Shown piece by piece: positions 1 to 50,129 of a stretch of DNA of 50,129 nucleotides. Made by a program: the position numbers and the translations under genes. Source of the stretch: Holophagaceae bacterium (GTDB lineage: Bacteria; Acidobacteriota; Holophagae; Holophagales; Holophagaceae); contig JAYVXV010000108.1 in the NCBI GenBank assembly GCA_043784905.1, positions 1-50,129 on the forward strand, written 5' to 3'. The notes under the pieces are model-generated. The model saw nothing but the letters and a program-made list of their open reading frames with translations. It made no database searches and was not told the origin of the DNA. How positions within the stretch are numbered: position 1 is the first letter of the stretch; every line of letters begins with the position of its first letter.

Positions 1-1
1 G

Positions 2-103
2 GTGGACGCCAAGACTGACGTCAAGACGAACGTCAAAACTGACTCCAAAGCAAATGACAAGCCCGGCAAGACGGACGGCGAACAGCCGAAAAAGAAGGAC
101 TGA
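2..103 (+). CDS. 3' end of an upstream CDS (partial at window edge), product unknown
   Basis: The frame is open from the window edge and reads VDAKTDVKTNVKTDSKANDKPGKTDGEQPKKKD, then TGA at 101-103. Only a Lys/Asp/Thr-rich tail is visible. The next same-strand gene starts 6 nt later. Confidence 0.35.
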   Translation: MDAKTDVKTNVKTDSKANDKPGKTDGEQPKKKD

Positions 104-109
104 GATCCC

Positions 110-1561
110 ATGAAAACGCCCTCATCTATTTCCGTCTTTCTACTGATGTTGAGTCTCGTGGCGATGCCCGCATTCGCGCAGGTCCAACCTCTTGCCAAAC
201 CCATGGTTCCGAAGGGGAGCCTTGCGAATCTTCCAGATCCCAAAAGCCTCATCACTGGGAAACAAGAAGCCCGCGTCCCCGAAATTCAGCGATTTGAATT
301 GGCCAATGGTCTCAAGGTGTTGTACCTCCAGGACAAGACCGTGCCGGTGTTCAGCGGGGTGCTGGCCATGAAGGCCGGAGGTCTGGAAGATGCCAAAGAC
401 AAGGAGGGCCTTGCCTCGATGACCGCCAAGCTCCTGCGTGCCGGAGGCACCGATCGCGTTTTTTGGAGTCAGCAAGATGAGTCACTAGAATCTCGTGGCG
501 CCTCGGTGGAATTTCAAGCCACCAAGGAATACACCAGCGCTTCCATCCATTGTTTTGATCGCGATGCCGGAGTGGTTCTTGAACAGGTGGCGGGGATGTT
601 GGAAACACCCTCTTTCTACGCCCCCCGAGTGGAGTTCGTACGTGGACAGATGCTAGCGGACGTGAAGCAGGTAGAGGACCAGCCCATCCAGCTGGCCCTT
701 AGATCCTTTCAGGCCCTGCTATTTGAAGGAGGGTCCTTTGGGCGGTTTCCTACAGAAACGAGCTTGAAGGCCATCACCCATGAAGACATCACATCCTTCG
801 CCAAGACTTGGTATCACCCAGATCAGGCGGTATTGGCGGTGTCCTGCAGCCTAGACCTAGAATCAACCAAGAAGCTGCTCACGCAGGCCCTGGGGCAATG
901 GCGCCGAGGTACTGGCACTTCACCAGTGCGCGGTGCGCATAAATCCTGGGCCAAACCCGGCCTCTACCTGCGCCCCAAGACTGGTCTGACCCAAAGCACG
1001 GTACTCGCGGGAATGCCTTGGCTGCGTGAAGATGATCCCGATTCAGTGGCCCTGAACGCCGCCCTCAACGTCCTGGGTGAGAGTGGCCTTACCAGCCGTA
1101 TCTTCAACTCCGTGCGCACCCGCGAAGGCCTGGCTTATGCCGCCGGTAGCTTCCATCTCGATGCCGTCAGCACCGACGGGGCTTTCATGGCCTATGCCCT
1201 TACCAAAGCGGAGAGCACCGCCAAGGCCGCGACGCTGCTGAAAGCCGAAGTGGAACGCATGGTCAAAGATGGACTCACCCAAGAAGAACTGGATGACACC
1301 AAGCGATCCCTCTCCCAAAAGGCTCTCTTTGATAGCGTGACCACCGCCGATATCCTGGACCGCGCTGCGCAACTGGAACTGTTCGGTCGCCCCCAAGACA
1401 CCTACGTCAAGCGGCTGGAAAAGCTGCAGGCCCTCACCCTGGCGGAGGTCCACGGGGCAATTAAGCGCCACCTGAAATCCAGCGAGCTGCGCGTTTTCGC
1501 CCTCGCCGATCCCAAGGCCGCCCAACTGGATCAACTCGGCCCCGTGACCCAAGTGAAGTGA
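110..1561 (+). CDS. M16 (insulinase/pitrilysin) family peptidase-like protein, secreted, predicted non-catalytic
   Basis: 483-aa ORF with signal peptide MKTPSSISVFLLMLSLVAMPAFA and a two-lobed M16-like layout. Where the HxxEH zinc motif should be, it reads GLASMTAKLLRAGG. Confidence 0.8.
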   Translation: MKTPSSISVFLLMLSLVAMPAFAQVQPLAKPMVPKGSLANLPDPKSLITGKQEARVPEIQRFELANGLKVLYLQDKTVPVFSGVLAMKAGGLEDAKDKEGLASMTAKLLRAGGTDRVFWSQQDESLESRGASVEFQATKEYTSASIHCFDRDAGVVLEQVAGMLETPSFYAPRVEFVRGQMLADVKQVEDQPIQLALRSFQALLFEGGSFGRFPTETSLKAITHEDITSFAKTWYHPDQAVLAVSCSLDLESTKKLLTQALGQWRRGTGTSPVRGAHKSWAKPGLYLRPKTGLTQSTVLAGMPWLREDDPDSVALNAALNVLGESGLTSRIFNSVRTREGLAYAAGSFHLDAVSTDGAFMAYALTKAESTAKAATLLKAEVERMVKDGLTQEELDDTKRSLSQKALFDSVTTADILDRAAQLELFGRPQDTYVKRLEKLQALTLAEVHGAIKRHLKSSELRVFALADPKAAQLDQLGPVTQVK

Positions 1562-1574
1562 GACCGGGTTGCAC

Positions 1575-1719
1575 TCGAAAAGATAAAAAGAACCTGGAAC
1601 CACAGATTCCGCAGATGATACAGGTTTGCATTCAAAAAAATCCAAATTCACCCCCCAAGATTCCTCGGCTTTGAATCTGCGTAAATCTGCGGAATCTGCG
1701 GTTTCTTTTGTCATTTTGA
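1575..1719. repeat. Word-arm palindromic intergenic element (words CCRCAGAT / ATCTGCGG)
   Basis: The left arm tcgaaaagataaaaagaacctggaaccacagattccgcagatgatacagg (1575-1623) is the imperfect reverse complement of the right arm gaatctgcgtaaatctgcggaatctgcggtttcttttgtcattttga (1673-1719). It lies between convergent stops at 1561 and 1733. Confidence 0.75.
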
Positions 1720-1732
1720 ACCCGATTTGGCA

Positions 1733-3814
1733 CTAGCTGATCGCCGGGCGCTTGGGCAGATCCAGACTGAACCTGCTGCCTTGGGCCAGAGGTTTGAAAA
1801 AGGCCTCGCCCCCATGGTCTTCGGCGGTCTTGCGAACGATGGCGAGGCCGAGCCCCGAACCCCTTTCTTTGGTGGAAAAGCTGGGTTCAAACAGATGGTC
1901 CCGATGAGCTTCTGCAACACCTGAGCCATCGTCTTCTACGAAAATGCGCACGTTTCCATTGCGCTCGGTCAGGCCCACTCGAATGGTTCCACGGCCCCCG
2001 GTCGCGGCCACCGCGTTGTCCACCAGATTGATGAGCGCGCCCTTCACCATGTCGCCATCCCAATGGACCGAAACCGCATGCTCCGGAATCTCCCAGGCCC
2101 AGCGGATATCGGGGTGCGTGGGCCCGTACAGCGCCTTGGCTTGACGCATCAGATCACATGCGTCCAGATCCGTGGGATGGGGCGCGGGCAGGCGGGCGAA
2201 TCGGCTGAAGGCATCCACGAGCCGCGTCAGGCTGGCGACTTCCGTAAGGATGGCTTCGGCGCCCTGCTGCACAATTTCTCCGTCCAGGCGATTTTCCTTC
2301 ACGCGCCGCAGGAGCCGCTGGGCCGTGAGTTGGATGGGGGTCAGGGGATTCTTTACCTCGTGAGCCATGCGCCGTGCGACCTCTTGCCAAGCGGCACGTT
2401 TTTCAGCCTGCGCCAACAGGGAGAGATCCTCCAGCACCGCCAGGGCGCCGCCGCCCACTGGCATCGTCGCGCCGCCCACCACCAGCGGCGCTACGATGGC
2501 ACGCACGAGACGACTCTCGCCTTCGCCGCCCAGGCGCATTTCCTCTTGCTGGATGCGACCGGTCCCACGGGCTAGCGTGAGGAGCTGCGGGAGCCGCCCT
2601 AGCCGGGGCTGTCTCTCCAACTCCGTCCATGCATCGTGATTCGGATCAAAGGATTCGAGGCCAAGCCATCTTCGCGCTGCTGGATTCACCAGGCGCAATT
2701 GCCCAGCGTTGTCCCAACTCAGGACGCCCACGGGCAAGGCTTCCAGCAGCTGTCCCAAATAGGCGCGCTGTTGATCCAACCGCGCGCTCTGCGCTTCGAT
2801 GGCGGCGCGATTGGCTTTCAAATCGGAGGTCATGCGATTAAAGGTGCGCGCCAAAAAAGCCAGTTCGTCCTCGCCTTCTTCAGGCAGCTGCACGTCGAGA
2901 TCCCCGGTGCCCACGCGCTGAGCGGCTTTGGCCAAGGCGCGGATGGGCTCCGAAAGGGTCCTGGCGATGGCGAGGCCGGTCCACACCGCCGCGAAAAGCG
3001 TAAGCACCGTGAGAAATAAAAAAGTGCTTTGCGGCAGTGTTTCGAGCACGCCACGGGTCTGACTCACCTGGATGGATTCCGCAGAGCGCTTCTCCAATCG
3101 CAGCATCCCATCGGCCACCACGCGGGGCACGAAGACGCCCGCCACCACGCGGTTTCCATTGCGATCCAGAGCCTTCATGAACCATTGGCCTTCCTCGGAT
3201 TCCAATGATGAAACGGTTGAATCAGGGCTTCCGGCCAACGCGATCAGCGGAGTCTTGAGGCTCTTGGTTATGGACGTTATTTCCCCCGACATTAGAAGGT
3301 CCAGGCCCTCGGTCTGTCGTAGACTTTCCAGCTCCGTCAAATCTGCGGTCCGCAGGTGAAGCACCGAAACTTCAAGTCTTGCACTCACCTGCGCATGAAA
3401 TGCTTTTGCAGTGGCTTGGCCATCTTCAATGATCTCCCGCGTTTCGGGTCGGAACCATCGGTCCAGGTTCTTGGTGATGGCGCTTTGGCCTACGAAGAAA
3501 AGAATCAGGCTTGGTACGAGCGTCACGCCGAAAAAGGCCAGCACCAGGCGCGTTCGCAACCGCGCGCCAAGAATCCCACGGCGGCGCTCGAAGTAGAGCT
3601 TGGCCAGGGACCGCGCCACGATAAACAGTAGGATGCCGATGGCAAGCACGTTTAGAAGGCCCAAGGAAACCAGCGCCCAGCGCGAAGGCGCGTCAATGCC
3701 CCCGCTCACCTTGTCGCTCAGCAGCTTGTAGGCCTTGAAGATCATCCACACCAACACCGCGAGGCCCGCCGCAGCGTAGAGCCGCGTCAGCTCGCGGTCG
3801 CGTTGGAGGGTCAC
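1733..3814 (-). CDS. Sensor histidine kinase, NtrY-like (TM-HAMP-PAS-HisKA-HATPase)
   Basis: 693-aa ORF with N-terminal TM segments, a HAMP-like linker (GDLDVQLPEEGEDELAFLARTFNRM) and the H-box MAHEVKNPLTPI. The C-terminal ATPase boxes are NLVDNAV and GSGLGLAIV. No response regulator gene is adjacent. Confidence 0.85.
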   Translation of the reverse strand: MTLQRDRELTRLYAAAGLAVLVWMIFKAYKLLSDKVSGGIDAPSRWALVSLGLLNVLAIGILLFIVARSLAKLYFERRRGILGARLRTRLVLAFFGVTLVPSLILFFVGQSAITKNLDRWFRPETREIIEDGQATAKAFHAQVSARLEVSVLHLRTADLTELESLRQTEGLDLLMSGEITSITKSLKTPLIALAGSPDSTVSSLESEEGQWFMKALDRNGNRVVAGVFVPRVVADGMLRLEKRSAESIQVSQTRGVLETLPQSTFLFLTVLTLFAAVWTGLAIARTLSEPIRALAKAAQRVGTGDLDVQLPEEGEDELAFLARTFNRMTSDLKANRAAIEAQSARLDQQRAYLGQLLEALPVGVLSWDNAGQLRLVNPAARRWLGLESFDPNHDAWTELERQPRLGRLPQLLTLARGTGRIQQEEMRLGGEGESRLVRAIVAPLVVGGATMPVGGGALAVLEDLSLLAQAEKRAAWQEVARRMAHEVKNPLTPIQLTAQRLLRRVKENRLDGEIVQQGAEAILTEVASLTRLVDAFSRFARLPAPHPTDLDACDLMRQAKALYGPTHPDIRWAWEIPEHAVSVHWDGDMVKGALINLVDNAVAATGGRGTIRVGLTERNGNVRIFVEDDGSGVAEAHRDHLFEPSFSTKERGSGLGLAIVRKTAEDHGGEAFFKPLAQGSRFSLDLPKRPAIS

Positions 3815-3885
3815 CGCGCGGCCCTGGTTTCGCCAGAAAATGGATCGAGGTGGGACATGATGCGAAGGCGATTCATGGAGTCAGC

Positions 3886-4302
3886 CTAACCCAGCTCATG
3901 GCGGTAGAGCACGGCGTCCTCGCCGTCCTTGTAGTAGGCCTTCCGCAGGCCGTCCGGCTTCCACCCGAGAGATTCGTACAAGGCCCGTGCGGAGGCATTG
4001 GAGACACGGACTTCCAGCCGAAGGGTGCGGATGCCGAGCCTCCCCATTTGCGCTTCACAAGCCCCGAGCAAGTGTCGCCCAAGGCCTTGCCTGCGGAGAC
4101 CTTGATTCACGGCGACCCGCAGCAGTTCGGCCTCGAATGCGGCAGGAATCACGGACCAGATCGCGAAGGCTTCCCGTTCAAGGCCCCAGGCCATTTCATG
4201 CCCCGCTAGTGAGCCCCAAGGTTCGCCGAAACTGCTTCGGTCCAGGTCTTCCATCCAGGCGGGCGCTTCGGAGCCGGAGCCAAGCTGGATCAGGTTCTTC
4301 AT
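3886..4302 (-). CDS. rimI: Ribosomal-protein-alanine N-acetyltransferase (GNAT)
   Basis: Carries the GNAT acetyl-CoA motif RRQGLGRHLL. The ATG at 4300-4302 overlaps the tsaB stop (ATGA). The longer ORF start at 4434 would overlap tsaB by about 135 nt. The tsaB-rimI pairing is typical synteny. Confidence 0.8.
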   Translation of the reverse strand: MKNLIQLGSGSEAPAWMEDLDRSSFGEPWGSLAGHEMAWGLEREAFAIWSVIPAAFEAELLRVAVNQGLRRQGLGRHLLGACEAQMGRLGIRTLRLEVRVSNASARALYESLGWKPDGLRKAYYKDGEDAVLYRHELG

Positions 4303-4994
4303 CGTGCGATGCCCTTGCGCAGGGCATCGGGAAGGTGGGCCGAGGCTAATGGGAAATTCAGTTCGGCATCGGTCTCGCGAAGGTAAAACGGATGGATCGG
4401 CGCTTCGGGTTCGAGCTTTGGTAATTCGCGGCAAAGGGCCGCCAATGCTGCCAAGGTTGCCTGACCCTCATCTTCAATCTGAATAGGATGCGCAAGATGC
4501 TCCGTGAGCTTTGGGAGTAGGCTCGCAGGTGCCCACCAAGCCTCGTCTCCAATGATTTCTTTCAGCTGTGGGAAGGGCAGTTTATGGGCCTCATTCATGG
4601 CCACTGTCCCATTCCATCGCTGGATAAAGGCCTCATTGCGCTGGCCATCCAGGAGCACCCACACGGGCCCGGTGAGGCCGCTTTCTCTCAGTGCGTAGGC
4701 TCGCAATTCAAAAGATGAAAATCCCCAGGTAGGCAGCCCCGTGAGCGCCAGCCCTTCGGCAGTAGCCACGCCAATGCGCAGGCTCGTGAAGCCACCGGGT
4801 CCCGCGCAGCAACAGACACCGCTCAAGTCCTTCGGAGTCCCGCCAACCTCGTCCACCAAGGCGTTCAAAGCGGGCAATAGAGCCCCGCTGTGGCTGCGCC
4901 CAATGCCGACTACCACCCGTTTGGTCCAGGTACGCTCCTGGTCCACCAGGGCCAAGTGGAGTATTTCTGTCGCGGTGTCGAGGCCGAGGATCAT
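4299..4994 (-). CDS. tsaB: tRNA threonylcarbamoyladenosine biosynthesis protein TsaB (YeaZ)
   Basis: 231 aa with N-terminus MILGLDTATEILHLALVD, typical of the TsaB/YeaZ ASKHA fold. It is followed by rimI. Confidence 0.85.
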   Translation of the reverse strand: MILGLDTATEILHLALVDQERTWTKRVVVGIGRSHSGALLPALNALVDEVGGTPKDLSGVCCCAGPGGFTSLRIGVATAEGLALTGLPTWGFSSFELRAYALRESGLTGPVWVLLDGQRNEAFIQRWNGTVAMNEAHKLPFPQLKEIIGDEAWWAPASLLPKLTEHLAHPIQIEDEGQATLAALAALCRELPKLEPEAPIHPFYLRETDAELNFPLASAHLPDALRKGIAR

Positions 4995-5002
4995 TGGGGG
5001 TC

Positions 5003-5064
5003 TGAGGTACGAGGCGTGAGGTATGAGGGGTGAGGAAGCATCATCCGAGAGTATCGCCTCATCC
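5003..5064. repeat. Word-arm element, weak copy (words GAGGTAYGAGG)
   Basis: The left arm tgaggtacgaggcgtgaggtatgaggggtgagg (5003-5035) nearly matches the reverse complement of the right arm of the 20543-20617 copy. Only a short complementary right arm, cgcctcatcc (5055-5064), is present. Confidence 0.45.
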
Positions 5065-5069
5065 TAACG

Positions 5070-5095
5070 AAAAGGCGGCCCAGGGCCGCCTTTTC
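5070..5095. terminator. Bidirectional intrinsic terminator downstream of rpmB
   Basis: The sequence aaaaggcggcc-cag-ggccgcctttt forms a 7-bp GC stem (5074-5080 / 5084-5090). An A-run and a T-run flank it, so a U-tract follows the hairpin on either strand. Confidence 0.65.
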
Positions 5096-5112
5096 AAGGG
5101 ATTGAGAAAAAT

Positions 5113-5364
5113 TTAAACGGCAGAGGGGTTCGCGGGCTTGGTGGGCTTGACTCTGCTGGCGGTGTTGAGGCCTCGCGGGGCTTTGACGACCTTGCCAGCT
5201 TGCAGGCAAGACGTGCAGACGCGGAGCTTCTTAGCAACGCCGTTGACGAGGGCGCGAGCGTTCTGGAGATTCGGGTTCCACCGGCGCTTGGTGATGTTGT
5301 TGGCATGGGAAACGTTGTTCCCGAATTGGGGCTTCTTGCCGCAAATCTCGCACTGACGGGACAT
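5113..5364 (-). CDS. rpmB: 50S ribosomal protein L28
   Basis: 83 aa beginning [34 protein letters not shown], the canonical L28 N-terminus. Confidence 0.95.
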
Positions 5365-5472
5365 GGGAACCTCGGATAGACGTCGGATAAACGAACAAAA
5401 ACGCTAAGGCAAAGCAAGGTATTGCAGAAGGAGTAGTCTACCAACTTCCCATCACTTTTCAAGGAAGAATTC

Positions 5473-6297
5473 ATGAATGCCGCCACCCTCGCCCTGGCTT
5501 TTGCGGTGCTCCCCTGGAGGGAGCGCGACAAGGCCCAGCTTTGGGAATCCTTCCAGCTAGGTGATCCAGTGCTGACCGAAGAGGCCCGCGCCGATTTGAA
5601 ATCCTTGGATATTCCGCGATTTCGTGGTGAAGCGGAGCGTTGGAATGCCCAGTTGATGTTGCCCGGAGATGAAGGAACGGCGGGCTTTTTCGAGCCATTG
5701 CCCTATCCCGTGGCCCTTTGGGTCCGGGGTACCTTGCCACCTGCGCCGCCCAACCATTCGATCGCCATGGTGGGGACCCGCAGCCCGAGTTTTCAAGGTC
5801 GGGAAAGGGCGCGAAACTGGGCTCGGAAGCTCACAGAATCCGGCATTCCCATCGTCTCGGGGCTGGCCCGGGGCATTGATGGTGCCGCCCATCAAGGTGC
5901 GTTGGAGGCAGGCGCCACCTGGGGAATCATGGGCTCGGGCCTGGAGCATCCCTACCCGAAAGAACACACTCGATTAATGGACCGCATGGTGGAGGCAGGT
6001 GGCGGTGTCATCACCCCCTTCCCGCCCGAAGCCGCGCCACTCAAGTGGCACTTCCCCCGCCGAAACCTGCTGCTGGCGGCCTGGTGCCAAGGTGTCCTGG
6101 TCATCGAAGCCAAGCTAAAAAGTGGCTCCCTGGTCACCGCCAAGCTCGCTTTGGATCACGGCAAAGATCTCTGGGTGGTGCCCGGCAGCCCAGAAGATCC
6201 TCTGGCTGAGGGGCCAAATGCGATGCTGCGGGAGGGCGCCGCACGGATCTGCCGATCGCCCGAAGACCTGCTGGAAGACTTGGGGGGATTGCTTTGA
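5473..6297 (+). CDS. dprA: DNA processing protein DprA (short form)
   Basis: Contains the Rossmann-like DprA core: IAMVGTRSPS, GIPIVSGLARGIDGAAHQGALEAG and VVPGSP. At 274 aa it has no long N-terminal SAM domain. Confidence 0.85.
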   Translation: MNAATLALAFAVLPWRERDKAQLWESFQLGDPVLTEEARADLKSLDIPRFRGEAERWNAQLMLPGDEGTAGFFEPLPYPVALWVRGTLPPAPPNHSIAMVGTRSPSFQGRERARNWARKLTESGIPIVSGLARGIDGAAHQGALEAGATWGIMGSGLEHPYPKEHTRLMDRMVEAGGGVITPFPPEAAPLKWHFPRRNLLLAAWCQGVLVIEAKLKSGSLVTAKLALDHGKDLWVVPGSPEDPLAEGPNAMLREGAARICRSPEDLLEDLGGLL

Positions 6298-6430
6298 ATT
6301 GAATGTGAACAAATTTCTTCCCCCTACGGGGGAATGGAAGGGAACCTGACCGAATGGGCTTGACAAGGCTCCGGTCCCAGGGTCCATCATCCAAACCTTT
6401 GAAACACCGCCACCCCAGTCGGAGTCTCCC

Positions 6431-8887
6431 TTGACCAAGCTCGTCATCGTCGAAAGCCCCTCGAAGGCCAAAACCATCACCAAGTACCTGGGCAAGGGCT
6501 ACACGGTGAAGGCCTCCGTGGGCCATATCCGGGATCTGCCTAAAAAGTTGGGCGTGGACATCGAAAACGGGTTTCAAGAAGAGTATGAAATCAGCCCCGC
6601 CAAAGCCAAGGTGGTGGCGGAGTTGCGAGCTGCGGCCAAAGGCGCTGATGAGCTCATTCTCGCGACCGACCCCGACCGCGAAGGGGAGGCCATTTCCTGG
6701 CATTTATTAGAGGCCATCAAACCGCCCAAATCCCTGCCCGTGTCGCGAGTTCTTTTCAACGAAATTACCCCTGCGGGTATCCAAAAAGCCATGGCCAATC
6801 CCACGGTCATCAATAAGAAGTTAGTGGACGCCCAAAGGGCCCGCCGGGTGCTGGATCGTTTGGTGGGCTACAAGGTCAGCCAGGTGCTCTGGGACAAAGT
6901 ACGGCGCGGGCTCTCCGCTGGCCGTGTGCAGAGTGTCGCGGCGCGGCTCATCGTGGATCGCGAGCGGGAAATCCTAGCTTTCAATCCGGTGGAATTTTGG
7001 GTACTCAAGGCGAAATTCGCCGCCAAGCTGCCGCCGCACTTTTGGATGCGATTGGTGAAGCTCAGCGGTCAGGCGCTTCAGCTTGGCAACAAGGAAACCA
7101 AACGCCGCGTGGAAAACGAAAAGCAGGCCCACAACCTGCGTGACCAGATCTTGAAAGCCCCGTGGAAAGTGACGGGACTTGAAACCAAAGAGAAAAAACG
7201 CAATCCAGCACCGCCGTTCACCACGGCGCGTTTGCAGCAGGAAGCCGCGCAGAAGCTCAAGATGAGCGTCAGCCGAACCATGCAGAACGCTCAAAAGCTC
7301 TACGAGGGCATGGATTTCGGCGAAGGTCCGATTGGTCTCATTACCTACATGAGAACGGACTCTCCGCGCCTTGCTCCCGAAGCCATTGAGGCCACCCGCG
7401 AGTTCATCGCCAAGAAATTCGGCAAAGAGTATTTGCCCGCCAAGGCCCGGATCTACAGTGGCAAAGCGGGCGCCCAGGACGCTCATGAGGCCATCCGACC
7501 CACGGACATGACCCGCACGCCGGAATCCCTGCGCACCCATTTAGAGCCCGATCATTTCAGGCTCTATGCGCTGATCTGGCGGCGCACCATGGCCTCTCAG
7601 ATGGAGGCCGCGCGCTTCGACGAAACCGTCGTTGCTGCCGCAACGGCATTGGACAATGGCGAAGAAGCCATGTTTGAAGCCAAGGGTGAGATCGAACGGT
7701 TTCCGGGTTGGTTGGCGGTCTACCGTGCGGACGCGACGGAACAAAAGGCCGAAGCCATCGCAGACGCCACGAAGACCGAGGGAGAAGAGGAAGAAGAAAA
7801 CATCGGCCTGCCCCCGTTGGAGCTGGGCGAAACCCTGAACCTCGAAACCCTTGAAACCGATCAGCAATTCACCAAACCCCCCGCTCGCTTTAACGAAGGC
7901 ACTTTGGTGAAAGAGTTGGAAGAGGATGGCATTGGCCGCCCCTCCACCTACGCCAGCATCATCTCCACGATTCAAGACCGTGACTACGTCAAAAAGCATG
8001 AAGGACGCTTTAAACCGACTGAACTGGGCATGGTGGTCACAGACCTACTTGTGCAGGGCTTTCCAGAGCTGATGGACCCTAAATATACCAGCGGTCTCGA
8101 AGCGAATCTGGATCGGGTGGAGGAGGGCGCCATTACCTTTCTGAAGGCCATGAAGGATTTTTATGGACCCTTTGAAACGGCACTGGCCAACGCGGGCAAA
8201 GACATGCAGAACCTCAAGGCCGGAGTGCCCTCCGGCGAGCGTTGTCCAAAGTGTTCAGCGCCGCTATTGAAGCGCATCGGAAAGAATGGGCTCTTCATCG
8301 GGTGTTCAAACTATTCCACCGAGGTGAAGTGCGACTACACCGCCGAAGTCGAGGCCATGGATGAACCCGAGGACGCGCCGGAATGTCCACTCTGCGGCTC
8401 CACACCCATGTCCCTCCGCAAAGGACAATGGGGGCCTTTTTGGGCCTGCACTAATTATCCAAAATGCAAAGGTATCCGTAAGGCTGACCCCAAAGGCATC
8501 CCCATTCCTGCGGACGTTCCCATTGGCGAGAAATGCCCCACCTGCGGCAAGGATTTCGTCAAGCGACATGGGCGTTACGGCGAATTCATCTGCTGCGTGG
8601 ACTATCCCACCTGCAAGACCGTGAAGAAGGAAATCCTGGGCATTCCTTGTCCTAAGGATGGTGGTGATCTGAGTCCCCGCAAGACTCGCTTCGGAAAGAT
8701 TTTCTATGGCTGTACCAACTATCCTAAATGTGACTTTACTGCCTGGGACAAACCTGTGGCTCGCACCTGCCCCAAATGCAAGAGTCCCTATATGACCGAA
8801 AAGCAACGCAAGCCCCGTGGCAAGGATCCCATCATGGTCCTGCTCTGCCCCAACCCAGCCTGCAAGTATGAAGAGCCCATGGGATGA
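6431..8887 (+). CDS. topA: DNA topoisomerase I
   Basis: TTG start with GGAG at 6421-6424. TOPRIM N-terminus KLVIVESPSKAKTITKYLG. 818 aa with a C-terminal series of zinc-ribbon repeats (CPKCSA..GCSNY, CPLCGS..CTNYPKC, CPTCGK..CVDYPTC, CPKCKS..CPNPAC). Confidence 0.95.
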   Translation: MTKLVIVESPSKAKTITKYLGKGYTVKASVGHIRDLPKKLGVDIENGFQEEYEISPAKAKVVAELRAAAKGADELILATDPDREGEAISWHLLEAIKPPKSLPVSRVLFNEITPAGIQKAMANPTVINKKLVDAQRARRVLDRLVGYKVSQVLWDKVRRGLSAGRVQSVAARLIVDREREILAFNPVEFWVLKAKFAAKLPPHFWMRLVKLSGQALQLGNKETKRRVENEKQAHNLRDQILKAPWKVTGLETKEKKRNPAPPFTTARLQQEAAQKLKMSVSRTMQNAQKLYEGMDFGEGPIGLITYMRTDSPRLAPEAIEATREFIAKKFGKEYLPAKARIYSGKAGAQDAHEAIRPTDMTRTPESLRTHLEPDHFRLYALIWRRTMASQMEAARFDETVVAAATALDNGEEAMFEAKGEIERFPGWLAVYRADATEQKAEAIADATKTEGEEEEENIGLPPLELGETLNLETLETDQQFTKPPARFNEGTLVKELEEDGIGRPSTYASIISTIQDRDYVKKHEGRFKPTELGMVVTDLLVQGFPELMDPKYTSGLEANLDRVEEGAITFLKAMKDFYGPFETALANAGKDMQNLKAGVPSGERCPKCSAPLLKRIGKNGLFIGCSNYSTEVKCDYTAEVEAMDEPEDAPECPLCGSTPMSLRKGQWGPFWACTNYPKCKGIRKADPKGIPIPADVPIGEKCPTCGKDFVKRHGRYGEFICCVDYPTCKTVKKEILGIPCPKDGGDLSPRKTRFGKIFYGCTNYPKCDFTAWDKPVARTCPKCKSPYMTEKQRKPRGKDPIMVLLCPNPACKYEEPMG

Positions 8888-9012
8888 GGTAGGTAGCCGT
8901 TCGGCGTTGTCCCCGCAATGGCCGTCCGGCATTCGGAGCCCTAATTGAATCGCCAGCGTTCTTCTAGCGTTTCGGTTGGGGCTCTTAAAATCCAATACCA
9001 GATGAGGAGCCC

Positions 9013-9597
9013 ATGTCCCCCACGCGCCTGGAAGCATTCAGCGATGGCGTGTTGGCCATCCTTATCACCATCATGGTTCTGGAATTCAAGGTGCCGAAAG
9101 AGGCAACCTTGGCGGGACTCTGCGAGATGGCACCGACGTTCCTCAGTTACTTGCTGAGCTTCACGGTGGTGGCGATCTACTGGATGAATCATCACCACCT
9201 GATCCATAGGGTGCGCCATGTGTCGGGGCCACTGATGTGGGCCAATGCGCACCTGCTTTTTTGCTTGTCCTTCGTTCCCTTTGCCACGGCCTACCTGGGT
9301 GCCCATCATGACCAACCGTTTGGTGTTGCGGTCTACGGCGCGGTGTCGTTGGCCTGCGGGCTGGCGTGGCTGCCGCTGCTATTGATGATCGTTCGGCCCA
9401 AGGACCGGGCCCTTCACCTGTCCGCACCGAACCGACGCATGGTGAATAAAAATATCCTCGGTTGCGTCATTGTGGGCATTTCGATTCCTCTTGCGTTTTT
9501 TTTCAAAAATCTGGCGATGGCCCTCCTGGTCCTACCGCCTGTTATGTATTTTTTGCCTGAGAAGTGGCTGGAGACCCCTGTTTCTCCCGGCGATTAG
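9013..9597 (+). CDS. TMEM175/DUF1211 family membrane protein (putative K+ channel)
   Basis: Carries the signature RLEAFSDGVLAILITIMVLE at the N-terminus and about 6 hydrophobic segments. Confidence 0.8.
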   Translation: MSPTRLEAFSDGVLAILITIMVLEFKVPKEATLAGLCEMAPTFLSYLLSFTVVAIYWMNHHHLIHRVRHVSGPLMWANAHLLFCLSFVPFATAYLGAHHDQPFGVAVYGAVSLACGLAWLPLLLMIVRPKDRALHLSAPNRRMVNKNILGCVIVGISIPLAFFFKNLAMALLVLPPVMYFLPEKWLETPVSPGD

Positions 9598-9688
9598 GAG
9601 CCGCGACTTAAACTTTGCAATTCAGGTTATTTTGCTTTGGCCCTAAGGGTGGCCCGCAACCCTGGGAACGAAGTTTTTTCGCAACGGC

Positions 9689-10963
9689 TTAGGCGGGCGG
9701 ATCTCCCGGCTTCACGGTGACGTCGGGGTCGGGCTTGTCTGCGGCAGCGGTCTTGAGTGTTTGCATGGCTGCGGTGATCGTGCGGCCCTGGGCTTCGTGA
9801 TCACGAATCTCGTGGACGAGCTCGGTGGCGATCTGCGCGGATTCCGCTGCGTTGGACCCGGCACTAAGCTGTTCGTAAACCGCCTCAGCCTTCTCATCCC
9901 GCGCACGCTGCCTGGTGTCATCAACATCCTCGCCGGGCATGTCAACACGCATTTCGTACACGATCATCTGAAGTCCTGCAACGACCGGCAGGGCAAGCAG
10001 CGCGCCGAGGATGCCGAGCAGTGAGCCGCCAATGAGCAGTGCGATCAGGACCAGCGCTGGCGACATCCGCAACACGTGGCCATATAGACGCGGCACCAGG
10101 ACTCGAGACTCAAACTCCTGATAAAGGAACATCGCGATCACCACCGTGATCACGGTGGGGGCGCCATTGCCAATAGACGCGATCACAGCCGGCACACTGG
10201 CCAAGATGCCGCCGATGAACGGAATCACATCGGTAAGCCCGGCAAAAATCGAGAGCGCGAGAGCATCGGGAACGCCCAGGCCGGTCAGAAGCAAAAACGC
10301 GAAAATAGTGATGGCCGCAGAGGTGATGAGCTGGCCGCGGATGTAGCCACCCACAATCTTCTCTAGGTTGATGATGATGCGGGCCAGCCGCATGTGATAA
10401 GCGCGCGGCACCACCGCGTATAGGGCACCGCTGACGCGCTTCGCGTCGGCGATCAAGTAGATAGAAAGGAACATGGAGGACACGGCGTAGCCAATGCCCG
10501 TCAACACCTGCGACGAATAGCCGAGGAGCTTGGTGGCGGTCGCCGAAAAAATCTGATCAAGGGGCACGGTCCGCAGCGACTGCGCGATGGGCTTGCCTAC
10601 CTTGTAATCGGACAACCACACAATGAGCTTGGCGCGCTCCTTAGGCGCATTTTCGAGGATATTCAGAAGCTCGGAGATCAGGTGCGGCAGGGTCAGGAAT
10701 AGAAGGCCAGTCAGGATAGAAAAGGCGCCGATATAAACCAGCGCTAACGCCAGTGATCGCTTGATCCCTCGACTCTCTAACGAGTGCACCAGCGGCATCA
10801 TGGCACCGGCGATGATCAGTGCGACCAGCATGACGAGGACAACATTCCAGAGGGCCTGGAGCAGCCAGACCATGAAGACCGCTAGCAAGATGGACAGGAT
10901 CGTCCTAGGCGCGATCTCGATGCTGAGCACCCGCTTACGGTCGTCCGGAGTCGGCAGTTCCAT
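9689..10963 (-). CDS. AI-2E family transporter (PerM/UPF0118)
   Basis: 424 aa, polytopic, with the family-typical central and C-terminal TM block (GLTDVIPFIGGILASVPAVI). It also has a hydrophilic C-terminal tail of about 70 aa. Confidence 0.8.
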   Translation of the reverse strand: MELPTPDDRKRVLSIEIAPRTILSILLAVFMVWLLQALWNVVLVMLVALIIAGAMMPLVHSLESRGIKRSLALALVYIGAFSILTGLLFLTLPHLISELLNILENAPKERAKLIVWLSDYKVGKPIAQSLRTVPLDQIFSATATKLLGYSSQVLTGIGYAVSSMFLSIYLIADAKRVSGALYAVVPRAYHMRLARIIINLEKIVGGYIRGQLITSAAITIFAFLLLTGLGVPDALALSIFAGLTDVIPFIGGILASVPAVIASIGNGAPTVITVVIAMFLYQEFESRVLVPRLYGHVLRMSPALVLIALLIGGSLLGILGALLALPVVAGLQMIVYEMRVDMPGEDVDDTRQRARDEKAEAVYEQLSAGSNAAESAQIATELVHEIRDHEAQGRTITAAMQTLKTAAADKPDPDVTVKPGDPPA

Positions 10964-11007
10964 GGCCCACTATGCCACGAGGTCAGTCGCTGGGAAATCC
11001 CGCTGTC

Positions 11008-11811
11008 CTAGGTATCGCTCTGTGTCGCCAGCCAGTCTCGAAGAGCCGCGTTGAAAGCTTCGGCGCGCTCAAAGGCCACGAGATGGCCGGCCCCAGAGAT
11101 CAGTCTTAGGTCGGCTCCGGGGATGGCTTTCGTCATTTCCTCGGATTCGCTGAAAGGGATGAGTGTGTCCTCGGTCCCAGCGATGACCAGGGTGGGCACC
11201 TTGATTTGGCTCAGGGATTCGCGAGCATCGGGCCGATCCGCCATGCCCAGCAATGCGCCGATCACGCCCGCGGGGGTCGAAGGCGCCATCAGGGCGCGCA
11301 CGGACTCGATCATGGCCGCGTCATTATTCCCGGGGGCGAGCATCTTAGGCACCATACCTGTGACGAGACCCACGGTGCCCTCCGTTTTGATGTTCTCCGC
11401 CGTGGCTCGGCGACCGGTGGCGGCCTCAGGCGTATCGGCTCCGGCCCGCGTCCCCACCAGCACCAAGCCCTTCAATAGCTCCGGGTAGGCCTTGGCGAAA
11501 GCGATAGCCACGTAGCCGCCCATGGAATGACCCACGAGGATCACAGAGTCCACCTCTAGGTCGAGCAACAGGGCGCGCAGGTCTTCGGCGAAGCGGAACA
11601 TTGAAGTCGGTCCCGCATCTGGACTGGCTTCGCTCTCGCCAAAGCCCCGCAGATCCGGCGCAATGACGCGCCGAGATCCACCGAAAGCCTCCACCTGGCG
11701 GGACCAGGCGCCGCGGCTTAGCGGGAACCCGTGAACCAATAGAATCGGGGCGACCCCGTGCGGCCCCTCGTCCGTAAAGGCGATCTGGACACCGTTCACG
11801 GTTGTGCGCAT
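11008..11811 (-). CDS. Alpha/beta hydrolase fold protein
   Basis: Oxyanion HG (LLVHGFPLS) and nucleophile elbow GHSMGG. The ATG at 11809-11811 is preceded by AGGAGA. The GTG at 11850 is a possible longer start. Confidence 0.8.
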   Translation of the reverse strand: MRTTVNGVQIAFTDEGPHGVAPILLVHGFPLSRGAWSRQVEAFGGSRRVIAPDLRGFGESEASPDAGPTSMFRFAEDLRALLLDLEVDSVILVGHSMGGYVAIAFAKAYPELLKGLVLVGTRAGADTPEAATGRRATAENIKTEGTVGLVTGMVPKMLAPGNNDAAMIESVRALMAPSTPAGVIGALLGMADRPDARESLSQIKVPTLVIAGTEDTLIPFSESEEMTKAIPGADLRLISGAGHLVAFERAEAFNAALRDWLATQSDT

Positions 11812-11884
11812 GGGATCTCCTGTCCTATATTCGCAGGGCCTTAAGGACACGGGAGCTAATTCAGAATTCGATGCTCGCAGTTGA

Positions 11885-13957
<2,073 letters not shown>

Positions 13958-14149
13958 GCTGGATTTCCGGTTGTGCTCAAAGAAAAGGTTTCGGGCATCA
14001 GACGTCAGGCCTCGTTGCTGTGGGTCGCTTCGCATATTTGCAGTACGGAATGCCCCATTCAAAACCAACAATGAAGCCCGAGACCTGAAGGCAGTTGAAA
14101 GGGGATGCAACCGCAAAATCCGAGTTAGCGACCCCGAATTTTCGTCCCC

Positions 14150-14178
14150 AAAAAAAGCCCGCAAAAGCGGGCCTTTTT
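14150..14178. terminator. Bidirectional intrinsic terminator downstream of the HU gene
   Basis: The sequence aaaaaaa-gcccgc-aaaa-gcgggc-cttttt has its stem at 14157-14162 / 14167-14172. Confidence 0.65.
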
Positions 14179-14193
14179 CGGAGCGAGAAAAAC

Positions 14194-14493
14194 TTACTTC
14201 TTCTTGGCGGCGCCCTTCTTTTGCGCAGAGGCGGGCTTGAAACCAACGCTCTTGGACGCGGCGATCTTGATGGCATCGCCGGTTTGCGGATTGCGGCCGG
14301 TGCGGGCTTTGCGCTCTTTCAGGCTGAAGGTGCCGAAGCCGAAGATGCTGACGCGGGAACCTGAGTGCACGGACTTTCCGATGTGCTCGAAGGATTCCTT
14401 CATCGCATCGTAGGCGGCCGACTTGGAGCAGCCGAGTTCTTCGGCCATCTTGTCGGATAGATCGCGGAGGGAAAGGTTTTCGGCCTTGGCCAT
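14194..14493 (-). CDS. hup: HU family DNA-binding protein with Lys-rich C-terminal tail
   Basis: 99 aa containing the HU arm motif GFGTFSLKERKARTGRNPQTGDAIKIAASK. The tail reads SAQKKGAAKKK. Confidence 0.9.
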   Translation of the reverse strand: MAKAENLSLRDLSDKMAEELGCSKSAAYDAMKESFEHIGKSVHSGSRVSIFGFGTFSLKERKARTGRNPQTGDAIKIAASKSVGFKPASAQKKGAAKKK

Positions 14494-14661
14494 GTGAGTC
14501 TCCTTGAGAGGGGGGTTGAACCCATCTTAGGATCAGGTCCGCGTTGGCGAAAGCCCTGTATTTGGGCAGGCGCCGCCTTTTTTTGGGTACTTGGCTCAAA
14601 ATCGGCGAACCTGGACAAATCCACGACAGATGACCATGGTTCAATTTCGGGTTCAAATTCA

Positions 14662-15860
14662 ATGTTGAGTTTCCCACCCAAAATCTCAAAGAATCAGGCC
14701 CGGCGCTTGCTTATGGGGGCTCAGGGTTTGTTGGATGACCCCGCCCGCGCGGGGGGAAAGCGACCCTGTCCAAGCTGATCCGCAAATTGGGCTTTGTTCA
14801 GATGGACTCCATCAATGTGGTGGAAAGAGCCCACCATCTGACCCTTCACAGCCGACTGGATGGGTACAAACAGAATCATTTTTCGCAGCTTTTGGAGGAG
14901 GATCGTTTCCTTTTCGAGCATTGGACCCACGATGCCTCGGCCATCCCAGTGGAATGGTTTGACCACTGGAAGCCTCGCTTCCGGCGGGACCAAGCGCGCA
15001 TTCACAACCAGGCCTGGTGGCAGCGTCACTTCCAAGGCGTCAAAGGTGAGCAGGTTATTGCACAGGTTCTGGAGCGCATCACCACGGAGGGCCCGCTGAA
15101 AAGCGCGGACTTTGAACACCCTGAAAAGCGCGGTCCCTGGTGGGGCTGGAAGCCACAGAAAGCCGCGCTGGATTTTCTCTGGCTTAGCGGTGAACTGGCC
15201 ATCGTAAGGCGCGTGAATTTTCACAAGGTCTACGACCTGACCGAGCGTGTGTTGCCGACCCATCACGACCTTCCCGAGCCCGATGAAGAAGCCCATGTCC
15301 ATTGGGCCTGCTCCACGGCCATGGACCGCCTGGCCGTGGCAACGCCCAAAGAACTGGCAGATTTTTGGGATGTCATTGAGGTGGCTCAGGCCAAGGCTTG
15401 GTGTGAGGAGAAAGTGAAAGAGGGTCGCATCGCCATGGTTCATGTCGAATCAGGGGATGGAGACAAGCCGCGTTCCTCCTATGCCCTAGGGGATTGGGAA
15501 ACGAGATTGCAGCAACTCCCCGAAGCGCCCGACCGAACGCGGCTGCTCTGTCCCTTCGATCCCGTGCTACGGGACCGTTCGCGGGCGCTGCGACTCTTTA
15601 ATTTCGACTACCGATTCGAGGCCTTCGTCCCAGAAAGCAAGCGTACCCACGGGTATTTCGTCCTGCCCCTTCTCGAAGGGGAAACCCTCACGGGACGCCT
15701 GGATCCAAAATTCCATCGGGACAAAGGCCTGCTGGAAATCAAAGGCCTTTGGTGGGAGCAAGGGATCAAGGCCACCCAACAGCGTAAGAAGGCCCTGGAA
15801 GCGGCCGTGGCGCGACTGGCGACATTCATCGGCGCGGAGCGCTATGCGATGCCTGGGTGA
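14662..15860 (+). pseudogene. YcaQ/AlkZ-like winged-helix DNA glycosylase family gene, interrupted by a frameshift at a G6 run
   Basis: The N-terminal 30 aa (MLSFPPKISKNQARRLLMGAQGLLDDPARAGG) are in frame 1 from the ATG at 14662. The rest (KATLSKLIRKLGFVQMDSINVVERAHHL...) is in the frame of ORF 14787-15860. The frames join if G6 at 14751-14756 is read as G7. Confidence 0.7.
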
Positions 15861-15868
15861 ATGGGCAA

Positions 15869-15907
15869 TTCAAAAAGATCAAAAGAAACCGCAGATGACG
15901 CAGACCC
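15869..15907. repeat. Word-arm element, one-armed or truncated copy
   Basis: The sequence ttcaaaaagatcaaaagaaaccgcagatgacgcagaccc matches the left termini at 1575 and 33366 (TTCAAAAAGATAAAA..CCRCAGAT). No clear right arm is present. Confidence 0.4.
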
Positions 15908-15934
15908 ACGGAGTTGAAAAACCGCGAAGCGGGA

Positions 15935-16558
15935 TTAAAGTCCCATCCGGGTGATCATCAATCCGTATAACGCCCCCGCCAACTGCGCGACCCGGCCATG
16001 CGACTTGGACCAATCCACCCGCTGGATCAGGCGATCTAAAGACGCTGGCTGATACCTTTCGCGCCCCACAAAGTAGAAAATCATGTTGGTCCGACCGTAC
16101 CCGACCGCCCTCATGCCCAGCCGCTCGAGGATGCGACGGCTGGCCGCATTCCCCTGGTCCACGTAAGCGCCGACTCCTTGCACGCTCCTCTGCGTGAACA
16201 GGTGATTCAGCAAGGCCCTCGATGCGCCCAGCGCGTAGCCTTGCCCACGAAAATCCGGGTGGATGGCGTAAACAATCTGCCCGCATCGGTTCGCCGGAGT
16301 GTTGTCCCAATAAACCACCATGCCGATGGCCTGGTCGCTCCCGTGCGGGATCAGCAAGTAGAAAGGGAATGCGGCCTTCGCCTTAAGCCGTTCTGCGAAT
16401 TGTCGGATGCTGATGGTAGGCGGAAACGCCAATCCGGCCTTGATGTCCGGCACGGCAAGCAGCTCGAAGGCCTGGGCCAAGGTGGCCTCGTTCCCCACTG
16501 GCACCAGCCTGACTCGCGGAGTCTGGAGCGTCGCGCAGCCTGAGATCTGGAATTCCAT
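15935..16558 (-). CDS. GNAT family N-acetyltransferase (RimJ/RimL-like)
   Basis: 207 aa with GNAT core IHPDFRGQGYALGASRALLNHLF and ASRRILERLGM. The last 25 aa or so may be a read-through into repeat-derived sequence. Confidence 0.7.
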   Translation of the reverse strand: MEFQISGCATLQTPRVRLVPVGNEATLAQAFELLAVPDIKAGLAFPPTISIRQFAERLKAKAAFPFYLLIPHGSDQAIGMVVYWDNTPANRCGQIVYAIHPDFRGQGYALGASRALLNHLFTQRSVQGVGAYVDQGNAASRRILERLGMRAVGYGRTNMIFYFVGRERYQPASLDRLIQRVDWSKSHGRVAQLAGALYGLMITRMGL

Positions 16559-16633
16559 GCTCCCTACCGATTTGGTTTGCGGGTTGGTGACTCAACTCAA
16601 CCTAAGCAGACGCAGGGAGATTTCAAGAATCAA

Positions 16634-16650
16634 CGGGCAGTAAATGCCCG
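16634..16650 (-). terminator. Possible terminator hairpin downstream of holB
   Basis: The hairpin cgggca-gtaaa-tgcccg lies 38 nt downstream of the holB stop. On the minus strand it is followed by ttgattcttg, only a partial U-tract. Confidence 0.3.
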
Positions 16651-16687
16651 ATCTCGCACGAATTTGTGATGCCAGGAACAGCCGGTG

Positions 16688-17713
16688 TCAGCGTGGATTC
16701 TGGTCCGAGAGGGACATCCCGATCGTGCGTAGCATGAGATCTGGCGACGGATTGCGTGGTAGGTGGCGCAGAGATTGGTAGACCAGATCCTGCGCTTGTT
16801 TCAAATCCACCGTCGAGTCGGCGAGCTGCGCCAGGCCCTTCTCCCAGGCCCGAAGCGACACGACGCCACCGCTTCGAAGGCGAGCCGAGTCATTGAGAAT
16901 CGCCAGCAGCAGTTCCAGGGGTTGACGCACCTGTTCGCTGACGCCTTGATCTGAATCCCGATCCGGCAGCAGAGGCCCCGCCGCATCGCGAAAAGAAGCG
17001 CCTGCAGCGAGGCGTAACCAGGCCTCTATTTGCGTACTGGCGCGCAGGTAGGATTCCCGCTCCAGGAATCGCAGCGAGCCGCCGGAAAGGGCCGACCAAG
17101 CCTCGCGCTCCGGGTCTTCCCACCCCGCGTCCTTGGCCACGGCCCAGGCTTCATCCAGGGCCAGGGGCGCAAACGGAATGCGCTCGCAGCGAGAACGAAT
17201 GGTTTGCAACATGGATTCGGGGCGATGGGTGACCAACAGAAAATGGGTACCTGGCGGCGGTTCTTCAAGGGTCTTCAGCAGCATATTGGCGCTGGCGCCA
17301 TTGAGCCGATGAGCATCTTCGATGAGCACCCAGCGATGGCATTTCGGCGGCGGCGCCATGGAAACCCATTGGAGGACGCCGCCTTCCACGAGATCTGAAT
17401 CGCGGATGGCGCCGATCTTGATGAGGCCCGCCTTACCCTCGGGGGCGATACGTAAAAAATTGGGCAATTCCAGGGGAAGTGGGTCAGTCTGGAAAACTTT
17501 ACAGCCCTCACAGACCCCGCAGGCGCTGCGTTTGAAGCAGAGTTCACGCTGGGCTAATTCGATGGCCACGCGACGTTTGCCGATGCCCTCGATGCCTGCG
17601 AAAAGGAGCGAGCCGGGGAGTTTCCCCGCCTGGGATCGAGTGAATAATTTCTGACGGATGGCTCGATGGCCGATGAACTTATCATCAAACCCGGTGAATT
17701 TTTCATCAAACAA
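16688..17713 (-). CDS. holB: DNA polymerase III subunit delta'
   Basis: AAA+ region SLLFAGIEGIGKRRVA, zinc module CGVCEGCKVF, and VLIEDAHRLN. I chose the TTG at 17713 (8-nt overlap with tmk) because the ATG at 17779 would overlap tmk by 74 nt. The start is uncertain. Confidence 0.75.
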   Translation of the reverse strand: MFDEKFTGFDDKFIGHRAIRQKLFTRSQAGKLPGSLLFAGIEGIGKRRVAIELAQRELCFKRSACGVCEGCKVFQTDPLPLELPNFLRIAPEGKAGLIKIGAIRDSDLVEGGVLQWVSMAPPPKCHRWVLIEDAHRLNGASANMLLKTLEEPPPGTHFLLVTHRPESMLQTIRSRCERIPFAPLALDEAWAVAKDAGWEDPEREAWSALSGGSLRFLERESYLRASTQIEAWLRLAAGASFRDAAGPLLPDRDSDQGVSEQVRQPLELLLAILNDSARLRSGGVVSLRAWEKGLAQLADSTVDLKQAQDLVYQSLRHLPRNPSPDLMLRTIGMSLSDQNPR

Positions 17714-18398
17714 GGGCGTACCCCGCGTTCCGCAACAATGGGGCCACGCGATGCCAGATGGCGTCTTCCACTTCTCCAAAACCTTGTCGAGCAGGGATCA
17801 CCGCCACGCGCTGGGGATCGCCTTGAGCGATGGCTAAAAACCTAGCGCGGACCCGGCGATGGAAATCCAGATGAGCCTCGTCGAACCTAGTCTCTTTGAA
17901 CTCATCACCCAACGCGAGATTGCGCACTTCTACCCGTTGCAAACTGACTTCAGGATCCATGTCCAATAGAAGTGTGAGGTGGGGTTTGAGGCGACCCAGC
18001 ACGAGCTCATGAAGTCGGTCCAGCACATTTTCCGTCACACCCGAGGCGCCTTGGTAGGCCCGGGTGCTGTCCTCGAAACGATCAATGAGCACGATCTTTC
18101 CCGCCTCCATGGCAGGGCGGATGACCTTGGCGAGATGCTGAGCGCGATCCGCGTAAAAGAGCAGTAACTCGGCTTCAGCGCACCAAGTCTCACCGCTGGG
18201 GTGGGCGGTCAGCAATAGGCTGCGGATGTCCCGGCCCAGGGCCGTGCCGCCGGGTTCCTTGGACACGACCACGGGTAGTCCCAGGCGGCGCAACCGCTCC
18301 GACAGGCGCAGCAATTGGGTGGATTTGCCCGACCCCTCTACTCCCTCTGCGGTGATGAGTACGCCCGACAAACCTTCCTCCGATGGATCTTCGAGCAT
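17706..18398 (-). CDS. tmk: Thymidylate (dTMP) kinase
   Basis: P-loop ITAEGVEGSGKSTQ and a LID/DRF region (LIDRFEDSTRAYQG). 230 aa. The tmk-holB order is typical synteny. Confidence 0.9.
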   Translation of the reverse strand: MLEDPSEEGLSGVLITAEGVEGSGKSTQLLRLSERLRRLGLPVVVSKEPGGTALGRDIRSLLLTAHPSGETWCAEAELLLFYADRAQHLAKVIRPAMEAGKIVLIDRFEDSTRAYQGASGVTENVLDRLHELVLGRLKPHLTLLLDMDPEVSLQRVEVRNLALGDEFKETRFDEAHLDFHRRVRARFLAIAQGDPQRVAVIPARQGFGEVEDAIWHRVAPLLRNAGYALV

Positions 18399-18402
18399 AG
18401 CG

Positions 18403-18430
18403 GAGACATCACAGAGGCACCGCAGAGACG
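18403..18430. repeat. Word-arm element fragment (words CACAGAG/CGCAGAG)
   Basis: The sequence gagacatcacagaggcaccgcagagacg lies immediately upstream of the tmk start. It has the same word type as 43775-43804. No partner arm was found. Confidence 0.3.
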
Positions 18431-18492
18431 TAGGGGAGAGGCTCCTTGCTGCATGAAGGCGGAAATGGGCCTAAGATGGGCCGGAGATCCCT

Positions 18493-19881
18493 TTGGAGAG
18501 CACCGTGGCCGAATCCGTTCATTGCCCGAACTGCGCCACCCACTATGCCCTGCGGCCACCTCGCGTGATGACTCGCCATCGCCGGGCCAAGTGCTTCCGC
18601 TGCGATTCCATTTTCAGCATCACGGATCAGGTTCATCTCTTGATGGGAAAGGGTGTCCCAAGCCATGAAACCTCAGCCGAGCCAACGGCGGCCACGGCAG
18701 CATCGAGGGCCGAGGGCGCTGAAACCATGGGGATTGACCCGCACATTCTTACGGTGCACACCGTCTCCACCACCGGCATAAACCCTGAGGACGTACTGGC
18801 CATCCATGACTTTGAAATCACTGGGGACCATCTACCAGCCCGCTCCGATTCGGCCGCCACTCAGGCAACGGATCCGCTCCTGGGTGATTCGCATGAACCC
18901 GTGCCCAGCCTGACCCTTCACGATCTGGATGAGCCCGAAAGCGCCATGGAAAAGACCCTGATCCTTGCGCCGGGTGCTCATCTTAATCCACACCCTCATT
19001 CCGCGCCGCTCCCAACCCATGCCGCCGACCAGCTCGATGCCATGGGCCTAATGCCCCTACCCCCAGCGGAAGCCCATGTGGAAGAAGAGTCCGCTCCCGG
19101 GACCGGAACCTACAGTTCAGCAAGGGATGCCATTGATAAGCTGTTATCCGGGACACCAACTCCCCAGAGGCAACGCCTGCCTTCGTTGGGCCGGGCCAGC
19201 CATCCCATGGATCTGGAGCAGAGTCTCAGCGCGCTGGAAGCCACGCTCGGCGGCACGCGAGCCATGCCGCCATTGGAAGAAGTTGGGTCCACGATGATGC
19301 TCTCTCCCAAGGAGCTGGATCGCGCCATGATCGCGCAGACCTCAGATCCCGAGCCCACGGCCACCACGCGACATCTGAGCCCAGAAGACCTGCCTTTGGA
19401 AAACACGCCGCTGGACGATGCACCCATGGCGCCCACCATGATGATGAATTTATCTGAGCTGATGCCACCCCAGGGAAACATGGCCGCCACCTTGTCCGGC
19501 CTGAAGCCCGCGCCGATGATCGCTCCCGCTCCTGTGTCAATGGCGGCTCCTGAAATGGCCACGGCCTATATCCCGCGACAGACTGAATCGGTAGTCAACG
19601 ATCCGAATCTGCTGAAAGTTCAACTAGAACAGGACACCCTTTCCAACGTGGGCATGGATCAGCTCATCCAAATGGTTGAGCAGGGTCGCGTGAAGGACTA
19701 CCACCTGGTGGCTCGTCAGTTCAGCGAGAACTGGCTTGAAGCCAGCAAAGTCCCGGCTCTGCGTCCCGTTTTCGAGCGTATGCGTCGCATCACCCAGATG
19801 GGCCCAGCACCTGTGATGCCCTCGGAAACCGCACCGGTGAAGAAGAGTCTTTTCGGTGGATTGTTCGGCGGGAAGAGTTAG
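18493..19881 (+). CDS. MJ0042-type zinc-ribbon protein with long Pro/Ala/Met-rich disordered region and C-terminal GYF_2-like domain
   Basis: N-terminus VHCPNCATHYAL...AKCFRCDSIFSI (zinc ribbon, two CxxC pairs). About 330 aa of low complexity follow. C-terminus LKVQLEQDTLSNVGMDQLIQMVEQGRVKDYHLVARQFSENWLEASKVPAL. The start is TTG 18493 or GTG 18505. Confidence 0.6.
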   Translation: MESTVAESVHCPNCATHYALRPPRVMTRHRRAKCFRCDSIFSITDQVHLLMGKGVPSHETSAEPTAATAASRAEGAETMGIDPHILTVHTVSTTGINPEDVLAIHDFEITGDHLPARSDSAATQATDPLLGDSHEPVPSLTLHDLDEPESAMEKTLILAPGAHLNPHPHSAPLPTHAADQLDAMGLMPLPPAEAHVEEESAPGTGTYSSARDAIDKLLSGTPTPQRQRLPSLGRASHPMDLEQSLSALEATLGGTRAMPPLEEVGSTMMLSPKELDRAMIAQTSDPEPTATTRHLSPEDLPLENTPLDDAPMAPTMMMNLSELMPPQGNMAATLSGLKPAPMIAPAPVSMAAPEMATAYIPRQTESVVNDPNLLKVQLEQDTLSNVGMDQLIQMVEQGRVKDYHLVARQFSENWLEASKVPALRPVFERMRRITQMGPAPVMPSETAPVKKSLFGGLFGGKS

Positions 19882-20013
19882 GTTGCCGAACGGCAATTTT
19901 CACGCGAGGCTTCAGGCCCAAAGCCAAAAGTCGGCCACCCTCGGACTGTATTCAGGAACTGGAAAGCCGAAGCCCGCATTCAGGCTTAGTACCGTCATGT
20001 CATTGGAGATCCC

Positions 20014-20535
20014 ATGAGCATCTTGGCCCTTTGTTTTTTGCTTGCCCTGCAAGACAAGCCCGCGCCACCCAGCGAACCCAAACCCATCGCGCCCCAAGTG
20101 GAGCCCGCCAAACAGGAAACGACGCCAAAACCTACGCCCCAGCCCGCGCCGGAACAACCCTTGAGTTTCTTTAGTGAAAATTTGCCCTACCACTGGAATC
20201 AAACGATTCCGCTGACCATCAATGTGGACGGCCTCAAGGTGACCTCCATTTCCTTCGCGAGAAGGGAGCCGAAAACCAAGTTCCTTCAAGGCCCTGACTA
20301 CGGTAGCCGAGCCCTCATCGAGGTCACCAACACCGCCGCGAAACCGCGCACACCCGGCTTCGCGGTGGCGGTCTTTGACAAAGATGGACGGCTCCTTGGC
20401 GCCGCCAACGGAGGCACCAAAATCGGCACGGTCAAACCCGGTGGCACCGAAACTTTCGAGCTGAGTTTCTTCCAAGTGAAAGAGCGCTTACCCCGTGGTG
20501 ATCACTATGTCTTGAGTGTGGAACTGAGGGACTGA
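20014..20535 (+). CDS. Exported hypothetical protein (Pro-rich linker plus beta-rich domain)
   Basis: GGAGA lies upstream of the ATG. There is a short hydrophobic N-terminus MSILALCFLLAL, a PAPPSEPKP-type linker, and a beta-strand-like C-terminal half. No family is recognised. Confidence 0.55.
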   Translation: MSILALCFLLALQDKPAPPSEPKPIAPQVEPAKQETTPKPTPQPAPEQPLSFFSENLPYHWNQTIPLTINVDGLKVTSISFARREPKTKFLQGPDYGSRALIEVTNTAAKPRTPGFAVAVFDKDGRLLGAANGGTKIGTVKPGGTETFELSFFQVKERLPRGDHYVLSVELRD

Positions 20536-20542
20536 TCAGGTT

Positions 20543-20617
20543 GTGAGGTGGTGAGGGATGAGGTACGAGGAAGCACCATTGCGTGCTCGTACCTCATAAC
20601 TCACCCCTCGTACCTCA
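20543..20617. repeat. Word-arm palindromic element (words GAGGTACGAGG / CCTCGTACCTC)
   Basis: Left arm gtgaggtggtgagggatgaggtacgagg (20543-20570), 15-nt core, right arm ctcgtacctcataactcacccctcgtacctca (20586-20617). The right arm ends on the stop codon of the heptose kinase gene (20615-20617). Confidence 0.75.
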
Positions 20618-21619
20618 ACGCGCTTCCTGATCGTGATAGTGGGCGAGTAGTTCTTCGGCGGTGACGGTGGCGGTGCCCACCTTGGCGACGACGACACCTG
20701 CCGCTGCATTGGCGAGCATGGCGGCGTCTTTCCAATCGGCGCCGCTGGCCACCGCGGCGCTGAAAGCCGCGATAACCGTGTCCCCTGCGCCGCTCACGTC
20801 GAAGACTTCCCGGGCCATGGTGGGTATGGTCCAAGGTTGGCGATGATCCTCAGCAGGCACGAAGAGCGCCATGCCCTTTTCGCTACGGGTGATGAGCAGA
20901 CCTTGCAGCCCTAAGGCATCTACCAAGGCGCGGCCTGCGATGGAAACTTCCGCGTCGGTTTTTGCGACCAGCCCGGTGAGTTCGGTGGTCTCTTTGGTAT
21001 TGGGGGTCATCAACGTAGCGCCTTGGTACAAGGCCCGATGGGCGGGCTTGGGATCCACGATCCAGGGGATGGCGTGACGGGTGCAGGTCTTACGAACGGC
21101 CTCCATTACTACCGGGCCGATGACCCCCTTGGCATAGTCCGAAACGATGAGTGCGCCCACCGACGCCAAGCCCATGTCCAAGCGTTCCACCAGGTCCGCA
21201 ATGACATCGCCATCCAGGTCCCGCAGCTCTTCGCGGTCAATGCGAAGCATCTGCTGAGTCTGACCAATGACGCGGGTTTTGATGATGGTGGGGCGAGATG
21301 AATCCAGCACCAATCCGTCGCTTGAGATGCCGCTGAGCGCTAGAGATTCCATGAGACGCTCGCCCGCCGCATCGTTTTTCAACGTTCCGATGAGTAAGGG
21401 CTCCGCCCCCAGAGCGCGAAGGTTGGCCGCTACGTTCGCCGCGCCGCCCAGCACCGCGTTTTCCCGCACCACCCGCACGATGGGCACCGGGGCTTCCGGT
21501 GAGATGCGATTTACTTCGCCAAATAAATATTCATCCAAAATAAGATCGCCCAGCACCGCCACCTTGAGCCCGCAGATACGCGCCAGCAGCGATTCCGCGT
21601 GAGTTCGGTCGAGCTTCAC
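20615..21619 (-). CDS. D-glycero-beta-D-manno-heptose-7-phosphate kinase (RfaE/HldE domain I, PfkB family)
   Basis: Contains VAVLGDLILDEYLFGEVNRISPEAPVPIV and C-terminal DVSGAGDTVIAAF. The GTG at 21617-21619 overlaps the upstream stop (GTGA). No adenylyltransferase domain II is present. Confidence 0.8.
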   Translation of the reverse strand: MKLDRTHAESLLARICGLKVAVLGDLILDEYLFGEVNRISPEAPVPIVRVVRENAVLGGAANVAANLRALGAEPLLIGTLKNDAAGERLMESLALSGISSDGLVLDSSRPTIIKTRVIGQTQQMLRIDREELRDLDGDVIADLVERLDMGLASVGALIVSDYAKGVIGPVVMEAVRKTCTRHAIPWIVDPKPAHRALYQGATLMTPNTKETTELTGLVAKTDAEVSIAGRALVDALGLQGLLITRSEKGMALFVPAEDHRQPWTIPTMAREVFDVSGAGDTVIAAFSAAVASGADWKDAAMLANAAAGVVVAKVGTATVTAEELLAHYHDQEAR

Positions 21620-21801
21620 GCGGGCACCTTTTTGGCGTGATCTACGAGCATGACCGGAATGCCATCCTCGACAGGATAGAGTAGCCCGCATCTTAAGCAA
21701 TGAAGCCCATCAGGTGTTTCATTCAAGTCCCCATGGCAGGGCTTCCCCTCGAAATCGGCAGGGCAACAAAGGATGTCGAGAAGGCGGGGATCAAGAGTCA
21801 T
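21616..21801 (-). CDS. Trm112/UPF0434 family small zinc-ribbon-like protein
   Basis: 61 aa reading LLDILCCPADFEGKPCHGDL...LHCLRCGLLYPVEDGIPVML. Confidence 0.8.
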   Translation of the reverse strand: MTLDPRLLDILCCPADFEGKPCHGDLNETPDGLHCLRCGLLYPVEDGIPVMLVDHAKKVPA

Positions 21802-21832
21802 GCTCCCAACACTATCAGGCGTCGCGTTCGCA

Positions 21833-21935
21833 CTTAGGAGCCGTTAGAAAATAACCAGTACTTTTCTGGGTATGTTGTTACGGCCCCTTCTGCCGGACCG
21901 CCATCGCAATGACAAAGTTATTTTGATACAACGGC
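21833..21935 (-). repeat. 104-bp direct repeat, copy 1 (leader upstream of the Trm112-like gene)
   Basis: Aligns to 24159-24262 with 8 mismatches and 1 indel. It ends 32 nt upstream of the ATG at 21801 and starts 16 nt after the sigma gene stop. Confidence 0.85.
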
Positions 21936-21950
21936 GCACCTGGAGAGCGA

Positions 21951-23042
21951 TCAGGGCTTCCCCGGCGGCGGACGGGTCCAGGCCACAACGATGTCGCCGG
22001 GCGAGGTTGCACGGGAGCCATCCCGCTCCAGCGTGATGCGCAGTGATTCGGGCAAGGCGGCGAGGGGCGGGGCTTCGATGATACGCATGGCGTGGCCCGA
22101 AGCACCTGGCTCAACGCGGCCGAGATCCATCCATGTTCCATTCTGGAGGGTCCAAATTTCGTAGTGGCTACCTTCAGACCCCGTGGGGAAGTGGGACAGT
22201 GTAAGCACCACGGTGGACTGGCCCAGCTCCACGCGGTACGTGGCATGGATCGTCTGCTCAGGATCGCCGTTCAAGCCTGGGGGGACCAGGCGCAGGGTCT
22301 GCACACGGCTGCTGGTGAGCATCTGGAGGGCGCGTTGTTCGCGTGAACTGGTGCGGCGCAGGTAGATCGCCGAAGTTGTGGTGATGAGGAGAAGTCCCAC
22401 CGCGACCCATGTCGCAAACTGCACGTTGAGTTTCTGGAGCCCTGAGCGGATGCGCGTCTTCACGGTGCCCAAGGGGACTTGAAGCAAGCGCGCCACCTCC
22501 TCGTGGCTAAGTTCGTTGAAAAAAGCCATGGAAAGGGCCTGTCGCTGAGCCAGAGGCAAGGCCTGCAGCGCCGTCTGGAGTGCCGAGCGCTGGTATTCCC
22601 GCCAGACCGCCTCATCCGGGCCAGGGTCGTGGGCCAGCAATTCCTCAACGCCTTGTGCGACATCTACGGACCCTTGAGGCCGCCGGGAGCGGGCGCGCAG
22701 TTCATTGACGATGCGATGGTGCGCGATCTGGAGCAGCCAGGGTTTCAAGGGCCCGCGGACGGGATCAAAACTGATGGCCCGGGTCCAGAGCGCGAGAAAG
22801 ACTTCTTGCGTGATTTCTTCAGCAGCGGGTCGGTCCAGGCTCTTGCAGGCCACATAGAAGACCAGCGGCGCGTAGCGCTGGTGCAAGGCCTGAAGCGCCT
22901 CGTGGCTTCCCGCCGCGACCTGTCCGACCAAGTCTTCGTCGCTCGAGACCGCCTGCGAAAACAAATTTGAATCGGTCACGAGAACCTCAGTGGAAGACTG
23001 CCAGCTGGACGCTCGGATGCAAGCCGTTTCAATGCTTGGCAT
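21951..23042 (-). CDS. ECF sigma factor fused to a transmembrane helix and a periplasmic RskA-like domain
   Basis: Sigma region 2 (EITQEVFLALW...PWLLQIAHHRIVNELR) and region 4 (LSHEEVARLLQVPLGTVKTRIRSGLQKL), then the TM segment WVAVGLLLITTTSAIYL and about 150 aa with an RskA-like pattern (HYEIWTL). Start is the ATG at 23042 (14-nt overlap with tatA); the GTG at 22979 is an alternative. Confidence 0.75.
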   Translation of the reverse strand: MPSIETACIRASSWQSSTEVLVTDSNLFSQAVSSDEDLVGQVAAGSHEALQALHQRYAPLVFYVACKSLDRPAAEEITQEVFLALWTRAISFDPVRGPLKPWLLQIAHHRIVNELRARSRRPQGSVDVAQGVEELLAHDPGPDEAVWREYQRSALQTALQALPLAQRQALSMAFFNELSHEEVARLLQVPLGTVKTRIRSGLQKLNVQFATWVAVGLLLITTTSAIYLRRTSSREQRALQMLTSSRVQTLRLVPPGLNGDPEQTIHATYRVELGQSTVVLTLSHFPTGSEGSHYEIWTLQNGTWMDLGRVEPGASGHAMRIIEAPPLAALPESLRITLERDGSRATSPGDIVVAWTRPPPGKP

Positions 23043-23205
23043 CGTCTCCGGGAAGGATCTCTCCGGTGAGTTCGCGGCTAGCCTTCTTGAATTCCTGGAT
23101 GCCCCGGCCCAAGGATTTACCCAGGTCCGGCAGGCGTGAGGGCCCAAAGAAAATCAGCAGGGCGCCGCCGATCAGGAGCATCTCGGTGATACCTAGGTTG
23201 CCCAT
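23029..23205 (-). CDS. tatA: Twin-arginine translocase subunit TatA/E
   Basis: 58 aa beginning MGNLGITEMLLIGGALLIFFGPSRLPDLGKSLGRGIQEFKKA, the canonical TatA sequence. GGAG lies upstream of the ATG at 23203-23205. Confidence 0.85.
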   Translation of the reverse strand: MGNLGITEMLLIGGALLIFFGPSRLPDLGKSLGRGIQEFKKASRELTGEILPGDDAKH

Positions 23206-23657
23206 GGGGACTCCGTAGAAATAATGGTCTGTGAGATCGCTTCGGCTTCGGGGAAGACCATCTTGCCGCCCCAGTGGCCCGCTGCCCCCCAAAGCGCCAT
23301 CCATAGCAGCGCGACCGCCAGCGCAGGCCGGACCTTCTTGGTTTCGATGAAGCATAACGCAGCGATTCCCACACCGAGACCGCCTAAAGCTAGCCATTGG
23401 TGGGTGGTGAGCAAGCCGGGGTGACCTGGCGTAAAGGCGCCTGGGGCGATGAGGTCCATGCTTCGAGCCCACAAGAACCCGCTGAGGACCGCCACGATCC
23501 CGCCCGCGAAACCGCACCAGGCCAGCAGGCGCGCGGCTGGCAACCACTCAGGTTTCTTCAAAGAGAGCCCTAATGTAAGCGGCAATAACAGGCTCGCGGC
23601 GATGGGCAGATGTACGAAGGCCGGATGCTCCCGGGCGAACCATTCAAAGACGGGCAT
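23193..23657 (-). CDS. Membrane protein, DUF2231-like
   Basis: Starts MPVFEWFAREHPAFVHLPIA (the HP..VH.PIA N-terminus is typical of DUF2231 as I recall it). It has 4 hydrophobic segments. The ATG at 23657 overlaps the Rieske stop by 14 nt, and its own stop overlaps the tatA start by 13 nt. Confidence 0.55.
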   Translation of the reverse strand: MPVFEWFAREHPAFVHLPIAASLLLPLTLGLSLKKPEWLPAARLLAWCGFAGGIVAVLSGFLWARSMDLIAPGAFTPGHPGLLTTHQWLALGGLGVGIAALCFIETKKVRPALAVALLWMALWGAAGHWGGKMVFPEAEAISQTIISTESPWAT

Positions 23658-24138
23658 CGGATGCCACCGTCTTTCCGAGGTCCACCACCAGCGGGCCGCC
23701 GGGGGTGGACTCATGGACCTCGAAGTGCTTGAGTGGCAACTTGGCGGGCCCTTGAGTGACGGCACCCCCTAGATCAAACCCACTGCCGTGGCAGGGACAA
23801 TCGAAGGCCGTTCCGGCTAGATGTACGCTGCACCCCGCGTGGGTGCAAAGTGATGACATCGCGTAGATGCCTTTTGGGTCCGCCACCAGAAAAAAGTTAC
23901 CGAGCTTGCGGTAGTCCTTCACCTGGCCGGACGAAAGACCGGCCTTCGTATCGGGAACCTGTTTCAGGCCGCCTTCCCCGAGCGGCACGGGCGGTGAATA
24001 GCCTGTGTTGCCCGCGTAGGCCGGGTTTGCTGCGCCCGCCGCACCGGCGATGGCGAGCATGGCCAGAGCGGAGCAGCTGAGCTTGCAAAAGTCGCGACGG
24101 TCGTCAGAGAGCGTTTCTTCAGGTACCTGGTTACTCAT
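23644..24138 (-). CDS. Rieske 2Fe-2S protein with Tat signal peptide
   Basis: Twin-arginine motif SDDRRDFCKLS with an A-rich h-region ending PAYA. Rieske boxes CTHAGCSVH and CPCHGSGF. Confidence 0.85.
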   Translation of the reverse strand: MSNQVPEETLSDDRRDFCKLSCSALAMLAIAGAAGAANPAYAGNTGYSPPVPLGEGGLKQVPDTKAGLSSGQVKDYRKLGNFFLVADPKGIYAMSSLCTHAGCSVHLAGTAFDCPCHGSGFDLGGAVTQGPAKLPLKHFEVHESTPGGPLVVDLGKTVASDARL

Positions 24139-24158
24139 GTCTCACCTTCCTCTCAGGC

Positions 24159-24262
24159 CTTAGGAGTCGTTACGAAATAACCAGTACTTTTCTGGGTATT
24201 TTGTTACGGCCCCTTATGCCGGACCGTCATTGCAATGACAAAGTCAATTTTGATACAACGGC
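24159..24262 (-). repeat. 104-bp direct repeat, copy 2 (leader upstream of the Rieske gene)
   Basis: About 91% identical to 21833-21935. It ends 21 nt upstream of the ATG at 24138. Its distal 19 nt encode the last residues (PLYQN) and the stop codon of the metallophosphoesterase. It contains a perfect 14-bp palindrome, gtcattgcaatgac (24226-24239). Confidence 0.85.
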
Positions 24263-25182
24263 TTGCGCAGCGGAATCTCATCCAAGATCAGCGAGGTTTT
24301 CGGCGCATGGAAGAATGATTTTCCCCGGGCCTCTGCATCCACCTCGCGAAAACCCAGGCCACGATAGGGCGCTGCGAGATCCCAGGGCACCGGCGCCCGC
24401 TTGGGGCGCGAGCCCGGCGCGGGCAGCGGGAAGATGAGGGAAGTCGCCGCGTGGTGGGCGATGTGACCGGTATTGAAATGGTGCTCCTGATGGATGTGGC
24501 CGTAGAAAACCGTCACATGCTCGAAGGGTTCCAGCAGGGCCAATGCGTCGGCGCCATCCAGGGTCGCCCAGTCCCAGTCCGGGTAAAGATCGAAGAGTGG
24601 CCGGTGGGTTAAGACCACGATGGGCTTGGATTTGTCGAGGCGCGCCAGATCCTCCGCCAGCCATTTCAGCTGGGCCTCGCCTAGCTTGGAGCCCGGCAAG
24701 GAGACATTGTCGAGGGCGATGAAGTGGAAGCCGCCGTGGTCGAAGGTGTAATGCGTAGGGCCAAAGAACTCCCTAAAGGCCTCGCCTTGGTCCGGCGCGG
24801 CGTCATGCTCGCCCGGAAGGTAGTAGATCTTTTGCACCTTCAGCTTGGACACCATGTCCCTGAACTGGCTCATGCGCGCGCGCCGCTCTTTGCCGTCATC
24901 CGTCGTATGGGTGAGATCGCCCGTGAAAACGATGAAATCGGGTTGCTCCTTGAGTGCATTCACCGCCTCGATGGCCTTGGGCAGCGTGCCTGTCGCGTCG
25001 GGATTGGCAGGGCCGGCGTAGCCTAGGTGAGTATCCGTGAGCTGGACGAAGTGGAAATCCTTGGGGGCCAGCGCGAGGCTCGCCGCCCTGGCAGGCGCGG
25101 CGAATCCATCGAGGCCAGAGGCGAACACCACGCCGCCGATGCCCATCATGCGGAGAAAATCTTTTCGGTTCATTTCGGACAT
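24244..25182 (-). CDS. Metallophosphoesterase (calcineurin-like) with Tat-type signal
   Basis: Motifs VQLTDTHLG, GDLTHT, LPGEHD, LTHRP and GHIHQEHH. N-terminus MSEMNRKDFLRMMGIGGVVFASG...APARA. GGGAG lies upstream of the ATG at 25180-25182. Confidence 0.8.
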   Translation of the reverse strand: MSEMNRKDFLRMMGIGGVVFASGLDGFAAPARAASLALAPKDFHFVQLTDTHLGYAGPANPDATGTLPKAIEAVNALKEQPDFIVFTGDLTHTTDDGKERRARMSQFRDMVSKLKVQKIYYLPGEHDAAPDQGEAFREFFGPTHYTFDHGGFHFIALDNVSLPGSKLGEAQLKWLAEDLARLDKSKPIVVLTHRPLFDLYPDWDWATLDGADALALLEPFEHVTVFYGHIHQEHHFNTGHIAHHAATSLIFPLPAPGSRPKRAPVPWDLAAPYRGLGFREVDAEARGKSFFHAPKTSLILDEIPLRKPLYQN

Positions 25183-25307
25183 GGGGGCTCCCGGACCAGT
25201 TTGGAATGGGAGGCCGTAAGCGCCTCCATTCCTTATTACACCGTAGAGCGGGGTCTGGATTGGGTGGGGCAAAAATTAGAGGGACAGACCACCTCATCAC
25301 TCCATAC

Positions 25308-27068
25308 CTAGCAGAGCGTGTACTTGGGGCCGCCGCCGCCTTCGGGTGGAGTCCAGATCACGTTTTCTTCGGGACACTTGATGTCGCAGGTTTTGCAGTG
25401 GACGCAATTGGAAAAAGCGATGTCCACTTTCTTTACCGCCCCCTTCTCATCGGGGTGCATTTCGTAGACCTGGGCGGGGCAAAAGATGGTGCAGGGCGCC
25501 CCTTTTTCGTCCCAGCAAGTAACGCAAACATGATCGCCCTTGGTGATCTTGAGGTGGCCCGGCTGATGCTCGTCATGCATGGTTCCGGATGCGTAGACAT
25601 CATCGAGCTTCGAGATGAATTGCTTGCCATCGAATTTTACGCCCCAATCAAGGTCGTCGCGCTTGAGGCCCTTCTTGTTGTAATAGGCCTCGGTGGTTTG
25701 AGTGGTGCTGGCGTCGCTGTGGGATCTCATCGGATCACCCGGCACCCAGCCGCTCGTGGCTAACGCAAAGCCAATGTTGATGGCCGCGCCGGGCGTCAGA
25801 CCGTGCTCAATGGAGGCATGGAAATTTCGCGCCTTGTAAAGCTCATTGCCTGCCCAGGAATTCATGAAAGCCTTGCTGTAGCGCATCAGTGACCGGTCAG
25901 AAAAATCATTTTCTTTCAAGGCAGAAAGAATGGTTTCCGCCGCGCACATCCCGCCCTTCATACCGAGGTGGATGCCTTTCAATCGAGCTGCATTCACCAT
26001 CTGTGCGGCGTCGCCCACCAACATGCCTCCAGCAAAAGCCAGGCGCGGCATGGAGTACCAGCCGCCGATGGCCAAGGCCTTGCCGCCGTACTGGATCATC
26101 TTGCCGCCCGCTAACATCGGCGCGATGCGGGGATGAGCTTTGAATTTTTGCAAAATCAAATGCGCGTCCACAAAGGGATCTTTCGTGTCGAGGCTCACCA
26201 CGTAGCCGATGCTGATGCGATTGGCGCCCATGGCGTAGACCCAGGACCCGCCGCTTTCTCCATCGGCCAGGGGCCAGCCTGTGCTGTGCAGTACGAAGCC
26301 CGGCTCAATGTTGCCCGTCGGCACTTCCCAAACTTCTTTCACGCCCATTTCGTAGACTTGGGGATTTTTTGCGGAAGCCTGAAGGTTCAACACCTCGTCC
26401 AGCTCGCGGCTCAGGTGACCGCGAGGGCCTTCGCCAAAAACCGTGACTTTGGCTTTCAGATTGTTGCCCGGCTCGAAGTTTGATTTCTTCGTGCCATCAG
26501 CATTGACGCCCTTGTCGGCGGTCTGCACGCCAACCACCTTCTTCTCGCCATTGGGGCCGCCATCCCAAAGCACTTTCATACCCGCGAATCCGGGCAGCAG
26601 CATCACGTCCACGCCCGCCACCTCGCGGGCCTCAAGCTGGGCCGCCATCCATCGCACAACTTTGGACAGCGACACCACATGATTACCGTGGTTCTGCAAG
26701 AAGGGCGGCGGCACCGGGAACTGAAAGCCGCCTCGCTCCGTGAGCATCCACACTTCTTCGGAAGTGACCTCGCCTTCGGAAGGAAAACCCTTGGCCATGA
26801 AATCGGGCACCAGCTCTTTCAATGCCGAAGGATCCAACACCGCACCACTGAAGGCGTGGTCACCGATCTCGTCACCTTTCTCGATGAGGCCGATGGTGAG
26901 GCCTTCAAGTTTCTTCGCGCCAGGGGTCTTGTTGTGAGCTTCGATGAGATCGAGCAGGCGCCACATCCCCGCCAGATTGGAAGGCCCCGCGCCCACAAAA
27001 AGCACATCGAAATCCAGTTCCTCGCGTGCAACATCAGGCCGGGCCGACTGGGTCGAAAAATCGCGCAT
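25308..27068 (-). CDS. Electron transfer flavoprotein-ubiquinone oxidoreductase (ETF-QO)
   Basis: FAD motif DVLFVGAGPSNLAG and C-terminal 4Fe-4S region NCVHCKTCDIKCP. The ATG at 27066-27068 is preceded by GGAG. The ORF extension to 27257 lies inside a repeat element. Confidence 0.9.
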   Translation of the reverse strand: MRDFSTQSARPDVAREELDFDVLFVGAGPSNLAGMWRLLDLIEAHNKTPGAKKLEGLTIGLIEKGDEIGDHAFSGAVLDPSALKELVPDFMAKGFPSEGEVTSEEVWMLTERGGFQFPVPPPFLQNHGNHVVSLSKVVRWMAAQLEAREVAGVDVMLLPGFAGMKVLWDGGPNGEKKVVGVQTADKGVNADGTKKSNFEPGNNLKAKVTVFGEGPRGHLSRELDEVLNLQASAKNPQVYEMGVKEVWEVPTGNIEPGFVLHSTGWPLADGESGGSWVYAMGANRISIGYVVSLDTKDPFVDAHLILQKFKAHPRIAPMLAGGKMIQYGGKALAIGGWYSMPRLAFAGGMLVGDAAQMVNAARLKGIHLGMKGGMCAAETILSALKENDFSDRSLMRYSKAFMNSWAGNELYKARNFHASIEHGLTPGAAINIGFALATSGWVPGDPMRSHSDASTTQTTEAYYNKKGLKRDDLDWGVKFDGKQFISKLDDVYASGTMHDEHQPGHLKITKGDHVCVTCWDEKGAPCTIFCPAQVYEMHPDEKGAVKKVDIAFSNCVHCKTCDIKCPEENVIWTPPEGGGGPKYTLC

Positions 27069-27152
27069 GGGGAACTCCAGCAAACAAAAACCCAGTTTAG
27101 CGAAGTTCCGCCTGAGCACCCCATTGGGCATGGATGGCTCATTTGTTCCAGG

Positions 27153-27305
27153 CAGAAAAGGAAACCGCGAATGGTGCCAATGACGCGAAAAATGACTAAA
27201 GCAATGCCTTGGGGCAATGTGTCGTGACCTTCTGTAACGAATTTTTTTCGCGATCATTTCTTATTCGCGAGCATTCGCGTCATTCGCGGTTGGCCTTCTT
27301 TTGAA
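27153..27305. repeat. Word-arm palindromic element (words CGCGAAT / ATTCGCG)
   Basis: The left arm cagaaaaggaaaccgcgaatggtgccaatgacgcgaaaaatgac (27153-27196) pairs with the right arm tttttttcgcgatcatttcttattcgcgagcattcgcgtcattcgcggttggccttcttttgaa (27242-27305). It lies in a divergent promoter gap. Confidence 0.7.
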
Positions 27306-27317
27306 TCCACCGTCCCC

Positions 27318-27707
27318 ATGAACTGTCAGAATCAGGGAATGGAAAAGCTCGGATCCACCGAACGTCTAGCTTTTGAAGCCGCCGTCGAGAGGCCTCTGTC
27401 CGTGGTTTTTCAGACCTCCGATGGGAAATGGGAGGGCCACGACTACGTAGTGGAAGTCATCACCACTCGGCAGGGGCTGGATGGTTTCGATGTGGTCATG
27501 GATTTTCGGGATCTTGAGGCGGTGATGGATCGCATCCTCTTACCTTTTCAAGGGAAGCTGCTCTCAGAGCTGGGCCTTGCCGGACCCCTGGAACTAGCAA
27601 AAAAACTCGCCGCCGAATTATCGCCCCATGTGCCCGCTCCTGCCCGCATTGCTGAAGTGGCGCTCACCGATGGACGGGGACGCCGCCTTGCCGTGCGGCC
27701 TTCCTAA
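27318..27707 (+). CDS. 6-pyruvoyl-tetrahydropterin synthase/QueD-like protein (divergent)
   Basis: GHDYVVEVITT and VVMDFRDLEAVMDRILLPF resemble PTPS-fold motifs. The assignment is weak. M8 (27339) is a possible alternative start. Confidence 0.45.
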   Translation: MNCQNQGMEKLGSTERLAFEAAVERPLSVVFQTSDGKWEGHDYVVEVITTRQGLDGFDVVMDFRDLEAVMDRILLPFQGKLLSELGLAGPLELAKKLAAELSPHVPAPARIAEVALTDGRGRRLAVRPS

Positions 27708-27708
27708 C

Positions 27709-28380
27709 ATGCGCCTGCGACCTTGGCTGGAGATGCCTGCCTACCTCGTCGCAGCGATGGTGTTGGCATGGTTCTCCAACGCTTTGGCGGGGCCCACGCG
27801 GCGACTGTCGTGGCGACCCCATGAACCTGTGAAGCCTGCGGCCTCAAGCACCCCGACGGCTTCAGTCGCTTCGCCTATAGCCGTGTCCGCACCGCCCATC
27901 GCCGCGCCGTCTTTGCCGAGACTCAAAGCGACTCGTCCTGTGGCGGCGCCCAAGGGTGTTGCACCCAGGGCCACGGCGACCTTGGATCCCAAGGCCGAAT
28001 TGCTGAAGCGATTTCCGCCCCTGGTGGACGCTACGCAGGCGGACATCCGAGGTGAAGAAGCCCAATGGCTCCATGCCCACGGCGTCCTGTTTCTGGATGC
28101 GCGGCGTACGGCGGTATACGTGGATGGCCACATCTCAGGCGCCAAACGTTTTTCCGCCTGGGAAGACGGACTCGTCGAAAAGGTGGATCAACTCGCGGCC
28201 TTCGCTCCGGATCTCAGGCTGCCCGTGGTGGTCTACTGCTCCGGCGGCGATTGCCACGATAGTCACCTGGTGGCGCAAAAATTGTGGCAGGCAGGCTTCC
28301 GCAATTGTCGCATTTACACCGATGGTTTTCCGGATTGGAAATCGCGAAAACTGAGCGTGACCAAGGGTGAGAAGCCATGA
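27709..28380 (+). CDS. Membrane-anchored rhodanese-domain protein
   Basis: N-terminal TM PAYLVAAMVLAWFSNALAG, an Ala/Pro-rich linker, and a rhodanese core VLFLDARR..YVDGHISGA with active-site loop VVYCSGGDCHDS. The ATG is 1 nt after the upstream stop. Confidence 0.75.
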   Translation: MRLRPWLEMPAYLVAAMVLAWFSNALAGPTRRLSWRPHEPVKPAASSTPTASVASPIAVSAPPIAAPSLPRLKATRPVAAPKGVAPRATATLDPKAELLKRFPPLVDATQADIRGEEAQWLHAHGVLFLDARRTAVYVDGHISGAKRFSAWEDGLVEKVDQLAAFAPDLRLPVVVYCSGGDCHDSHLVAQKLWQAGFRNCRIYTDGFPDWKSRKLSVTKGEKP

Positions 28381-28829
28381 AAGATTGGCTCTTTCATCCC
28401 ATCGTGCTGCGTCTCTCTCGTTGGGTTCTTGGCGTGGTGATGATCGGCGCGGCGATCCCAAAAATCATCGATCCGCCGGGCTTTGCACAGAGCATTTTCG
28501 CATACGGCATTCTGCCGATGGCCTTGGTGTCGCCCGTGGCGATGACCTTGCCTTGGCTCGAACTGATCACCGCGCTTGGGCTGGTCTTCGGTATCGCGCG
28601 GCGCGGCGCGGCGCTGCTGATATTGGGCCTCATGCTGATGTTCATGGGGGGACTCAGCCTGAATCTGTTTCGGCACAATCCAATTGACTGCGGTTGTTTC
28701 GGCGCTTCTAAGATTCATAAAACTCAAGACCAACGGCTCTTTGACATGAAGCTGGCGCTATTGCGAGATCTTGGGCTCGCCCTGCTGGCGCTTCATGCGC
28801 TGGCCGTGCGGACAAGAAAACCGCAGTGA
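28377..28829 (+). CDS. MauE/DoxX family membrane protein
   Basis: 150 aa with 4 TM segments. N-terminus RLSRWVLGVVMIGAAIPKIIDPPGFAQSIFAYGILP and a CGCFG motif. ATGA overlap with the rhodanese gene. Confidence 0.7.
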   Translation: MKDWLFHPIVLRLSRWVLGVVMIGAAIPKIIDPPGFAQSIFAYGILPMALVSPVAMTLPWLELITALGLVFGIARRGAALLILGLMLMFMGGLSLNLFRHNPIDCGCFGASKIHKTQDQRLFDMKLALLRDLGLALLALHALAVRTRKPQ

Positions 28830-29284
28830 AGCCCGCCGTAAAACTCTGGATGCCCGTCGTCGCGCTGGTGCTGGCCATGAGCCCTCTGGTGGTGGTCCAC
28901 CCGCTGCACCTTTCGGGTCGCAGCATGGAGCCCACGCTGCGGAATGGGGAACTGCGTTGGGTGCTGCAAACGTGGTGCGCGAGCCCTCCCCAGCGAGGAG
29001 AAGTGTGGATTGTGGAGAGCCCCGATGGCGTTTCCATCAAGCGGGTGGTGGGCCTGCCCCGGGATCATGTGGAATCCAAAGATGGAGAAATCTTCATCAA
29101 CGGATTGCGTTTAGATGAATCCTACGTGCAGCGCGGCGATCATTGGAACGGCGTCTGGGACTGCGGGAATGGCTATCTCGCTTTAGGCGACAATCGCCCC
29201 GAAAGCCACGACGGACGGGCCTGGGGGGCGCTTCCGAGGTCCGCGTTTCGGGGCCGCGTGCTGGGTCTTCATACCAGGTTGTGA
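28826..29284 (+). CDS. lepB: Signal peptidase I (S26)
   Basis: Catalytic Ser box SGRSMEPTL, Lys box IKRVVGLPRD, and GDNRPESHDGR. GTG start overlapping the upstream stop (GTGA). Confidence 0.8.
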   Translation: MKPAVKLWMPVVALVLAMSPLVVVHPLHLSGRSMEPTLRNGELRWVLQTWCASPPQRGEVWIVESPDGVSIKRVVGLPRDHVESKDGEIFINGLRLDESYVQRGDHWNGVWDCGNGYLALGDNRPESHDGRAWGALPRSAFRGRVLGLHTRL

Positions 29285-29288
29285 TCAG

Positions 29289-29640
29289 AAAAATATTTCA
29301 CCACAGAGGACACCGAGAACTGCAAAACAGGTGTGACGCATTCCCCAATGCTGATACCTAGAAGAGACCCATCATGCCATCTTCGCGGACGAAATTCAGG
29401 CGGCCCGGCGGCGGCCTCACGCCTTGGTGCCCAAGGGTATAAAGGGCCCTAACTGAACCGCCAGAAAAACACTGGTGATTCACCAAGGGCCCCTAATGTG
29501 GTCCGCGTCGGACCACCTGAATTTGGGGGTCTTCGACCCGCAAGCGCTCTGCGCCTCGCGAAGCGATTTCGAGATGAAATCGTGGATGATGGAGCTTCGT
29601 GTTTTCTTGGTGTCTTCGTGTCTTGGTGGTGAGTTTTTAT
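29289..29640 (-). repeat. Word-arm palindromic element, long form with conserved core (core 29364-29573, minus orientation)
   Basis: The ends aaaaatatttcaccacagaggacaccgagaactgc (29289-29323) and gcttcgtgttttcttggtgtcttcgtgtcttggtggtgagtttttat (to 29640) are an imperfect inverted repeat. The core aligns in reverse complement with 33435-33577 and 46805-46870. The element overlaps the M61 stop codon (29637-29639). Confidence 0.85.
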
Positions 29641-31523
29641 TTCACGACCTTTGGCGTGTCTTCGCGGTGTTTGGCGGTCAGGATTTCAGATAAGCGATCC
29701 ACGGTTCCATCCATGCGAATCAAGCGTGGGTAACGTTCTCCGCCGTGGTAATCCACTTTGGACGTCTTGATGAAGGACCCGTTTTCGGTGATGAGATCAA
29801 TGGGTGCGGAAGACATTTTAGAATCTTTGAGAGCCTGATGAAGGCCATCGGTGGACCATTTGCGTCCGTTCACCGCGATGACTTTCATGCCGGGAACGAG
29901 GCCCGCCTCGGCTGCGGGAGAGCCCGACAGCACATCGTTAATGGCGCCTTCGGCGCTTAGAAAAAGGCCAATGGAATAGCTGACATCTGCACTTTTATTG
30001 TTGGTTTCCCGAGCCTTCCACAAATCGGTGGGCTCCTCGGAGTAGGCCAGTTTCCATCCACCCCGCTCGATGCCGCCCATGGGGGCGTGGGCCCCTTTGG
30101 AATCGAGCCGCAATCGAAGAAATGCTGCCCAATTATTGGGCACGACTTGGTTGAGGGCCATCACGATGTCATCAAACGTGTAGGGCTTCAGCACGGGAGA
30201 ACCACTGGGGGCGCCGTGAAAGGCTTGGCAGAAGGTATCCAAAGACTTCTGATTTTTTGTCAGCTCCCGGATGGTGGTGTCCACATCGAGCCAGATGAGT
30301 TGGCCTTCGGGGTAGAAGTCCACGCCGCGCCTTGCTGAAGCCCCGGCGCCGGACGCGTTGTAGAGGATTTGCGCTTCATCGCAGGTGTCCTGCAAGGGGC
30401 GCCAGGTGCGGCCCGGTTCGGTGTCAAGGGCGGCGGCGACCATGGCTAAATCATCACGGTAATCCTGCGCCGTCCATAGGCCGCTTCGAGCGGTGAGGAC
30501 TGAGCCCAAGTATTGTGTCAGGCCTTCGTAAACCCACAGCAGATCACCTTTCATGGGTGTATCAAAGTTGCCGGTAGCCAACCCAGAAGGCCGCCGAAAC
30601 TTTCCGTTCCAGCTATGGACCATCTCGTGGGGCAGAAGGCCCGATGTGGTCTTCAAAAGGCTTGGATCAATGAGTGAACGCTCGGAGGTACGGTCGTCAC
30701 TGCTCTCGTGGTGCTCCAATCCAAAATGCGCAACGTTGTCACTTAGCGTGTAAAGAAAATCGTAATGGTTGTAGTGCCGCGCACCGAAGAGATCGCCACT
30801 TTCAGCCACGAGATTTTTGTAGTGCTGGAGGGTCCCCGGCGTCATGGCCAGGGCCTCGGCGCTATCCGCCGCGAGGTCCAGATGATGGGCGCGACCCATG
30901 CTCATGCCGAGATCAATTTGTTTGAAATGGGCACCTGCCAGGATGGGAGAATCCACCAGGGTGGTGAGGCTGATGGCCTTGAACGTGAAAGTGCTGCCGA
31001 CGTGGCCGCTCCCTTCCAGCGCCGTTCCGAAGGCCCAACCGTCGGGCAATTTCAGGCTGGCTTCATAGCGGAGGTCGTCGCTTTGCGAGCCCTTGGGATA
31101 GAACAGGACCTGGTTCCAGCTCAGCACCGCGAGTTTTTCCGACATCGAAGAGCCTGCGGAAAATCCGCCCGCCGCCGCTGGCGACAAGAAATCCAGGCTC
31201 ACCTCAACGGCGCTCGCGCCCGGTGGAACCTCAAGGTGGATGGCGTACATATCCACAAGATCACGCCGCCACGACAGCGCCTTTCCATTGGCGTTGAAAT
31301 GGAGATTCACCAAATCCGTGATGGGTCCTGAAGGACCGTGCTCGCCAGGAATCCATTGCGGGTAGAGCAGCGTCAAAGGCCCAGCCTTGGCGGGGATGGC
31401 GAGTTTGGCGTGGAGGATGTGCCGGGGCGCGTCCGTGGCGTCCAGGGCAATCGTGATGGGGGCCTTGGTCGCTTGGGCACCTAGGACCAAGCTGAGGGAA
31501 AGTCCAAAAAATAAGCGATGCAT
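29637..31523 (-). CDS. M61 family glycyl aminopeptidase with C-terminal PDZ domain, secreted
   Basis: HExxH motif HEMVHSWNGK, PDZ-like AGLVPGMKVIAVNGRKW, signal peptide MHRLFFGLSLSLVLGAQA. The ATG at 31521-31523 is preceded by GGAGG. Confidence 0.85.
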   Translation of the reverse strand: MHRLFFGLSLSLVLGAQATKAPITIALDATDAPRHILHAKLAIPAKAGPLTLLYPQWIPGEHGPSGPITDLVNLHFNANGKALSWRRDLVDMYAIHLEVPPGASAVEVSLDFLSPAAAGGFSAGSSMSEKLAVLSWNQVLFYPKGSQSDDLRYEASLKLPDGWAFGTALEGSGHVGSTFTFKAISLTTLVDSPILAGAHFKQIDLGMSMGRAHHLDLAADSAEALAMTPGTLQHYKNLVAESGDLFGARHYNHYDFLYTLSDNVAHFGLEHHESSDDRTSERSLIDPSLLKTTSGLLPHEMVHSWNGKFRRPSGLATGNFDTPMKGDLLWVYEGLTQYLGSVLTARSGLWTAQDYRDDLAMVAAALDTEPGRTWRPLQDTCDEAQILYNASGAGASARRGVDFYPEGQLIWLDVDTTIRELTKNQKSLDTFCQAFHGAPSGSPVLKPYTFDDIVMALNQVVPNNWAAFLRLRLDSKGAHAPMGGIERGGWKLAYSEEPTDLWKARETNNKSADVSYSIGLFLSAEGAINDVLSGSPAAEAGLVPGMKVIAVNGRKWSTDGLHQALKDSKMSSAPIDLITENGSFIKTSKVDYHGGERYPRLIRMDGTVDRLSEILTAKHREDTPKVVK

Positions 31524-31542
31524 GGTGGGCCTCCAAAAGGCG

Positions 31543-31808
31543 GTCAAAAAAGCGTATCTGGTCACAGAAGACGCAGAAGCTCGCAGAAGACTAAGGAATC
31601 ACAGGTTCAGCGCCACGTCCAGCAGGGGCCTTTGGATGCGGGCGCGGCCTTGGATCGCTTTTGGGGCGAATCCGATGGCCGCGCCCGCATCACCGCCGCT
31701 CGCGGCGGTCTCGCCCGCCTTCAGGCGAGCGGCCCCTGCGCGCTGTGGCCCGTTGCATTCTGCGGACTCCCTCTTGATTCTGTGCCTTCCGTGTCCAGTG
31801 ATTTTGGG
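31543..31808. repeat. Word-arm palindromic element (words CRCAGAAG / TTCTGYG) with GC-rich core hairpin
   Basis: The left arm gtcaaaaaagcgtatctggtcacagaagacgcagaagctcgcagaagac (31543-31591) pairs with the right arm gcattctgcggactccctcttgattctgtgccttccgtgtccagtgattttggg (31755-31808). In the core, gatgcgggcgcggcc (31635-31649) pairs perfectly with 31677-31691. Confidence 0.65.
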
Positions 31809-31882
31809 CTGGGGTTCATGGGTAATCAGGAAAGCTTAGCGCCGGATTCTCGCTATTCTTTCCGTTTGCCTTGGAGTCCTGC

Positions 31883-33193
31883 GTGGATCGTCTTGTCATC
31901 ACTGGTGGAAGCCCCCTGCGGGGCCGCATTCGCGTTTCGGGCGCCAAGAATGCCGCATTGCCCTGCATCGCCGCAGCCCTATTGAGCGCGGAGCTAGTGA
32001 CGCTTACGCACCTACCTGCGGTGTCGGATATTCGCACCATGTTGAAGGTGCTAGAGGCCCTGGGTTGTAGCGTGGAGCGCAGCACGGACGAGGACGGCTT
32101 GCAGTACACCGCCGCCATCTGTGCCGCCGATCTGGAGCAAGGTGAGCTGAAGGCGCCCTACGAATTGGTGAAGACCATGCGCGCCAGCATTCTGGTGCTG
32201 GGGCCGTTGCTCGCGCGATTCGGCCGCGCCACCGTATCGTTGCCCGGCGGCTGTGCCATTGGCGCAAGGCCCATCAATCTCCACCTCGAAGCCCTCACGC
32301 GCATGGGCGCCCACATCGAAATCACCCAAGGTTATGTCGAAGCCAAAGTTCCTGGAGGAAAGCTTCAGGCCATTGATCACACCTTCGAGAAAGTCAGCGT
32401 CGGCGCCACTGAAAACACCTTGCTCGCGGCGACCTTGGCGGAGGGCACCACCATCCTGCGCAACGCTGCGCTAGAGCCCGAGATTGGCGATCTCGCGGTG
32501 CTATTGAACAAGATGGGGGCCTCCATCGAGGGCCTGGGAACCAGTACGTTGACGATCCATGGCGTGAAAGCTTTGCATGGCGCCGAACACGCGACCATCC
32601 CTGATCGTATTGAGGCGGGAACGCACCTTTGTGCGGTGGCGATTTCGGGTGGCGACGTGGTGCTCGATCGGGTGCGTCCCGATGATCTGCGTTCGTTGAT
32701 AGACCTGCTCGAGCGCATGGGTTGTCTGATTACCGAACGCGATGGTTCCGAAGGCCGCCAGCTTCGGATCCAGCGGGAACCCGCACAAAAGCTGCGCGCG
32801 CGGGATATTACTACTGCTCCATTCCCATCTTTCCCGACCGACCTGCAAGCTCAAGTAATGGCCGTGATGACTCAAGCTCACGGCATCAGCGTCATCAAAG
32901 AAACCATCTTCGAGAACCGTTTCCAGCACGCCATGGAATTGGAAAGACTGGGCGCGAACCTACGCATTGATGGTGGCACTGCCATCGTCGCAGGCCCCGC
33001 AAAATTGACCGGATGCACCGTCATGGCCACGGATTTGCGAGCCTCGGCAACGCTAGTCCTGGCGGGCCTGGTGGCCGAAGGCGAGACCACCGTGGACCGT
33101 ATTTACCACTTGGATCGCGGCTACGCAGGCCTCGAAAAAAAGCTGCAAGGCGTAGGCGCCCGCATCGAGCGCGTGGGCGGCGGGAGCGTGTAA
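31883..33193 (+). CDS. murA: UDP-N-acetylglucosamine 1-carboxyvinyltransferase
   Basis: Starts (V/M)DRLVITGGSPLRGRIRVSGAKNAALP. Active-site Cys loop LPGGCAIGARPINLH. The GTG at 31883 has GGAG 6 nt upstream. The ORF track start TTG 31871 is an alternative. Confidence 0.95.
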   Translation: MDRLVITGGSPLRGRIRVSGAKNAALPCIAAALLSAELVTLTHLPAVSDIRTMLKVLEALGCSVERSTDEDGLQYTAAICAADLEQGELKAPYELVKTMRASILVLGPLLARFGRATVSLPGGCAIGARPINLHLEALTRMGAHIEITQGYVEAKVPGGKLQAIDHTFEKVSVGATENTLLAATLAEGTTILRNAALEPEIGDLAVLLNKMGASIEGLGTSTLTIHGVKALHGAEHATIPDRIEAGTHLCAVAISGGDVVLDRVRPDDLRSLIDLLERMGCLITERDGSEGRQLRIQREPAQKLRARDITTAPFPSFPTDLQAQVMAVMTQAHGISVIKETIFENRFQHAMELERLGANLRIDGGTAIVAGPAKLTGCTVMATDLRASATLVLAGLVAEGETTVDRIYHLDRGYAGLEKKLQGVGARIERVGGGSV

Positions 33194-33244
33194 CTCAGCA
33201 TTTCAGATGGGCACAGCCGTGAGAAAATGCGTTCTATTTTTTTT

Positions 33245-33360
33245 AAAACTCACCACCAGGGCACAAAGGCGGCGCAGACCGGGTGCATGCGAGGTGATGC
33301 TCAACATCGCGGAATGCGCTCGTATTCATTCATGAGTTCTCGGTGTCTCGAGGTGATACC
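33245..33360. repeat. Word-arm element related to the termini of the 29289-29640 copy
   Basis: aaaactcaccaccagggcacaaagg (33245-) matches aaaactcaccaccaagacacgaag, the reverse complement of 29611-29634. gttctcggtgtctcgaggtga (33336-) matches gttctcggtgtcctctgtggtga, the reverse complement of 29298-29320. The core of about 65 nt is different. Confidence 0.5.
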
Positions 33361-33365
33361 AAGTC

Positions 33366-33699
33366 GCGTTCAAAAAGATAAAATGAATCCACAGATGAAC
33401 ACAGATTCACACAGATGCAATTTCGTGATCCCGTCCCGAAATTGCTTCGCGAGGCGCGTAGCGACTGCGGGTCAAAAACCCGCAAATTCAGGGGGTCCGG
33501 CGCGGATCACACCAGGGCGTGAGGCCGACGCCGGACCCCCTGAATTTCATCCGCGAAGCTGGCGTGTGACGGGTCTCAAATACCGCGCCATCAGTGGCGA
33601 TAGGGCGAGGTACTTTGCATCTGTGTAATCTGTGTAATCTGTGTAATCTGTGTAATCTGCGGAATCTGCGGAATCTGTGGTTCCTATTCTTTTGAACGC
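33366..33699 (+). repeat. Word-arm palindromic element, long form with conserved core (core 33435-33577)
   Basis: The left arm gcgttcaaaaagataaaatgaatccacagatgaacacagattcacacagatgc and a right arm (33617-33699) ending ggaatctgtggttcctattcttttgaacgc are inverted. The core holds a perfect 19-bp stem (33484-33502 / 33529-33547). Confidence 0.85.
33619..33680. repeat. Tandem 9-mer array (ATCTGTGTA x4, ATCTGCGGA x2, ATCTGTGG)
   Basis: Direct reading gives 6.9 head-to-tail copies with period 9. The array forms the right arm of the element above. Confidence 0.9.
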
Positions 33700-33833
33700 G
33701 AATCCGTATGAGTCCATTATTGGGAACGCAAAACCGTATCATCCCCCGCGGGGTTTTCTCATGCGGATGAACAGCGCAAAGGGCGAGATGAGCAGCGCGG
33801 CGGTCAAGACAATGAGCAATAATTTCCCGACCA

Positions 33834-34352
33834 TTAGTAACGCAGAACACTGAAGACAGGCAGGCCGCCTAGTTTTTCGCGACCCTGCAATAAAGTGAGC
33901 TCGATGAAGAGCGTGAGTGCCAGGGCGTGGGCGCCGCTCTGCTCCACCAGTCGCCGCGCAGCCGCAGCCGTGCCGCCAGTGGCGAGCACATCATCCACGA
34001 TGAGCACCCGGTCACCCGCTTTGAACGCGTCCTGATGGATTTCTAACGCGTCTTCTCCGTACTCCAGCCCATACTTTTCCTGGAAGACTGCACAGGGCAA
34101 TTTCCCGGGTTTGCGGGCCGGGACGAATCCGAGATCCAGTTTTTTCGCCAGGGCTGCCCCAAAGATGAAGCCCCGTGCCTCGATCCCGAGAACGTGGGTC
34201 GTTTTGAGACTCAGAATAGGCTCAGCCATGGCGTCCATCGCGGCACGAAACGCGGATGGGTCGGCCCAAAGCGGCGTGACGTCCTTGAAAAGGATGCCGG
34301 GTTTTGGGAAGTCCGGTACGTCGCGAACAAATGTTTTGAAGTCATACGTCAT
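33834..34352 (-). CDS. apt: Adenine phosphoribosyltransferase
   Basis: 172 aa with PRPP-binding motif RVLIVDDVLATGGTAAA. N-terminus VPDFPKPGILFKDVTPL. Confidence 0.9.
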   Translation of the reverse strand: MTYDFKTFVRDVPDFPKPGILFKDVTPLWADPSAFRAAMDAMAEPILSLKTTHVLGIEARGFIFGAALAKKLDLGFVPARKPGKLPCAVFQEKYGLEYGEDALEIHQDAFKAGDRVLIVDDVLATGGTAAAARRLVEQSGAHALALTLFIELTLLQGREKLGGLPVFSVLRY

Positions 34353-34621
34353 GGTCGAATCTCGAAAGGTTGGGGAAGGGATTTTCCCTCATCCAGGGCC
34401 TGCCAGTCCAGCCCTGTCACCGATGCAAAGGCTGGACCTTTCAAGAGGGTGGCGTGGAAATCGGACAAGAGGGCATCGGGACCGCTGGCTTCACCACAGA
34501 CGGAACCATCGGGTTCATTGCTGACCCAACCCCTAAGATTGAGGCTGCGGGCTTCTTGACGCACGAAAAACCGATAACCCACACCCTGCACTTGACCTCG
34601 CACGCGAAAGGAAATCCTCAC
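34349..34621 (-). CDS. acyP: Acylphosphatase
   Basis: 90 aa containing VRGQVQGVGYRFFVRQEA...GWVSNEPDGSV. It has 4-nt overlaps with both neighbours. Confidence 0.85.
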   Translation of the reverse strand: MRISFRVRGQVQGVGYRFFVRQEARSLNLRGWVSNEPDGSVCGEASGPDALLSDFHATLLKGPAFASVTGLDWQALDEGKSLPQPFEIRP

Positions 34622-35376
34622 TGCGTGTTTCCATTGAACGTCGTGTCGAAGGCCTCACGTTTGGCGAGCATTTCGGGGCAGCCAAGGTCTAAATGCAAGG
34701 GCGTGACTGCCGCCCAGCCATCCAGGGCGGCTTCCGCATCGCTGCCTGGAGTCTTCGCGTAGGTAGGACCCAGATCCCCGCCGATCCAGTAGTAGGGCGT
34801 ACCGCGTGGATCCATGCGCTTCTCCACGATGTTGTGGTACTGCCGATTGTCTTGAGTGCAGAGCTTGAAACCCTTGGGTTCGCCTTTCGGGAAATTGAGA
34901 TTCCAAATGCGATTGGGGCCCAATTCCATGTGCTCCCAGCGGTGCAAAAAAGATTCAATCCAAGGCTCCACAACGGCCAGATCAGCCTTTGGATGCGCTG
35001 AGAACGCGGCACCCTTGGCGCCTTGCAGCACACCTTCAAAGGCTGCGCCAACGGTGCCGGAATAAAAGACATCTTCACCGAGGTTGAAACCATGGTTGAC
35101 ACCCGAAAGCACCCAGTCCGGCTTGTGGTCCAATACGGACCGGACGCCCAGCAATACACAGTCTACGGGGGTTCCATCGCAGGCGTAGCGGTCATCACCG
35201 AGGGGATGGAGGCGCAGGATTCCATGAAGAGAAAGCGCGCTGGAAACCGCCGAGCGATTACGGTCCGGCGCCACGGCCACCACCCGCCCAAAACGCGATG
35301 CCACCCGAGCCAGCAATTCCAATCCCGGCGCCCAAAGTCCGTCGTCGTTCGTGATGAGGATGAGCCGGTCGCGCAT
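34618..35376 (-). CDS. surE: 5'/3'-nucleotidase SurE
   Basis: N-terminus RLILITNDDGLWAPGLELL, then SGVNHGFNLGEDVFYSGTVGAA. Confidence 0.9.
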   Translation of the reverse strand: MRDRLILITNDDGLWAPGLELLARVASRFGRVVAVAPDRNRSAVSSALSLHGILRLHPLGDDRYACDGTPVDCVLLGVRSVLDHKPDWVLSGVNHGFNLGEDVFYSGTVGAAFEGVLQGAKGAAFSAHPKADLAVVEPWIESFLHRWEHMELGPNRIWNLNFPKGEPKGFKLCTQDNRQYHNIVEKRMDPRGTPYYWIGGDLGPTYAKTPGSDAEAALDGWAAVTPLHLDLGCPEMLAKREAFDTTFNGNTQ

Positions 35377-35419
35377 AGGAACGTCAGTGTAGTGCGAATC
35401 GAGCGGAGGCAGGCGCGGC

Positions 35420-35474
35420 TTGAAAAAAACTTAACGGAAAAGCACGAACACGAAAAACAAAGCCACGAAGCGCC
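35420..35474. repeat. Word-arm element, one-armed copy (words CACGAA)
   Basis: ttgaaaaaaacttaacggaaaagcacgaacacgaaaaacaaagccacgaagcgcc resembles the left arms at 46744-46790 and the reverse complement of 29590-29640. Confidence 0.4.
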
Positions 35475-35480
35475 TTGGGT

Positions 35481-36323
35481 TCAACGAATCCCTGCGGCCA
35501 TGTTTCGCAGCCTTTCAATGCGGGCTTCGATGGGCGGATGGGTGGAGAAGAGGCTCATCAGCCCGCCGCCTCGAAGGGGATTCACGATCATGAGGTGGGC
35601 GGTGGCGGGCTGGGCATCGTGCATGGGCGATGCCTGATTTAACCCTTCAATCTTTGCCAAGGCGCTCGCCAGTTCAAGGGGCCGGCCGGTGATTTGCGCG
35701 GAGTAGTCATCCGCCAAATACTCGCGGGAGCGGCTGAGGGCCAATTGCAGCACGGTCGCCGAGAGCGGCGCGAAGATCATGATGAGCACTCCCGCGATGG
35801 GGTTGGACCGACCTTCTTCGTCGCGCGGCATCACCCACATGGCCATGCGCGACATGAACATGATGGCCTGCACCAGCACCGCCGCGATGGAGCTGAGCAG
35901 GATGTCGCGATGCACCACATGGCCCAATTCGTGAGCTAACACGCCCTCCAGCTCGGCGTCGCTGAGTAAACGGAGAATGCCTTCGGTGACCGCCACGACT
36001 GCGTGTTCGGCGTTGCGGCCGGTGGCGAAAGCGTTGGGTGTGTCATCTGAAATCATCGCCAAGCGCGGCATGGGAATATTCGCTTTCGCCGCGAGCCGAG
36101 ATACCAGCAGATACAGATCCGGCGCGTCCTGTTGCTTCAGCATTTTCGCGCCATAAGAGGCCAGTACGATCTTGTCGGAGAAAAAGTAGCTGGTGAAATT
36201 CATGACCGCCGCGATGGCCAGCGCCACCAGAAGCCCATTGCCACCGGGATACATCATGTCCCCGATCCAAACCAGAAGCCCCGTGAGCAAGCCGATGATG
36301 ATGAGGGTTTTAACTTGGTTCAT
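35481..36323 (-). CDS. htpX: Zinc metalloprotease HtpX
   Basis: HExxH motif AHELGHVVHRD with TM segments on either side. C-terminus FSTHPPIEARIERL. The ATG at 36321-36323 is preceded by GGAG. Confidence 0.9.
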   Translation of the reverse strand: MNQVKTLIIIGLLTGLLVWIGDMMYPGGNGLLVALAIAAVMNFTSYFFSDKIVLASYGAKMLKQQDAPDLYLLVSRLAAKANIPMPRLAMISDDTPNAFATGRNAEHAVVAVTEGILRLLSDAELEGVLAHELGHVVHRDILLSSIAAVLVQAIMFMSRMAMWVMPRDEEGRSNPIAGVLIMIFAPLSATVLQLALSRSREYLADDYSAQITGRPLELASALAKIEGLNQASPMHDAQPATAHLMIVNPLRGGGLMSLFSTHPPIEARIERLRNMAAGIR

Positions 36324-36388
36324 GAAATCACTCCAGACCCAGTCTAATGAAAGGCACAAGACCGTGGGACTTGATGCTTAGGAGGCAT

Positions 36389-36489
36389 GAGTCTTGGGTC
36401 CCGAGTCCCGAGTCCTGAGTCCTGAGGTTCAATGAGGATGCGGCCAGAGGCGCCGCAAACCTGCCCAAGGACTCAGGACTCAGGACTCA
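36389..36489. repeat. Word-arm palindromic element (words GAGTCCY / GGACTCA, period 7)
   Basis: Left arm gagtcttgggtcccgagtcccgagtcctgagtcctgagg (36389-36427), 40-nt core, right arm aggactcaggactcaggactc (36468-36488). Confidence 0.75.
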
Positions 36490-36496
36490 ATAAAAC

Positions 36497-38107
36497 TCAG
36501 GCCTCTCGCTTCACCACCACCAGCGTTACGTCGTCCTTGAAAGGTCCGTCGCCGAGGTGCTTGAAAGTGGCGGTGAGAATTTGCTCGAAGATGCAATCCG
36601 CGCTGGAATTCTGGAATTGGCGCACCACTTCGATGATGGGGTCTTCGCCGAGATCCTGGCCTGTGGCGCCATTCTCGGCTTCCACCAGGCCATCGGTGAA
36701 AATCACCAGCACGTCCCCTTTGGCCATGCGGGCGCGACCTTCTCCGAACGTCGCGCCGGGCAGCAGGCCCACCATGGGCCCCGTGGGATTGAGCCGGATT
36801 GCGGGGCTCCCATCGGCGGGCACCAGCAGTGGGGGGTTGTGGCCCCCGTTGACGTAGCGCAGATCGCCGGTCTCGGGATTGAGGCTGGCGGCGAAGAGTG
36901 TTGCATAGCGATTGCGGTCGCGCACTTCATTCATGCGCACGTTCAACCGCGTGGCGAGTCGGCCCCAATCCTTCACCCGGCGGTCGGCCCGAGCGCGGAG
37001 ATAGGTCGAGAGCTGGGTCATCATCAGCGAGGCGGGTAAACCTTTACCGGAGATGTCACCGACCGCGATATGCAGACGCTCTTCTTCGGCCTCTTTGGAA
37101 CCCGCAGGATCCTTGGCCATCCACACGTCATAGAGATCGCCACCCACCGCCTGGAAAGGTAAATTCGCCGCAGCGCACTGCCAGCCGTCGGGCTCTGGCA
37201 GGCCTTTGGGAAGGATCTGGCGCTGGATATTGCGGGCCAATTCTAAATCTTTTTCCATCTTCAGCGATTGGATCTGCGATTCGCGAAGATCCAGGCTCGT
37301 GAGTTGGCTAGAGGTGAGATTCAGTAAGGTCTGAAGGAAGACTTCATCCTCTTCGCTAAGGTGTCCTACCGTCGGCTCAGCGGCGTAGGCAAAGCCGTGG
37401 CTGTGATTCTGATCTCTCAACTCAATGGCATGGACTAACGTTTTTTCCGAGAGCACGGATTGCAAGGCTGAACCCGTAAGGTGCGGCGGGAGCACGCCGA
37501 CGCCTTTATTCAGAAGCACCTCTCCTTCTGCCCCGAGCACCAGCAGGCGCGGAATGCGGAACTCACCCATGAGCGTTGAAGCCATGAGACGGATCAAATC
37601 TTCTTTGGTGTTCACCTCACCGAGCGAGCGCGTGAGATCGAACACCGTGTTGAGCCGGGCGAGTTGCAGGGCCAGGGCGCGGTTCTGGTCACTGCGCAGG
37701 GCCTCGGCCCGCCGCCATGCGAGCAGAGGCGCGGAGATGGAAAGCAACAGGGTGAGCGCTGCCGGATTGTCGGGGGTCTTGAGAACCAGGTGCCCATAAA
37801 TTTCATCGCCATGGGCCCAAGGTAGGCTGATCCACTCCTTGCCGGGATTGGTGGGGAAGGGCGGCGCCGAACCCCGAAGAAAGAGCCACGCCTGGCCATC
37901 CCAGAGCCCACCCTGGCGCGCCTTGGCGATGCCCAAGGCCGTGACGCCCACGAGATGGACGAGCGCTTCTTCGGTGACCTGCTCGGGGAAGGCCTCGAGA
38001 AAATCCACCAGGGGTAATAACTCGCTGGCGCCTTCGGGAATGCGCAGCGAAAGTTCACGCAAACGGTCAAACGGATTGACGGGAGGAACGACCGGATCAG
38101 GAGCCAT
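36497..38107 (-). CDS. PP2C/SpoIIE-family serine phosphatase with N-terminal GAF-like sensor region (RsbU-like)
   Basis: The C-terminal 240 aa carry PP2C/SpoIIE motifs (VGGDLYDVW, VGDISGKGLPASL, FTDGLVEAEN). The N-terminal 290 aa or so are sensor-like. Confidence 0.85.
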   Translation of the reverse strand: MAPDPVVPPVNPFDRLRELSLRIPEGASELLPLVDFLEAFPEQVTEEALVHLVGVTALGIAKARQGGLWDGQAWLFLRGSAPPFPTNPGKEWISLPWAHGDEIYGHLVLKTPDNPAALTLLLSISAPLLAWRRAEALRSDQNRALALQLARLNTVFDLTRSLGEVNTKEDLIRLMASTLMGEFRIPRLLVLGAEGEVLLNKGVGVLPPHLTGSALQSVLSEKTLVHAIELRDQNHSHGFAYAAEPTVGHLSEEDEVFLQTLLNLTSSQLTSLDLRESQIQSLKMEKDLELARNIQRQILPKGLPEPDGWQCAAANLPFQAVGGDLYDVWMAKDPAGSKEAEEERLHIAVGDISGKGLPASLMMTQLSTYLRARADRRVKDWGRLATRLNVRMNEVRDRNRYATLFAASLNPETGDLRYVNGGHNPPLLVPADGSPAIRLNPTGPMVGLLPGATFGEGRARMAKGDVLVIFTDGLVEAENGATGQDLGEDPIIEVVRQFQNSSADCIFEQILTATFKHLGDGPFKDDVTLVVVKREA

Positions 38108-38119
38108 GGCGGCTGGCTC

Positions 38120-38566
38120 CTAAGCGATGTTCTTGATCATGCAGCACTCGCTGCGGCCCTGCTCTTCGCCGAAACGCACCTCATCCATGAAGCGGCTCAT
38201 CAACAGCAGGCCAAGGCCGCCTTTGCGGGGGTGCTTCACGTATTCTTTCGGGTCAGGTAGCACCACTTGATCGCCGCGAATCCCAAGACCCGTGTGCCAC
38301 ATATGGATCTCAAGGGATTTCCCCGTGAATCGCAAATCCAATTCGACGGTGTGGTTTTCTTCCCCGTGATAGGCGTGAAGAATGATGTTCGTGACGGCTT
38401 CATCCACCGCGATAGAGACTTTGGCGGCGGTGGAGTCGTCCATGCCCGCCACCAGTGACGCCCGCTTGGCGAGGCCCGCCACCAGGTTCAGGTACCGGGT
38501 CTGGCTGGGAATGACTAAGCGGAAATCCGACTTCTCCAGGCGCTTGGATGAAAGGGTCGCCGACAT
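38120..38566 (-). CDS. Anti-sigma regulatory factor, Ser/Thr protein kinase (RsbW/SpoIIAB-like HATPase)
   Basis: 148 aa with N-box DEAVTNIILHAY and G-box GGLGLLLMSRFMDEV. 1-nt overlap with the STAS gene. Confidence 0.8.
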   Translation of the reverse strand: MSATLSSKRLEKSDFRLVIPSQTRYLNLVAGLAKRASLVAGMDDSTAAKVSIAVDEAVTNIILHAYHGEENHTVELDLRFTGKSLEIHMWHTGLGIRGDQVVLPDPKEYVKHPRKGGLGLLLMSRFMDEVRFGEEQGRSECCMIKNIA

Positions 38567-38919
38567 CAGGCCTGCTCCGCCAGGGCCGCCAGGGCGTCCT
38601 CCTCGCAGGGGAAAACCCGGTAGAGCTGTGTGAAGCCCAAGGTGTCGAAGATCGCAAAGACGTTCTCTTGAAGATTGCAGAGCAGGATGTCGCCCTTGTT
38701 TTCCCGCACGGTTTCAATGAGCCCCATGATGGCGCCAAGGCCTGCGGAGCTGATGTAGTTTAGCTCCCGACAGTTCAGCAAAATTGTATAGCGACCAGCA
38801 TTGACCAGGTTTTCCAGGGCGCCTTCGAACTGGCGAACGGTGTGGGCATTGATGAAGCCGTTGGGCTCCACCACCGATGCGCCGCCCGCATCACGTACCT
38901 GGATGGAAAGATCAGCCAT
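38566..38919 (-). CDS. STAS-domain anti-sigma-factor antagonist (RsbV/SpoIIAA-like)
   Basis: 117 aa. The phosphorylatable-Ser region is LNCRELNYISSAGLGAIMG. Confidence 0.85.
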   Translation of the reverse strand: MADLSIQVRDAGGASVVEPNGFINAHTVRQFEGALENLVNAGRYTILLNCRELNYISSAGLGAIMGLIETVRENKGDILLCNLQENVFAIFDTLGFTQLYRVFPCEEDALAALAEQA

Positions 38920-39123
38920 TCAAAAGCTCCGAAGGTCAAGGGATTCATCCTAAGCCGTCGCCCCAAATATAGCCAGCTTCGCTAAGGGCATGAACGTCAT
39001 TTGGGCGTGTTTCAAAAATCGGACGCGGTCGCGCTTAACTTTCGAAACCCCATCTCAGGAGCATTCGATCCCAGCGTCGGTTTTCCGCTATTGTGGTAGC
39101 CAACCCTCACCCAAGAGTCCGAC

Positions 39124-40341
39124 ATGGCCCAGCCCGCCGAAGCTCTGAAGCAGATTCTCCGAACTTGGCTCAAAGAGCGCCATCAGGGCCTGCTTGAGCA
39201 GGTGATGATGACGTGGGAAGAAGGCCTTGGCCGCCTGAATCCCGATGACGCCTTGGCAAGTGAATTATTGGCCGCCGTGCCCGTGCCAGAGCCGCTGCTG
39301 GCGCCAGCCCCGGCGGTTACTCCGATGGCCAACACCGATCGTGAGTTGGGATCGGCCTTGGACCTATTGGACGCGGCGCAGAGTCAGGCGGAAGTGCTTC
39401 ACAAGCTCCTTGATGGACTGCGCCCCTTCGCCGATCGCAGCGCGCTTTTCATTCTCAAACAGGGCATCGCGAATCTCTACGCCAGCCGTGGATTTGATGG
39501 GGATAGTGCCAAGCCCGGCACGCCGGTGGTGCCACCGTTGGAACTCGAAGCGCTCATCTCCGGCCAAGTCTCATCCATCCAACAAGCCGGTGAGGCCTAC
39601 CTGTCCTTGGTGCGACCCTTGTCGGGCCTGACCTCGGCCGATCTCCGCATCCATACCATCCGCCTAAAACGAAAAGCCGTGGCCTTGGTGCTGGCGGATA
39701 GCGGCCTACGGCGTGCCATGGAAAACCCAAACCACATCCGAGCCCTGGTTCGTGGTGCCGAGGCCGCCTTGGCCTACCTGGCGGGCCAGAAGGACGATGA
39801 GCGAACGGGTACGGGACCTATGAAATCCAGCGGGCCCATGCCCATGCCCATGCCTGCGCCCATGCCTCAAGTCCAACCGCCACCTTCGCCGCCAATCCCG
39901 CAGACCTCGGCTCCCCATTCGATGGCAACGGGGCCTGTGCCGGTGCCCCAGGGATTGCGGAGCCCCGCGCCGGCGCCCATGGTGCCCATGGCTCCCATGG
40001 CGCCAGTTTCGCTCCCATCCTATTCCGCGCCCACGCAACAGGTGCCCGAGCCCATCGAATCGGCCACCACCCTGGACCCCAAGATCCGCACCACCGCTGA
40101 ACGTCTGGCCCGGGTGCTGGTGGGAGATATTGAGTTGTATTTCCCACAAAAAGTCGCTCAAGGGCGTCAGCAGGGCAACTTGTATGGGCTCCTTCGAGAC
40201 GAATTGGAGCGCAGCCGAGCGACCTTCATTGACCGATTTGGTGAGCCCGTGGAAAAAGAACATAGAATTTTTATTCAGACGGTCCTATCCCAGCTTTGTG
40301 AAGGCATTCCCACCAAGCTCGGCTCCGCTCCCTGGGCTTGA
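39124..40341 (+). CDS. Hypothetical protein (N-terminal globular region, Pro/Met-rich linker, conserved C-terminal helical module)
   Basis: 405 aa. The linker is GPMPMPMPAPMPQVQPPPSPPIPQ...APAPMVPMAPMAP. The C-terminus is TAERLARVLVGDIELYFPQKVAQGRQQGNLYGLLRDELERSRATFIDRFG. No named family is recognised. Confidence 0.6.
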   Translation: MAQPAEALKQILRTWLKERHQGLLEQVMMTWEEGLGRLNPDDALASELLAAVPVPEPLLAPAPAVTPMANTDRELGSALDLLDAAQSQAEVLHKLLDGLRPFADRSALFILKQGIANLYASRGFDGDSAKPGTPVVPPLELEALISGQVSSIQQAGEAYLSLVRPLSGLTSADLRIHTIRLKRKAVALVLADSGLRRAMENPNHIRALVRGAEAALAYLAGQKDDERTGTGPMKSSGPMPMPMPAPMPQVQPPPSPPIPQTSAPHSMATGPVPVPQGLRSPAPAPMVPMAPMAPVSLPSYSAPTQQVPEPIESATTLDPKIRTTAERLARVLVGDIELYFPQKVAQGRQQGNLYGLLRDELERSRATFIDRFGEPVEKEHRIFIQTVLSQLCEGIPTKLGSAPWA

Positions 40342-40411
40342 TTTGATCTACTGGGGTGACAATCGGATTGGAATCTGGTAAACCCTCTAGCCTGACGCTT
40401 GAGGGTTTCGC

Positions 40412-40705
40412 ATGGCCAATTTGGGAAAAAAATTTAACTGCTTTTCTTGCTCGACGAAGTTCTATGACTTCGGAAAGCCAGAGGCCCTATGCCCCAAGTG
40501 CGGCGCGAACCAAAAGGACGCGCCCAGCAAACCCAAAATCGTGAAGAAAGAAAAGGCTGTTCATCTCATCGAGGATGATATTGGAACCGAGCCCGAGGCC
40601 GAGGCCGCCACGGAGGAAACCTTCGAGGAAAGCCTGGGCATCAGTGGCGCCAAAGCCGAAGGCGTGGACCCCGGCGACCTGCGAATGGACGATTACGACG
40701 AGTGA
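40412..40705 (+). CDS. TIGR02300 (FYDLN_acid) family zinc-ribbon protein
   Basis: Starts LGKKFNCFSCSTKFYDFGKPEALCPKCGANQ, followed by an acidic tail ending DLRMDDYDE. Confidence 0.8.
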   Translation: MANLGKKFNCFSCSTKFYDFGKPEALCPKCGANQKDAPSKPKIVKKEKAVHLIEDDIGTEPEAEAATEETFEESLGISGAKAEGVDPGDLRMDDYDE

Positions 40706-41664
40706 CTTCCGCTCTCACGGCTTCCGTCAGCCCTCCAGCCATTGATCGCCATGTTCATCTTGAAGGTGGAATGGATCCGGCATGGGTGCGGAGTCAAGCT
40801 GGGCGGATCGGCCAAGTTGTGCCTGAGTCCCTAGAAGCGCTGTGGCTGCGTGAGGCAAGGCCCTTTGAAGATTTCATCGAGGCCTTTCTGTTTGGCTCGA
40901 AATTCCTTTGTGATCACAAGGCTGTGCGCGCCGCGATGGGCGCCATCATGGCGCGCTTGCCAGAATCATCTGATGGACCACGGGGCCTAGACCTATGGGT
41001 ATCGCCGTTTTTTCTGGTGTGCTTCAAAAACCTGCTTAGCCTTGAAGCGCTGTGGCGCGGGATCGAGGATGGCATCGGGGATGGGCGCCAGCAGGGCGTT
41101 TCCGTGGCCGTGGTGATAGACGCTGTGAATCATTTGGGCCCTGAGCATGGTCACGAGGTGCTCGATTTGGTACTGGGTGATTTGCCAAATTTCGTTGTGG
41201 GTTTTTCCACCGGGGGCCTCGAACGTGTGCCTTTCCGGGAATGGGCACCCGTCTTTGATCGAGCGCGGGAATCTGGACTGCGCATCGCGGCCCATGCGGG
41301 CGAGAATGGCCCTGGCGAAAATGTCCGCGAAGCCATCCTCGAAGGCGGTGTGGATCGCATCGTCCATGGCGTTCACGCCGCTTCAGACCCGAGCATCCTC
41401 GATCTTTTGGCGGAGCGGCGGATCCCGGTGGATGTTTGCCCTAGTTCCAACCGGGCCCTTGTGCCCAATTTGGGGACGCACCCCTTGCCAGTCATGCTCC
41501 GGGCTGGCCTCCGCTGCGCCCTGGGCACGGATGATCCGGGCCTCATCCCTTGCGATCTCACCTCCGAATGGCGATTGGCTCAGGCCATGGGGTTGAATGC
41601 GGGAGAGTTGGAGGCCTTGAGGCGATTCTCAGTGGAAGACGCATGGTGCTTGAGGAAGCCTTGA
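40702..41664 (+). CDS. add: Adenosine/adenine deaminase family protein
   Basis: Metal and catalytic motifs IDRHVHLEGG, AHAGE, DRIVHGVH and LGTDDPG. GTG start overlapping the upstream stop (GTGA). Confidence 0.8.
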   Translation: MTSALTASVSPPAIDRHVHLEGGMDPAWVRSQAGRIGQVVPESLEALWLREARPFEDFIEAFLFGSKFLCDHKAVRAAMGAIMARLPESSDGPRGLDLWVSPFFLVCFKNLLSLEALWRGIEDGIGDGRQQGVSVAVVIDAVNHLGPEHGHEVLDLVLGDLPNFVVGFSTGGLERVPFREWAPVFDRARESGLRIAAHAGENGPGENVREAILEGGVDRIVHGVHAASDPSILDLLAERRIPVDVCPSSNRALVPNLGTHPLPVMLRAGLRCALGTDDPGLIPCDLTSEWRLAQAMGLNAGELEALRRFSVEDAWCLRKP

Positions 41665-41726
41665 GTCCCGGGTCTCGAGTCCTAGGTCCCAAGCAAGGAA
41701 GGCCATAGGCTTTCGGCTCAGGGCTC
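41663..41726. repeat. Word-arm element, weak copy (words GAGTCCY)
   Basis: The left arm gagtcccgggtctcgagtcctaggtccc begins within the add stop codon. Only a short partner, ggctcagggctc (41715-41726), is present. Confidence 0.4.
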
Positions 41727-41811
41727 TTGTTTGTGCCGACCCTCAACCGATCCCGGCCAAAAGGAAGGCTCGATTGATCGGCACTTTCCTGGCAGAATCG
41801 AAGGTTCTGTG

Positions 41812-41888
41812 GCGCTCGTAGCTCAGCTGGATAGAGCATCAGGCTTCGAACCTGAGGGTCGGGAGTTCGAATCTCTCCGGGCGCACCA
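41812..41888 (+). tRNA. tRNA-Arg (anticodon TCG)
   Basis: Hand-folded cloverleaf. Acceptor GCGCTCG/CGGGCGC, D arm GCTC-AGCTGGATA-GAGC, anticodon arm TCAGG-CTTCGAA-CCTGA, T arm GGGAG-TTCGAAT-CTCTC. Discriminator A and an encoded CCA. Confidence 0.9.
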
Positions 41889-41911
41889 TGAAACATTTTT
41901 GAAAGACATAG

Positions 41912-41996
41912 GCGAGTGTGGCGGAACTGGCAGACGCACTGGATTTAGGTTCCAGCGGTTAACACCGTGTGGGTTCGAGTCCCACCATTCGCACCA
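41912..41996 (+). tRNA. tRNA-Leu (anticodon TAG)
   Basis: Hand-folded. Acceptor GCGAGTG/CATTCGC, anticodon arm CTGGA-TTTAGGT-TCCAG, long variable arm CGGTTAACACCGT, T arm GTGGG-TTCGAGT-CCCAC. CCA is encoded. Confidence 0.9.
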
Positions 41997-42049
41997 ATAA
42001 ATTCACGCAACACCCCAACCAAGTTTCGCAACCGGTTTTAGGAGCACCC

Positions 42050-43681
42050 ATGCAGGTCACGCTCACCCATCACACCAACACACGCAAGTCCCTGGAGATC
42101 CACGTCCCGGCGGCGGAGGTCACCTCGACGTTTGGTGAAGCCCTGGCCCGCATCGCCCCCAAGGTCAAGATTCCGGGATTTCGTCCGGGTAAGGTGCCCA
42201 AGAACGTTCTCCTCTCCCGCTTTTCCCGCGAGATCCGCCAGGACGTAGCCGACATGCTGGTTCAGCGCCTTTTCTGGGACGCTGCGGCAGCCGCAGGCAC
42301 TCAGCCCATCTCTCAGCCAGCCCTCGAAAAGGCAGATCTGTCGGATGGTCAAGATGGCTCCATCAAGGCCCTCTACGATGTGGCCCCCGAAGTCCAACTG
42401 CCGGAATTCAAGGGCTTCAAGCTGGAAAAGAAAAAGCGCGCCATTGATGACGCAGCCGTGGAAGAACACATCGAAGGCCTGCGTCAGGAATCGGCTAAGC
42501 TGCTGCCGGATGATGGCGTCAGCGCAGAAGGACTTTTCGCCACCTTCGACGTCAAGGCCAAGCCCCAGGGCCTCAAGGCCCAGACGTACCGCGATCAGGT
42601 AATCCAGCTCGATCCCAAGCGTCCTTTTGACAAGGAAGTGCTGGGTCTCAAAGTGGACGAAAAACGAAGCTTCGAGGTGGCCGTGCCCGTCGAGGATCCC
42701 AACAAGACGGTCGCCGGGAAAAGTGTTCACTACGAAGTGATCCTCAAGGATCTGCGCAAGAACACCGTGCCTGAGCTGAACGATGAATTCGCCAAAGACT
42801 CGGGTGATTTTGCGGACCTCAAGGCCCTACGCGCCCATGTCCGCAAGGAACTGGAAGAGGCGGCCGAGCGCGATGCTCACGCCCGCTTGCAGAGCAACAT
42901 GTTGGAAACGCTGTTAGATGCCTCGCCCTTTGAAGTTCCGGTCTCCATGGTGTCCTTGCAGCTAGACGATTACAGCCAAGAATTCGCCAACATGATCGCG
43001 CGTCAGGGTGTGGATCCAAGGCGCGTGAATTGGAACGCCTACCGACAGAGCCGCCACCGGGATGCCGAGCGCGCGGTGCGCAGTGGATATCTTTTGCAGG
43101 CCATCGGTAACGCCGAGGATATCCAGGTCGCCGATGAAGAAATAGACGCGGACATCCGCACCTTCATGGAAGAGAACAAGGTCCAGCAGCCCTTTGCGGC
43201 CTTCAAGGCCGACCTGGAAAGCCGTGGCGCTACCACCGAAATCAAAGGCCGTATTCGCACGGACAAAATCTTTGATCACCTGATCACTTTCGCTACTGTT
43301 ACCGAAGAGCTGCTCGACAAAAAGGCCTTCGAGGACTTGGTGGAACTGGAGCGCAAGCGCGAAGCCGGTTTGGCCTCGGCTCGCTTTGACGCCGGCGGTC
43401 TCGAAAGCGGCGAAACCGAGCAGGAGGGCGGCGCTCCGGATGCCATCCAACATGGCGAAGCCGATCACGTCCACGGTCCCGATTGTGACCACGACCACGA
43501 CCACGACCATGCCGAAGAAAAGCCGAAGAAAAAAGCGGCCAAAAAATCCGAAGAAATCGAAGAAGAGAAGCCTAAGAAAGTCGCTAAAAAAGCCGCTGAA
43601 GCCGAGGACGAAAAACCAAAGAAAGCCAAGAAGGAAGAGCCTGAAGACGAAAAGCCAAAAAAGAAGAAAAAATCCGAGTAA
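42050..43681 (+). CDS. tig: Trigger factor with about 110-aa acidic / His-Asp / Lys-rich C-terminal extension
   Basis: The ATG at 42050 has GGAG 5 nt upstream (the ORF track start at 41969 lies inside tRNA-Leu). N-terminal ribosome-binding motif GFRPGKVPKNVL. The tail is HVHGPDCDHDHDHDHAEEKPKKKAAKK...KPKKKKKSE. Confidence 0.9.
   Translation: MQVTLTHHTNTRKSLEIHVPAAEVTSTFGEALARIAPKVKIPGFRPGKVPKNVLLSRFSREIRQDVADMLVQRLFWDAAAAAGTQPISQPALEKADLSDGQDGSIKALYDVAPEVQLPEFKGFKLEKKKRAIDDAAVEEHIEGLRQESAKLLPDDGVSAEGLFATFDVKAKPQGLKAQTYRDQVIQLDPKRPFDKEVLGLKVDEKRSFEVAVPVEDPNKTVAGKSVHYEVILKDLRKNTVPELNDEFAKDSGDFADLKALRAHVRKELEEAAERDAHARLQSNMLETLLDASPFEVPVSMVSLQLDDYSQEFANMIARQGVDPRRVNWNAYRQSRHRDAERAVRSGYLLQAIGNAEDIQVADEEIDADIRTFMEENKVQQPFAAFKADLESRGATTEIKGRIRTDKIFDHLITFATVTEELLDKKAFEDLVELERKREAGLASARFDAGGLESGETEQEGGAPDAIQHGEADHVHGPDCDHDHDHDHAEEKPKKKAAKKSEEIEEEKPKKVAKKAAEAEDEKPKKAKKEEPEDEKPKKKKKSE
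43487..43510 (+). repeat. Hexanucleotide microsatellite (GACCAC)3 GACCAT inside tig
   Basis: Direct reading. It encodes DHDHDHDH in the tig C-terminal extension. Confidence 0.9.
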
Positions 43682-43697
43682 CTCGGGTCTCGGTAAC

Positions 43698-43728
43698 AAA
43701 AAAGGGCGCTGTGGGCGCCCTTTTTTTC
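43698..43728 (+). terminator. Intrinsic terminator of tig
   Basis: The sequence aaaaaa-gggcgc-tgtgg-gcgccc-ttttttt has its stem at 43704-43709 / 43715-43720 and a 7-T tract. Confidence 0.75.
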
Positions 43729-43729
43729 T

Positions 43730-43943
43730 GGCCTCGGGCATCAGGCTTCATACGACTTTGCTTTCAATGAATTAGAACCACAGAGACACAGAGGGCACAG
43801 AGAGAGCCGTCATGTGCCTCTGTGGTGAATTTAATCTATTGAACGCGAATGGGTATCAGTCATCGTTGTTGGTTTTGGATGGGCCATCTGGCACGCCAGA
43901 TATGCGAAGCGACCGACATCAACGAAGCCTGATGCCCGAGGCC
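43730..43943. repeat. Nested palindrome: perfect 20-bp inverted repeat enclosing a short word-arm element
   Basis: ggcctcgggcatcaggcttc (43730-43749) and its exact reverse complement gaagcctgatgcccgaggcc (43924-43943) flank the element. Inside it, gaaccacagagacacagagggcacagagag (43775-43804) pairs with tgcctctgtggtgaatttaatctattgaacgcgaat (43815-43850). Confidence 0.8.
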
Positions 43944-43951
43944 TGAGTCCC

Positions 43952-44350
43952 TTACCTCAGATCTTCCTCACGCACCACCACACCATCCTGAAGAATTCGA
44001 TATCCAAGGGGCCGATCATGGGTGGGCACGACGGCCTCGAAAATGGAGTGGGCCGCTGTCATTCCGGGCTGACCGGGCATCGCCGCCTGTTCGGTGGTGG
44101 CCTTGCAGGGGACTTTGAGTACCCTTCCTTCCTTGAACAGAAATTCCATGGAGAAATGGATCACTTCCTCCTTCTGCCAGATGTATGGGTCGGAGTCGGT
44201 GAAGCGCATCAAGGTGCGGGCCTGCTCGCCATACTCTTCTCGGCGGAGCCGGACGCTTTTCCCAGTGCCCGTGATGGGGATGGGATGTTTGCATGCGACA
44301 CCGAGGCCCGTGAAAAGGCAGATAAAAAGAAGGGCAGTCTTGGGTTTCAT
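43952..44350 (-). CDS. Hypothetical lipoprotein
   Basis: Signal peptide plus lipobox [20 protein letters not shown]. 132 aa from the ATG at 44348-44350. No family is recognised. Confidence 0.55.
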
Positions 44351-44458
44351 GGGGGCTCGCAAGTTTTAGATGTCCATTCCAGTATGCACCTAGGCTGGAG
44401 AAGGCCGCTTGAAATGGGCTCTGCGCTATTCTGTCTTCATCAGGATTCAGGAGCCTTC

Positions 44459-45055
44459 ATGCCCAGCAACTACTACCCCCCTATCGTCATCGAGCAGACC
44501 CCTCGGGGCGAACGAAGCTACGACATCTACTCCCGGCTTCTGAAAGACAACATCATCTTTCTGGGCACCGCCATTGACGACAACTTAGCCAATGCCATCG
44601 TGGCGCAGATGTTGTTTCTGGAAAGTGAAGATCCCGACAAGGACATCCAGATCTACATCAACAGCCCCGGTGGCAGCGTCACGGCGGGCCTCGCCATCTA
44701 CGACACCATGCAATTCGTGAAGAACGACATCGTCACCTATTGCATCGGTCAATGCGCGTCCATGGGGGCTCACTTGCTGGCGGCGGGCACCAAGGGCAAG
44801 CGCTTCGCGCTGCCCAATGCCCGCATCATGATCCACCAGCCCAGCGGCGGCGCCCAGGGCCAGGCCACGGAAATCGAGATCACCTACAAAGAGATCCAGC
44901 GGCTCAAGGACGCCCTGAGCGAAACCTTCGCCAAGCACACCGGCCAGACCGTGAAAAAGGTGCAGAAGGACATGGACCGCGATTACTTCATGAGCGCCGC
45001 CGAGGCCATGGACTACGGCATCATTGACAAGGTGCTGACGGAGCGGCCGGCCTAG
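44459..45055 (+). CDS. clpP: ATP-dependent Clp protease proteolytic subunit
   Basis: The ATG at 44459 has AGGAG upstream. 198 aa with [16 protein letters not shown], the Ser box GQCASMGA, and IMIHQP. Confidence 0.95.
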
Positions 45056-46717
45056 TTGGACTTACGCACTGAACTCGCCGCGTTGGCCCTATTGCCGCTT
45101 GCCGAGCGACAGATTCGGCTGGGTGAGTTGCGGGCCCTGTACCGATTAGAGCCGCACCATTTCACGCCAGATATTCTGCGGGAACTGAAAGCTCTTGCCA
45201 CGCCGGATCTCAGCTCACAACTCAAATCGATTTTTGGATTCGATCATTTCCGTCCGGGCCAAGAAGACATCATCCACGCGGTGATGGCCGGGCGGGACGT
45301 GCTGGCGATCATGCCGACGGGGGCTGGGAAATCGCTCACATTTCAGCTTCCGGCGCGGCTGCTGGGCGGCGTCACGCTGGTCATTTCGCCGCTCATCGCG
45401 TTGATGAAAGATCAGGTGGACGCCATGACCGAGGCGGGCCTGAAAGCGACATTCCTGAATTCGAGCCTCGACGCAGAAGAGCGCAGTAAGCGTATCCGCG
45501 CGATCCGTGATGGCCACATCGAGTTGCTCTACGCGGCGCCGGAAGGCCTGGAACTCTACGTGGCGAGCTTGCTGGAGAACCTTGATCTGAAGCTGGTCGC
45601 TGTGGATGAAGCTCACTGCATCAGTCAGTGGGGGCACGATTTCAGACCTGCCTACCGCAATCTCGCTGGCCTGAAAAACCGCTTTCGCAATGTTCCGATC
45701 CTGGCCCTCACCGCCACCGCCACCAAGGACGTTTGTGAGGACATCGTCGCGCAGCTCGCCATGAAAAACGCCGCACGATTTCACGGTTCATTTTTCCGTT
45801 CCAACCTGCATCTTTCGGCCATCAAAAAAGGTGAAGGCCCCTCGGTGCGGGAAGGCATCCTGCGCCTCATACAGGCGCGCCGTGGGCAGAGCGGCATCGT
45901 GTATTGCCTCTCACGCAAAGGTGTGGAATCCACCGCCGAATACCTTGCGGATCATGGCGTAAAAGCCAGGGCCTATCACGCAGGCATGAGCAGCGATGCT
46001 CGCAGCGCGGCGCAAGAGGCTTTCCGCCGGGACGATGTGGATGTCATCGTTGCCACGGTGGCTTTCGGAATGGGTATAGACAAACCGAATATCCGTTTTG
46101 TCATCCACCGCGACATGCCGAAAAGTATTGAAGGTTATTACCAGGAGATCGGCCGTGCGGGCCGCGATGGCGAACCTTCGGACTGCATCCTGTTCTATTC
46201 CTGGGCGGATGTGCTCAGCCTTGACCGGTTCACCGACGATGTGGCCTCGGAACTGGCGCGAGAGCAGCAAAGGCAGACGCGAGCCATGTTTCGCCTGGCC
46301 GATGAATCCGGGTGCCGCCATCAGAGGATCCTTGCTCATTTCGGTGAGCGTATGTCTGCGTGTGGGGCGAGCTGTGACGCCTGCGGCGGGTGGAATGTCA
46401 TGGCCACCGCGCCGAAATCCATTCGTCTTCCCAAGTCCAAAAAGATCCGTCCTGAATCTATTGAACTATCGGAAGAGTCAGCGCCCATGGGCGAAGACGA
46501 GACCCTGTTCATGGAACTCAAAATACTTCGCAAGCGCATTGCCGATGAAAAAGGTCTGCCAGCTTACTTGGTTTTCGGAGATACCGCGCTCAAACAAATG
46601 GCCCAATTCAGACCTACCACCGAAGCAGAATTTCTTGCCATCAGTGGCGTGGGACCCAAAAAGCTAATGCAGCATGGCCAGGCATTTTTGGCGCTGCTGC
46701 GACGAATGGCGGATTGA
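45056..46717 (+). CDS. recQ: ATP-dependent DNA helicase RecQ
   Basis: FGFDHFRPGQEDII, Walker A MPTGAGKS, DEAH box VAVDEAHCISQWGHDFRP, RecQ-Ct zinc Cys cluster, and a C-terminal HRDC (LPAYLVFGDTALKQMA). The start is uncertain (TTG directly after the clpP stop). Confidence 0.9.
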   Translation: MDLRTELAALALLPLAERQIRLGELRALYRLEPHHFTPDILRELKALATPDLSSQLKSIFGFDHFRPGQEDIIHAVMAGRDVLAIMPTGAGKSLTFQLPARLLGGVTLVISPLIALMKDQVDAMTEAGLKATFLNSSLDAEERSKRIRAIRDGHIELLYAAPEGLELYVASLLENLDLKLVAVDEAHCISQWGHDFRPAYRNLAGLKNRFRNVPILALTATATKDVCEDIVAQLAMKNAARFHGSFFRSNLHLSAIKKGEGPSVREGILRLIQARRGQSGIVYCLSRKGVESTAEYLADHGVKARAYHAGMSSDARSAAQEAFRRDDVDVIVATVAFGMGIDKPNIRFVIHRDMPKSIEGYYQEIGRAGRDGEPSDCILFYSWADVLSLDRFTDDVASELAREQQRQTRAMFRLADESGCRHQRILAHFGERMSACGASCDACGGWNVMATAPKSIRLPKSKKIRPESIELSEESAPMGEDETLFMELKILRKRIADEKGLPAYLVFGDTALKQMAQFRPTTEAEFLAISGVGPKKLMQHGQAFLALLRRMAD

Positions 46718-46733
46718 TGGCCCGTCTCGCTCT

Positions 46734-46920
46734 CAAGATAAAGATCACCACCACGGCACGAAGGGCACCAAGAAAACACGAAGCTCCATCACCCATGCTT
46801 CCGGCCCGAAATCGCTTCGCGAGGCGCCTGCGGGCCACCTGAATTTCATCCGCGAAGCTAGCACGTGACGACTTCCTTCGTGGCCTTGGTGTCCTTCGAG
46901 TCTTCGTGGTGAGTTTTTAT
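46734..46920 (+). repeat. Word-arm palindromic element, short form of the conserved core (core 46805-46870)
   Basis: The left arm ..atcaccaccacggcacgaagggcaccaagaaaacacgaagctccatcaccc is over 85% identical to the reverse complement of 29582-29634. The right arm is ccttcgtggccttggtgtccttcgagtcttcgtggtgagtttttat. Confidence 0.85.
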
Positions 46921-46954
46921 CCTTTAGAATGCCGATTCATACGACATCGAATGA

Positions 46955-46993
46955 TAAAAAATGAGCCCGTCTCTCGGCGGGCTCATTTTTTTT
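46955..46993. terminator. Bidirectional intrinsic terminator (recQ / lipoprotein gene)
   Basis: The sequence aaaaaa-atgagcccg-tctctcgg-cgggctcat-ttttttt has a perfect 9-bp stem at 46961-46969 / 46978-46986. Confidence 0.75.
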
Positions 46994-47002
46994 GGCGCGG
47001 CT

Positions 47003-47614
47003 TTAATTCGCGCTGATGGTTCCGACATTAATCGTGATGGTGGTCGGCGTGCTGGCGCCATTGGTGATGACGGCCTTGCCCGACGGAGCACTGAGAGACA
47101 CGGCGCCCAGGGGCACATTGGACTTGAGGTCTACAGCGACGGTCGCCAGGATGCTGGAGGCGGTGAAATTGACGGCCGGTTTGGTGATGCCCTTCTGGTA
47201 GAAGGCCACCTGTAGCTGATCGCCGCCGGTGTTGGCTTTGCCTACCATCAACTGAGGCGCGGTACCCAAATCGAAAAGGACGTTGCGGGCCAGGACCGTA
47301 TCGCTGCTCGCGGGTTTGGACCACGTGACTTTGGCGGGGTCCGTGCTGAGGTAGAAACCCACGCCGGTGCCTTGAGTTCCCACGGGGCCCATCAGATCCA
47401 GCACGAGATGGGTTGAAGTAGATGATCCATTCTTCACCAGCGTGTAGCCACTGCCGGTAGGGTTGGTGTAATCAAGCCGGTCCGCGATGGTCTTGGCGGG
47501 CGGCGTTACGGGTGTTGTAGGTCCGCCACCACCGCCGCTACAGGCCACCAGGCCCGTGAGGGCAACGAGTGCGAAGGAGGAGAGGGTCCATTTAATCAAG
47601 GTGATTTTGCGCAT
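47003..47614 (-). CDS. Lipoprotein with beta-sandwich domain (possibly cohesin-like)
   Basis: Signal peptide plus lipobox MRKITLIKWTLSSFALVALTGLVAC, then a GGGGGPTTPVTPP linker and a beta-rich domain of about 160 aa. It starts 11 nt after the stop of the upstream dockerin-tailed gene. Confidence 0.6.
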   Translation of the reverse strand: MRKITLIKWTLSSFALVALTGLVACSGGGGGPTTPVTPPAKTIADRLDYTNPTGSGYTLVKNGSSTSTHLVLDLMGPVGTQGTGVGFYLSTDPAKVTWSKPASSDTVLARNVLFDLGTAPQLMVGKANTGGDQLQVAFYQKGITKPAVNFTASSILATVAVDLKSNVPLGAVSLSAPSGKAVITNGASTPTTITINVGTISAN

Positions 47615-47625
47615 GGGGTCGTCCC

Positions 47626-50129
47626 TCAAAAACCGGTTAGGAAGATTGTAAGGTCAGCGTCGTCCACGGTGCCGTCTGCATTGAGATCAGTGGCGGAATC
47701 GCTGGAGCCGTAGGCCTTGGCCATCAGAGCGAGATCCAGCACATCCACAGCTCCATCGCCGTTGAGATCCTTGGTTTTGGCGCCAATGACCGTGATGGTT
47801 TTGATGATGGTTTTGGTTAGGTCCGCGCTGGCGGTGGCCGTGATCGTAATGGACCCGGGCGTCGAAGGCGCGGTGAAGACAATAGTGGACGTCGTGGTGC
47901 CCGTGGGAATCCCGAGCGTGCCGCCACCGAGGCTGGTCCAGTTGACGGTTCCGGTATTGACCGTGCCGATGAGCGTCGCGGTCGCGCCGGTGAGGATGGT
48001 GCCCGTTGCCGGGTTCACGCTGACCGTAAAAGTTGTGACGGGTGGAACCACGGTCACGGTGGCCACACCGGATTTGCTGGTGTCCGAAGTGCTGGTGGCG
48101 CGCACGTGGTAGGTACCCCCAGCCGCTGGAGCCGTGTAGGCACCCGTTACAGAATTGACGGTGCCGCCGCCGATCTCATCCACGCTCCAGGAAACACCCG
48201 CGGGACCATTGGTGACGGTTGCGGTGAACCCTTGAGTTCCCGAGGGAGCCAAGCTCACCGTAGGGGGCGTGACGCTCACCGTAAGTACGGGAACGGTCGT
48301 GACCGTCACCGTAGCAGCCGAGAATTTCGTAATGTCCACGGTGCTCGTGGCACGAACATGGTAGGTGCCGGCCACAGCGGGAGCGGTGTAAAGACCTGTG
48401 CCATTCACGGTGCCGCCACCACCTTCGACCACGGACCAGGTGACGCCCGTGTTCGGGTTGCCCGTGACGGTGGAGGTGAACTGCTGGGTGGTGTTGGTCT
48501 GTAGTGAGGTAGTGGGTGGATTCACGGCCACCACCAAAGGCTGAACGTGAACCGTTGCGGTGGCGAATTGGGCGAGATCCGCTTGGGCCGTGGCCTTCAC
48601 GTGGTAGTCGCCGGGGGTCGCAGGCGCGGTATAGACGCCGAGTGCGGTGATGGATCCCCCACCGAGCTCCACTACGCTGTAGGTCGTGCCGCCCTGAGAG
48701 GGAGTGCCTACGAAGGTTTGGTTGCCATTGGGCTGCACGTAGGCCACGGTCGGCGTGATGCCGATGGTCACGGGCACCTGGATGCTCACCGCCGCATCTC
48801 CAAACTTGGTGTTGTCCGCCACGCTGGTGGCACGAACCACGGCGCTGCCGGCGGTGGCGGGCGCGGTGTAGAGGCCCGTGCCGTTGATGACGCCGCCCCC
48901 GCTGAAGACCGACCAGGTGACATTCGTATTCACCGTGTTGGCCACAGCGGCTGAGAATTGTTGAGTCTGGTTGGTGACCAGATTTGCGGGATTGGGGGAG
49001 ACGGTCACGGAAATGGGAATGGGAACCACCGTCACGGCCGCATCGGCAAATTTGGTGTTGTCGGCCACGCTGGTGGCGCGAACCACCGCGCTACCCGTGG
49101 CGCCGGGCGCGGTGTAAAGACCCGTGCCATTGACGCTTCCGGTGCCGCTGAACAGGGACCAGGTGACGGCGGTGTTCGTAGAGCCTGTCACCGTCGGGGT
49201 GAATTGCTGCGTGGTGCTCACGGGCACGTTCACTGGCGTGGGCGTGATGGAAACACTTACGGCTGGCACGCTCACCATGGTGGTACCCGTGCGGGTCGGG
49301 GCCGCGTTGCTGGTGGCGGTGACGGTGACGCTCAAGGGTGAGGCGGGCGGCGGAACCGGCGCGGTGTAGAGGCCAGCGCCGCTAATGGCGCCGCTTGTCG
49401 GGCCTGCAGGGCTGAGGCTCCAGGCGACGGTTTGATCGTTCAGGGGGAACGCAGTCCCTGAAGCCGTTACTGCGGCCGAAAAGGTCTGAGTGGCGCCCGA
49501 TTGAACATTGGTGGTGCCGCCGGGGGCTACGACGACATTCACGCTGGCGGGCGCCACCACGTCCATGAGCCTGGCAACGTTGGTCACGCCGTCCGCTTGG
49601 GCCGTGGCGGTGACGCTAATGCCATTCTGGGCCCCCGCCGGGGCGGTGAAATTGACCGAAGCGCCCGAAGCCACCGCGGCACCCGGAATGGATCCGGCGC
49701 TGGCGGTCCAAAGTAGGTTGGTATTCGGAGCTCCCGTCGAGGTCGCGATGAAGGGCTGTACCCCGTTGGTGACCATGGAGAGACTGGTCGCGGGGGACGT
49801 GATGGTCACGGTGGGAAGGCCCGAAGGCGTGTCCAGCTCCCACACGCCGCGTCCAAACGTTCCGATGCGGACAAAGGTGCCGTCCGGTGCGACATAGATG
49901 TCACGCACCGCCACCACCGGCAGGCCCGCGCCGTAGCGCGACCAGTTGGCACCACCATCGGCGGAGCGATACACGCCGAAATCGGTACCGGCCAGCAAGG
50001 TCTGGTTATTGGTCGGATCGTTCTGAATGCAGTGGACGGGAATCCCGCTGGGGAATCCCGTGCCCTCAAGGTGAGTCCAGTTGGCCCCGCTATCGGTGCT
50101 CTTCCAGAGATGCCGGACCGCCGCGAGGC
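47626..50129 (-). CDS. Large surface protein (5' partial): BNR/Asp-box propeller, about 8-9 Ig-like BIG2 repeats, C-terminal dockerin-like EF-hand pair
   Basis: The frame stays open to the window end (..WKSTDSGANWTHLEG..YRSADGGANWSRYG Asp-boxes). Repeats of about 80 aa carry the ..TQQF...V.WS....G.V...GLYTAP....Y.V.AT pattern. The tail is DLNGDGAVDVLDLALMAKAYG..DLNADGTVDDADLTIFLTGF. Confidence 0.8.
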   Translation of the reverse strand, partial: LAAVRHLWKSTDSGANWTHLEGTGFPSGIPVHCIQNDPTNNQTLLAGTDFGVYRSADGGANWSRYGAGLPVVAVRDIYVAPDGTFVRIGTFGRGVWELDTPSGLPTVTITSPATSLSMVTNGVQPFIATSTGAPNTNLLWTASAGSIPGAAVASGASVNFTAPAGAQNGISVTATAQADGVTNVARLMDVVAPASVNVVVAPGGTTNVQSGATQTFSAAVTASGTAFPLNDQTVAWSLSPAGPTSGAISGAGLYTAPVPPPASPLSVTVTATSNAAPTRTGTTMVSVPAVSVSITPTPVNVPVSTTQQFTPTVTGSTNTAVTWSLFSGTGSVNGTGLYTAPGATGSAVVRATSVADNTKFADAAVTVVPIPISVTVSPNPANLVTNQTQQFSAAVANTVNTNVTWSVFSGGGVINGTGLYTAPATAGSAVVRATSVADNTKFGDAAVSIQVPVTIGITPTVAYVQPNGNQTFVGTPSQGGTTYSVVELGGGSITALGVYTAPATPGDYHVKATAQADLAQFATATVHVQPLVVAVNPPTTSLQTNTTQQFTSTVTGNPNTGVTWSVVEGGGGTVNGTGLYTAPAVAGTYHVRATSTVDITKFSAATVTVTTVPVLTVSVTPPTVSLAPSGTQGFTATVTNGPAGVSWSVDEIGGGTVNSVTGAYTAPAAGGTYHVRATSTSDTSKSGVATVTVVPPVTTFTVSVNPATGTILTGATATLIGTVNTGTVNWTSLGGGTLGIPTGTTTSTIVFTAPSTPGSITITATASADLTKTIIKTITVIGAKTKDLNGDGAVDVLDLALMAKAYGSSDSATDLNADGTVDDADLTIFLTGF

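Follow-up and report, generated by a model that had tools for sequence, protein, structure and literature searches.

Intergenic DNA in the window analysed here (the whole 50,129-nucleotide stretch of contig JAYVXV010000108.1 of a Holophagaceae bacterium) is filled to a large extent with palindromic elements whose arms consist of short tandem words; copies make up about half of the intergenic DNA in this chromosome segment and about 5% of the window. The question arises as to what they are: transcription signals of the host, or copies of a mobile family that have come to rest between its genes.

An earlier note on this DNA described a dense family occupying nearly every gap over 60 bp. The family is real, its density was overstated: on a Pfam-refined gene map, full two-armed copies are present in 10 of the 28 gaps of at least 60 bp and weak or one-armed copies in five, and the remaining 13 are empty. 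All nine copies listed as full were recovered in place, two of them weaker than described; the copy at 33245-33360 has a poor right arm, and that at 29289-29640 folds strongly, mostly by virtue of its core, with arms that differ in word. The five weak or one-armed copies were all located, as were the contacts with stop codons at 20615, 29637 and 41662, and two copies had been overlooked (13955-14138 and the outer element 43727-43946, which surrounds 43775-43856; Table 1). Eight of the 15 copy-holding gaps lie between convergent genes, in agreement with the proposed half. Occupancy is biased (8/9 convergent gaps versus 7/19 others, p=0.016), as is usually seen where insertions are tolerated; a terminator role would likewise be compatible with the enrichment at 3' ends. 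Copies are also present in divergent promoter gaps, three of them between divergent start codons at 10-40 nt from the starts.

Table 1. Word-arm elements of the window, with arm pairs from the repeat search, RNAfold z-scores against dinucleotide shuffles and genomic context
Position	Strand	Element	Scores and matches	Context and remarks
1559-1734		Full, CACAGAT/CGCAGAT class	Arms 1598-1616/1685-1703, 95% complementary; z=-5.25; terminus profile 1559-1604(+), 1695-1734(-)	Fills whole convergent gap, M16 peptidase gene (+)/histidine kinase gene (-); inner solo terminus of another copy, 1616-1652
5003-5064		Weak, GAGGTAYGAGG class, right arm decayed	TRF 14-nt unit x2.4	Adjoins canonical terminator 5069-5095; left arm matches right arm of 20543-20617 (score 21)
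13955-14138		Decayed, GGCNTCA class	Inverted ends GGCTGGATTTCCGGTTG ... CAACCGCAAAATCCGAGT, TA outside both; fold no longer significant, z=0.29	Ends homologous to GGCTTCAGG elements in L019, L021; then canonical terminator 14150-14179
15867-15907	+	Solo left end, terminus and two CGCAGAT words	Profile match 15867-15895	
18403-18430		One-armed remnant, CACAGAG/CGCAGAG words		Divergent tmk/zinc-ribbon gap
20543-20617		Short full, GAGGTACGAGG class	Arms 20550-75/20580-605, 85% complementary; z=-7.0	Between two convergent stop codons; pfkB stop codon within last word
27153-27305		Full, CGCGAAT class, shortened termini	Arms 27163-82/27272-91, 85% complementary; z=-3.1	Divergent ETF-QO/PTPS promoter gap; starts 10 nt from ETF-QO start codon
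29285-29640	-	Core element	Core 29365-29576, core model 109.7 bits; gap z=-6.6	Insertion in core apical loop; arm words CACAGAG/CACCGAG vs CACGAAG/CACCAAG; right terminus supplies TAA stop of M61 peptidase gene
31540-31845		CRCAGAAG class, GC-rich multi-hairpin centre	Gap z=-5.5; perfect 15-bp hairpin 31635-49/31677-91	Divergent M61/murA gap
33242-33353		Partial, left terminus TTTAAAACTCACCACCAGGGCACAAAGG	Right arm poor	Abuts next element
33354-33711	+	Best-preserved element	Termini CCAAGTCGCGTTCAAAAAGATAAAA ... TTTTGAACGCGAATCCG, TA outside both, E=8e-8 and 3e-6; arms 33356-80/33685-709, 80% complementary; core 33432-33576, core model 161 bits	CACAGAT words, 3 left vs 7 right; array ATCTGTGTA x6.8 (TRF) at 33619-33679
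35420-35474		One-armed remnant, CACGAA words		
36389-36489		Full, GAGTCCY heptamer class	21-nt arms 36403-23/36468-88, 95% complementary, 17 nt perfect; z=-5.9	
41663-41726		Weak, GAGTCC class	Low arm self-score	First word overlaps adenosine deaminase stop codon
43727-43946		Outer element, GGCCTCG/GGCATCA/GGCTTCA words	Arms 43727-49/43924-46, 23 nt, 96% complementary	Beside canonical terminator 43697-43728
43748-43858		Inner, CACAGAG class	Terminus 43818-43858, E=3e-5; z=-5.75	Nested in 43727-43946
46734-46944	+	CACGAAG/CACCAAG class	Terminus 46902-46944, E=6e-5; gap z=-9.1; core model 35.8 bits	Core a deletion derivative, 46802-46875; between recQ stop codon and separate canonical bidirectional terminator 46955-46993

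The elements measure 75-360 bp, with long terminal inverted repeats and stems that enclose 40-250 nt. Each has a terminal inverted repeat, followed on either side by a subterminal array in mirror orientation (2-7 tandem words, each of 7-10 nt), and a variable centre, which in one lineage is a conserved 145-nt core folding into a three-way junction. The predicted enrichment of inverted repeats over dinucleotide-shuffled controls is borne out: across 28 gaps of at least 40 bp (first ORF map) the mean RNAfold z is -2.65 as against -0.17 for matched coding controls (Mann-Whitney p=2e-4), with z <= -5.5 in eight gaps, and individual elements range from -3.1 to -7.0, the decayed copy at 13955-14138 excepted. 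Each left arm finds its match in its own right arm or in one belonging to the same word class (summed score reached in 0 of 10,000 permutations).

The proposal that pairing rather than sequence is conserved survives in part. Words such as AACCGCGAATGACGCGAAT, CACAGATGAACAC and CACCAAGACACGAAG recur in other genomes, which makes the word classes conserved subfamilies; moreover, some arms are unmatched or unequal (29289-29640, L005 and L014, as well as 33356-33709 with three words against seven). In its favour, the element at 33354-33711 and that of L035 have homologous termini and core with different words in both arms, CACAGAT and CGCCAAG respectively, and the arms co-evolve over longer times. 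All 23 heptamer words observed in the superfamily form a single one-substitution network, a result given by 0 of 5000 random sets. In 46734-46944 the variant words are mirrored between the arms, in the GGCTTCAGG copies of L019 and L021 they are not, so that any correction from arm to arm is not uniform.

Evidence for dispersal, as the earlier note had suspected from shared termini and nested copies, comes from three directions. Firstly, a terminal inverted repeat of about 40 nt, CCAAGTYGCRTTCAAAAAGATAAAA preceded by TA, is common to seven word classes (CACAGAT, CGCAGAT, CACAGAG, CACGAAG, CACCAAG, CGCCAAG and CGCGAAT), and its profile locates inverted pairs at 1559/1734, 33354/33711, 43748/43858 and 46735/46944 in addition to solo ends. 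TA stands directly outside 9 of 11 aligned ends of this A/T-terminus class and all four ends of the GGCTTCAGG class; it is missing at one junction (L019 compared with L030) and at the shortened element 27153, and could belong to the element rather than represent a target duplication. Secondly, elements nest: a CACAGAT element contains a CACCAAG/core element in L024, the window holds a nested copy and a solo end within another element (Table 1), and a GGCTTCAGG element and a CGCCAAG element adjoin in L019 at a place where the orthologous L030 carries none. Thirdly, in six relatives the gaps orthologous to those of the window do not contain its elements. In L025 (MurA 92% identical) the syntenic gaps lack the elements of 27153, 29285 and 31540, and the genes that flank the 29285 element overlap without any gap; the 31540 element is likewise absent from L026, L033, L034 and L035, the 20543 element from L028 and L038, where the gap is 3-4 bp, and the 27153 gap in L025, L028, L036, L037 and L038 measures 55-149 bp and holds no element. 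Searches of Rfam, phages, plasmids and the literature gave no match to the family, which the earlier note could not assign to a named one, and it looks undescribed.

Three window copies carry the 145-nt core, which recurs with 79-90% identity at unrelated loci of at least four further Holophagaceae assemblies; its non-orthologous locations comprise the window, the Holophagaceae MAGs JADKJH01 and JANOLT01, one Acidobacteria MAG and two metagenome contigs. Since MurA is only 74-92% identical among the core-bearing genomes, this conservation is far above the neutral intergenic expectation. Copies within one genome have diverged (82-88% identity) as much as copies between genomes; nothing points to recent activity, and a host function could instead be the cause of the high conservation. 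In the fold of the core, the junction is closed by a stem of 8 bp and bears three hairpins, two of them short and one longer than 22 bp; four pairs are changed on both sides, with C-G, U-A and G-C all occurring at one pair of the long hairpin, and the modelled strand is slightly richer in G-U pairs (9 cells versus 4 C-A cells). An inverted apical loop in L015 indicates recombination between the arms.

Taken together, we favour, with a probability of roughly 60%, the interpretation that the elements are a non-autonomous, foldback-like MITE superfamily in part of the Holophagaceae, whose hairpins incidentally resemble bidirectional terminators. They would be mobilised in trans by a transposase whose gene lies elsewhere in the genome; the TA outside most ends suggests, without proving, a cut-and-paste enzyme of the IS630/Tc1/Correia-like kind. 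The window encodes no transposase, and none whose ends match came to light; an IS630-family gene beside a word-arm element in Geothrix (L036) has its own ends (GTGTAGTGC...), which are unrelated. Copies would persist where they do least harm, mainly in convergent gaps, beside existing terminators and inside one another. The same word in both arms may be explained by common descent within a word subfamily, replication slippage in the arrays and arm-to-arm correction, which could proceed via template switching or gene conversion in the quasi-palindrome, such that words drift stepwise while complementarity is kept.

Mobility might also be of the REPIN type, whereby single-stranded hairpins are moved by a Y1 HUH transposase (RAYT or TIRYT) and no DDE enzyme is involved. 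If a hairpin substrate is required, matched arms would be under direct selection. In favour are arms that match while their words drift, the covariation seen in the core's long hairpin and the lack of a demonstrable target-site duplication; furthermore, TIRYT genes flanked by terminal inverted repeats that form repeat families are known, with a distinct group in Acidobacteria (Di Nocera et al. 2013; PMC3733652). We nevertheless consider this unlikely, as the ends read TACC... without a conserved GTAG or CGTC tag, the elements far exceed the 20-40 nt of REPs, TA at 13 of 15 ends points to a Tc1/IS630-type DDE enzyme, and no Y1 transposase gene is seen within the window.

Somewhat less probable still are host-selected bidirectional terminators or stabilisers of mRNA 3' ends that have grown in place by hairpin slippage and are not mobile. 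The A/T-terminus class does present an A-rich lead-in, a long stem and a T-rich tail in both reading directions; outermost words with their T tract scored as terminator-like at 1687-1701, 33670-33684 and 15911-15889, nearly all convergent gaps are filled, and gaps 1562-1732 and 29285-29636 hold no terminator other than the element. However, independent growth in place cannot produce common 40-nt termini and a common 145-nt core at unrelated loci and in other genomes, and in the orthologous convergent gaps of relatives the genes simply abut or overlap. An efficient terminator at the three divergent sites would block expression, four copies have adjoining canonical terminators (Table 1), and the stems, with 40-250 nt enclosed, are unlike those of intrinsic terminators. 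The A...T polarity of one superfamily, which fits, is reversed to T-rich...A-rich in the related classes of L028 and L036, and termination as the primary function is not established. Under the MITE interpretation, long stems flanked by A/T tracts would, if transcribed, hinder transcription or stabilise 3' ends. In our view this role is incidental, perhaps exapted at certain sites, and does not explain why the family exists.

It is improbable that the word arrays are binding sites of a nucleoid protein (IHF/HU type) or a regulator, inverted so as to organise or regulate the chromosome. Word identity is kept despite unequal word number, one-armed arrays persist, an HU gene lies inside the window (14194-14493) and very similar paired arrays of 7-9-nt words in Geobacter metallireducens were read as sites of a global regulator (Aklujkar et al. 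2009; PMC2700814), a role that is itself a proposal; yet at least 12 unrelated words share this one architecture within one bacterial family and would demand as many binding specificities, the word period varies from 7 to 12 nt, and orthologous positions do not keep the sites. Least likely of all, a structured non-coding RNA gene or retron-like msr/msd unit packaged by the word arms would account for the junction, covariation, strand bias and conservation of the core, against which stand the lack of an Rfam match even at E<=1, its occurrence in both orientations relative to neighbouring genes, its absence from most word-arm elements, the persistence of deletion and insertion derivatives (46802-46875 and 29365-29576), and the fact that neither a reverse transcriptase nor a promoter is evident (0 sites in a sigma-70 consensus scan of 27100-47050).

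Amongst described systems, the word-arm elements have their closest analogues in Geobacter metallireducens, with its paired tandem-word sites, and in Xanthomonas, with its inverted GGGAATC pairs.

Word-arm elements, the palindromes that occupy intergenic gaps of the window, follow a single layout that runs from an A/T-rich outer segment through two to seven words of 7-10 nt and a centre of 10-250 nt to the mirrored words and a complementary outer segment. They are non-coding and measure 75-360 bp, which lies within the size of under ~500 bp expected of MITEs, and the sole ORF across them (33227-33628) has a GC3 of 0.52 and no Pfam match. The 50-kb window holds approximately 16 copies, and at least five other assemblies contain further copies in unrelated contexts. 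According to the map of ORFs and Pfam matches the window is ordinary chromosome encoding topA, murA, tig, clpP, recQ, holB and tmk; its MurA is 92% identical to metagenome proteins and 74-79% identical to proteins from Holophagaceae bacterium, Geothrix sp. and Holophaga sp., which places the host in the Holophagaceae (Acidobacteriota). We regard the elements as a real, abundant repeat superfamily without a name that is best explained as foldback-like MITEs, and assign this reading a probability of roughly 0.6.

The earlier note had described this architecture for a list of copies, all of which proved to be real: the layout is seen on reading, the arms are returned by inverted-repeat search and the arrays by TRF, and the five copies listed as weak or one-armed were all found. 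Two elements had been overlooked, at 13955-14138 and 43727-43946. The further statement that nearly every gap above 60 bp is occupied was too strong, as the 28 gaps of at least 60 bp comprise 10 with full copies, 5 with weak or one-armed copies and 13 that are empty. Altogether the copies amount to ~2.5 kb, equivalent to 5% of the window; roughly half of the sequence in these gaps consists of them. The gap between a zinc-ribbon gene and the next ORF (19905-19990) reads GAGGCTTCAGGCC ... GCCGAAGCCCGCATTCAGGC and may hold another decayed copy, of the GGCTTCA class, outside the census count.

Gaps of at least 40 bp, taken from the gene map, were folded against dinucleotide-preserving shuffles. 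Their mean z-score is -2.65 compared to -0.17 for length-matched coding controls (Mann-Whitney p=2e-4), and individual elements reach -3.1 to -7.0, a signal beyond chance. When all arms are aligned, the best partner of each left arm is its own right arm or an arm of the same word class, and none of 10,000 permutations reached the observed summed arm-match score. The coordinates of the individual features are collected in the table.

Coordinates of structural features of the word-arm elements in the window
Feature	Coordinates	Strand	Description	Source
Core	33432-33576	+	145-nt structured module	
Core	29365-29576	-	copy of 145-nt module	
Core, deletion derivative	46802-46875	+	derived from 145-nt module	
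Arm pair	1598-1616/1685-1703		95%	inverted-repeat search
Arm pair	36403-23/36468-88		95%	inverted-repeat search
Arm pair	33356-80/33685-709		80%	inverted-repeat search
Tandem array	33619-33679		ATCTGTGTA x6.8	TRF
Terminus, inverted pair	1559-1604/1695-1734			profile search
Terminus, inverted pair	33354-33395/33674-33711			profile search
Terminus, inverted pair	43748-85/43818-58			profile search
Terminus, inverted pair	46735-53/46902-44			profile search
Solo terminus	15867-95			profile search
Solo terminus	1616-1652		inside first element	profile search
Overlooked element	13955-14138		decayed	
Overlooked element	43727-43946		outer element surrounding 43775 copy; 23-nt arms, 96% complementary	
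Gap	1562-1732		z <= -5.5	folding
Gap	20476-20614		z <= -5.5	folding
Gap	29285-29636		z <= -5.5	folding
Gap	31566-31882		z <= -5.5	folding
Gap	33194-33833		z <= -5.5	folding
Gap	36360-36496		z <= -5.5	folding
Gap	43682-44017		z <= -5.5	folding
Gap	46718-47002		z <= -5.5	folding

The superfamily is held together by its ends. Fifteen aligned ends from the window and its relatives have a ~40-nt terminus in common, tgATACCnaGTyGCrTTCAAAAAGATAAAAnnnA-CCRC, to which the first word is directly joined, and this terminus is shared by seven word classes (CACAGAT, CGCAGAT, CACAGAG, CACGAAG, CACCAAG, CGCCAAG and CGCGAAT). The A-rich lead-in and T-rich tail noticed previously are indeed present; since one terminus can be aligned across classes, however, they are merely part of a terminal inverted repeat. 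A second type of end, CCCGGATTTTGCRATTG, belongs to the GGCTTCAGG class, which is found at 13955-14138 and in L019 and L021, two loci from relatives or metagenomes. The dinucleotide TA lies directly outside 9 of 11 aligned main-class ends and all four GGCTTCAGG-class ends (13/15 in total, with two junctions lacking it). Such flanks are typical of IS630/Tc1/mariner and Correia elements. Orthologous gaps were examined for target-site duplications, but the MurA proteins of the relatives are at most 92% identical to that of the window, a divergence too high for base-by-base alignment of the junctions; no clean empty site was obtained, and the TA could equally be part of the element. A profile search with the terminus returned no homologue in ~130 kb from eight other Holophagaceae loci, and the distribution of the terminus family across Holophagaceae loci is patchy.

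Comparison with relatives whose MurA is 77-92% identical reveals insertion polymorphism, in that four window elements are missing from the syntenic gaps. The closest available relative, locus L025 (MurA 92%), retains the gene order ETF-QO, PTPS, rhodanese, MauE, S26 peptidase, M61 peptidase and murA; its S26 and M61 genes overlap where the window carries a 352-bp element, its M61/murA gap spans 70 bp compared to 358 bp, and its ETF-QO/PTPS gap 87 bp compared to 192 bp. The M61/murA element is also absent from four additional loci (L026, L033, L034 and L035), and the element at 20543 is missing from L028 and L038, in which 3-4 bp separate the two stop codons. At comparable positions the relatives have elements with other words in their arms: GAGTCGA/GAGTTGA directly 3' of the murA stop codon in L026, CTCGGCGTAC and TCTCCGCG in L028, and CCTCGGNNN in Geothrix sp. 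21YS21S-2 (L036). A CACAGAT element encloses a CACCAAG/core element in L024, and the orthologous loci L019 and L030 differ by one GGCTTCAGG element.

Repeats of other kinds occur as well. In L025 (8057-8290) two copies of another GC-rich repeat of ~130 nt (CCCCCTGACCACCCC..CGATCGC..GTCCACCGGACTGTGCTCCCGCTCCTCGCTTCGCTCGGTCGCGG) lie 3' of murA, with two tRNA-like genes after them, so that different repeat families fill the same niche in related genomes. A dispersed, hairpin-forming repeat of ~90 nt (GGCCGTTACGAAATAACCAG...CTGG.TA.TTGTTACGGCCCCTTATGCCGG), unrelated to the word-arm family, has two window copies (21833-21918 and 24140-24245) that are 92% identical, each a short distance upstream of a gene on the minus strand (pfkB and one for a Rieske protein), and three copies around murA in L035 (including 123-213 and 1660-1850). 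Locus L015 contains a lone array at 5200-5277 (12-nt unit CTTGGGTGTTGT x6.5), and no inverted partner lies closer than 450 nt.

Three window copies carry at their centre a conserved core that folds into a three-way junction in which four pairs are altered on both sides; core copies at unrelated loci are 79-90% identical. Scanning one genome per species with a 20-mer motif from the core yielded 24 loci, seven of them real copies confined to two Holophagaceae MAGs and one Acidobacteria MAG, and the remaining matches are chance occurrences inside genes. A metagenome scan with the core motif added a single real copy (L030), and the murA-linked contig L035 supplies one more. A covariance model built from the copies identified no additional clear ones in 228 kb of Holophagaceae DNA. 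Its match to the centre of 31540-31845 is a generic GC hairpin only, and homology was therefore not accepted. The core motif has no match in IMG/VR, and BLAST found none for the best element in phages or plasmids.

It had been proposed that pairing rather than sequence is conserved; in fact both are, on different time scales, as the words recur across genomes yet drift in matched arms. Recurrent words include AACCGCGAATGACGCGAAT (three assemblies), CACAGATGAACAC (two) and CACCAAGACACGAAG (several), and the word classes are therefore inherited subfamilies as opposed to free compensatory variation. The 23 heptamers of the superfamily form one single-substitution network, whereas full connection was never reached in 5000 random sets of the same size. 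The element at 33354-33711 and one in L035 have terminus and core in common and differ in both arms (CACAGAT vs CGCCAAG). Arms can be chimeric (29285-29640, L005 and L014) or unequal in word number, with three vs seven words in 33354-33711, and in L015 the core has its apical loop inverted, a sign that the arms have recombined. Both template switching in quasi-palindromes and gene conversion between the two arms of a palindrome are established processes, and slippage inside the arrays combined with arm-to-arm correction would preserve the likeness of the arms as the words drift. Such correction would not be uniform across copies: variant words are mirrored between the arms of 46734-46944 and unmirrored in the GGCTTCAGG copies from L019 and L021. 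The palindromes offer a tractable case of arm co-evolution, with terminus and core remaining homologous while words are replaced stepwise, and of all their features this one most deserves further study.

The question arises as to which enzyme could move such elements. The ORF and Pfam map of the window contains no transposase gene, and no cognate transposase with matching ends came to light, either in the window or in the one candidate examined elsewhere. This candidate is an IS630-family transposase gene in L036 (CP132910.1, 1-805), apparently truncated at 250 aa, which stops 23 bp short of a complete CCTCGG-class word-arm element whose centre is homologous to one in L028. Five full copies of the insertion sequence, identified by homologue search, have ends of their own, TA|GTGTAGTGC..., and no word arrays; it is therefore ruled out as the parent of the word-arm elements, and its position may mean that it inserted beside, or targets, such elements. 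The main alternative to the MITE reading is a hairpin-dependent mechanism driven by a Y1 transposase of the TIRYT type. TIRYT transposases are RAYT-like, are flanked by TIR repeat families and include a distinct Acidobacteria group (Di Nocera et al. 2013, PMC3733652). A more radical proposal, which we judge unlikely, is that the elements are true prokaryotic foldback transposons that propagate or are repaired via a single-stranded snap-back hairpin, one arm being regenerated from the other, with the core as the cis-acting DNA or RNA part for an enzyme, possibly a Y1/TIRYT transposase or one of reverse-transcriptase type. This would explain why the arms remain complementary despite single-substitution drift, as well as the flips of loop and core and the half-elements.

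Less likely is the notion that the family consists of host terminators, which the earlier note had seen in its shape. The main class does fit, for a transcript from either side is predicted to encounter an A tract followed by a long stem and a U tract, and the outermost words together with the T tract are flagged as small terminator-like hairpins. Convergent gaps are furthermore occupied preferentially (8/9 vs 7/19 of the others, p=0.016; full copies 7/9 vs 3/19, p=0.003). However, three copies occupy gaps between divergent genes, with the start codons 10-40 nt away, the L028 and L036 classes have the reversed polarity (T-rich...A-rich), a T tail is missing from the GAGTCCY and GAGGTACGAGG copies, the sequence enclosed by the stems measures 40-250 nt, and relatives manage without any word-arm element in the same gaps. 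Moreover, canonical bidirectional intrinsic terminators, made up of an A tract, a GC-rich stem of 6-12 bp and a T tract, adjoin word-arm elements at 5069-5095, 14150-14179, 43697-43728 and 46955-46993, indicating that the organism uses ordinary terminators. Simple terminator and promoter scans showed no enrichment over shuffles and are therefore uninformative. Individual copies may plausibly act as terminators or 3' stabilisers, but such an effect would be secondary and not the reason why the family exists. Likewise less likely are the ideas that the word arrays serve as protein-binding sites and that the core is an RNA gene; nothing resembling the core is present in Rfam, which at gathering score reports only two tRNAs in the whole window and at E <=1, over 29200-33800, only a spurious miRNA-precursor match to one hairpin.

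If the foldback-like MITE reading holds, part of the Holophagaceae, common Acidobacteriota of sediment and soil, possesses a very abundant uncatalogued repeat superfamily with practical consequences. The metagenome contigs L008, L019 (at position 1), L021 and L030 end exactly at or within word-arm elements, and such repeats probably break short-read Holophagaceae assemblies. Element copies can provide neighbouring genes with stop codons and candidate terminators. They also generate false ORFs or gene starts, here in three cases: the 133-aa ORF 33227-33628 spans two elements, and the longest-ORF starts of the ETF-QO (27257) and M61 (31565) genes fall inside elements. At 41969 the start of the tig ORF overlaps a tRNA-Leu, and at 44018 some 150 extra codons of the clpP ORF cover a small ORF on the minus strand (43952-44362) whose N-terminus resembles a signal peptide; elements and neighbouring features alike thus make mechanical ORF calls misleading. 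Tandem repeats also occur within coding sequence, at 39834-40004 in an ORF without Pfam match (GCCCAT x5.5 and GGCGCCCAT x3.7) and at 43487-43600 in the C-terminal tail of trigger factor (GACCAC/GCCGAAGAAAA), and are unrelated to the intergenic family.

Several known systems resemble the word-arm elements in part. The Correia elements of Neisseria are small and non-coding with terminal inverted repeats, TA ends and no transposase of their own; they are numerous in intergenic DNA and co-transcribed with their neighbours, and their long hairpins can serve as terminators or as sites for RNase III. By description the elements reported here may be called Correia-like on account of their terminal inverted repeats of 25-40 nt, TA ends, intergenic abundance and long hairpins. 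Correia sequences are fairly uniform and devoid of tandem-word arrays, whereas here many word classes stand behind one terminus, arms are unequal and nesting is frequent. The Foldback (FB) transposons of Drosophila have long terminal inverted repeats made of short tandem subrepeats, with variable arm lengths and centres; the likeness would be one of architecture only, as FB transposons are eukaryotic, kilobase-sized and have no sequence relationship to the elements. The STRR heptanucleotide repeats of cyanobacteria are likewise tandem heptamers in intergenic DNA, each genome having several types of word; they are mostly single arrays and are not known to share termini.

REP/BIME/REPIN sequences and TIRtrons (PMC3733652) are likewise extragenic, hairpin-centred palindromes that form inverted doublets, are clustered and nested, and are enriched at 3' ends. 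Word-arm elements fail the REP sequence definition because their ends read TACCAAGT... or CCCGGATTTT... with no terminal GTAG/CGTC tag, the only GTAG being located inside a small hairpin of the core; their units are 75-360 bp compared to 20-40 nt, their arms consist of tandem words, and no associated Y1 transposase was identified in the window.

The closest parallels come from two other bacterial genera. In Geobacter metallireducens, 'putative global regulator binding sites' of classes 1-3 (words GTTGCTYN, TCTCCGTS[Y] and MTYCTGA) are intergenic opposite-strand pairs of three to five tandem words of 7-9 nt with variable spacing and with insertion sequences at fixed distances; they were described as sequence motifs only and read as IHF/HU protein-binding sites (Aklujkar et al. 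2009, PMC2700814). Their architecture is identical to that of the window elements, with several word classes per genome, but the published account mentions neither terminal repeats nor cores or nesting, gives no data on presence or absence, and concerns a host of another phylum; the window words match none of the three consensus words, and only TCTCCGCG of L028 comes near that of class 2. The GGGAATC heptamer arrays of Xanthomonas, present as 70-75 inverted pairs per genome (Rehm et al. 2015, PMC4692102), are also tandem heptamers, often in convergent opposite-strand pairs, mostly intergenic, transcribed and variable in length between relatives. They differ in having a single G-rich, quadruplex-forming word, sites mostly conserved between species, and no description of shared termini or cores. 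The searchable literature yielded no account of word-arm repeats in Holophagaceae, Geothrix or Acidobacteria; the same architecture has been reported in Geobacter and Xanthomonas with no mobile-element reading attached. If the foldback-like MITE reading is true, the unexplained paired tandem-word motifs of these two genera would be tied to a mobile-element explanation.

Follow-up and report, generated by a model that had tools for sequence, protein, structure and literature searches.

A Hairpin Core at the Apex of Long Intergenic Palindromes in a Holophagaceae Bacterium Probably Belongs to a Low-Copy Repeat Subfamily and Has No Consistent Strand Preference

Is a strongly folded core that recurs in intergenic DNA a strand-specific RNA, or is it part of a palindromic DNA repeat? 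The question arises in a chromosomal segment of 50,129 nt from a Holophagaceae bacterium (Acidobacteriota), which was analyzed as a whole and is referred to here as the window. The first-pass annotation had described a core common to three elements and offered two readings of it, a MITE whose fold is under selection and a structured RNA. The approximately 55 ORFs of the window with Pfam hits are all housekeeping genes, such as those for topoisomerase I, DprA, trigger factor, ClpP, RecQ, MurA, ETF-QO, and ribosomal protein L28, and no transposase, integrase, or RAYT (Y1 transposase) domain was found among them. The MurA protein shows 88-92% identity to metagenome proteins and 74-80% identity to proteins named Holophagaceae, Holophaga, or Geothrix.

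Other repeats were also seen in the window. A 790-aa protein encoded at 47626-49998 (-) carries a dockerin type I domain at its C-terminus, its gene has internal DNA repeats of about 246 nt (48378-49393), and it is probably a secreted repeat protein. A 92-nt direct repeat (21833-21924 and 24159-24250, 90% identity) lies in two intergenic regions of a cluster with a PfkB kinase, a sigma/anti-sigma fusion, and a metallophosphoesterase, and has no Rfam match at the gathering score. A separate family of about 102 nt has two copies in inverted orientation (13984-14085 and 43852-43953, 75% complementary), each inside its own longer hairpin and adjoining a canonical terminator; for one of them the longer hairpin is formed by 43727-43749 and 43924-43946, which are 96% complementary.

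The core is about 143 nt long and consists of an outer stem, P1, around the hairpins P2 and P3 and the long hairpin P4 (Table 1). Its two shared blocks, CCTGAATTTCRTCCGCGAAG (0.01 matches expected by chance) and GCTTCGCGAGGCGC, each occur exactly three times in the window, at the places and on the strands that the first-pass annotation had given. The minimum free energy (MFE) fold of 33430-33580 has -88.8 kcal/mol (z = -7.6 versus shuffles) and contains the outer stem that had been proposed from the shared blocks, as GCUUCGCG/CGCGAAGC around P2, P3, and P4. The perfect 19-bp stem reported within P4 was also found, the strands 33484-33502 and 33529-33547 being exact reverse complements at 19/19 positions. 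Some unpaired nucleotides are kept as well, namely, GAAAT on the 5' side of P1 and CATCC between P4 and P1. GTAG is confined to the P2 loop of three copies, and the other two have AGAG there. Searches with blastn and nhmmer found no further core copies in the window. A candidate remnant at 15922, the 9-mer CCGCGAAGC, was judged to be a chance match because the identical 9-mer is also present at 41325.

Table 1. Positions of the core copies, their helices, and the composite elements in the window
Feature	Position	Strand	Remarks
Core copy c33, full form	33435..33577	+	
c33 outer stem P1	33444-33451 with 33552-33559	+	GCTTCGCG pairs with CGCGAAGC
c33 small hairpin P2	about 33452-33466	+	
c33 hairpin P3	33467-33483	+	
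c33 long hairpin P4	33484-33505 with 33525-33547	+	
Core copy c29, long form	29364..29573	-	nested hairpin insert in the P4 apical loop
c29 nested hairpin insert	29430-29498		69 nt
Core copy c46, short form	46805..46870	+	internal deletion
c33 composite	33355..33712	.	
c33 composite, left terminal repeat	33355-33371		GATACCAAGTCGCGTTC
c33 composite, A-rich tract	33372-33388		
c33 composite, left arm	33389-33419		CACAGAT units
c33 composite, right arm	33616-33680		ATCTGTGTA units
c33 composite, T-rich tract	33681-33693		
c33 composite, right terminal repeat	33694-33712		GAACGCGAATCCGTATGAG
Second partial end by c33 composite	33723-33744		
c29 composite	29268..29660	.	393 nt
c29 composite, end motifs	29268-29288 and 29643-29660		
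c29 composite, arms	29299-29320 and 29594-29633		CACGAAG/CACCAAG units
c46 composite	46718..46945	.	
c46 composite, arms	46746-46784 and 46872-46913		CACGAAG/CACCAAG units, about 89% like c29 arms
c46 composite, right end motif	46927-46945		
Coreless relative of c33 composite	1560..1736	.	same ends, CGCAGAT arms
Coreless member	43776..43859	.	CACAGAG arms; end motif GAACGCGAATGGGTATCAG at 43841-43859

The other two window copies, c29 and c46, are a long and a short form of this architecture. c29 (z = -5.4 versus shuffles) has the architecture of c33 with a 69-nt insert at the apex of P4, which agrees with the expansion of about 70 nt noticed earlier; the insert folds by itself into a hairpin of -32 kcal/mol and has no second copy among the sequences examined. 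c46 was rightly described as an internal deletion. It has lost about 70-77 nt, including P2, P3, and the 5' strand of P4, and retains P1 and the 3' strand of P4. A GAGGC direct repeat marks both ends of the deletion (CGCGAGGC... and ...CGTGAGGC), which is the pattern that slippage across a hairpin would leave.

Three more core copies were recovered from metagenomes, which brings the total to six copies at six unrelated loci with different neighbor genes and from at least three sequence sources: the window, JGI sample Ga0315271 (loci L015 and L029), and Ga0376277 (L030). Two ENA contigs (L031 and L032) represent the L029 locus in other samples and are not extra loci. An exact-pattern scan of the metagenomes with CCTGAATTTCRTCCGCGAAG gave 12 hits, of which L015 was the sole true copy and the remainder were coincidences in coding sequence; the pattern was too strict and missed L029 and L030, which read ...AATTCC.... 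These two came from an exhaustive HMMER search of cluster representatives with the open +1-frame translation of the core, which hit the spurious ORFs P0121 and P0122; the DNA under these ORFs contains full cores. Another hit, P0123, is an unrelated repeat protein. The 10 hits of an exact scan of a genome collection with GAAATYGCTTCGCGAGGCGC were all due to chance, in unrelated taxa and without the second block. A protein word-index search gave no match with the core pseudo-peptide and only the self-match with P0121, and the plasmid, phage, and viral collections contained nothing similar.

Over 371 nt, the L032 sequence departs from L029 and L031 by only three substitutions, which all affect the first 20 nt of the core. 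With two of them L032 returns to the family consensus, in one case with the effect that a P1 pair is repaired; gene conversion from another copy may account for this. A 133-aa ORF without a Pfam domain (33227-33628, +) spans the core of c33, and its frame has been called as a gene in the metagenomes (P0121 and P0122, no domain). Such repeat-derived ORFs are likely to be false gene calls.

The recovered copies made it possible to examine the fold across the family in a six-sequence alignment (A4), on which the divergence and covariation figures are based. Pairwise divergence was 0.109 in paired columns versus 0.34 in unpaired columns inside the structure, about threefold lower in the stems. Four pairs have changed on both sides, one in P3 (UA to CG) and three in P4 (GC to AU; the series GC/CG/UA/UG; and UA to CG), and the covariation score of 0.081, versus 0.049 in shuffles, was reached by 0 of 500 shuffles. 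Pairing was destroyed when the 3' partners were slid out of register. Because of the lower stem divergence, the two-sided changes, and the covariation above that of shuffles, we conclude that the fold of the core is real and conserved.

Fold conservation does not separate RNA from DNA, since palindromic repeats need their hairpins in single-stranded DNA or in RNA. A single event of quasi-palindrome template-switch repair can yield changes that look "compensatory", and such changes are therefore no proof of selection on RNA. A strong fold with covariation is what a DNA palindrome produces, and should not be taken in annotation as evidence for a new RNA gene.

The strand argument of the first-pass annotation was that T/G changes in the P4 stem of c29 give G·U pairs only if the core is transcribed in its own orientation. 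The two changes do behave in this way, but the same stem also holds an A·C mismatch, which is a G·U pair on the opposite strand, and the argument built on them fails. Across the five full copies, P1-P4 contain 8 G·U versus 6 A·C cells, which go back to about 5-6 versus 5 independent events. The sense minus antisense MFE values of the six copies are +3.1, -0.1, +0.7, -2.2, -8.1, and +0.6 kcal/mol: the own strand is favored in c29 only (by about 8 kcal/mol), the difference is within about ±3 in the other five, and the antisense strand of c33 folds equally well as or slightly better than the sense strand. Because the G·U and A·C counts are near parity and the sense and antisense energies are about equal, there is no consistent strand signal, and neither orientation-specific G-U pairing nor a strand bias of the fold is found in the family. 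The strand asymmetry is a property of one copy, c29. A fold without strand preference points to an ordinary bacterial repeat rather than to a demonstrable RNA gene; the MITE option of the earlier alternative is close to the evidence, and the reading of the core as a strand-specific RNA is not supported.

Known RNA families and transcription signals gave a similar picture. In a scan of the window with Rfam 15, only two tRNAs passed the gathering score, and no family reached its threshold on the core, for which a search of Rfam had been suggested as a check. A BjrC68 match on the core, with 20 bits versus a threshold of 39, was absent from c29 and from the three metagenome copies and was regarded as noise. 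In none of the Rfam scans, among them those of the core regions at E values up to 10, did a ribozyme family (hammerhead, twister, and similar) give a match. Neither a sigma-70-like promoter near any of the core copies of the window nor a terminator specific to the core was found in them.

The surroundings of the core are more informative about its nature. Each core copy lies at the apex of a much longer hairpin, here called the composite, which fills the intergenic space. Composites are bounded by terminal inverted repeats of about 19 nt (consensus CTSATACCNAGTCGCGTTC). On the inner side of the left repeat is an A-rich tract, and the right repeat has a T-rich tract in the corresponding place; further inward are the arms, inverted arrays of degenerate 7-9-nt tandem units that form a long stem. 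The end motif GAACGCGACTTGGTATCAG of about 19 nt, or its complement, is present at both ends of the c33 composite; ends of this type are also found on the elements at 43.8 kb, 1.6 kb, L015, L029, and L030, and the ends of the c29 and c46 composites match it more weakly. The arms of c33 are built of CACAGAT units, those of c29 and c46 of CACGAAG/CACCAAG units, and those of the three metagenome copies of CGCCAAG units. The c29 and c46 composites have arms and core in common (two matches, 89% and 93%); L015, L029, and L030 have ends, CGCCAAG arms, and core in common, in one relative orientation; and the ends and arm type of c33 are those of the coreless elements at 1.6 kb and 43.8 kb. We therefore consider the composite to be the repeated unit, with the core as the mark of a subfamily. 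At least two arm types are found with the core: either the core has moved on its own, without the arms, or arm turnover is rapid. In the 1.6-kb element, the apex (1623-1660) carries a second left end of the CGCCAAG type (GGTTTGCATTCAAAAAAATCC...CACCCCCCAAGA), which matches the left ends of the L029 and L015 elements. This is a nesting of element in element, like that of the 69-nt insert in c29.

Intergenic hairpins with tandem-unit arms were seen at 1593-1710, 20545-20612, 43776-43830, 5003-5036, and 15885-15905 of the window and at other loci (L015:1786-1892; L029:1840-1943; L024:9395-9510; L023:936-1008), with units that differ per element (CGCAGAT, GAGGTAC, CACAGAG, CCCACAG, CACAAAG, GAGTCGA or GAGGTGA). 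Such hairpins occur in several Holophagaceae genomes. These host hairpins are a less ordinary feature than the core. Both arms keep matching while the unit changes, and their inverted arrays of varying 7-9-nt units may deserve separate study.

Stop codons of housekeeping genes, most of them in convergent pairs, border the stretches that the composites occupy, and none of the six copies contains an ORF with a Pfam domain. Convergent genes flank five of the six, and for L030 the contig does not extend to the upstream side; the orientation of the copies relative to genes is therefore uninformative. One orthologous site allowed a filled and an empty state to be compared. In the diverged relative L023 (GCA_025357545.1; 60-65% identity in the S26 and M61 proteins), the genes of an S26 signal peptidase and an M61 peptidase converge and overlap without a spacer, and in the window the same pair is separated by the c29 composite. 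The S26 protein is homologous up to ...RVLG, and the M61 protein up to ...AKHRE. Beyond these points, the genes run into the ends of the composite, from which the S26 peptidase gene takes its final 5 codons and its stop (29282-29284) and the M61 peptidase gene its final 7 codons and its stop (29637-29639); therefore, both proteins carry repeat-derived C-terminal tails. The junction has the signature of an insertion at overlapping 3' ends and, if the repeat reading is right, is a concrete case of gene 3' ends rewritten by repeats. It is the sole orthologous comparison because the other MurA neighborhoods are rearranged: those of L024-L028 have different neighbors and gave no further orthologous site.

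Downstream of murA, L023 carries another kind of repeat, about 85 nt long, in two copies (8057-8140 and 8210-8300; CCCCCTGACCACCCC..GATCGC...GTCCACCGGACTGTGCTCCCGCTCC...), with tRNA genes next, and synteny with the window breaks exactly at the position of the c33 composite.

Several properties of the composites are those of MITEs. They are noncoding and 230-393 nt in length, within the MITE size of less than about 600 bp, and the ORFs overlapping them have no Pfam domain; their terminal inverted repeats are conserved; and they are present at six unrelated loci, with one empty site in L023. No target-site duplication of fixed length was found in the flanks of the six composites: the flanking direct repeat GTCTTC occurs only at c29 and is absent from the equivalent boundaries of the other five. 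In the 50-kb window and beside the six copies, no transposase gene was found that could belong to an autonomous relative of the kind that the first-pass annotation had proposed to look for.

We consider it probable that the core is the central hairpin module of a non-autonomous palindromic intergenic repeat subfamily (MITE/ERIC-like) of the Holophagaceae. Composites come and go as complete units. Their apices take up additional hairpins, as seen from the 69-nt insert of c29 and the half-element of the 1.6-kb copy, and hairpins inside them are lost when the DNA between short direct repeats is deleted, as in c46. The copied unit would be the whole composite, with terminal inverted repeats, A- and T-rich tracts, tandem-unit arms, and the core in the center, and copies may be spread by a transposase or recombinase whose gene lies elsewhere. 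Insertion may be safe at the apex of a terminator-like hairpin, and nested insertions would survive there because the base of the stem and the T tract stay intact. Pairing would be kept if the hairpin matters on either strand, as single-stranded DNA or in a co-transcribed 3' UTR, and it may be re-established by template-switch repair as well; no RNA product of one particular strand would have to be assumed.

The position of the composites relative to transcription bears on what else the core might be. On each strand, the stem of a composite runs into a T-rich tract, such as TTCCTATTCTTTT at 33681-33693. The stems are imperfect and about 100 bp long, and a terminator scan reports only small sub-hairpins in them. 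This A-tract, stem, and T-tract anatomy appears to resemble a very long bidirectional terminator. Canonical terminators are found apart from the composites at 46956-46993 (bidirectional) and 43700-43727. c46 lies between the recQ stop codon and the former, and a small hairpin with a T tract (33741-33760) lies downstream of c33, so that the composites are probably co-transcribed as part of the 3' UTR.

Such an arrangement also agrees with the core being a cis-acting RNA structure in the 3' UTRs of convergent genes, where it would act with its host hairpin as a bidirectional terminator, a 3'-end stabilizer, or an RNase III/E site, with selection on both strands. This possibility is compatible with a repeat origin, and we regard it as unlikely. 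It would account for the A-rich tract, long stem, and T-rich tract on both strands, the location of five of the six copies between convergent genes directly after stop codons, and the presence of a T-tract terminator that, read along the strand of the upstream gene, comes after c33 and after c46. The conserved stems with compensatory changes are likewise consistent with it, and the balance of G·U and A·C fits the use of both strands. However, a terminator needs only the stem base and a U tract, so the core at the apex would be dispensable; the loss of most of the core in c46 and the extra 69 nt in c29 argue against a tight functional constraint; and the canonical terminators at 46956-46993 and 43700-43727 are separate from the composites.

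The palindromes inside palindromes could also be produced by a structure-directed process of this lineage that inserts hairpin modules into the apical loops of terminator-like hairpins, with arms generated by or co-evolving with the process and with GAAAT and CATCC recognized by an enzyme acting on single-stranded DNA. There are three layers of nesting, namely, the core in the tandem-armed hairpins, the 69-nt hairpin in the core apex, and the half-element in the 1.6-kb copy. Survivorship alone could explain the apical position of the nested inserts, and we think that a directed process is quite unlikely.

Subterminal hairpins without target-site duplications, the nesting in hairpin loops, and the conserved unpaired motifs beside the stems would be expected if the core or the composite were the decayed end of an IS or autonomous element of the IS200/IS605 or IS110 type, with the hairpins as recognition structures of the enzyme. 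We consider this origin very unlikely, as no transposase gene was found beside the six copies or in the 50-kb window, no similarity in the plasmid, phage, and viral collections, and no constant short sequence beside the left ends that would compare with the target tetranucleotide of IS200/IS605. An independent strand-specific small RNA gene is highly improbable: the 8 kcal/mol advantage of c29 on its own strand, the G·U pairs in P2 of L015, L029, L030, and c29, and the conserved unpaired GAAAT and CATCC speak for it, but the G·U and A·C counts (8 versus 6) and an MFE difference of about 0 in four of the six copies, the lack of a promoter or terminator of its own and of a recurring Rfam match in the scans above, the tolerance of large insertion and deletion variants, and the constant embedding of the core in a larger palindrome speak against it.

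If the core is the central module of a repeat subfamily, as we favor, a repeat family is added to the Acidobacteriota and Holophagaceae; in the literature on Holophaga/Geothrix and on MITEs of Acidobacteria, we found no description of interspersed repeats for the phylum. The family can be compared with several repeats of other bacteria. Like REP, BIME, and REPIN sequences, it is palindromic, intergenic, and biased to convergent genes, its hairpins are conserved with compensatory changes, and it is a target of nested insertion. IS1397 and ISKpn1, for instance, insert in the loops of REPs. REPs are described as 20-40 nt long, tagged with GTAG or CGTC at one end, and accompanied by a RAYT gene (PMC3733652). 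In contrast, the core has 143 nt and four helices, carries no GTAG or CGTC end tag, and has no Y1 transposase gene in the 50-kb window.

RNA hairpins of the Correia elements (CREE) of Neisseria are cut by RNase III. Defined target-site duplications are found both in Correia elements (TA) and in the Chunjie MITEs of Geobacter, and for both a parent IS is known or suspected; the composites show no consistent duplication, and the window yielded no parent for them. PMC3184786 describes Correia and Chunjie elements as non-autonomous elements of 100-235 bp with terminal inverted repeats, which insert near or into operons and are co-transcribed. SPRITE shares with the composites the terminator-like form and the bias towards convergent gene ends, but is a simple hairpin of about 105 nt with a T tract; the composites, from another phylum, are 230-390 nt in length and have variable tandem-unit arms and a multi-hairpin center.

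The ERIC (IRU) sequences of the Enterobacteriaceae, imperfect palindromes of about 127 bp that are classed as MITEs, offer a further comparison. ERIC and the core are intergenic imperfect palindromes of about 130-140 nt at the 3' ends of genes and are co-transcribed, which for the core is deduced from its position. ERIC variants reportedly include internal deletions and insertions of about 70 bp at an internal site, and the core likewise has standard, internally deleted, and about 70-bp-inserted forms. However, ERIC has no sequence similarity to the core, its terminal repeats are flanked by TA whereas the composites have no consistent duplication, the core is embedded in a larger hairpin with tandem-repeat arms, and the copy number of the composites is so far low. 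An effect of ERIC at the RNA level, on mRNA stability, is reported in PMC3184786. These closest known families are functional analogues of the core, not homologues, and the repeat family to which the core belongs is best described as a new, low-copy family of a known kind.
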